From NCBI GenBank assembly GCA_964247055.1, contig OZ176050.1, positions 2,480,001 to 2,544,000 on the forward strand: DNA of 64,000 bases, given 5' to 3'. The notes under the pieces are model-generated. The model was not told the origin of the DNA. It saw only the letters and a list, made by a program, of their open reading frames with translations, and did no database searches. Positions 1-64,000 of this stretch are shown here, piece after piece; position 1 is the stretch's first letter, and each line of letters starts with the position of its first letter. Origin of the DNA: Paragordius varius. Its lineage: Eukaryota; Animalia; Nematomorpha. Both the position numbers and the translations under genes were made by a program.

Positions 1-440
1 TAATATTATTTTAATAATAATCCAAACACCAACTAATTGTGCTGTTTATGCGTCTTCAATAAAATACTATTACATAATATGGTTATTTCTTAATATATTT
101 TGTTCCAATTTTGTGTGTACAAAGATGAACACAACTATCAAGTGATTACGTATTTTTAACAAGACAATAGTATTATAGGGATGTATTGAGTTATAATTTA
201 TTCAAAAAATCATTTTTGTTCGTAAATTATAAAAAATTTTTTTATAGCTTTTTATTAGTTTTCATAACTCTACCATCTTCTAGAAATAAATCAGATATTG
301 ATTATTATAAAAAGTCACTTATAAAAAGCTCTGTTTAATAATGAAAATTGATTAAGATAGAGGCTATACGAAATTCTCTCTAAATTACATTCCAAATGTA
401 AACTTTTTTAGCAATTAATAAAGCAATATCAATAAATAAT

Positions 441-1195
441 TTATTTCTGTTTCCCAAACCATTCGTAATCATATGGGCTGAGCCAATTATAGCAGCCTTG
501 CATACGATTTTTAATACAAAATTCAAAAGTGTATGGGTTTAAATTTGTTTTTTCTTTTTGCGCTTGAATTTTCGACTCGCGTTCAAGCATTTTGTGGCAT
601 ATAGCTTGAGCTTTAAAAGGCATTCTTGCCGCAAGTTTAGATAACCATTCTTCCACTAACCCAAATTCTATTCGGCCTCCGATCTCTAAAATAATACGCC
701 CACTACGAACAGGTGTCACATAATGATGTATTGAAGCTTTCCCACCTCCCATTCTTACACCTTGCACGTTAGATTAAAGGGTACCTTGACTCTTTTTCGT
801 AACAGGTTTCCACGGAGGATCAATCCTCCAAACAGCAAAGAGCTTTTGTTCTTTTATCTTCTTATTTACGACATTTTTAATAAACTCAAAATTTTCATGT
901 CGGAGATTACCCCCGGTTAAAGCCCGTATTCCATATTGTTTATGGATTAAATAGTTTTGAACGAGTTCTGGTCCCCGTATATCAATATTTCTTCGCATCA
1001 TTTTGGGTACTTTTGTGCCGACAGGAGATTGAGGGACCTTCTCCACATTAGGGAGTTTTTCATTTTCGGGATATTCAACATCTTACAAAATTATAAATGA
1101 CATATAATACGGTCATATGTGGGCAAAGGATAAAAGTTTCTAAGATAAGCCTTGGAAATTAAATTTGGCCAATATGGTTTAAGCATGGTTAACAT
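441..1195 (-). CDS. MRPL16: Mitochondrial ribosomal protein L16 (uL16m), 3 exons, 233 aa, apparently intact
   Basis: Exons 1195-1111, 1081-785, 760-441 (702 nt, open). Introns 1110-1082 (29 nt, GTATTATATG...TTTTGTAAG) and 784-761 (24 nt, GTACCCTTTAATCTAACGTGCAAG). Spliced protein MLTMLKPYWPNLISKAYLRNFYPLPTYDHVEYPENEKLPNVEKVP...[44 protein letters not shown]...LSPYD. Removing intron 2 restores the uL16 K-x-x-G-x-RMGGGK motif with the expected spacing. Confidence 0.93.
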
Positions 1196-1227
1196 ATGCT
1201 TTTGCGCTAGTATTGATTTGCTGGAGG

Positions 1228-1577
1228 ATGTCGTCTAAAACAATTTTTGCCGTTTCTATTTTATCCCTATTTCATGCAGCATACTCGGCAATACAATGTA
1301 AATATTGGTTAAAATTATAGATAAAAATTATATGCGCGTTACAGAACAAAATATTTCCAGCCTACCCATAGATATTACTTTACAAGCTGTTTTAAGCCTT
1401 GTTGTATCAATATATGCGATTTCACTTTTCGTTGAAGATTACAGAGAAATAAGATTAATTCGGGATCTCCAAACAAAGTTTATATAATTTAATTATAGGC
1501 CCATTGAATCTTTTATGAATCGTCCATCCTTTTACACCTTTAGTCACAGATCACCATTAATAAATTCGAATTTATAA
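1228..1577 (+). CDS. MMGT1: Membrane magnesium transporter 1 / ER membrane complex subunit 5, 3 exons, 101 aa
   Basis: Exons 1228-1297, 1321-1477, 1499-1577 (306 nt, open). Introns 1298-1320 (23 nt) and 1478-1498 (21 nt), both GT-AG. Protein MSSKTIFAVSILSLFHAAYSAIQYKNYMRVTEQNISSLPIDITLQAVLSLVVSIYAISLFVEDYREIRLIRDLQTKPIESFMNRPSFYTFSHRSPLINSNL carries the HAAYSA, LP-x-DI and NRPSFY-x-F-x-HR family motifs. Confidence 0.9.
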
Positions 1578-1849
1578 TTACGTATATTTTTACAGGCTGC
1601 AGGCAGCCCGGGAAAGTCTTCCGCACTTCTTGAAGAGGAGAGGGGTGCGCTATTTTAAAAAAAGGGATTAATAAAATTGTGATCCATATATGTGTATTAT
1701 TTTGAACCATAATTTAATAATTATGATCTCATAGGATTTTCAAAACGGTAGTCATAGATTCAAATCTGCTCATTCATACTAATATATTGTTTACTGGTGT
1801 CAGGTTCCAAATCGACGGCTAACGGAACAAACCTTATACTATAATTTTT

Positions 1850-2860
1850 ACCTTTTTATGGGTATTATTTAAAGCTTTTAATGACATCTTATGGCTTCTT
1901 AAGTTTTTGAAAATTAGCTCCATAACCACGCCATTTTTGTATGGCGTCTCGTTTTAAACCGGTAGACCCCTACCCATAAACCTATATGGAAAAAGCGCTG
2001 AGTTAAATTCTTTGCCTTTCTAAGGCAATATTTGGAATTATATCTGATACCATAGTCTCATGGTTTATCCGAAAAAATCCCTCAACGCTAAATAATCGTT
2101 ATATGATGGCGTATTATTAGGGAATAAAGGCACTAAATTAACGGCTTATAAAAAAACGCCTGACCTTAATTTCTACCTAGTTACGGGTAATATATCAAGC
2201 TTTTAATGAGCTCATGTGCTTTATAAATTTTCTGTAAATCAGCTCCAAAACAACGCAATTTCTATATGGCGGCGCAGTTTTTGGCGGGTAGCTCCTTACT
2301 CAGGGGCAGGTATAAAAAAAGCATTGGTTAAATTTTTTGCCTTTATATGGGGAATATCTGGAATTATCATCGATCCCATAAGTTCTTGGAATTGCTTCAA
2401 CACTAAAAAATTGTTCTATGGCGGCGCAGTTTTAGACGGGTAGCTTCTTACCCAGACGCTGATACGAAAAAAGCGCTTGATTAAAATTTTTGTATTGAGA
2501 ATACCTGGAATCATGAGTGATTCCATATGATCTCATTAGTTTTTAGAAAAATTGCCTCAAAATTAAAAAATCATATTATGATGGCGCATAAGCGTGAAGG
2601 GCCTAACTAACGGCTAATTTTATAAAACCTGACGACCTAAATTTATGCCTTGTTACGGGTAATATTTTGAGTACCTATTGAACTCATATAGCCTGATAGG
2701 TTTTCTAAAATTTAGCTCCAAATGCACGCTATTTTGATATGACGGGGCAGTTTTTAGCGAGTATCTCCTTACCCAGCAGCCAATATAAAAAAACGCTCGA
2801 CTAATATTTCTGCCTACAGAAAATGCCTGAAATCCTTTTTTAATTTTTTCGGTCTCATAC
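1850..2860. repeat. Diverged tandem repeat (2-3 units of several hundred bp plus a partial unit), probably internal to a non-autonomous element
   Basis: Recurring blocks TTACGGGTAATAT (~2181, ~2652), AGCTCCAAA...ATATGGCGGCGCAGTTTT...GGGTAGCT-CTTAC (~2240-2300, ~2415-2450, ~2715-2775, and a diverged block ~1915-1980). Absent from the duplicated right arm. Confidence 0.55.
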
Positions 2861-2989
2861 CTGGGCGAAAAATAGATTCAAATAATTATTTTTGTGGACT
2901 TTGTTTTTTGAAAAAAATGGCATTTTACGGGGGGAGCGGAGGAAAAGAGAGCCTAAATTAAATAAGCGAGCCGACTATTTTCGGCGCAA

Positions 2990-3375
2990 TCTAATATGAG
3001 TAAAAAATTATATTTGAATACAATAGGACACTGTTCAGATTCCTTAGAGCGCCGATAGTATTTCAATGCGCCTGGACAGTTTAAAAGAAATGGTCTAGGT
3101 TGGCATGAGGCAGATATCAAATGAAACACGTCGACACACATAACATAGGATGTTATCTTTCAAAGTGAGATTCGTCGACACACACACGACACTGGTCACT
3201 CAAACAATAGTAATGATAGTGATCCCGACAATAACATTAATATTAATGGTAACATTATTGATAATAATAATAATAGCAATAATGACAATATCAATGAAAA
3301 TCCGCACGAGCGTCGTTACCCCGAGAGAATTCGTCGGAAGCCGGTCCGGTTCTCTTAAGGGGGAAGTGATATGCA
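2990..3375 (+). mobile_element. Ty3/Gypsy-like LTR retrotransposon pol 3-prime fragment (integrase tail, PPT, LTR start)
   Basis: Degenerate frame W-HEADIK*NTSTHIT*DVIFQSEIRRHTHD, then an Asn-rich linker and RRYPERIRRKPVRFS*. This is followed by a polypurine tract AAGGGGGAAG (3357-3366) and TG at 3367, the typical Gypsy pol end. No intact LTR was traced. Confidence 0.5.
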
Positions 3376-4389
3376 AATCTGAAAGATATACTTTGTTTTT
3401 ATATCATAATTTTCTGTGTTACATGCAGTGAAAATGGTCTAACACGTTTTCGGGAAAATTGTATCAAAAACCCTTTTTTACACGGGGTGGGCCCCAACTG
3501 GGCGCCTAATTCAAAAAAGGACGAAACTATTGTCGGGGCATTCATTAATGATTAAATTTTTTTGACATTTGGATTCGAATCGGTCTACCGGTTTTCCGGA
3601 AACAGATCATAAAGCCAGCATTTTCCATTTTTATAAGGATGCATAGCTCCAAAAATGGTATATAGGCCTTATTGATTAAAGTACATTTACCGAAATTATT
3701 TTTTATCAAGCATTTGTGCGGCATAAAATCTATTGGAACAATGTTAAATATTTTTATAAATCAACCCGATTCATTCCATGCTAAAAATCATTTAAAGCGA
3801 TGATAAATACCTATAAAATTCTATAGTTTTTTTTATAATTAACTAAATTATTGGAATCAGGATCAGGGGTTAAACCACATCGATCTATCTTGGTAATTTC
3901 AATTGCTCATAACTCCCAATATCCTTTACAACAAAGCTTCCTTCTTGAAAAACTGATGTCTGCAGATTTTTAGGGAATGTACATTTCGCTTATTATTTTT
4001 ACAATTTATTATCGATTCTGGGGAAAATAATTTTGTAACCAAAAAAATATGGTCCTTGAAATGGTAAATAGTATCTTTAAATAGTTATTAAGTTTGTTTA
4101 TTCATATCTATATATGCGATTTATCTATCGGATATAATTTTAAACGTTTTTATATATATTTAAATTGGAAAATATTAAATTTCGCCAGGGTTATAAAATT
4201 GATAAATTATGTATTAAAACTGTTGCTTGCAAAAAAGACAAAACTTTGTTGATTAATACGACATAAACAATAATTTTTTGATTCTAATCTTTCGGTGAAA
4301 TTCGCCAATCTTCAATCCAATATTTAGTTATCATAATTATAGACACAAATATACTAACAGTTTATTAAATCAATTTGGAATGTAAAGTA

Positions 4390-7300
4390 TATATTCTTGG
4401 ATAATTTTAGGACTCCATATTCGGAGTTTTGTATCCACAAAGTAGTTTCCTCCATAAGTTACGATCTTTACATTGTTCTGTGGAAAGGCTACGTCGATTC
4501 AAGTCCATTTTTATATTATCATTATAAGAAAAGAGTGGTCGTCCCTTTCTTCTATTGCCATCAACATTAATGTTTTCAACAGTTTTTAACGGATGGGTGG
4601 CGTCTCTTTGAGTATGACCGTATAGACGCAATCTGTTAGTTTGAATTATATAATCAATTTTATCGTTTTTTTTAATGAAAATTGATATTTCTGGTGTACG
4701 AAAGCAGCTTTTGAGTATTTGGTTCTCACTGGTTAGGAGTTTTGTTTGATTTGTTTTGTTTAATGCCCAGGTTTCAGAACCATAGGTAAGAGCAGGTCTT
4801 ATTCCTACCTTGTAAAGATACCATTTATTACGATTGTTAACATTTTTGTTTTGGAAAACATATATTAACTGATTATATTTTATCCAGCCTTGTTGTATTC
4901 TTCTTTTGATAGCCTTTTGTGGGCTTTCCTGAGATGTAATGACATCTCCTAGGTATACGAAAGAGTCAACCAATTCGATGTCATGTCCATCAATGTTAAG
5001 TAGCTTTGGTCGATTAAAATTATTATTGCTTGGGTCTAAGCAATTTAAACATTTAAAATATATTACATTTGTTAACTTTTCTTTTATTTAATAGCACTTT
5101 TTGTGTACCCACATTTGACATGATATGCATTTAATGGAATTTGAACGTACTTCCTTACTGCAAATGAAACAGGGGTATCTGGGTGTTTCACTTTCACCCG
5201 TTATTATTATTTTTGTTTTTGTGGCGTTTATAATCATTCCATATTGTTCAAGGCATTTCTTCCACTTGGTATAGTTATTTACCATTTGATCCTATGATCG
5301 TGTCGTTATCACGAGGTCGTCGGCGCATAACATTTCCCAAGGGCATTCAGTTCTTATGTCTTGCGTTGCCGCATCCATTATAGTTATAAAAAGGAGTGGA
5401 CTTAGGACTGAACCATGATGTAGTCCAGCATTGGTTGGGAAATTGCTTGTATTGCCGATATTGGTTCTAACGTTGGTTGTTGTATTTTTATAGAGTAGGA
5501 TTAAGATTTGTATAGTATGTTCTTCTATTTTACGTAGTGCCCATTGAATTGTGGCGCGTGGTATTTGGTCAAACGCACGTTCCAGATCTACAAAGACATG
5601 GTATAGCTTTTGTTTCTTTTCCAGATATTTTTCCTGTAAGCGTCTTAGGATAAACAAGGGATCCATTGTGCTACTGTTTGAACGGAATGCAAACTGATTC
5701 GAATCTATGTTTATATGTTTTCTCAGCCTGTTTTCTAATATATTTTCGAATATTTTCAATGTGTGTTCCAGAAGTTTTAAAGGTCGGTAGGACGATGTTT
5801 TTAGTCGATCGCCTTTATTTTTATAAATAAGGATTATTATGCTGTTCTTCCAATCGCTGGGAGTTTGGTTTGTAATTATTATTTGGTTAAAGAGTTTTGT
5901 CAGATACTCTGCAGTGTTTTTGATGGGTCGAATGAGGTCGACTGAAAGGCTGCTTGGGCCTGGAGCTTTGTTACTTTTTAATTTATTGATTGCAGTTGTG
6001 ACTTCATCTATGGTGATTTCTTGTATGGGACCAGCTACTGGTGAAACCATGCTAAATTGTTTGGTCGGGTTTACTTGGTTGAGTTGTTTTTCTAAGTTCG
6101 TTTTCCAAATTTCTTTGACTTTCGAGGGATTCGTTATTATATTATCATTATCATCTTTAATACATTTTATTATTTTAACATCTTTATTACTATTGTTAAG
6201 GTTTTTGAGTCTTTTAAAAATCGTTTGGTTTTTAAAGTCTTTTTCTAAACTTTCAGCGATTTTAACGGATTTTTCATTCATAGCGTGTCGAATGGCCTTT
6301 TGGACCTCTCGTTTTTTATCTTCATAAACTTTTTTATCATCATTATTTTTGGAACTTTTCCATTTTTTATAAGCTTCGCCTTTTTCACGCAACAATGGTT
6401 TTATTTCATTTTTCCACCACCAGCTTCTCCGTTGCCTCATTGGTTTAGTAAAACCACAATGTTTTTTTGGCAGCTGTTAGAATTGTGCTTTTAAAATTTT
6501 TCCATAGAGTTTCAACATTGTTTCGTTCGGGTATATGTAACTCTGTGTTTTTGGTATAATCGGTTAATAATTTTGAATCCTTTAACTTTGCTATATTTAT
6601 TTTTTGATGTTGGAATGCGGTGCGGTCTTACGGATTATCTCAATGATTAGAAATGCTGTTATTAGCTTGTGTTGGTAAGAGGATTGATAGTAAGTTTTGA
6701 TGTTTGTTAGATGTTTCCTAATGTTTTTTGGAATTAATATGAAGTCTATCATAGGAATTATATGTTATATGCTGGTTGGTTTTTTTCTTAAAATGGGTAT
6801 TTGCGACTATGAGTTGATTTGCAATGCAGAAGTCTAGCAAACTCTCGCCCATCTTATCGAGGGCTCCAACGCCATTTCCACCATGCACGCCATGATATTC
6901 ATTACTATCCTTATTAATATGGCAATTAGAAGAAGTTTTGTTAATCAAATCATAGAGGGCTTCCCAATATTCGTTTTTTAATGTTTCGCTTAGACCAGAT
7001 TGTGGTGTGTAAGTTGAAACTATACCATTTACAGTTCAAAATCACCCTTGAACAATTCAAATTCACCCTTGAACAATTCAAATTCACTCTTGAACAATTC
7101 AAATTCACCCTCGAACAATTCAAATTCACCCTAAAAATAAATTATGTGTTTTCGAACTAATATAACTCATTATTAATATAAAATATATCTTTATGGCATA
7201 ATTAATTATTTTTTTCAGTATTATAATTTAAAACAAAATTTTATTTTTTTAAAACATATTAAAATATAGGTAATTTTTAATCTTAAAAAACACATAATTT

Positions 7301-7950
7301 ATTTTAGGGTGAATTTTAATTGTTCGAGGGTGAATTTGAATTGTTCAAGGGTATATTTGAATTGTTTAAGGGTGAATTTGAGTATATATTTATTACATTA
7401 TTACTCATCAATATTTTTATTTGAATCATTCTTGGATTATGTCTTATTACATCAATTATGTTATCACGATAGATGTTTTTAATGAAAATCGCAACACCAC
7501 CTTGTCCCTTGACATTTCCTTTATAGAATAATGTATAATCGTCTAAGTTTTTCAATCCATCTCCTTTCAATCTGGCCTCTTGGATGCAACATATATCTAT
7601 ATTGTTATGGCTAAGAGTGTTTGTAACCATTAATATTTTGTTAACTAGGGTACCCACATTCCATGTGGCAAATTTCAGAACTGTTTTATTATTATTACTA
7701 ACGGTATTATTTATTTTCATAGTTATTTTGGTAATTTTTATTATTCAAAGTATATATCCAAAAATATAGTGTATAAAAGTGTAAATAGGAAATATTATCA
7801 AAATAATTATTATAAGTTGAATTATTATTGTTATTTGAGATGTTGATAAGGTTTTAGTGTTCTTTCATATTCATATTATTATTATACTTTATGGTTTATT
7901 GAGGCATTTTTTTACGTATCACATGCCCTTGTGTACAACTAATGATTTTA
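4390..7950 (-). mobile_element. RTE-clade LINE, near full length but frameshifted (APE endonuclease + RT)
   Basis: ORF 7316-7720 has LKFATWNVGTL...DICCIQEARL (APE). ORF 5292-6440 has KAPGP, YRPLKLL, FVDLERAFD, GLHHGSVLSPLLF, LCADDL (RT). ORF 4407-4973 has FVYLG, LTYGSETW, RLRLYGH, RRKGRP (RTE C-terminus). A MITE interrupts it at 7023-7384. Confidence 0.87.
7023..7384. mobile_element. Foldback-like MITE with tandem 21-bp subterminal repeats (TTGAACAATTCAAATTCACCC)
   Basis: Starts TA|TACCATTT. About 4 copies of the 21-mer at left, inverted copies at 7305-7380, right terminus truncated. A second copy lies at 41703-42092 in the opposite orientation. Confidence 0.8.
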
Positions 7951-8186
7951 CAGATCATTAGAAAACTGGCCTTTGCCGTTAGCGCATTTTCATGCCCCAG
8001 CCAACACCACGGGAAGGTGGCAATAGGACTTTGTTATTCAATGTAATTAATTTCTGTAAACATATTTTACAGTTTGAAAAAATAAAAATGGTTAATTTTT
8101 TGACTCATCGTAAGAGTCTCAACACACCTCACAATCTAATAAGTTATGGGAGAAAGTTTTTTATTATTAATTTAATCAAGATGATC

Positions 8187-8189
<3 letters not shown>

Positions 8190-8227
<38 letters not shown>
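8190..8227. repeat. (TA)n microsatellite
   Basis: Perfect TA run. Other TA runs at about 20108-20135, 30640-30661 and 39575-39598. Confidence 0.95.
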
Positions 8228-8228
<1 letters not shown>

Positions 8229-9014
8229 CCCATAAATCATTTATTTGATTATAAAATTTATTATCTATAAACTAATATATTGCATTTTGGTCGGATTGGG
8301 CTAAAAATATAAATTTAAGAATTAAAATACAAATAATTATTGGAATGACCCATTGATATTTAAAAATCAATACAGATGCGATTTTCCTGAAAATATAAAA
8401 ATGATAAACTTGAATAACATATAAGGTGAACCATGAGCATATACAAGAATATAACGAATTTGTATTAAATCCTTGTTAGCAACTATAAAATAGGTGTCTG
8501 GTGTGTTTGTATTTTTGCCATCTATAATTAATTTTTATCGTAAAAAACTTTATTTCAAGTTTAATAATTGATTTTTTATAATAGACGATTGTGTAGTAAA
8601 AATCATTATATATATATTCAAATTCCTTTTAAATACCTAATACCTCAAACATTGAACATTCAAATTTACCTTAAATTATATGTCTCGTAATTGATGTTGG
8701 ATAGTTGACAAAATATTTCTTCTGTAATATTATTTCAACTTGTTAATTTTAAGCGAAATTCATATTATGCTACATAATTACCAAAGAGGCATTATCTGAG
8801 CCAAAAAACACATAATATTTTAGGGTTAATTTGACATGTTCATGGGTAAATCTAAGGTAAAGATATCCAATAAAGAAGGGGTATAAAAAATTAAAAAAGG
8901 TATAGCCCCTAACAATCCCACGTTAGGTTAAAATAAAATTCCTATCAAAATATGGTTGTTTTTTTATATAAATGCTCTTTTAACATTTTTTTGATATGCT
9001 TATATTTTCAAACC

Positions 9015-9752
9015 TTACTGAAGCTCTAAATAATTAGATATACATTTTATATCGCCAGTCTGATTATCATACAATTCACAAAATAAAACATAGGATATGT
9101 ATTTTCCCATCATACTGTGTTGCCATGATTTACCGGTTTTGCTAAAATTCAGGCAAACAGATAATTCCGAAGAAAAATAAATTCCGTCGCCAAAAGCACC
9201 TTGCTAACACATAAATATAAAATTTAAATACTCTGGAAAACTTAGGACATAAACCATTACATAGTATGGAATATAAGTTTTCCAGTGAGGAACCATGAAA
9301 TCCATAAAACTTATTGGATATGTTGGATATTTCACCATTAATTCGGAATATATAATTGGGTTTAGAAAATCTAGTATGCTGAGGACATAGTGATAGTATA
9401 TTTTGAAACACTTTACGATCACAATAAATAATATTTTTTTGTAACGGTTGACATATATCTTGGATTAACTTATTATGCGATGTATTTACAGAAGTAAGAG
9501 ATGCAAAATCCTTTTCCTACAAAATAAAAATTTTCCATACTAGTTTTGCATAATTTCTTAAACCATCACATATATAATCGTTTGGAAATGGATTCAAAAC
9601 ACTATCTTTACGATAGCTATGAAGGGCTGACGAAAACGCCGAAACGATTAAATCTGCCGATGCCTTAGCAATTGGTCCATGCATAAAATCTTAGCATTCA
9701 TTAATACAGATTTACTGCATACTGCCGTACCTTTTTTTAATATTAAATCCAT
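9015..9752 (-). CDS. PARP16: PARP16-like mono-ADP-ribosyltransferase; 3-prime end unresolved and possibly damaged
   Basis: Spliced frame MDLILKKDFMHGPIAKASADLIVSAFSSALHSYRKDSVLNPFPNDY...KPNYIFRI...FYGFHGSSLENLYSILCNGL...GAFGDGIYFSSELSVCLNFS...WQHSMMGKYISYVLFCEL matches the PARP16 N-terminal SY-x-x-DSVL-x-PFP and catalytic FHGS-x-LEN-x-x-SI-x-x-NGL motifs. Introns 9730-9690 (41 nt), 9540-9517 (24 nt), 9231-9204 (28 nt). The unspliced frame stops at 9015; the C-terminal segment could not be joined in frame in this copy. Confidence 0.78.
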
Positions 9753-10976
9753 GTATCCAAAAAGGCTGTGACATGCTTGCTTCTTACCGCCACTGTCAAG
9801 AGAGGACGACTCTTACCGCCTTCCTACGCTCGCCTCAGTGCAGGGGGATGTAATCATTCTTCAGAGCTTCTAACAAATATATGTAATGAAACGTATAATA
9901 CTGAGGACATGCATGATAAGCAAAAATGTATAAATCGATTTACATAAGGCGACTAAACTAAGTGCCAAATAATTTAGGGATTATATATTTACATCTATAC
10001 ATTACCGCAAATACTATGAAAATAAATTAATTTTGATGAATATTATTAACAGGGATTTCAATAATATCGTTAAAATTATATTAAACAGTGTAGGCAAAGA
10101 TATTTGGTTGTTTTTGTTTTATAGCACTGTGACAAAATTAGGGGAAAATATTCCGTATATTATCATGATAAAATTTATCAAAAATATCATAATGTTTGAT
10201 TTGTGCCACATGAGAGTTATAAATTATTACCGTTTTTGTTGTAATTGCTCAAAATTTGCAAAATATTTTTATGTGTCAATTCAAAAATATCACACATAAA
10301 CTTGATAAAAAATATATATTTTGATAGGAAAATGTATCAGGACTATCTTGGTGCTTTAGACCTCACGACTGAAAAAAAGTTATTTACATTTTGTGGCAAT
10401 GGCTCATTATCAGAAAATGGCAAAATTTGCGAACATTTTTTAAAATAAGTTTTTTTGGTGAAAGCTAAAGGATTCATTCCAAAAAATATTATTATATATA
10501 TCATAAAATACATATAAAAAGCAAAACAATTTTGAAAAAAATAATTTTTAAACGTCGACTCCGAAAGTACCAAAAATTTTTGCTCTTATAATAAGGGCTA
10601 GTTCTCTTAAACACGAAATGCCGAAATTGTGTGATAAAAATTTATATTTTTTTTTCAAAATTTAATTTTTATAAATATTTTGTTGAAACCTACTTCATAC
10701 TATTTGAAATGATAGAAACGGTATAAAAACGCGTTTAGATATTATAAAAACACTTTTTATACATATTTTGATGATTAAACATTTCTATCATTTCAGAATT
10801 TGGATTAAAACATTTATTCGTCTTCAAGATTATGCAATCAAATTTAATTTTTTTTACAAAAATTTACCAAAATATAAAGCAAACGAAGCTTTGAATTTAA
10901 ATTCTGATATAATAGAAGTTTTTGGCATGGAATTACATAAAAAATATGTTTTTATAATGTCTAAAAGCGTTATACC

Positions 10977-13900
10977 TAAGGTGACCAGATGTCCCGCTAT
11001 TACACTTTGTCCCGCGTCCCGCTATATTTTTAATGTCCCGCTTTTTCACGATTATATAAAAAAAAATTTTTAAATACATTTAAATATATTTTTTTATCCG
11101 TTAAATTTTCTATCATTAGTTATCTTTAAAATCTATATCAATTTTAAATTAAATTTTATTTTAAAATTAAAAATATTTATTATTTTCGTTCATATGATTA
11201 TACACTTTGCTTCCTAAACATATTCAAAAAGACAAATTAATATCACAAATCGCTAGCTTAAACGTTTACTCCAGAAAATTAAGGTAATAAAATATTCTAT
11301 ACTAATATTTTAGTTATATTACCTGCCAACATTATCAAAAAGACAATTTAATGCCACATATCGCTAGCTTATAGTTTATTCTAGAAAATTAGGGTAATAT
11401 AATATTTTTTTATACTAATATTAGTTTAAAAATATAAGTGCAAAAAGAGGTTGTAAATTCAACGATGAATTAATAAAAGAATTTCTTTTTATCAAAAAAA
11501 CGAAGAATGAATCATTTGTTAAATGTTCTTTATGCAAGGGGGAATTCACCCAAGCACATGGCGGCAAGCAGATATTACAAAGCATATGGAAACACAGAAA
11601 TATTAAAAATGTTTAGATATGGCGGCATCATCTTACAAAATGAGCGATTTTTATCGAAAAACCGCTTTTGGAGAGAAAGAAAAGAATTTGGAACTAGCCG
11701 AGAGACTTTTCTTTTCACCGTTAATCACAATCATTTCTTTAGATCTATGGATTGTACCTCACATGTTATTCGTACCTTATTTAATAAAAAATTTACATGT
11801 GCCTGTACAAAGGCTGAATCCATTGTATGCAATGTCCTTTCGCCACATGCCAATTTTAGACATAAAATTTGATTCAATAACGAATATTCTAGACAAAAAT
11901 AATTTAAAAGACAAAATCATCGCATATTGCCCTGAACGCCAATACGAACTTCGGTGGAAAAGCAAGGACGGACAAAAAATATTTTTCATAAATTAGCAGA
12001 TAATCCTAATCAAAACATGATTGGCGTTGGGTGTGCAGGGCATATTATACACTAAGCTATTCAAATAGGTACTGATTTTTTATCCCTAGATGTGAAAAAT
12101 AGTTGTTAAAATATATTCTTATTTTTATATATACACGGTACGCGTTGAAACGCTTAAGGAATTCTGTGAAAATGCAGAAGTTCAATATCAAAAAATGCTG
12201 GATATTGTAAAACTCGTTGGTTAAATTTTCTGCCAGCTATCGAAAGAATTTTAAAAATGTATGATCCTTCAAAACCTATTTTTTATCACAGGACAAATGT
12301 CCTACAACTTTGGAAAAGTTTTTTGAAAGTGATTTAATATGGTTAGAGTTCCTACATAATCAAGCATCTTTATTTCAAAATGTTATTAAATTTCGGCAAT
12401 CGTAGTAGCCAATGAAGTTAGCAACCTTAAATTCCAATGTCAAGAACGGTTAGAAAATAATTTTATACCATTAACCATCCGCAATATTATAAATAATTTA
12501 GAAAAACAAGGCAATAAATCGCCAAGATATCCTGTACCATATAAAAATGCTTTCTGCAAACTGTAAAGATTATTTGGCTGGACGGGGCAACTCAATTTGA
12601 TCATTTTCATTGGATAACTTTAAAACAGAATTTATTTGGTCAATGTTCAAAAATCATTTGATAACATCTGCAACTCCCAAAAATTCCCTATAATAATCTT
12701 TCAGAAAATAATCTTTTTTTCTGAAGTATCATTAGTTAAAAAATATTATTAATAATGAAAAACTTAAATTATGGACAACAGAAAAAATACAATAGAAAGA
12801 AATGGTTAGAAATATTTTGTCATTTTGAAACAAACTATGTTCCATACTATAATATTTTAAAAATTGTGGAATTCGCACTATCTTTATCTGGAACCAACGC
12901 TGCTACTGATCGCGTTTTTTCCACAGTAAATCAGGTGTGACATTGGAAAAATCAAATTTAAATGATGAATTTTTAAAGGCCATTTTATCTGTCAAATATA
13001 ATTTGACAAATTCTTATGAAGACTTCCACAATATTTTATAAAATGATGACAATCTGCTAAAACGCATTCACTTAAATAAAAAATATACCAAAGAATAAAA
13101 TATTTTCTTATATTTATAAAGTTTTTGTGTTAATAAATAAAAAAAAATACTTAAAATATTGTATAAGTCTTCATAAAAATTTGTCAAATTATATTCGAAC
13201 ACATAAAATGGCATTTAAAGTTTCACATTTAAATTTGATTTTTCCATGTCCATATTTGATTTACTGTGGAAGAACGCGTTCAAAAGCAGTGGTTCCACAT
13301 AAAGATAATGCAAATTCTATCATTATTGTGTGGAATATAGTTTGTTTAAAAATGATTATTTCAAACCATTTCTATTCTACTGTATTTTTTTCTGTTGTCC
13401 ATAATTTAAGTTTTCATTATCAATATATTTATTTATTAATGATACCTCAGAAAAAAGTGTCATTGAATTGCACCCTCTTGTCTTCCAAATAATCTTTTCA
13501 GTTTGTATAAATTTTTATGTTCTGTCTATTCATTGAGCCTCTTTTTCTGGATGATTTATAATATTGCGATTAGGTAATGGTATAAAATTATTTTCTAACC
13601 TTTCTTGACTTTGAATTTTAGACATTTGTCCTGTGATGAAAAATAGGATTCTAGGCGATCATACATTTTTAAAATTTTTTCAATAGTTGGCAAAAGAGCT
13701 AACCAACGAGTTCTACAACATCCAAGCATTATACCAACTACATTTTCCACATCCAGGGGTAACAAATCAGCAGTTCTTTTGAATAGCGTTGTGTCTCCGC
13801 CAATAATGTTTTGATTAAGATTATTCGCAAAATATTAAAAATATTTTTTGTGCCGCTCCTTGCGTTACCACCCAGCGCACTTTGCGATGATTTCATCTTT

Positions 13901-14217
13901 TAAATTATTTTTTTCTCAAATATTCATTATTGAAGTAAAATAAAAGTCAGAATTTTTACTGGGTAGAGAATGAGAGTGGGAAATAATATTGTGCATCAGA
14001 ATATAGCGATAAATTTATTTTCTGCAAATCTTTTTCTATTGCAGAAAATGCATGTGGTGAAAGGACATTGCATACAATCGCTTCACCCTTTGTATTTGTG
14101 TTAAAAGTAAATAAATATTACAATAAATTTTTTGCATAAAATTTTTTGGTTGTACCCCCCCATGCCCCCCTTTCTCGGATTTGTCCCGCTTTTTCCTTCA
14201 AAAAATCTAATCACCTA
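10977..14217 (+). mobile_element. hAT (Blackjack-like) DNA transposon copy 1, defective, with an inverted internal transposase fragment
   Basis: TIRs TAAGGTGACCAGATGTCCC / TCTAATCACC-TA (consensus TAGGGTGACCAGA). Fragments of a BED-like Zn finger (VKC-x-x-C...H...KH) and of the hAT dimerisation domain (WLEIF...IVEFALSLSGTNAATDRVFS). Flanks are GTTATACC (left) and TGTATGGT (right). Confidence 0.88.
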
Positions 14218-16169
14218 TGTATGGTTTATCACTTGGATACAACACATTCATTTTAATCATCCGATTCAAAGTGGGGTAGGTCTTTGGGGACCCCAGGCCT
14301 GCTCAAAATCAAATATTTTTGAAAATAAGAAAAAATTGAAACCATTGCAATTTGCACTTATATAACATTGATGCGAAATCGTGTGTGCATTAGCTGAATA
14401 CAAAAATAATGCAAAATAAACCTCTTTTTCTGTGTTTATATCAATGTTAGATGATATTTAAATTAAAAATAGCTTTAGTTTTAGCGTTAGAATCAAATAA
14501 ACACGATATTTTGCAGAAACGTAAAAGAAAAATGGTGAAGTAGTTTGATATGGACACTTTTTTCAAAATTTTTATTTATTTTGGCTAATATATAAAATGC
14601 TTAAGAGGATAGCAGCTTAAATTTAAATTGGAACCTTTCTTTCACTATTTTTATGAGAATATTAATTTAAATATAGTCTGCGTAGATACCCTAGTTCGAA
14701 TCGAAGAACATAATGGTATATCTATCCTACTCTATATTTTGGTTATGAAAGAAAAGCCAAATTAATGACATATTAGTGTAGTGTTTATCTTTCCGGATTA
14801 ATTTTTTATTATACAAATTTTTTTTTAATATTTTTTTAAAAAAGTTAACATTCCCGGCCTGGGCTTCCCAAAAATTAAAAAATTAGGTGTATTAAAAATT
14901 TATTACAGAGTTGAGATAGTGGGATAATCAAATTAGTTCGAACCCATCGGATTTGTTTCTGTTTAAACCTTAGGGACCGGTTCTGGTTCGCAGTGTTACC
15001 GGTTCATAACTACTAAAATCAATCCAAAAGTTATTAAGGTTAAGACTTTTGCAAACACTTTATTTATCAATGCTTTTCATTGATCCTTTAATTCAACTGC
15101 TTTGTCACACCTCAAAACTTTTAAATTATTATAAAATATTAATTTACGTATAAATCTTAATTTAAAGTATTATAAAATATTAATTTGCGCATACTTAAAA
15201 AATGATATCTCGCACATTTTAATCTGTGTACTCATGTTTAATAAATACTAGAATCAGTGGCTGCATTTTTGTCTTAAAAACGGCCGTCGCATTTTATATA
15301 TGTATGGGGATTTATAAATATTTTATTAGATTTCATAAGACTGTGGAATGCAAACACATAATAATTTTTCGACTTCGTTTCCAATTGAGTAGATTTATTT
15401 AGAAAATTTGCTTAAGAAATATCAATTTTATTTGGATTTTTCGAAAAAAATTTTGCATGCGGGCCCCGAGTGGTTGGATTAGTGGACGAGGTAAAGTTAT
15501 ATAAACAAGGATTGATATTCGTTTTGGCTTCAGTTTCAATTTCAACACTATATTTATGTCTCTGGGTCTAACAATTTTGGAATTTTTCTAATTATTTTGA
15601 AATGGCTATTTTCCTTCTAATTTTTGATTTACAATTTAATTTTTTAATGTTAAAATAAATGGTACTTTAGCCTGAAATATCCGAATATTCATGAATCAAT
15701 AAAACAATTTTAAAAAAAATAAGGTTAAATCATAAAAAGGAAAAGCAAGAATCTTTGACGACATTGCAAACGACGTGGTTTTTCTAATAATAATTCGGTA
15801 AATAAATCACAATGCTAACAAGCACCTAGTTTTTATACTTCTTTTTTAGAGTAAGATTCAAAAAATTAAAGCCAAATATAAATTGCGCCTCGTTATAAAA
15901 ATTAGTATTTCATTTTTATGTTTTTGATAAATTTGTTATAAGCTCTCACCATTTTTAAGCGATTGTAGATAATGAGAGGCTTTTTAAACCCCAAGCAGTT
16001 GTGGCAATCGACCAAATGCAAAAATGACCTTATAATTTCTTGGTGAATGTGTTATTAAATTAATTTGTAATTAGTATTTAATTTATCCTTGTCTAATAGA
16101 TTATATATACTCGAACATTTGTTAACGCCCTTTAACATAAAGTAATAATAATTACATTATATGATATCA

Positions 16170-18060
16170 CTCTTTCGAGCGGTCATATCCGTAAATTATT
16201 TCGCCATAGAACCCTGTCTGCGTCCTCGCGTTTTAGGTTCAGTTTTGCCATGTCCCTCTTAACTGTATCTATCCATCGCGTTTTAGGGCATCCTTTTCCC
16301 CTCTTGCCTTTCACAATATAATCATTAATATTTTTACCAATGTAATTATTATCTCTTCTTTCTACATCTCCGAACCATCTTAAAATATTTACCATCATCT
16401 TTTGCGTCACCGGTTTGATTTCCGTACTTCATCTTATGTAGACATTCTTCACCTTGTAATTCCTCGCACCGCACATCAATCTAACTCATTTCAATAACCT
16501 CAAAGTGCCTCTCTTCTGACTTCTTTAATACCCATGTCTGTGAGTTGTACATCATTGTTGGCTGTACAACAGCACTGTAAATTACCCTTTACTTTTAGGT
16601 CATTTATCGCACAAAACATTTGAGATCTTTTATGCCCAACTATTTCGAATTCTTAAATTAATATCATGCGTTAACGAGCCATCTGCTGCTAAAATGGCTC
16701 CTAAATATTTGCATTCCTCCTGACCTTTTAATACGCACCCTTCTTCTAATTCCATTTCTCTTTTTTCTCACCAAAACTTATAAGTTCCGATTTCTTTTTA
16801 TTGACTTTTAAAATGCATCGTCGTAACACATCAATCCATTTACCCACCAATTCTTTCAATTCATGCAACTCGTCGGACAGCACTATAAGGTCGTCTGCAT
16901 AAAGAAAATACCAGCCACCATGTTGCCCTACTTCTTTTGAAATTTCGTCCATGCATATTATAATAGTAACGGGCTGATTGCTGACCCATGCCCCTTAAAT
17001 TACTCCCTGGTGTGTTTTAATTTTGGTTTGATGTGACTCGTACATGCTTTTTAGAATTTTTATGTAATTTTCAGGGACGTTTTTCCGTCTTAAGCTCCAC
17101 CATATTAGGCTCCGTGGTATTCTGTCAAACGCCTTTTCAATATCAATTAAAAAACGATGCAACTCTTTTTTCATTTCTATATGCTTCTCGATTAGCCTTC
17201 TTACTACGTGAATCAGATCAATGGTGGACATTGCTGGAATAAATACAAATTGATTACCCTCTATACTAACCATTTTTCTCATTTGTTTCTCTAGTACTTT
17301 CTCAAATAACTTCATTGTATGCGACAACAATCTATCCCTCTGTAATTATTATCATTATTACCTCCTTTACCCTTGAAAATGGGAACAGAGAAACTCTCCT
17401 TCCATTCGGTTAGTACCATACCTGTAGAAACTACATTATTAAAAATATCCGTCAAAAATTCACTACCTTTCTCTGACATTTTTCCAACAGTTTATGTTAA
17501 TATCGTCTGGACCTGCAGCCTTATTTATAGACATCTCTTCTAAACCGGCCTGGACTTCTTCTATTGTTATACTTTCAATATGCGCAGATATATAATCTGG
17601 TGTTTCGGGTAAATTTGTTTTACTGACGCCCAATTCAAGGTCCTGGAAATATTCTTTCCACCTTTTCAATATTTTCGCTTCCTCAACGAGTAATTTGCCG
17701 TTTTTATCTTTAATAGCGGTCGCGTAAGGGGGCAAGTCCAGCTTTCTTCTGTGTCTTTGTCGAGCAATTTCAAAAACTTTGTTTAGACCTTGCTTACTGT
17801 TTAACTCCTCATATGATGATGCCGTCTTTTCTTTTTTGACCAATCTTACAAGCCTTTTAAGTTCCTTCCTTTTATATTTTTCCTTGTCTTCTGCATGGTG
17901 GGTAAACCTCCACATTTTAAAAGCTTTACTTTTCTCTCGCGATTTCAGAATTATTTTTTCGTCTTTCAGCCATGCCTCTCTATAAATCTGATTTCTGCCG
18001 CCTTTTATTCCGCACACCTTAACTTCCGCCTCTCTTATTTTTTTGCCACCTGAGAACAAA
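16170..18060 (-). mobile_element. RTE-clade LINE, 5-prime truncated and frameshifted (different family from 4390-7950)
   Basis: NKAAGPDDI, LSHTMKLFEKVLE, FLIDIEKAFDRIPR, FLYADDL, LRWFGDVERR, RGKGCPKTRW in ORFs 17463-18059, 16995-17330, 16746-16952 and 16183-16410. Confidence 0.85.
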
Positions 18061-18707
18061 CACTTTTTGGATCGCTGTTCCTGTCTAGTATGCCTGCCGT
18101 TTCTACAAATCTTTCTCTACTGTTTCTTAAGAAATCCCATTTAATTACCTTCGGCGCTATAAGCTTAGGCTTTTTATCATTTATTATTAAGGTTATATAT
18201 GTGCAAAATTTTGCCATGGTTTCGATTTCTTCCATATTTTTTAAAGAATTTCGTTTTAACAGGTCAGGGGTATTTAACTACCCCAATTTGAATCGAAGGA
18301 CTAAAATGAATGTGTTGTATCCAAGTGGTAATATAATTTTAACGATATTAAATTTCAAATCAGTTAGAGGTAATATACCGAAAATTCCCTGTTAATACTT
18401 ACACAAACACTTTAATATTCAACAAAATTAATTTATTTTTATAAGTTATTGCGGTAATGTATAGATGTAAATATATAATCCCTAAATTATTTGGCAATTA
18501 GTTTAGTCGCCTTATGTAAATCGATTTATACATTTTTGCTTATCATGCATGTCCTCAGTATTATACGTTTCATTACATATATTTGTTAGAAGCTCTGAAG
18601 AATGATTACATCCCCCTGCACTGAGGCGAGCGTAGGAAGGCGGTAAGAGTCGTCCTGTCTTGAGAGTGGCGGTAAGGAGTAAGCCTGTCACAGCCTTTTC
18701 TGGATAC

Positions 18708-19480
18708 ATGGATTTAATATTAAAAAAGGTACGGCAGTATGCAGTAAAAATAATCTGCATTAATGAATGCTAAGATTTTATGCATGGACCAATTGCTAAG
18801 GCATCGGCAGATTCAATCGTTTCGGCGTTTTCGTCAGCCCTTCATAGCTATCGTAAAGATAGTGTTTTAAATCCATTTCCAAACGATTATATATGTGATG
18901 GTTTAAGAAATTATGCAAAACTAGTTTGGAAAATTATTTTATAGGATAAGGATTTTGCATTTCTGTCTTCTGAAAATACATCGCATAATAAGTTAATCCA
19001 AGATATATGTCAAGCGTTACAAAAAAATATTACTTTTTGTGATCCTAAAGAATTTCAAAATATACTATCACTATGTCCTCAGCATACAAGATTTTCTAAA
19101 CCCAATTATATATTCCAAATTTATAGTGAAATATCCAACATATCCAATAAGTTTATGAATTTCATGGTTCCTCACTGGAAAACTTATATTCCAAACTATG
19201 TAATGGTTTATGTCCTAAGTTTTCCAGAGTATTTTTTTATATTTATGAGTTAGCAAGGTGCTTTCGGCGACGGAATTTATTTTTCTTCGGAATTATCTGT
19301 TTGCCTGAATTTTAGTAAAACCGATAAATCATGGCAACACAGTATGATGGAAAATATAGATCTAATTGTATACAGCTTCAGTAAGCTTTGAAAATATAAG
19401 CCATATAAAAAAAATGTTAAAGCTTTTATATAAAAAATAACCATATTTTGAAATAAAATTTATTCTATTAACCTAACGTA
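18708..19480 (+). pseudogene. PARP16: PARP16-like duplicate, frameshifted
   Basis: Inverted copy of 9752-9015. There is a 1-nt deletion before FHGS (AAGTTTATGAATTTCATGG vs AAGTTTTATGGATTTCATGG) and a deletion after WQHSMM. The micro-introns are retained at 21 nt and 25 nt. Confidence 0.8.
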
Positions 19481-20704
19481 GGATTAGGGGCTAAACTTTT
19501 AATTCCTTATAACCCTACTGTATTGGGTATCCACCTTAGATTTACACATTAACATGTCCAATTAACCCTAAAATATCATACGTTTTTTGGCTCAGAAAAT
19601 TTTGGTAATTACAAAGCATGATAGGAATTTTGCGCAAAATTAACCATTTAAATAATATTAAAAAAATATCTTGTCGACTATCCAAAATCAATTACGTTTG
19701 ATATGTTTAAGGTGTTCAAGGGTGAATTTAAGGTGTTTAAAAGGAATATGAATATATTTATTTAAAAAATGATTTTTACTCCACACAGTCTATTATAATA
19801 AATCATATCAATAAAAATTAATTATAGATGGCAAAAATACAAAGACATCAGACACCTATTTTATTGTTGCTGACAAGTTAATAAAAATTCGATATATTCA
19901 TGTATATGCTCATAATTCACCTTATATGCTATTCAAGTTTTTTATCATATATTTTTAGGAATATTGCTTCTGTATTATTATATAAATATCAATGGTTTCC
20001 AATAATTATTTGTATTTTAATTGTTAAAATTATATTTTTTACTCAATTCGACCAAAATGCAATGTATTAGATATATAAAAAAATAATTTTTTAATCATTA
20101 TGGGTTAAATATATATATATATACATATATATTATATTTATATTGTAAAATAAATATTTTTGATCAGTTTAATATATGGAAATCTAAAAGAATTGGGCTA
20201 AATTATAAAAATGTAGTAAGTGGATTTTTAATACGTATAAAAGTTAATAAAATAAGTAATTTCAACTATATTTGGTTCAGCTCATAAAATGATATGTAGA
20301 GTTATTTTTATTTTTACTTATTTTGCTAGTTTTTATCTCATTGAAAGCCAATTATGATATTTTTGAATTATAATTATAAATTAAAAGCAATCTCATAAAC
20401 TGAGTGTCTGTATTATTATGGGATCCTTATGACAAAAATAATAAATATAGTTTAATTAATTTTTTTAAAATTATCTGTGAAATATGTTTACAGAAATAAA
20501 TTACATAACCATATCGAATTTGTACTTTACATATAAAATATGACACATTTATTAAATAAATTGTCGTATAGATGCGTTAATAATTATTTTAACCAAATAT
20601 GAAAAGTATATCGAATTTCAAACAAAATGTTGAATAAATAATGAGAAAATTATTATTATGTACTTTAAAAATAAGGCCTGAAACACTTTTTAGTAGCTAT
20701 ATAT

Positions 20705-21048
20705 TTATATATTCGAATTTATTAATGGTGATCTGTGATTAAAGGTATAAAAAGATGGACGATTTATAATTGACTCAAATGGCTAAAAATTATATTATAT
20801 AAACTTTGTTTGGAGATCCTAAATTAATCTTATTTCTCTGTAATCTTCAACAAAAATTGAAATCGCTTATTTGATACAACAAGACGTAAAACAGCTTGTA
20901 AAGTAATATCTATGGGTAGGCTTGAAATGTTCTGTAACGCGCATATAATTTTTATCTGAAAATTAAACCATTATTCACATTGTATTGCCGAGTAAGCTGC
21001 ATGAAATAGGTTTAAAATAGAAAGGGCAAAAATTGTTGTAGCCGACAT
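20705..21048 (-). pseudogene. MMGT1: MMGT1/EMC5 duplicate, frameshifted
   Basis: Inverted copy of 1228-1577 with small indels in exon 2 (extra A after intron 1, deletions near ACAGAACATTTCAAG). Introns are retained as 23 nt and 22 nt GT-AG. Confidence 0.82.
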
Positions 21049-21079
21049 CCTTCAGTAAATCAATACTAGCGCAAAAGCA

Positions 21080-21765
21080 TATATCCTTTCCCATATAACC
21101 GTATTATATGTTTTTTATAATTTTGCAAGATGTTGAGTATCTTAAAAACGAAAAACTCCCTAATGTGGATAAGTTCCCTCAATCTCCTGTCGGCACAAAA
21201 GTCCCCAAAATGATGCGAAGAAACATTGATATATGGGGATCAGAACTCGTTCAAAACTATTTAATACATAAACAATATCGTATACGGGCTTTAACCGGGG
21301 GTAATCTCCGACATGAAAATTTTGGGTATATTAAAAATGTCGTAAATAAGAAGAAAAAAGAACAAAAGCTCTTTGCTGTTTGGAGGATTGATCCTTCGTG
21401 GTACCTGTTACGAAAAAGAGTCAAGGTATTCTTTAATCTAACATTAAGGTGTAAGAATGGGAGGTGGGAAGGCTATACATCATTATGTAACACCTGTTCG
21501 TAGTGGGATTATTATTTTAGAGATCGGAGGCCGAATAGAATTTGGGTTAGTGGAAGAATGGTTATCTAAGCTTGCTGCAAGAATGTCTATTAAAGCCCAA
21601 GCTATATGCCACAAAATGCTAGAACACGAATCTAAAATTTAAGCGTATAAAGAAACAATAAATTTAAACCCATACACTTTTGAATTTTGTATCAATCGTA
21701 TGCAAGGCTGCTATAATTGGTTCAGCCCATATGATTATGAATGGTTTGGGAAACAGAAATTTTAT
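21080..21765 (+). pseudogene. MRPL16: MRPL16 duplicate, start exon largely deleted, frameshift and premature stop
   Basis: About 60 bp of exon 1, including the ATG, are missing. There is a 1-nt deletion at TGGTACCTGTT (vs TGGAAACCTGTT) and CAA>TAA at ~21639. Introns 21101-21129 (29 nt) and 21426-21448 (23 nt, still with CTAAC). Confidence 0.85.
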
Positions 21766-22679
21766 TAAGAATACTTTATTAAATGCTTTACATTTTGTAT
21801 ATAATTATGAGAGATTATTATACAGGTCTTTCTTTTCATAATTAAACAGGGAAGATTTTTGTAAGTAAATTTTTATATTAATATGATTTATTTTTAGAAG
21901 ATGGCAGTTTTGAAAACTAAAAGCCATACAAAAAGTTTATAAAATACGGACAAAAATGAATTTTTGAATAAATTATAACCCAATATGCTCCTGTTTTATT
22001 GTCTTGTTAAAAATACGTAATTACTTGATGGTTGTCAAAAATTGGAACAAAATACATTAAGAAATACCCATATTATGTAATAGTATTTTATTGAAGAAGC
22101 ATAAACAGCACAATTAGTTGGTGTTTGGATTATTATTAAAATCGTATTACAATTATTGCTTTCTATTTTACTTCATGAAATGAGTAATGTTTAAAAATCT
22201 TTATTTATTTTAATGTATGTGTACAGTTCTTACAATATGCATTTATAATGTATGTTCAATAATTTTATTGCCAGTTATCCAATGCGTAAAATACTAACCC
22301 ACGAAATTATTTAGTAGTACACATATGAAAGAGGATTGACGTGAGAATTAACATAGGCTTTAATTTAATGGATATTTTGTAATGTTAAATTTTGAGAATA
22401 TTATAGCAATTTATGTTGACATTTGTAATATTGTTGTTACGTATTTAGATGCGGAATTTTGTGGGTTTTTAACTTTGATAAATTAATAAATAGTAAAATA
22501 CGTATTTTAAGATTTTTTATGTTAATTATTCCTTAATAATAAATATTTTTCCTTATGCTAAATACCTGTATTAAATATTGGTATTATAATTTTATATAGT
22601 TGTTTTTACTAATTAAAAAAACACAGGTAAATATATATTTGTGAAAATTTAAGTAGATTTTAGATATTTGTCTTTTATG

Positions 22680-23200
22680 TTTTGCATTGTTAATATTAAT
22701 AATTTTTAAGTATTTCAGACATTTTAATCAGGTAAAAATTCGGCTTTTAATAAATTTAGTAAAAATTTAGTTTTTTTTTTGTTTTTTAGGTTTTGCATTG
22801 TTAATTGTAATTAATTACTACATAGTTTGGATATAATAAATACAGGTAAAAATTGCGGTTTTTAACAAATTTAGTAAAAATTTAGTTTTTTTTGTTTTTA
22901 GGTTTTGCATTGTTAAATTAATTATTACATATTTTGGACCTTATAATAAATACAGGTAAAAATTGCGATTTTTAATAAATTTAATTTAGTTTTTTTAGGT
23001 TTTTCATTGTTAATTATAATTAATTACTACATTTTTTGGACATTATAATAAATACAGGTAAAAATTGCGGTTTTTAACAAACTTAGTAAAAATTAGTTTT
23101 TTTGTTTTTTAGGTTTTGCATTGTAAATTATACATAGTCTTGAAATATTTTTTACATACTATAATAAAGACAGGTAAAAATCAATGTTTTTCGGTTTTAT
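22680..23200 (+). repeat. Tandem array of ~115-125 bp units (left arm)
   Basis: Unit approximates TTTTGCATTGTTAATT..AATTACTACATATTTTGGACATTATAATAAATACAGGTAAAAATTGCGGTTTTTAA..AATTTAGTAAAAA..TAGTTTTTTTGTTTTTTAGG, about 4-5 copies. Confidence 0.85.
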
Positions 23201-24329
23201 ATGTATTTATAAATACCAATATAAAAAATAATCTATATTCACATAAACATCAATATATAGATGGAAATAAAATATATTTAAAAATTTTAGAGGTTTAAAA
23301 GATCGATAATAAAGACCTTCTACTAATAAAATCACACAAAATATACTAAGCCGATATTTTTCAATCACCCTCCAAAAACTATGAATAATAAGCATATTTT
23401 TAGATATGAATAAATTTATTTATATAAAAAAAATCATTATAATATAAATCATAATTCAATGTTGGAATCATCCAGCTTTATGGTCGATCTATACCATCAT
23501 TGTCAGACCGTCTTGTATGTTAGATTTGCTACAATTTAATAATGATTAATATCATCAATTATTATAATAGGACAGTTGAATTTTGAAAAAATTGATTGCA
23601 ATAGCGTGGGAGTCTTATTATCAGTAACATTATAATTTATACCCTTGTTCGATATTCTTTATAATCCAGGTGATCATCTAAATAAAGAAAGATTATTGGG
23701 TTTTTAAAAATTATAATCATCTCTTTTTTATTAAATCTAACAAAAATACCTGATAAACTCAATTTATCATCCAAAAGATCACTGGATAACGTGGATAAAA
23801 TTAAGAATATTTTACCATCATTCTCTGGAATGATTCTGACATAAAAGATAGATTTTTATGGAATTTAATAAAATGATATTACTGTTCCTACAATTGCTTT
23901 CCTGGATTCCATAACTATTATCACAGAAACGCTAATCGGAGCTAACACCAATTAAAATAAAAAATAAATTAACCTTAAAATTGGAAAAATATTTTTTTAT
24001 AAAAAAGAAAATAAAAAATGTTATATTTCATCTGCATTTTCTTTATAAGAGCCAAAACCAAAAAAACGAATCCCCTTCATAGTCCTAACAAAAAATACAA
24101 ATTTTATAAAAATTTTCTTCTTCGCACTCATACAATGCCAGAAAAGCTTAGGCGCCTTGTCTCATAGTGTAGGGAATTTTTCGTGCTGTTTTGGTTGCTA
24201 AAAAGAAAATGTAAAAGAAACTGTAAAAAAATCATTTTTAATTATTTTAATAATGAAAAAAGTCATTTTTGCAAATATTATGAAGGTAAATTATTTTTAT
24301 ATTAATTAGGGGATTCTAACAATGATAAT

Positions 24330-25517
24330 GGGTGGAGTGATTAAAAAAAAGGAAACCCTTTAAGTGTTTCCTATGCTCACTTTTTCAAAGAAAGGGTTTC
24401 CTTATAATTCATATAAAAAACACATCTGATTAACTCTCGAGTTTCCTTAAACCATGCCTAAAACCGATATAAGTATACCTAAATAAAGTAATTTAATAAT
24501 ATTTAATCTTTTAGATATCCCATAGTTTTAAATAAATCTATGGTGCCGTATGTTGTAATTCAAAAAAAGAAGCCTATAAAAATCTTCAAAAAGATTTGTT
24601 GACAGTAACAAAGAATTATTATGAGATAGATCAGATAATAAAAGCAATAGATATGAAAACTTCTATGATTTAAATATTACAGGAAACGTTGTCATTAAAG
24701 ATCGCACAGAATCGGAAGAATTTCTAAATTATTATGATAATCTAATTCACATTTTATGATAATAAATAGATTAAAGTTTATTTACACATTTTTTTATGAT
24801 AAAATAATAGTTTTTATACTTTAAATTTGACCAGAATCACATAAGATACTGATTGACTTTAAATTTTTGAGGCTTGCATACAATAAGATATGAGATTTGT
24901 TAAAAAGTTCACCCAAAAACTAGCTAAATAGTAATTTGATGCCCGGGATCTGCATGAAATCTGAAAAAAATTCTTATTTTTGTCGCAGACTCAGGGCTCC
25001 TCCTCTTCTTTCATCGAAATCAGGGAACAGTGTTTTGTCATAAAGTTTATTGTTTGATAATTAAATCGTAGAATTTGTTTCATTTCAGATAATTGATTCT
25101 CATGCATATTTATATGTTTTTTTTGTTTCTTATCTAAGATCGTAGAGCAAACATTTAATTTCTACACTGTATTCCAAATATACTAGAAAAATCTAAAATA
25201 TTTAATAATAACTCTGAAAATTGAAATTAAACTTATTGAATCTAATATCAAAACCATATTAGCTCTAATTGCCTTGTTTGATCCTCTACTATCGATTGAA
25301 ATAAAATTTATAAATATTTAAGGATGGTATTTAGCATCCTAAAAAATATGTAGGGTTTCCTTTAATAAATTTTTTTATTCACTTGAAAACAAGTGTTTCC
25401 TTAAAAATCTAATGTTAATTTTTTTAGGGTTTCCTTAGCTTTTTATTCACTCCAAATTAAGGAAATTCTTAAAAAAGCTAAGGAAAAAGTGTTTCCTTTT
25501 TTTTATTCACTCCACCC
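24330..25517 (+). mobile_element. Non-autonomous DNA transposon, PIF/Harbinger-like (3-bp TSD), copy 1
   Basis: TIR GGGTGGAGTGA(T/A)TAAAAAAAAGGAAAC at both ends, with TSD AAT/AAT (24327-24329, 25518-25520). No ORF. Superfamily is inferred from the 3-bp TSD and GGG termini. Confidence 0.8.
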
Positions 25518-26164
25518 AATGTGTTAGCTCCCAACAATATTTCGGATTGTGACAGCTATGTTATAAAAATGAGATGGTGATTATAATTTTTTAAAACCCA
25601 ATAATCTTTTTTATTTAGATGATCACCCGGTTTATAAAGAGTATCGAACAAGTTTATAAATTATAATGTTACTGATAATAAGACTCTCACGCTATTGCAA
25701 TCAATGTTTTTAAAATTCAACTGTCTTATTATAAAAATTGATGATATTAATCATTATTAAATTGTAGCAAATCTAACATACAAGACGGTCAATGACAATG
25801 ATGATATAGATCGACCATAAAGCTGGATGATTCCAACATTGAATTATGATTTATATTAGAGTGATTTATTTTATATAAATAAATTTATTTATATCTAAAA
25901 ATAATATGCTTCTTATTCATAGTTTTTGAAGGGTGGAAAAATATCGGCTTAGTATATTTTGTGTGATTTTATTAGTAGAAGGTCTTTATTATCGATCTCT
26001 CTAAAATTTTTTATAAATATATTTTATTTGCATCTATATATCGATGTTTATGTGAATATAGATTATTTTTTATATTGGTTGGTATTTATAAATACATATA
26101 AAACCGAAAAGCATTGATTTTTACCTGTCTTTATTATAGTATGTAAAAAATATTTCAAGACTAT

Positions 26165-27412
26165 GGGTGGAGTGAATAAAAAAAAGGAAACCCTTTAAGT
26201 GTTTCCTATGCTCACTTTTTCAAAGAAAGGGTTTCCTTATAATTCACATAAAAAACACATCTGATTAACTTTCGAGTTTCCTTAAACCATGCCTAAAACC
26301 GATATAAATGTACCTAAAGAAAAATTAAGACTTCTTCTTGCAAAGTATAATATTTAATATTTTAGATATCCCATAGTTTTAAACAAATCTACGGTACCGT
26401 ATATTGTAATTTAAAAAAAAGAAGCTTATAAAAATCTACAAAATGATTTGTTGACAGAAACAAAGAATTATTATGAGATTGATCAGATATAGCGATAGAT
26501 ATGAAAACTTCAATCAAAAAAATATGAATTAAATAATACAGGAAACGTTGTCATAAAAGATCGCACGAAATCGGAGAAAATTTTCCTAAATTCTAAAGAT
26601 CGCACAGAATCGGAAGAATTTTTCAATTATTATGACAATCTAAATCACATTTTATGATATTAAATAATAAATAGATTAAAGTTTATATATACATTTTTTT
26701 ATGATAAAATAATAGTTTTTATACAAATTTTCATTTGACAAGAATCACATAAAAAACTGATTGACTTTAAATTTTTGAGGCTTGCATACAATAAGAAATG
26801 AGATTTGTTAAAATGTTTACCCCAAAAACTAGCTTAATAGTAATTTGATTCCCGGGATCTGCGGCAAATCTTAAAAAAATTCTTATTTTTGTCTCCTCAG
26901 AACTTCCTCTTCTTTAAGCGAAATCAGGGAAAAGTATTTTGTCATAAAGTTTATTGTTTGATTATTAAATCGTAGAATTAGTTTTATAGATAATTGATTC
27001 TCATGCATATTTTATATGTTTTTTAGTTTCTTATCTAAGATCGTTGAAATATTTACTACACTGTATTCCAAATATACTAGAAAAATCCAAAATATATAAA
27101 AATAACTTTGAAAATTGAAATTTAAACTTATCGAATCTAATATCAAAACCGTATTAGCTCTAATTGCCTTGTTTGATCCTCTACTATCGATTGTTATAAA
27201 ATTTATAAATATTTAAGGATGGTATTTAGCATCCTAAAAAATATGTAGGGTTTCCTTTAATATATTTTTTTATTCACTTAAAAACAAGTGTTTCCTTAAA
27301 AATCTAATGTTAATTTTTTTAGGGTTTCCTTAGCTTTTTATTCACTCCAAATTAAGGAATCTCTTAAAAAAGCTAAGGAAAGAGTGTTTCCTTTTTTTTA
27401 TTCACTCCACCC
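26165..27412 (+). mobile_element. Non-autonomous DNA transposon, PIF/Harbinger-like, copy 2
   Basis: Same TIRs, TSD TAT/TAT. The empty site is visible in the opposite palindrome arm (reverse complement of ~23112-23150: AAGACTATGTATAATTTACAATG), confirming the 3-bp duplication. Confidence 0.88.
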
Positions 27413-27419
27413 TATGTAT

Positions 27420-28060
27420 AATTTACAATGCAAAACCTAAAAAACAAAAAAAAACTAATTTTTACTAAGTTTGTTAAAAACCGCAATTTTTACCTGTATT
27501 TATTATAATGTCCAAAATATATAGTAATTAATTACAATTAACAATGGAAAAACTAAAAAAACTAATTTTTTACTAAATTTATTAAAAACCGCAATTTTTA
27601 CCTGTATTTATTATAAGGAATATGTAGTAATTATTTACAAATGCAAAACCTAAAAAACAAAAAAAACTAATTTTTACTAAGTTTGTTAAAAACCGCAATT
27701 TTTACCTGTATTTATTATAATGTCCAAAATATGTAGTATTTAATTACAATTAACAATAAAAAACCTAAAAAAAACTAATTTTTTACTAAATTTATTAAAA
27801 ACCGCAATTTTTACGTGTATTTATTATAAGGTCCAAAATATGTAGTAATTATTTACAACAATGCAAAACCTAAACTAAATTTTTACTAAATTTATTATAA
27901 ACCTCAATTTTTACCTGTATTTATTAAAATGTCCAAAATATGTAGTAATTGATTACAATTAACAATGTTACATAAAAAAACAAAAAAAATAAATTTGACA
28001 AAATTTAAAAACCGAATCTTTACCTGATTAAAATGTCTGAAATACTTAAAAATTATTAAT
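27420..28060 (-). repeat. Tandem array of ~115-125 bp units (right arm, inverted)
   Basis: Reverse complement of the 22680-23200 unit, about 5-6 copies, so copy number differs between arms. Confidence 0.85.
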
Positions 28061-29192
28061 AATTAACAATGCAAAACATAAAAGACAAAAATCTAAAAAA
28101 TTTTCACAAATATATATTTACCATATAAAATTATAATATCAATATTGATTAATACAGGATTTAACATGTTGAAAAATATTTATTATTAAATTTAGGAATA
28201 ATTAACATAAAAAATTTTAAAATACATATTTTACTATTTATTAATTTATCAAAGATTAAACCCACAAAATTCCGCATCTAAATACGTAACAACAATACTA
28301 CAAATGTTAACATAAATTGCTATAATATTTTCAAAATTTAACATTACAAAATATCCATCAAATTAAAGCCTATATTAATTCTCACGTCAATCCTCTTTTA
28401 TATGTATATTATACTACGAATAATTTCGTGGTTCAGTATTTTGCGCATTGGATAAACCATTTTATTGGACTGGCAATAAAATTACTGAACATACATTAAA
28501 ATGCATTCAATAAATACAGTAAAAGTTTTATTGATCGCCGAAAAAATATATTATAAATAAATATGTAAAATAAATAACATGTTAAAAGTGCGCAGTAGAA
28601 AAAACTATGAAGCATAAGCTATTAATTTATGCGTTTAATATAGTTAGCACTATATTCCATAGCCCCAATTAACATCTATCCATTCACAAATTCTATATAT
28701 TCCATTCCGTTGCTAAACCCACATTTAAACCAAAAGTCATCTTCTGTTTATTTTTGGGTGGAAATTATTAGATTCATATTTTTTTGGATGGCACACACCT
28801 TATGTTTGCGTGAGATATTGTATCTCTATATTATTTGTTGGCTATCATTTTATTAATTAATATTTACTCTTGCTAATTGGAATTTTTGGCATTCAGATTT
28901 GTGAAAAGCATTATTCCTAATCGTTTATCATCGTTTATATTTGCAAAGTTGATTTGGCTCTATCTTATGCTCTATAATTACAAAATATATATCCAGTTTG
29001 TGAAATATGTCTATTTATTGGATCTAAACTGATCTCCTATGAAATTATGTAATATGTATTCCATTCTATGCGTTCTTTTTATTACATAGGTATGAAAAAT
29101 ATAGTATGCTTTTGCTACCACATCCAATTTGTCGCAACAATATTTATGAGATTATCTACTAACTTAAAACGCCAAATACAGACTTAATAGTA

Positions 29193-48736
<19,544 letters not shown>

Positions 48737-50173
48737 CCTTCATTCAACTCAATTGCTATATAAATTTATTATATATCAAATAATTTATTCACTATTTAAT
48801 TGTAAACTATTATAAATAAATCACTATTAAATTTTATCGCAATATATTTGCATTTGTCATTTGACTATAAAGCGGTTATAAACTTTTTATCGAGGGAAGT
48901 ATCGTCTTTGAATCCTTTTGTTGATCAATAATAAATTTAATCAACCAACCATGAGAAAGATTTAGATATGGATAATATATTATCGTAATAAAATTTGTAA
49001 TAACATTCAAGTCAAACCGCCAATTTTTTATAATGCTTCTTAAAATAGGTTTTTACTTGCTTCTTTTATATGTTTGGGAAATTATTTAGATTTGTATTAA
49101 ACTACTCCATCTGTTTCAACAGACACTTTTTAATATTTGGCAAAATATAAACTTGATTATATGCGTTTCATTATAAACATCCAAAACTTAAAAATAATTA
49201 TAACAGTAAATATATTAATTTTTCTTAAGAACGAGTCATATAGCGCAAATGGAAAAAAATATTTCAATCCTATCTTAGGAACACAAAGTTAAGATGGTCG
49301 ATTTATGTGGGGGTCAGATCTTATTATTGGCAAAGTATAATAAATTCAACAAAATCATGTAGCAAAATATCATCTTAAAATCTCCACGTATAATTGTAAG
49401 GAAAAATGATAATAAGTTGATTTCGCCATTAAGCCGTTTATATTCTTTCTAATACTTTCTATGTTTTTCAAACTTAATCGGTATTTTTCTCCATAATATA
49501 TATTTTAATTACTAAATTGTTTTGATTTTTGATTAAAATCGTAAAAACATATATTGACCTACCAATAAACTGGCTTTTAAAGTATAGCTTGAACATTAAT
49601 ATTGATGGTTCAGCATTAATTTCATAGATCGTTTGTAAAATAAAGCAATTTTTTTGTTAACGGTGCGATTCATTACAAAACAACTTAAAAATCATTTATA
49701 AAAGCTGTTAATATCGCAACTTAAGCAATTAAAAGAATAGAAAATTTGACTTTGTATTTTAAGAGGCTCATAACATATTTGACACTCTAAAATTTAAATT
49801 TATTAAATTTATAATATTTTATTGGAAATTTATTTGACATTTTATTATAATCACCATGAGTCTTACCGAATGTTATAATCATTTACTCAATTTTTTTCTA
49901 TAAAAAATAAAATCTAACACATATTATATATTTTATAAATTTTTTTCTTCGCCCTACATAATTTTTTCATTCAAATAGGTAGTGTTTACCTGTTAATATA
50001 CGTCAGTGCAAAATGCTACTATACTGTATCTACATGTTTAGTCTGGAGTATTTTTTTAACCGAGATAGATATCAAAAAATTCGTTCAAAAATTTTGTTTA
50101 TTATATACAGCCCAGACATACATTTAATGATTAATAAATATTTTTTTTCATTTTAAATTTTTAATTTATAATC

Positions 50174-52451
50174 ATGAGCACCGAAATCTATCAAGTGGAA
50201 AAAATATTAGCCAAACGCAAATACAAAGTAATAAATTATTTTTATTGTATGATAAATTATTTAGTAACTATTTAATTTTATTTTTATAAATATTTTAAGA
50301 ATGGAAAATGCAAATTTTTGATAAAGTGGAAAGGTTATAAAATGCATGAAAGCACATGGGAACCTCAACAAAATATACTGGATCCTCTTTTGATTTTGGC
50401 GTTTGAGACAGAGTAATTTAAATATATATTATATATAAATATATATACAATATGAGTAAATATTCATTACTTATAATCTGTCAATAATTATTGACATATA
50501 GTAAGTATGAAGCAAAGAGATATATACTTTTCCCGCTTTTTCTTGTTATTAACCTATAATAATTTCTTCTTTGCTATATATGCTCTATCTTTTGAAAAAG
50601 TAGCCAGGGTACATTTTACCATCTAAACAGTATTGAAGATTTGATATTGTATAGTTATTGTACCTTTCGGGAGACTTTTTTTAATTCAATATAAAATTTT
50701 CGGGGCTAAGCGCTAAATTAAATAACTAAAACTTACTTTATTTTTTTCAATACAAAAATGGCTAAAATTTCACTCCATATCATATATGACTAAAAAGAAA
50801 AAAAAAACTATTATTGATTAATATCCTAATTTGGAAATAAAATTTATTTAAAATATAATTATTTTAAATTTATGTTGAAACAAATATATATGCATTTTAT
50901 ATTTTTAAAAAGCTATTATATCCATCCTAATCAGTATATTTAAAAAATGGAAGATGTTTGATTTTATTTATATGTATACGTCTAGCATAGTCGAGCTTTT
51001 TGCCAGTTCAGTCCCACTTCATAGAGTAGTATTGAAAAAAAGCCCCCAAAAATCTTTTATTTGAAGCAAAATTGGCGAGCCCATTGAAATTTTATAAAAC
51101 TTATTCATTCATATATGAATGTCTATGTTATATGTTAGTCTTCCGAAAGGCACAGGTTTTTTAAATACAAGGTGTAGTAATGAGTATCTACCGATTTTTT
51201 GGTCGTAATTTCATTAAGGAAATCATTTATTTTATTTAAAATATTTTTCATCGAATTCTACTTATTTCGCCCATCTTTCAAGTGATAAAGCCATGCCAGG
51301 GAAAGTACCATGTCTTCTGGACCTCCGGTCATTTTATCTATGCATTGTTTAAGTTAATTTGGCGATAGCGCTGTATATCGGTTCACAGAGTTTTAGTTTA
51401 AATACACAATATCGCTCTGTAACCAGATGAGCATAATCTTTTACCGAAGAGTTGATATTGATGGACGGGCCTAAAAAGATCTCATCACCTGTCACACAAT
51501 TCAATGCAAAAATGATTTTCTTTCGTGGTATTGAAACAGAAAGTTATTTTGTGATTTTCTTGACGTTCGTTTTAAATGAGTGGACCCATTTACCGTATTT
51601 AAGGGCCTGTCTCATTCGCATAGACGTCTTGATTTGGTACTGCCGATTGCCGTTGAGCTTATAATCATCTTGTACTCAATCGTCTTCGCAGTTGTGAGGT
51701 CTACCAAATCTCCCACTCTCTTTCACATTGATATCACAACTTTTAATTTTTAAACCCTGTTTCACCATATGTTTCCAGAAATTGATGACTTTCAAGAGCC
51801 TTTTTTTCTGATGAAAGAAGTAAAGCAATATGTGCTGAAAATGTTCAATACTGAATTTTGAAATAAGACGAGGCCCTTTGGCAATGAGTGTTGATTGGTT
51901 AATATAAGATGAACAAAACGGCGTTTGTATCTAATTAATCGTCTGCGGGTTTTCCGCCGACATCTTCTGTTAATTAAGTCGGTAATTACTTATTATTACA
52001 GCTGGTATATGTTGCTAATATTCAATAAAGAATTCTATCGTTTTTATTTTTTAGATTACGCAATGAAAAAATGCAAAAAATCATAGATAAGCGCCGTGGT
52101 TTTTCCAATCATATTATCGATTCGCCACGATCATCTAGTAAAATGAAATACTATTGCAATGTGCTAAATAATCAAATTAATGCATTGAAGGCGTACCAAA
52201 CAGCTTTAGATCACAATATCCGGACGCATATTGATCAATTGAAACATCATGACAAGTCTGACAAATTAAATTCTCGCTATCAAATATTAAATGGCAAGGC
52301 CAATATACAATCAAATGATACAGTTCTCGAAAACTTTAATAGACCATCTGTGATAGTTTGGCGGAAAAGTTCAATGGAAAATAAATACAAACTCACTCCT
52401 CCTAAAGACTTGTATTTTGTAAAATACATATCTTACATGTTCGTGAGATAA
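50174..52451 (+). CDS. Polycomb/CBX-type chromodomain protein; 3-prime end uncertain
   Basis: Exons 50174-50227, 50300-50412, 52055-~52451, with consistent phases. [54 protein letters not shown] has the Pc/CBX signature KWKG...STWEP-x-x-NILDP-x-L. Introns are 72 nt and 1642 nt. Confidence 0.8.
51240..51960 (-). mobile_element. Degenerate mariner-family transposase relic in CBX intron 2
   Basis: Broken frames contain [45 protein letters not shown] and CVTGDE, which are mariner N-terminal HTH, WVPH and VTGDE motifs. Confidence 0.7.
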
Positions 52452-53115
52452 AGTTAATCGGTGCTGGAACATTTATATTATATTTCTTTTGGGAATCCTT
52501 TTTGTATCTTAGCGAATGAACTATATAATGTTTATATAAAATGTAAATCATTATGATATCTACTAATTGCATTACATTTCGTTTTTAATCAGATCTCAGA
52601 ATTAATCAACTATAGCCAATTAACAAAAAGAAGGCATAAGTGGCCTAAAAGTGCTAAAATATTATGGTTTTCTCTTTCAACTTGTTAACAGAATGTTTTA
52701 CATAATAAAAAATGTAATTGGCTGGAAAACAAGTATCTTAGTTTAATTAGCGATTGATAGTACCTTATTATTTGTAATAGAAATCGTGATTGAATGTTGT
52801 ATAAACAGATAACAGGACGCAAAACTTTTTTAAAATATTTTTTTAGAGAAGTGTATTTTATTTGCTGTTCCATGATTTACAGTAATAAAACTAGTTTTTA
52901 TAAAAATTAAATTATAGCTATTTATTGTCGCTTTTATACTGTTAAATATCAAAAAATTATGTTTTATATATCGGGATTCTGATTTAGGTTCTGCAACATA
53001 CAAAAATACGCTATAAATTCTAAATTTATTGCAAATGCTGAGCATATAAAACTCAACATTAATAAAAAATTTAAGACAAGCTTTATTAAATAATGAGTAT
53101 AATTGATTAAACATC

Positions 53116-53804
53116 CTATACAGTTATTTTGGGTCCTAAATAGGGTTGGTTTTCACACCAATAATCATCAGGGCATTTTATTTTTTGAAGAACGATTTTA
53201 TCTCCAACTTTTAACGTTCCATCACCATTCTTACTAAATATATTAAAATAATGACAATCTCTATCGAGAGAATGATTGTATGGTGGTATTAAAAGATCGA
53301 TAAAACTACCGGATTTTTCAAACGTTCTTATCTCATGTATATTATTATCGTTTGGAGTCAGCATTACGCATTTACATTGATTATTGGCTGTAATTTTGGA
53401 GATAAATTTAGTTAATATATTTGAATTGGTGATCCACATTGATTTTAACTTTTCCAAAAAACTAAACGTTGTGATAGTTATTTCGCCTGTTAAGACTTTA
53501 ATAAAACAATACATATGCGGATGATCATGTAAGGGAAGGCGAGAATTAGGGGGTAATGAAAATATACTTAGGCTTATATTCTCATCTTGGTATATTTGAA
53601 TAAATTGAATTGGTGTATAATCATAGGCTAATAATAAGATCAAAATAAACCTATGGTGGAAAGTTTTCCAGAGAAACCAACATCTTCGCACCGGATTTTA
53701 TGAAAAAGATTTTCAATATGTTTTAAATCAAGAGAATTTATAGAGTTACCATATTTGGGAGAAATATTGCGGGCAGTATTTATAAGTTGATTAACCAAAC
53801 ACAT
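53116..53804 (-). CDS. ADO: 2-aminoethanethiol (cysteamine) dioxygenase, 2 exons, 221 aa
   Basis: Exons 53804-53651 and 53627-53116, separated by a 23-nt intron 53650-53628 (GTTTATTTTGATCTTATTATTAG). Spliced MCLVNQLINTARNISPKYGNSINSLDLKHIENLFHKIRCEDVG...TPIQFIQIYQDENISLSIF...LPLHDHPHMYCFIKVLTG...NIHEI...FIDLLIPPY...RDCHYF...YLGPK carries the PCO/ADO cupin motifs. The N-terminus of the supplied ORF (MRRCWFLWK...) is an off-frame artefact of the intron. Confidence 0.92.
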
Positions 53805-56409
53805 ATGTCCATCGCCTGTGTGCTATTGCGACTGTAAAGAAATACATGTGTTAAAAATAAAATTTATAATGTATAGCAGACGGCATAATTGTTTTCAAAA
53901 GACGGCTCTTTTTGCCTTAAAATTTTATTTTTTTAAGTTAATCAAAGCAATTTATTTTAAATGAGGATATTCCACTATTTTCTTCAGGTATCCAAAGGGA
54001 TCAAAGGCATTTTCTTTCTCATTCTCCACACAGGCTACCCTTGTCGCCTTCCTATGCTTTGCTATATTTCCAAATAAAGAGCGCTATTTCTTATTTGTTG
54101 GTTCGAAACATCTATAATAAAACGTATGTAAATACAAAAATGATAGAAACTAATTATATATTGTTTTATTAATTATTATGATATATGTATACCTTACAAA
54201 AACAAAAGTCATTGACAGACACTTTCACCGAAATCTACCTCCCTGGATTTTTAAAGACGCCATACTGGTCGATGTTGTCTTTGGCGTGTAGGCGTCTTCC
54301 TCCATCAGTTTGGTTTTAATTTAACCACTTAAGATGGTTCACAAATTATTCATAAGTTAGTATCAGTTATTACGCCATATATACCGCAGAAGCTATCTCC
54401 ATATATTTTCAGTAAGTGGCGAAAGACTTCTATTTCAAAGCCGCTTTAAGTTAGCTCATTTTGTGATGGAATAGATGTGTTTTAATAATACCCGATATGT
54501 GTCATGAGACACTAAACACGTGTTAAATTTTTTTAAAAAACTATACCAAGCTATGAGCCGCAAAAATAATTGACAAATCCCTGAGACTTATGAGCGTATA
54601 ACATTGCCTCAAAAATCAGGGGGATAAAAAAAACTGATGAAATATATTTATTCTGAGAGTAAAATGTAGCAGTATTAGCATGGTGCGTTTGGTTGTGGCT
54701 CTTAGGGTGATACAAGAAAGTTATTTACAGTTTTGTCTCCATATCAGAAAATAATTTGCTCACCTTATTTATATAAATATTTTGGTGTAGGCTAAATTCG
54801 GCATTCCAAAAAATATACTAAAATAGTTTATACTCTGCATATAAAAAACAAAACAATATTTTTTAAAAAATTACTTTTTAGATGTGGCGCTGAAACCATA
54901 TCTAAAATAAGCTACTCTTAAAATAAACGCAAAAATGCCGGGTTGCGATAAAAATTAATATATGCTAAATCTTGACATAAAAATATTTTTTAAAAAATGC
55001 ATAATTTTTATGAAAATTCAAATTTTGGTTGAAGCGTATTTCTTACTAGTGTAAGGCATGAGGAAGCGGTATAAAAACGAGTGTAATCAATGATACTAAT
55101 CATTTTATCACCTCCGAAAATCGTTTAAAATTCGTTCATCTGCAAATTTATGTTAAATTTAAATTGAGTTTTTTTAGGAAATTTAGAAATATTTTAAAGT
55201 AAACAAACCTTTAAATCAAAATTCTACAGCGAATGTTTAGTATCATTAAATTGTTTAGAAAAAGTGATTTATTCGTTTCCATCATGCTTTAAATTAGATA
55301 AAGAAAACTTCAACAAAATTTATAAAAAATTAAATTTTCGAAAAAAAAATATCTAATTTTTTAAAATTTTTTAATTTGATTTCAAAATTTCGCACATAAT
55401 TAAAATCGCGCATTGGAACTTTTGCGTTTATTTTACGAGAACTGGACCATATTAAATCAGCGAAATGAGACTTTCGGAGCCCACATCTAATAATTAAAAT
55501 TTTTTGAAAATATTATTACTTATAATATGTAGTTTATAATATATTTTAGTTATGTTTTTAGGAATGAAGCCTCCCAGCGTTCACCAAAAAAAATATTTAA
55601 ATAAATAGGCGATGCCATTTTCTGATATGGAGCACCACTTACCATTTTTTTATATAACTCGTAAGGGCCTAAACCTATAGCACCATGATAATCCAAATAT
55701 ATTTTCCTATAAAAATATGTATGTTTCATCATGTTAATTTTTTAGGGACACTGTGTAAGGAGTTAGCCATGCCGGTGGCAGGCCGAATATTTTAGGAGGA
55801 TTTGCTTTACTAAATTCAATCTGAGGGAAGGTAATTTTATTGAGCCCCTATTTGACCCTTTGCATGATATTAATAAGTATCCATATCTCACCTTCGCTAG
55901 TTTTGATTTTTCCTGTATCAGCCGGACACATTATCAAAATTTTATCATTATAGAGACCAACAGCTTCTAGTTCATTCTCCAAACAGCTAAACGCTTGTCT
56001 TAAGCTAACTTCCGAATCTCACCAATAAAGAGATGACTGCAGTACAAAGCAGATGAAAAGGATATTCTAGAAGGTCTCGTAAAACTATTTCTATCAATCG
56101 ATAGCCAAGTTAAATATGAGGTAGTGGGCGCCCCTGTTTTAGTTTTTTTCCGAATAGAGCTAATTTTGAATATTTATATCAATCTACATATATACCCATG
56201 GTAATTCATCTCCTTCAAAAGTCTTAGATAAATCAACAAGCCTTCTCTCAAAAAGATGGCTGAAGCGTAAAACCATTGTTCATCTTTCATGCCTGATGCC
56301 ACAGATTACGGAGGGCAGTCATTAAAATTGTAAACTTTACTTAAGCATCGTTTGAGAGGATTTTGTACGCTATATATAATAAAGGCAATGCCCTTGTTAT
56401 CCTTAAAAG

Positions 56410-56680
56410 CAGGGGTTTTCAAGGCCCTCCGATACTGTCCATGCCGCCCGTGAAAATTTTTAAAATCCATAATTTGCAAAATTATGCTCGCAAAATTTTA
56501 TAAATTAATGTTTCTTATACAATTTTGCTAGATAAGTCTATTCGACTGACAACAAACTAGTAAAATAATCTATATTGTGTTTGCATTTTCAATCTTATGT
56601 TTAAAATCTTATAAATTAACTATGAATGTTCATATTATTTAAAATGAGGCTCGCGTAGCCATTTGTGTTAAACGCCTCTG
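56410..56680. mobile_element. hAT-type MITE (Charlie-like termini)
   Basis: CAGGGGTTTTCAA ... TTAAACGCCTCTG. The TSD is degraded (5/8 match). Confidence 0.55.
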
Positions 56681-57043
56681 GTTTAACGGATTATAATGGT
56701 TTCAACCTATTATATTGGATTCCCATTCCATTGACATGCGTCTAAAGATCAATTAACAGAAAACAAGATATTATAAGTATACCACTCGGTTTCCAATTTA
56801 AAGTATCAGGCACACTAGGCTTCGGATCTGGGCATTTAGTTACTAAAAATCCTAAGTAATCTTTATTAAGCATAACTCAGAATATACTAATAACATATTT
56901 ATGGAAATTAAATACCCAATAGGTCTCTGGGCATACGACTTCAGACTACAAGGCTTGGGTTTGGGAGTGTGTATCATAATAATGTTCTCTCTAATTTTTC
57001 CCAAGCTAGCCAGGAGAATTATCTTAACACAATAAATCTATAC

Positions 57044-58070
57044 CAGGAGTGGCTAACCTTTTTTCCCGCGGGCTACTTTTTTGAAAGAAAATTTTACGCG
57101 GGCACGTAGGAATATTAAATATTAAAAGATCTAATTATCACTTTAATACAAATGATGCAACTATATATATCTCTATTTTTTGGATTGGGGTGACTAGCAC
57201 AGGCCATTTTAAAATAAATAACACGAAAAATAATTATTTTTGAGTAGTTTTTTTATATATTAAATTAATCGGTTAATTTGCAACAGAGAAAAAAACGTAT
57301 AATTGAGCAATTCCAGCGTCATCGGTGGATACATCAATTTAATACGAAAAATTTTACATGATTTAATATTTTCATGAAAATTTCGGTATTCTGATTGAGA
57401 TCATCACCTCTCTGCATAATTGTGTTTCTGGGATAAACTTTTTTATTCCATAATATTCTTTTTTCTTCATAATTTTCAAACACACTTCAGAAGCTTCAAT
57501 GAAGGCTTCTTGCCAAATTTCTCCCTAACTGATATTTGTGAGTTGCGATTCTGGAATTTTTTTGAGTTTTGCTGTATTTCAAATGCAGTGTTTTTGAGCA
57601 TTTATTTGCTCTTTGAATAGGATTTTTGATTTACGAATATCTGAACGGTATTTCGTTCATGTGATACGTAAAATGTATATGGACATTTCTTTTGGCAAAG
57701 CCACTGTGGTTGCATATCAAACAAGTACATTTATCATTATTCATGATAAAAAAATAATCTTACTCCCATTAATTTCTTTAATGCAATATTTTAGCATTTT
57801 TTTCTGGCATGAATTACTGAAGCGTAAGTTTAAAGGATACTTCTGTTACTTTTGCTAATTTTAAACTGTATTCTAAAGAAATCACAAATGTTTAAAGTTC
57901 GAATAAAATTTAATTTTTCCAAACGCAAAATAAAAATTAAATTATTACTTTGGTGGAAAAAAAATTCGATGTAAAAATATTTTTAACATTTTTTTAAAAA
58001 ATTTAGGCGGTCACGTTTTGCAATCTCGCGGTCATGAAGTCAACCGCAGTCGACAGTTTGTCCATCCCTG
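57044..58070. mobile_element. hAT-type non-autonomous element
   Basis: TIRs CAGGAGTGGCTAACC / GTTTGTCCATCCCTG, with 8-bp TSD ATCTATAC / CTCTATAC (7/8). Confidence 0.78.
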
Positions 58071-58637
58071 CTCTATACGCTTTAATCTAATCAATCTGCA
58101 TTTTGTCGATACCAGGTGTCGACTAGTGTAGTATTTTTTCCCTCATAATCACTACCCTACATCAATCTTTTTATAAAAGGCGTGCCTTCTCCTGTTGCTT
58201 GAAGTTAGTGCGAATAAGCAATGTTTCAGATTTGAGCAAATGGGTATTTTCCATTTAAACTGTTATTCATAGTAGAAGGTGGTCGGTAAACATATCATTG
58301 TAACAAGCAACCAAGCTTTTTACAAAACGGAAGATCTGTAGCATGTATGATGACAAAATCAGTTTGTAATGGGACTGCCTAGCCATTCTGGTGTGGGGGG
58401 CATATTGGTTACCAGCGAAAAAAGTATTTATCAAGAGATGACGATTACCGCAGAAAGTTATCAAAAGTTTGCCAGCCTTAGTAGAGATAGTAAGGTTGCG
58501 TATATAGACCAAGAAAAGACATCTCTTTTCTTTTGAAACCCGAATTACTGATTAGAAGGCCGGTGTCCCTATATCGAATCAATTACGGATCTAAAATCGT
58601 CTGAAAATTAAACACCAAGATGTTGTGCGACCGTAGG

Positions 58638-58878
58638 CAGAGGTTGTCCAACACAAAATGACGAGCCGCATTTGAAATAAATATGAGCATTCATATATTT
58701 ATTAGTCTTCAAACATATGACTGCAAAAAGCAAACGCATTATAACATTTTTTCCTAGTTCTTGACGATTAATTAGATATAGACTTTGATAAAAAATGGTT
58801 TAATATAATCAATTTTAATAAGATTTTGTCACAATATTTAAGCCAAAATTTTCGCGGGCCGCATGTTGCACATCCCTG
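58638..58878. mobile_element. hAT-type MITE
   Basis: CAGAGGTTGTCCAAC ... GCGGGCCGCATGTTGCACATCCCTG, with flanks CCGTAGG / CCCTAGG. Confidence 0.6.
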
Positions 58879-59371
58879 CCCTAGGGACTTTCAGGGTATG
58901 ATGTTTAGCATTTATTTTATCATTCCGTATGCGGTTCTTAACGCCGCTGGCATTAGATTTCGCTATCAAAAGCCCCAGATGCTAAGAGGTCAAGTGTTGA
59001 CCGATTTTCTGGCGATCATCGTTGGGTTCATTTTATATATAGAGTCAAATATCGAATTTAAATTAGAGCAATTATTGGATGAAAAAGATTGTACCAAGAC
59101 TAAAAGACAATAATGTAATTTTGGTTATCTGTGGCTTCAATTGGAATCTATAATAGATAAGCGAAATAACTTATCCAACGGATAATAAAGTGTTTGTTAA
59201 ACAAATTTTTTTTTAACATGTCACAATTTCAAATTGAGACTCACAATTATATAAAATGTTTTTGTCATATGAACAACCTTTCATTTAGAGTGATTAAAAT
59301 ATCACGCTGAGTTGCAAAACCGCTTCAATATATGATGTGAGTTGAATGGTATTTAAATTTTGATGTATTGT

Positions 59372-61672
59372 TAGGGTGACCAGACGTCCAGCTACGTTTT
59401 TAAAATGTCCCGTTTTTTCACGATTATATAAAAAAAAATTTTTAAATACATTTAAATTTTTTATAAAAAAAATATTTTTTTATCCAATTTTTTATCATTT
59501 ATCTTTAAAATCAATATCAATTTTAAATTAAATTTTTTTATAAATTTAGATTAAAAATATTTGTTTTTTTCGAATTTATATCATATAATTATACACTTAG
59601 ATTCCTACTCCTACTGCCAACATTATCAAAAAGACAAATTAATACCACAAATCGCTAGCTTATAGTTAACTCCAGAAAATTAAGGTAATATAATATTTTT
59701 TTATACTAATATTAGTTAAAAAATATGAGTGCAAAAAGAGGTTGAAATTCAACGATGAATTAATGAAAGAATTTCTTTTTATCAAAAAAACGAAGAATGA
59801 ATCATTTGTTAAATGTTCTTTATGCGAGGGGGAATTTACCCTAGCACATGGCGGCAAGCATGATATTACAAAGCATATGGAAACACCGAAACATAATAAA
59901 TGTTTAGATATGGCGGCATCATCTTACAAAATGGATTTTTATCGAAAAACCGCTTTTGGAGAAGAAAAAAATTCGGCACTAGCCGAAAAAGATTTCTTTT
60001 CACGCCGTTAATTACAATCAATTCTTTAGATCGAATTGTACCTCGCATGTTATTCGTACCTTATTCAATAAAAAATTTACATGTGCCCGTACAAAGGCTG
60101 AATCCATTGTATGCAATGTCCTTTCGCCGCATGCCTTTTCTAAAATACAAAAAGATTTGCTGAAAATTAATTATCGCTATACTCTGATGTATCAAATCAC
60201 AAGGAAACAAAATTATTCCAAACTTCAATAGGATATTTTGATCCAGAAACCGGAGTAAAAATTAAAATTTTAGACATAATATTTGATTCAATAATGAATA
60301 TTCTAGACAACAATAATTTAAAAGACAAAATCATCGCATATTGCCCTGAACACCAATACGAACTTCGGTGGAAAAGCAAGGACGGGAACAAAAAATATTT
60401 TTCATAAATCAGCAGATAATCCTAAACATGATTGGCGTTGGGTGTGCAGGGCATATCATACACAAAACTATTCAAACAGGTACTAATTTGTTATCCCTAG
60501 ATGTGAAAAATAGTTGTTAAAATATATTCTTATTTATATATATACACGGTACGCGTTGAAACGCTTAAGGAATTCTGTGAAAATGCAGAAGTTCAATATC
60601 AAAAAATGTTGGATATTGTAAAACTCGTTGGTTAAATTTTCTGCCAGCTATCGAAAAAATTTTAAAAATATATGATCCTTTAAAACCTATTTTTTATCAC
60701 AGGACAAATGCCCTACAACTTTGGAAAAGTTTTTTGAATGTGATTAAATATGGTTAGAGTTCCTACATAATCAAGCATCTCTATTTCAAAATGTTATTAA
60801 ATTTCGGCTATCGTAGCAGCCAATGAAGTTAGTAACCTAAAATTCCAATGTCAAGAAAGGTAAAAAATAATTTCATTCAATTAACCATCCGCAATATTAT
60901 TAATATTTTAGAAAAACAAGGATTAATAAATTGCCAATATATCCTGTACCATATAAAAATGTTTTAAACAAACTGTAAAGATTATTTGGAAGACTGGACG
61001 GTGTGCAATGAAATTAATCATTTTCATTGGATAACATTAAAACCAGAATTTATTTAATGCGATGTTCTATAATCATTTGATTACATCTTCATCTTCCAAA
61101 ATTCCCAAAAATAATCTTTCATAAAATGATCTTTCTGAAGTATCATTAGTTAAAAAATATAATAATAATAAAAAAAATTATGGAGAACATAAAAAATAGT
61201 GTAAAAAAGAAATGGATAGAAATATTTTATCATTTTGAAACAAACTATGTTCCATACTATAATATTTTATAAATTGTGGAATTTGAAATATCTTTAACTG
61301 GAACCAACGCTGCTACTGAGCGTGTTTTTTTACAGTAAATCAGGTGTCGACATTGGAAAAATCAAATTTAAATGTTGAAACTTTAAATACCATTTTATCT
61401 GTCAAATATAATTTCACAAATTCTTGTGAAGACTTCTACAATATTTTAAATAAAGCTGACAATCTGCTAAAACGCATTCACCCAAATAAAAAAATATACC
61501 AAGGAACAAAATAATACTTTATACTTATAATGTATTTGTGTTAAAAATAAATAAATATTACAATAAATTTTTTGTATAAATTTTCTTTATCTATACCCCC
61601 TTCCATGCTCCAACCCCCCTCCCCATTCTCAGATTTGTCCCGCTTCTTCCTTTAAAAAATCAGGTCACCCTA
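59372..61672 (+). mobile_element. hAT (Blackjack-like) DNA transposon copy 2, defective
   Basis: TIRs TAGGGTGACCAGA / TCAGGTCACCCTA. Collinear with copy 1 (BED-like finger VKCSLCEGEFTLAHGGKHDITKHMETPKH, dimerisation-domain relic). Flanks are TGTATTGT (left) and GTTATACC (right). Confidence 0.9.
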
Positions 61673-61680
61673 GTTATACC

Positions 61681-64000
61681 GTTTCCAAAATGCAAAATAC
61701 TTTTACACTTTGATTCAATTTGGAGTGCCTAAATACCCCAGACTAAATCTGAGTTAGGATTTTTCTACTGAAGGAAACGGTCCCAATTTAAATTTATGCT
61801 TCTATCCTAATAAAAATTATATAAATATGCCAAAATATCTATATAAATTTTGTTTTGAAAAAAAAGTTCCATGTCAAACAACTTCGCCGCCCTTATTACA
61901 AAATTTTTGCAAAATATCGTCTTCATTTAATTTTAAGGGTACAATTAAAGCTAATTTTTTATTTAAATTACATCTAACATTGAGAGAAACAGATAAAGTG
62001 GTTTATTTTGCATGCTATGTTGACTAGATTATTACCTTTCGGTTCAGGTATTTTTGAATATTATTTTTTTTTATATTTCGGTTTATTAATGTTATATAAG
62101 TGCAAAATTTTGCCATAGTTTCGATTCCTTCCATATATTTTTGAGAATTTAATTTTAAACAGGCCTGGGGTATTTTACTACCCCAATTTAAATCGAAGGA
62201 CTAAATTGAATGTGTTGGATCCAAGTGTTAAAGTACGCTTCAACAAAATTGTGCAAAAATTAAATTTTGTAAAAATATGCATTTTTTTAAAATATTTATA
62301 TTTTATATCAAATAGCACATATTGGTGATTTTTATCGCGCAATCTCGGCATTTATGTGTTTATTTAAATAGAACTAGCCCATATTAGAAGAGCAAAAAAT
62401 TTTGGGACTTCCCCACCTCTAAAAAATTAAATTTTCCCAAAATATTGTTTCGATTATATGTAGTTTATGATATATATTAGTGATATTTGGAATGAAGCCT
62501 TTAGCTTTCACAAAAAAAATTTATTCAAAAAAATGAACGCAATACGGAGGTACTTACCACAAAGCGTAAATAATTTTCAATCACTAGTAAAAGCCAAAAC
62601 CAAAAGCACGATGATAATCATGATGCATTTTCTATCAAAGTATCACGTTGTTTTTTTTACCCCCAAATTGGGACGCAGTATAATGGATAATAATTTATAT
62701 ATATAATATATATAAAAGGAAAACTGCCCAATCTCAAATTATTAGACTTGCCAAGAATGGAAACTTTATGTAAACGCAAAATGCCGATGTTACGCCATAA
62801 AAATTTTAAATATGTGCTTGAGATGAAATAATATTCCCGAACAAATTATATTTGGTGAAGAATTTTCAAAAGACAACCGAATATTTGAATCGAATTAATC
62901 GAAAAAAGTATTTTTATAATATTTAGGGTTTTGTCGATTACATCATGCGTCAAATAGTATGAGGTAGGCTTCAGCATATTTTTCTGGAAATTAAATTGTT
63001 GAAAATGTTTTTTTGATGCCATATTGTACTAAATATTAAAAAAATTTATCGAAAGATCTCATTTATACATTTATTTTCAGAGAACTAGGTCATTTTAGAG
63101 CCGAGGCTAAAATATGTTCGGAGTACCCGTCTAAAATAAATCTTTATTGAATATTATTTTGGTTGTTACAATATTTATTAGAATAATGCCTTCTTTTACT
63201 AAATCAATTTATTAAAGATGTGCGCCAATTTTGCGATCTAAAGATACCAAATGACCACATCATATAACTTTCCTACATCGTTTGTAAAGTATCCTGATCC
63301 TTTTATCTATCAAAACTTATATGTTTCATGAGGATGTTTTTTTATCGTCCGATTTTTTTCGCAGTCTTATGATAAAGAAATATTTTTGGCTCAAACTAAA
63401 TGCTTCAATTCAAAAAAGTTATTTTTATATAAAACCTTGAAAAGCAAAACAGTATATTTATATTTTTGTTTTTTAGTTGTGCAAAATTGCCTTCCCTAAA
63501 ATGAGCGCTATATTAATCTTCAGTGTATGTGCAAGATTCTGACACACACAAAAAACTATAAAATTTATATTAGCTTAAATTTTTTTAATTTTTGGCAAAA
63601 TTCAGTTGAAGCTTATTTAATGTGAAATATGTTGGAAAGAGTATTACTTCTGCATAATACGATAATGCTGGACATTTCCATCGTCTCAGACTTATTTATT
63701 AAATTCCTTCTAACAAACGATAACTATGGATCAATGTATAAATGCAAAAATACCTTTTGTACAAAAAAATCTGAGTAAAAGTTTATTTTAAAACCATACA
63801 ATTAACTTTCATAGATACGTTTTTCATTTTGTAAACTGAAAATTTAAGCCTTTCTAAATAATAAAATTGCATAAAACAGATTAATATAATGACTTTTGAC
63901 AAAATTAAGTTAAAAAATGCCAACTTAAAAAATTATGACTGGAAGGTGAATACAAAAAAGAGATTATATAATTTATTAACATGGAGATATTAAAATATTG
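61681..64000. repeat. Unclassified interspersed repeat family, with related pieces at ~10050-10976, 14226-14400, 18190-18330 and 54800-55730
   Basis: 62080-62230 is a direct match to 18190-18330 and an inverted match to 14228-14290. 62330-62410 is an inverted match to 10560-10640. No coding capacity was recognised. Confidence 0.55.

Follow-up and report, generated by a model that had tools for sequence, protein, structure and literature searches.

Swapped target-site duplications around two hAT copies in Paragordius varius most likely record an inverted duplication of neighbouring genes by an aberrant transposition

The window analysed here is a 64,000-nucleotide stretch of the Paragordius varius genome (contig OZ176050.1, positions 2,480,001 to 2,544,000) in which two hAT copies, E1 and E2, enclose a 45 kb insert. 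Most likely, a backwards ~41 kb duplicate of six neighbouring genes was pasted between the two copies when an element mis-jumped. On balance we favor a model in which a hAT flanked by the inner target-site duplication (TSD), with its ends drawn from two sister chromatids, inserted into a MITE to give a composite insertion of the type described in maize. A sequence-only reading of the same DNA had listed alternative-end transposition as one option among several; it is now the best reading, with a probability that we place a little above even. Features are listed in Table 1.

Table 1. Features of the composite locus, in window coordinates.
Feature	Position	Strand	Remarks
Source arm, outer part	1-1585	+	Minus-strand MRPL16, exons open; mirror of 20695-22149; continues past window start
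Source arm, inner part	8160-10085	+	Minus-strand PARP16 (ATG 9684) whose 5' exons are open; mirror of 18332-20180
Split palindromic Tc1/mariner-like MITE, left part	10270-10968		Left arm, centre ~10850, ~120 bp of right arm
Outer TSD a, left copy	10969-10976	+	GTTATACC; inside split MITE; presumed new target
hAT copy 1 (E1), decayed	10977-14217	+	Internal inverted partial transposase copy (foldback) ~13148-14090
Inner TSD b beside E1	14218-14225	+	TGTATGGT; presumed old donor TSD
Flank 1 (4.1 kb)	14226-18331		Without close homologue in window
Complete piggyBac-like MITE in flank 1	14230-~14712		
Decayed RT-encoding LINE in flank 1	~16180-18130		
Separate piggyBac-like end in flank 1	18140-18327		
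Internal insert junction, 18331/18332	18328-18335		Left-arm homology ends at TTA/TTAA, matching 10082-10085
Flank 2 (41 kb)	18332-59363	-	Inverted copy of DNA left of E1 for 18332-22149; presumably so for remainder
PARP16 copy in insert	18780-19380	+	Frameshifted
MRPL16 copy in insert	21080-21760	+	Frameshifts and stops
Adenylate cyclase (ADCY) gene	29193-48736	+	Inspected exons open, GT-AG ends
CBX-like gene	50276-52451	+	Chromodomain exon 50276-50413; last exon ~52056-52451
ADO gene	53116-53804	-	Open; 23-nt intron 53628-53650
Decayed LINE-like remnant and nested MITEs	53950-59363	-	Adjoins inner TSD b; LINE-like by visual inspection of motifs only
Inner TSD b beside E2	59364-59371	+	TGTATTGT
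hAT copy 2 (E2), decayed	59372-61672	+	Without foldback; 10-nt perfect TIR
Outer TSD a, right copy	61673-61680	+	GTTATACC
Same palindromic MITE, right part	61681-62680		61681-61701 and 62233-~62680
piggyBac-like MITE interrupting right part	61706-62228		TTTA/TTAA flanks

E1 and E2 lie in the same orientation and their TSDs are exchanged, a hallmark of transposon-mediated ectopic recombination. The outer 8-bp flanks match at eight of eight positions and the inner flanks at seven of eight. This swapped pattern, reported earlier with exact coordinates and letters, is real, and on the plus strand of the window GTTATACC occurs at the two outer sites only. The chance of an 8/8 plus 7/8 match is 8e-8 (about 1e-7) at window composition and 7e-5 if the central TAT is treated as a fixed target preference, probabilities that rule out random matching of the flanks. 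With hAT termini and the new TSD a outermost, as in composite insertions, the unit has the shape of the 50.7 kb macrotransposon proposed before, and the TSD pattern supports the accompanying claim that one hAT-mediated event swapped the flanks.

Removal of positions 10977-61680 restores a split palindromic MITE at the base. When the left flank, GTTATACC, and the right flank were rejoined (with a 525-bp piggyBac-like MITE, 22 bp downstream, removed), alignments spanned the junction, and the rejoined sequence matched two further copies of the palindromic MITE as well as the element's own left arm (empirical p 0.0003-0.006). A control joint between the left and right flanks of E1 itself scored at background. 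The alignment shows that the DNA left of 10969 and right of 61680 is one split host element, as had been suspected, within which the outer 8-mer is a genuine TSD. GTTATACC is doubled in the rejoined MITE, as expected of the 8-bp TSDs of the hAT superfamily.

Both copies classify by sequence as decayed hATs. The short terminal inverted repeat, consensus TAGGGTGACC, is perfect at both ends of E2 and decayed in E1; we take this end to resemble those of hAT-Blackjack elements. Stop-free pieces of the E1 and E2 transposase by themselves gave no Pfam, word-index, or metagenome match. A DNA-pattern search recovered a metagenome relative (L003) with an intact 540-amino acid ORF behind the same 21-nt end. 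This ORF contains a Dimer_Tnp_hAT domain (E 7e-10) and has a match to Hermes; its alignments score 2e-15 with E2 and 3e-5 with E1. This similarity, together with the shared end, assigns hAT transposase sequence to both copies. Six metagenome loci of related hATs, which carry intact or near-identical young ends, yielded no matching TSD pairs, probably owing to collapsed assembly of the short-read contigs. The eight flanking 8-mers at these loci all differ and none equals a or b. Among these metagenome relatives, a sample that lies outside P. varius's own family of copies, no strongly preferred 8-mer target is visible.

E1 and E2 are 7.3% diverged (gap-masked) and differ in length by 940 bp. The foldback of E1 is ~16% diverged from both forward transposase copies, which indicates that it predates the E1/E2 split. 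Divergence between the hATs falls to 5% in a 1 kb tract at their centre, against about 10% towards the ends (permutation p 0.007), the profile expected of a tract of crossover or conversion. Divergence is even more uneven along the duplicated arms discussed below than along the hATs.

A stretch within the insert bears on its origin. Positions 18332-22149 repeat, in inverted orientation, sequence lying to the left of E1 (1-1585 and 8160-10085), a homology that the sequence-only reading did not describe. This homology to adjacent DNA indicates that the 45 kb insert is of non-foreign origin. The interior of the unit thus duplicates DNA near the presumed donor, as in composite insertions, for this stretch; the rest of the cargo probably does so as well. 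The mirrored homology stops at a TTA, 884 bp short of outer site a. PARP16 and MRPL16 are frameshifted in the insert copy only, and the arms differ by copy-specific multi-kb insertions. ADO lies 31,491 nt from the anchor of arm homology in the insert, a stretch that includes two large extra insertions. The duplicated arms are 7.8% and 9.1% diverged, compared with 7.3% for E1 and E2 (Fisher p 0.59 and 0.09), and fourfold sites are 7.5% diverged. A pseudogene-based estimate, taken as twice the zerofold rate, is 9.4% (zerofold interval 3.3-6.4%); this value is near the ~10% divergence at the hAT ends. Since divergence within the hAT pair does not exceed that of the arms, E1 and E2 were probably near-identical at the time of the event.

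In flank 1, 14230-18327 was considered as a single piggyBac element and rejected: a MITE complete in itself occupies 14230-14712, and 18140-18327 is a distinct end. The rest of this flank includes mixed AT-rich DNA. Since the piggyBac pieces are separate, we moved the proposed junction from b to 18331/18332, where no deletion of the left arm is required. The sources of flank 1 and of 53950-59363 would lie outside the window. Database searches with 53950-59363 were without match and did not confirm its LINE identity. In searches of protein collections, ADO exon 2 found matches at 26-35% only and ADCY exon 1 found none. For spliced genes, each exon served as its own query; no search used joined gene models or translations read through broken frames of transposases or LINEs.

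Our model begins with a single donor hAT flanked by TSD b (ACAATACA), in reverse orientation, ~40 kb left of the present E1 and past a predicted left copy of ADO. During or after replication, transposase would pair the left end of one sister chromatid with the right end of the other, and both ends would go into target a within the MITE. Each hAT end would remain joined to a single donor flank and to the b copy on that side. The longer flank, of 41 kb, would comprise the ADO, CBX, ADCY, MRPL16, and PARP16 region and end 884 bp before the target; the other would be 4.1 kb long. The two flanks, broken or freed from stalled forks, would then be joined at the TTA microhomology between 18331 and 18332; b lies on the inner side of both hAT copies. 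The predicted product, a-E-b[flank 1/flank 2]b-E-a, is both a composite insertion and an inverted segmental duplication. Later, a deletion between the short direct repeats of the foldback may have removed it from E2, and the insert copies of MRPL16 and PARP16 would have decayed. We infer the donor position and the choreography of strands and forks from this layout; contiguity of the two inner flanks is suggested by a sole clue, the 7/8 match of b, with the donor site placed outside the window, at a predicted ~30-32 kb ahead of its start. A version that equates b with the counterpart of 10086-10093 and places the target on the sister chromatid was rejected; the DNA preceding the second b does not mirror 10094 onward, as that version requires.

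Several observations favor this hybrid-end model: one hAT and one aberrant jump are enough, the outer MITE can be rejoined, the mirrored cargo ends 884 bp from a, the divergences are equal, and the layout is that of maize composite insertions. Against it stand the low-divergence central hAT tract, which crossover or conversion would give, and the 41 kb segment, larger than most re-replicated segments in maize. The model also needs an extra loss step, since the foldback is older than the split and absent from E2. The internal junction falls exactly at a piggyBac-like end, a placement that the model does not explain. The strongest contender, which we regard as appreciably less likely, is ectopic recombination between two local, near-identical, opposite hATs, one (b-E-b) lying ~40 kb leftward and the other (a-E-a) within the MITE, for example after a local hop. 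It could proceed by sister-chromatid crossover with break-and-join at 18331/18332, or through a local circle closed there and integrated into a-E-a. This would yield an identical TSD pattern and a cargo permuted and inverted in the same way, and both the foldback in one copy only and the central tract would be explained. TSD exchange through ectopic recombination is documented for Galileo in Drosophila (PMC2775673), and permuted order through circles is documented for human duplications (PMC7450558). However, this route requires two insertions, a crossover, and an end-join, and it leaves the 884-bp gap between cargo end and site a to coincidence. If the 5% tract dated the event, moreover, the arms should be ~5% diverged, compared with the estimate from twice the zerofold rate given above. 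The earlier proposal of recombination between two independently inserted copies stands as to the exchange of flanks, whereas independence is weakened by a hAT pair no more diverged than the arms.

The circle favored by the sequence-only reading fares differently according to its source. A circle from an unrelated locus, carrying an independent hAT and integrated into a chromosomal hAT, would give swapped TSDs, and the outer empty site is real. Yet the cargo copies directly adjacent DNA and ends 884 bp from the outer site, the hAT copies are no older than the duplication, and this hAT would have been picked among many only by chance; a foreign circle is largely refuted and keeps next to no probability. 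A locally excised circle entering a neighboring fresh hAT copy is still a live rival. Scarcely credible, too, is a pre-existing composite of two hATs and 45 kb of cargo that moved as one 50.7 kb unit. Its two outer ends and single outer TSD fit the trace of a macrotransposon, but it accounts neither for the matching inner flanks nor for cargo that mirrors DNA beside the landing site. A multi-step history, by replicative template switching between inverted hATs or by overlapping inversions after an older duplication, suits a window rich in foldbacks and inverted repeats; it requires at least three junctions on transposon ends, equal ages favor a single event, and we judge it extremely improbable. 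All junctions were read from the assembly alone, and the related hATs on metagenome contigs likewise lack matching TSDs, as would be expected if haplotypes or collapsed repeats had been misjoined and flanks swapped. Such an artefact is nevertheless very improbable: the copies differ by 7-10% and by 940 bp, the arms are 8-9% apart with their own multi-kb insertions, only one copy of the duplicate genes bears frameshifts, the rejoining at the outer site is exact, and the window has no N gaps.

A direct-orientation pair with swapped TSDs need not imply circle integration, and an outer TSD, an inner TSD, and an inverted neighbor together form a signature by which any assembly can be screened. If the model is true, the event gave adenylate cyclase, CBX, and ADO a second copy each; ADCY, CBX, and ADO appear intact, and MRPL16 and PARP16 are decayed. 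It is tempting to speculate, at slightly less than even probability, that the locus is a natural, long-fixed animal fossil of replication-coupled hybrid-end hAT transposition in which the element and ~41 kb of genes were duplicated in inverted form in a single event. Were such events common in the P. varius genome, they would constitute a route of transposase-driven gene duplication known so far mainly from laboratory maize; the present locus is single, old, and dead. The class of mechanism is already known, and clear natural animal cases with both TSD pairs, a rejoinable site, and an adjacent source seem scarce. Searches of the literature led to studies of plants and Drosophila but to no hAT composite insertion in an animal, a result that argues only to a limited extent for their absence.

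Four known systems invite comparison. Segmental duplications through circular DNA share with our locus a permuted source order and a microhomology junction (PMC7450558); those cases involve distant sites without transposon homology or TSDs, whereas here the copy lies next to its source with hAT ends and two TSD pairs. The Galileo inversions of Drosophila buzzatii are likewise natural rearrangements recognized from exchanged TSDs, but they involve opposite, demonstrably chimeric copies and a balanced inversion (PMC2775673); here the copies share one orientation, the result is a duplication, and chimerism is unproven. Exchanged TSDs do not separate hybrid insertion from ectopic recombination (PMC2775673). 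In hybrid element insertion of Drosophila P elements (Gray, Tanaka and Sved 1996, as cited in PMC2775673), sister-chromatid ends act as one element, and exchanged TSDs and two initially identical copies result, as proposed here. The P products described there comprise recombinants as well as deletions, duplications, or inversions with opposed copies at their flanks, in contrast to direct copies around an inverted duplication, and P elements belong to the P superfamily, unlike hAT. Closest are the Composite Insertions of maize Ac/fAc, which arise by alternative transposition with re-replication (Zhang et al. 2014, PMC4270019); a sister-chromatid version of alternative transposition is also described (bioRxiv 10.1101/2020.01.07.897926). 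In maize, transposon termini and a new 8-bp TSD lie outside, the switched donor flanks are fused inside at 3-4 bp microhomology, and re-replicated segments are <19 kb in eight of nine cases (PMC4270019). Our locus has the same outermost hAT termini and new TSD, a nearby target, a macrotransposon-shaped product, and, by our reading, switched donor flanks joined at short microhomology. The maize events involve two distinct starting elements, Ac and fractured Ac, and are de novo laboratory alleles of mostly 14-24 kb; the P. varius event appears to have started from one donor and to have kept both of its TSD copies inside, and it carries 45 kb of cargo inverted relative to its source, in an animal, in an old event (7-10% divergence) with both copies near full length.

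[quoted passage not shown] The sequence-only reading had placed both elements and all four 8-mers, and the coordinates proved exact. The chance of the flank matches is 8e-8 by base composition and 7e-5 with the common TAT core held fixed. E1 and E2 are hATs: both align to a metagenome locus that shares their 21-nt left end and has an intact ORF with an hAT dimerisation domain and similarity to Hermes. Two metagenome contigs share this left end, in an intact hAT (L003:4252-7578) and a MITE (L006:918-1573); a matching TSD was found in neither copy, probably because repeat copies collapsed during assembly. The foldback in E1 differs by ~16% from both forward copies and therefore predates the E1/E2 split.

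Coordinates of features at the hAT-bounded locus and elsewhere in the window
Feature	Position	Detail
E1	10977-14217	hAT
E2	59372-61672	hAT
Outer word a	10969-10976; 61673-61680	GTTATACC
Inner word b	14218-14225; 59364-59371	TGTATGGT / TGTATTGT
Foldback	13148-14090	E1 only; condensed inverted copy of own transposase between two ~25-bp direct repeats
Palindromic MITE, left part	left of E1	left arm, centre, ~120 bp of right arm
Palindromic MITE, right part	right of E2	~21 bp, 525-bp piggyBac-like MITE, remaining arm
Full-length relative of split MITE	~54620-55750
Gap between each target site and a piggyBac-like MITE of one family	14226-14230; 61681-61706	4 bp from TSD; ~22 bp
Inverted copy of 8160-10085	18332-20180
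Inverted copy of 1-1585	20695-22149	homology runs past window start
Upstream of PARP16	9690-10085; 18328-18775	2.4% apart
Tc1-like terminus	10082-10090	left-arm junction
piggyBac-like terminus	18328-18335	insert junction
6.3 kb element	22237-28506	between MRPL16 and ADCY
5.9 kb head-to-head palindrome	34491-40424	ADCY intron; Tc1/IS630-like
ADCY first exon	29193-30636	482 aa
Introns of 22-24 nt, GT-AG	53628-53650; ~750-775; ~9520-9540	ADO; MRPL16; PARP16
Palindromic MITE, 21-bp tandem subterminal repeats	7012-7381; 41699-42102	one copy within LINE
LINE	~4407-7720	RT frame, 382 aa, still open

A host repeat split around 10969 and 61680 had also been proposed, and the junction does rejoin. Once the insert and the 525-bp MITE, which has TTAA-type flanks, are taken out, the alignment runs unbroken across it, against two further members of the family as well as the element's own left arm. 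The rejoined continuation outscores 99.4-99.97% of random window pieces; the left flank joined instead to the right flank of E1 itself reaches their median. The outer site is a real empty site, and ~50.7 kb therefore entered one 8-bp site. The piggyBac-like neighbour common to both target sites may mark a shared insertion hot spot.

Self-comparison of the window revealed two segments of the insert that are inverted copies of DNA left of E1. We infer that ~41 kb (18332-59363) is a single inverted copy, 3.5 kb of it shown within the window. Spliced genes were searched one exon at a time, with joined models excluded. The left exons of PARP16 and MRPL16 are open and the insert copies frameshifted. 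ADO in the insert, with its 23-nt intron, lies 31,491 nt from the counterpart of the window-start anchor. Arm homology stops at TTA/TTAA (10082-10085), 884 bp short of a. No close homologue of the 4.1 kb between b and the duplicated arm was found within the window. Reading these 4.1 kb as one piggyBac element was rejected; they align as a complete MITE (14230-~14712) and a separate end (18140-18327), and the insert therefore consists of two parts joined at 18331|18332, 4.1 kb attached to E1 and 41 kb to E2. A transposon end lies beyond this junction in each copy; no partner of the Tc1-like terminus was found in the window.

Gap-masked divergence is 7.3% for the hAT pair and 7.8% and 9.1% for two arm segments, differences that are not significant. 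Fourfold sites of duplicated coding exons are 7.5% apart (interval 3.9-12.9) and zerofold sites 4.7%, or 9.4% when doubled if the left copies were constrained. Dates are rough because the arms are 12-14% apart in introns and the 3' flank but only 2.4% upstream of PARP16, which we read as either constraint or conversion close to the middle of the inverted pair. E1 and E2 are ~10% apart at their ends and 5% in the central 1 kb. The simplest reading is a single event at ~9-10%, when the hAT copies were near-identical, with some later conversion between them.

The feature is real and is partly reinterpreted, as a local inverted duplication bounded and caused by hATs. Both a circle from elsewhere integrating into a chromosomal hAT, formerly the simplest route, and a composite travelling as a unit leave the cargo's mirroring of adjacent DNA without cause, and each is excluded or unlikely. 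Misassembly is unlikely because the copies are 7-10% divergent, the pseudogenes lie on one side only and the window has no gaps. The main rival origin, though less likely, is recombination between a nearby pair of hATs in inverted orientation, through either a sister crossover with end-joining or a locally excised circle: the foldback confined to E1 and the low-divergence central tract somewhat favour it, whereas equal ages and fewer steps favour hybrid-end transposition. Chimerism alone separates hybrid insertion from ectopic recombination; TSD patterns cannot (PMC2775673).

We lean, at slightly better than even confidence, toward a composite insertion from hybrid-end transposition. If both copies of b derive from a single old TSD, the original arrangement would have been flank 1 (now 14226-18331) reversed, b, hAT, b, flank 2 (now 18332-59363) reversed, placing the donor hAT just past the left ADO, ~40 kb from the landing site. 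One donor would supply its left end from one sister chromatid and its right end from the other, directly giving a-E-b[flank 1|flank 2]b-E-a. The donor flanks would rejoin, leaving a footprint, so that the left neighbourhood would stay intact and the insert would be its inverted duplicate. The long flank would span all but the final 884 bp between donor and target; speculatively, a fork stall just before the target would fit. Composite insertions arise in maize when Ac ends undergo alternative transposition while the DNA replicates; they are macrotransposon-shaped, bounded on the outside by transposon ends and a new 8-bp TSD, with donor flanks switched and fused inside (PMC4270019).

Elsewhere in the window, the ADCY palindrome and the 6.3 kb element each have arms 6% apart, those of the latter being long and inverted; it also holds satellites of 102-110 bp, together with an internal duplication, direct plus inverted. 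ADCY introns are multi-kb, and its first exon, without a match among 1.84 billion representative proteins, encodes a long, lineage-specific N-terminus. The genome of Gordionus montsenyensis is reported to have a GC content of 26.9% and to be rich in DNA transposons (10.1101/2023.06.26.546503), properties compatible in kind with this DNA as that of a horsehair worm.
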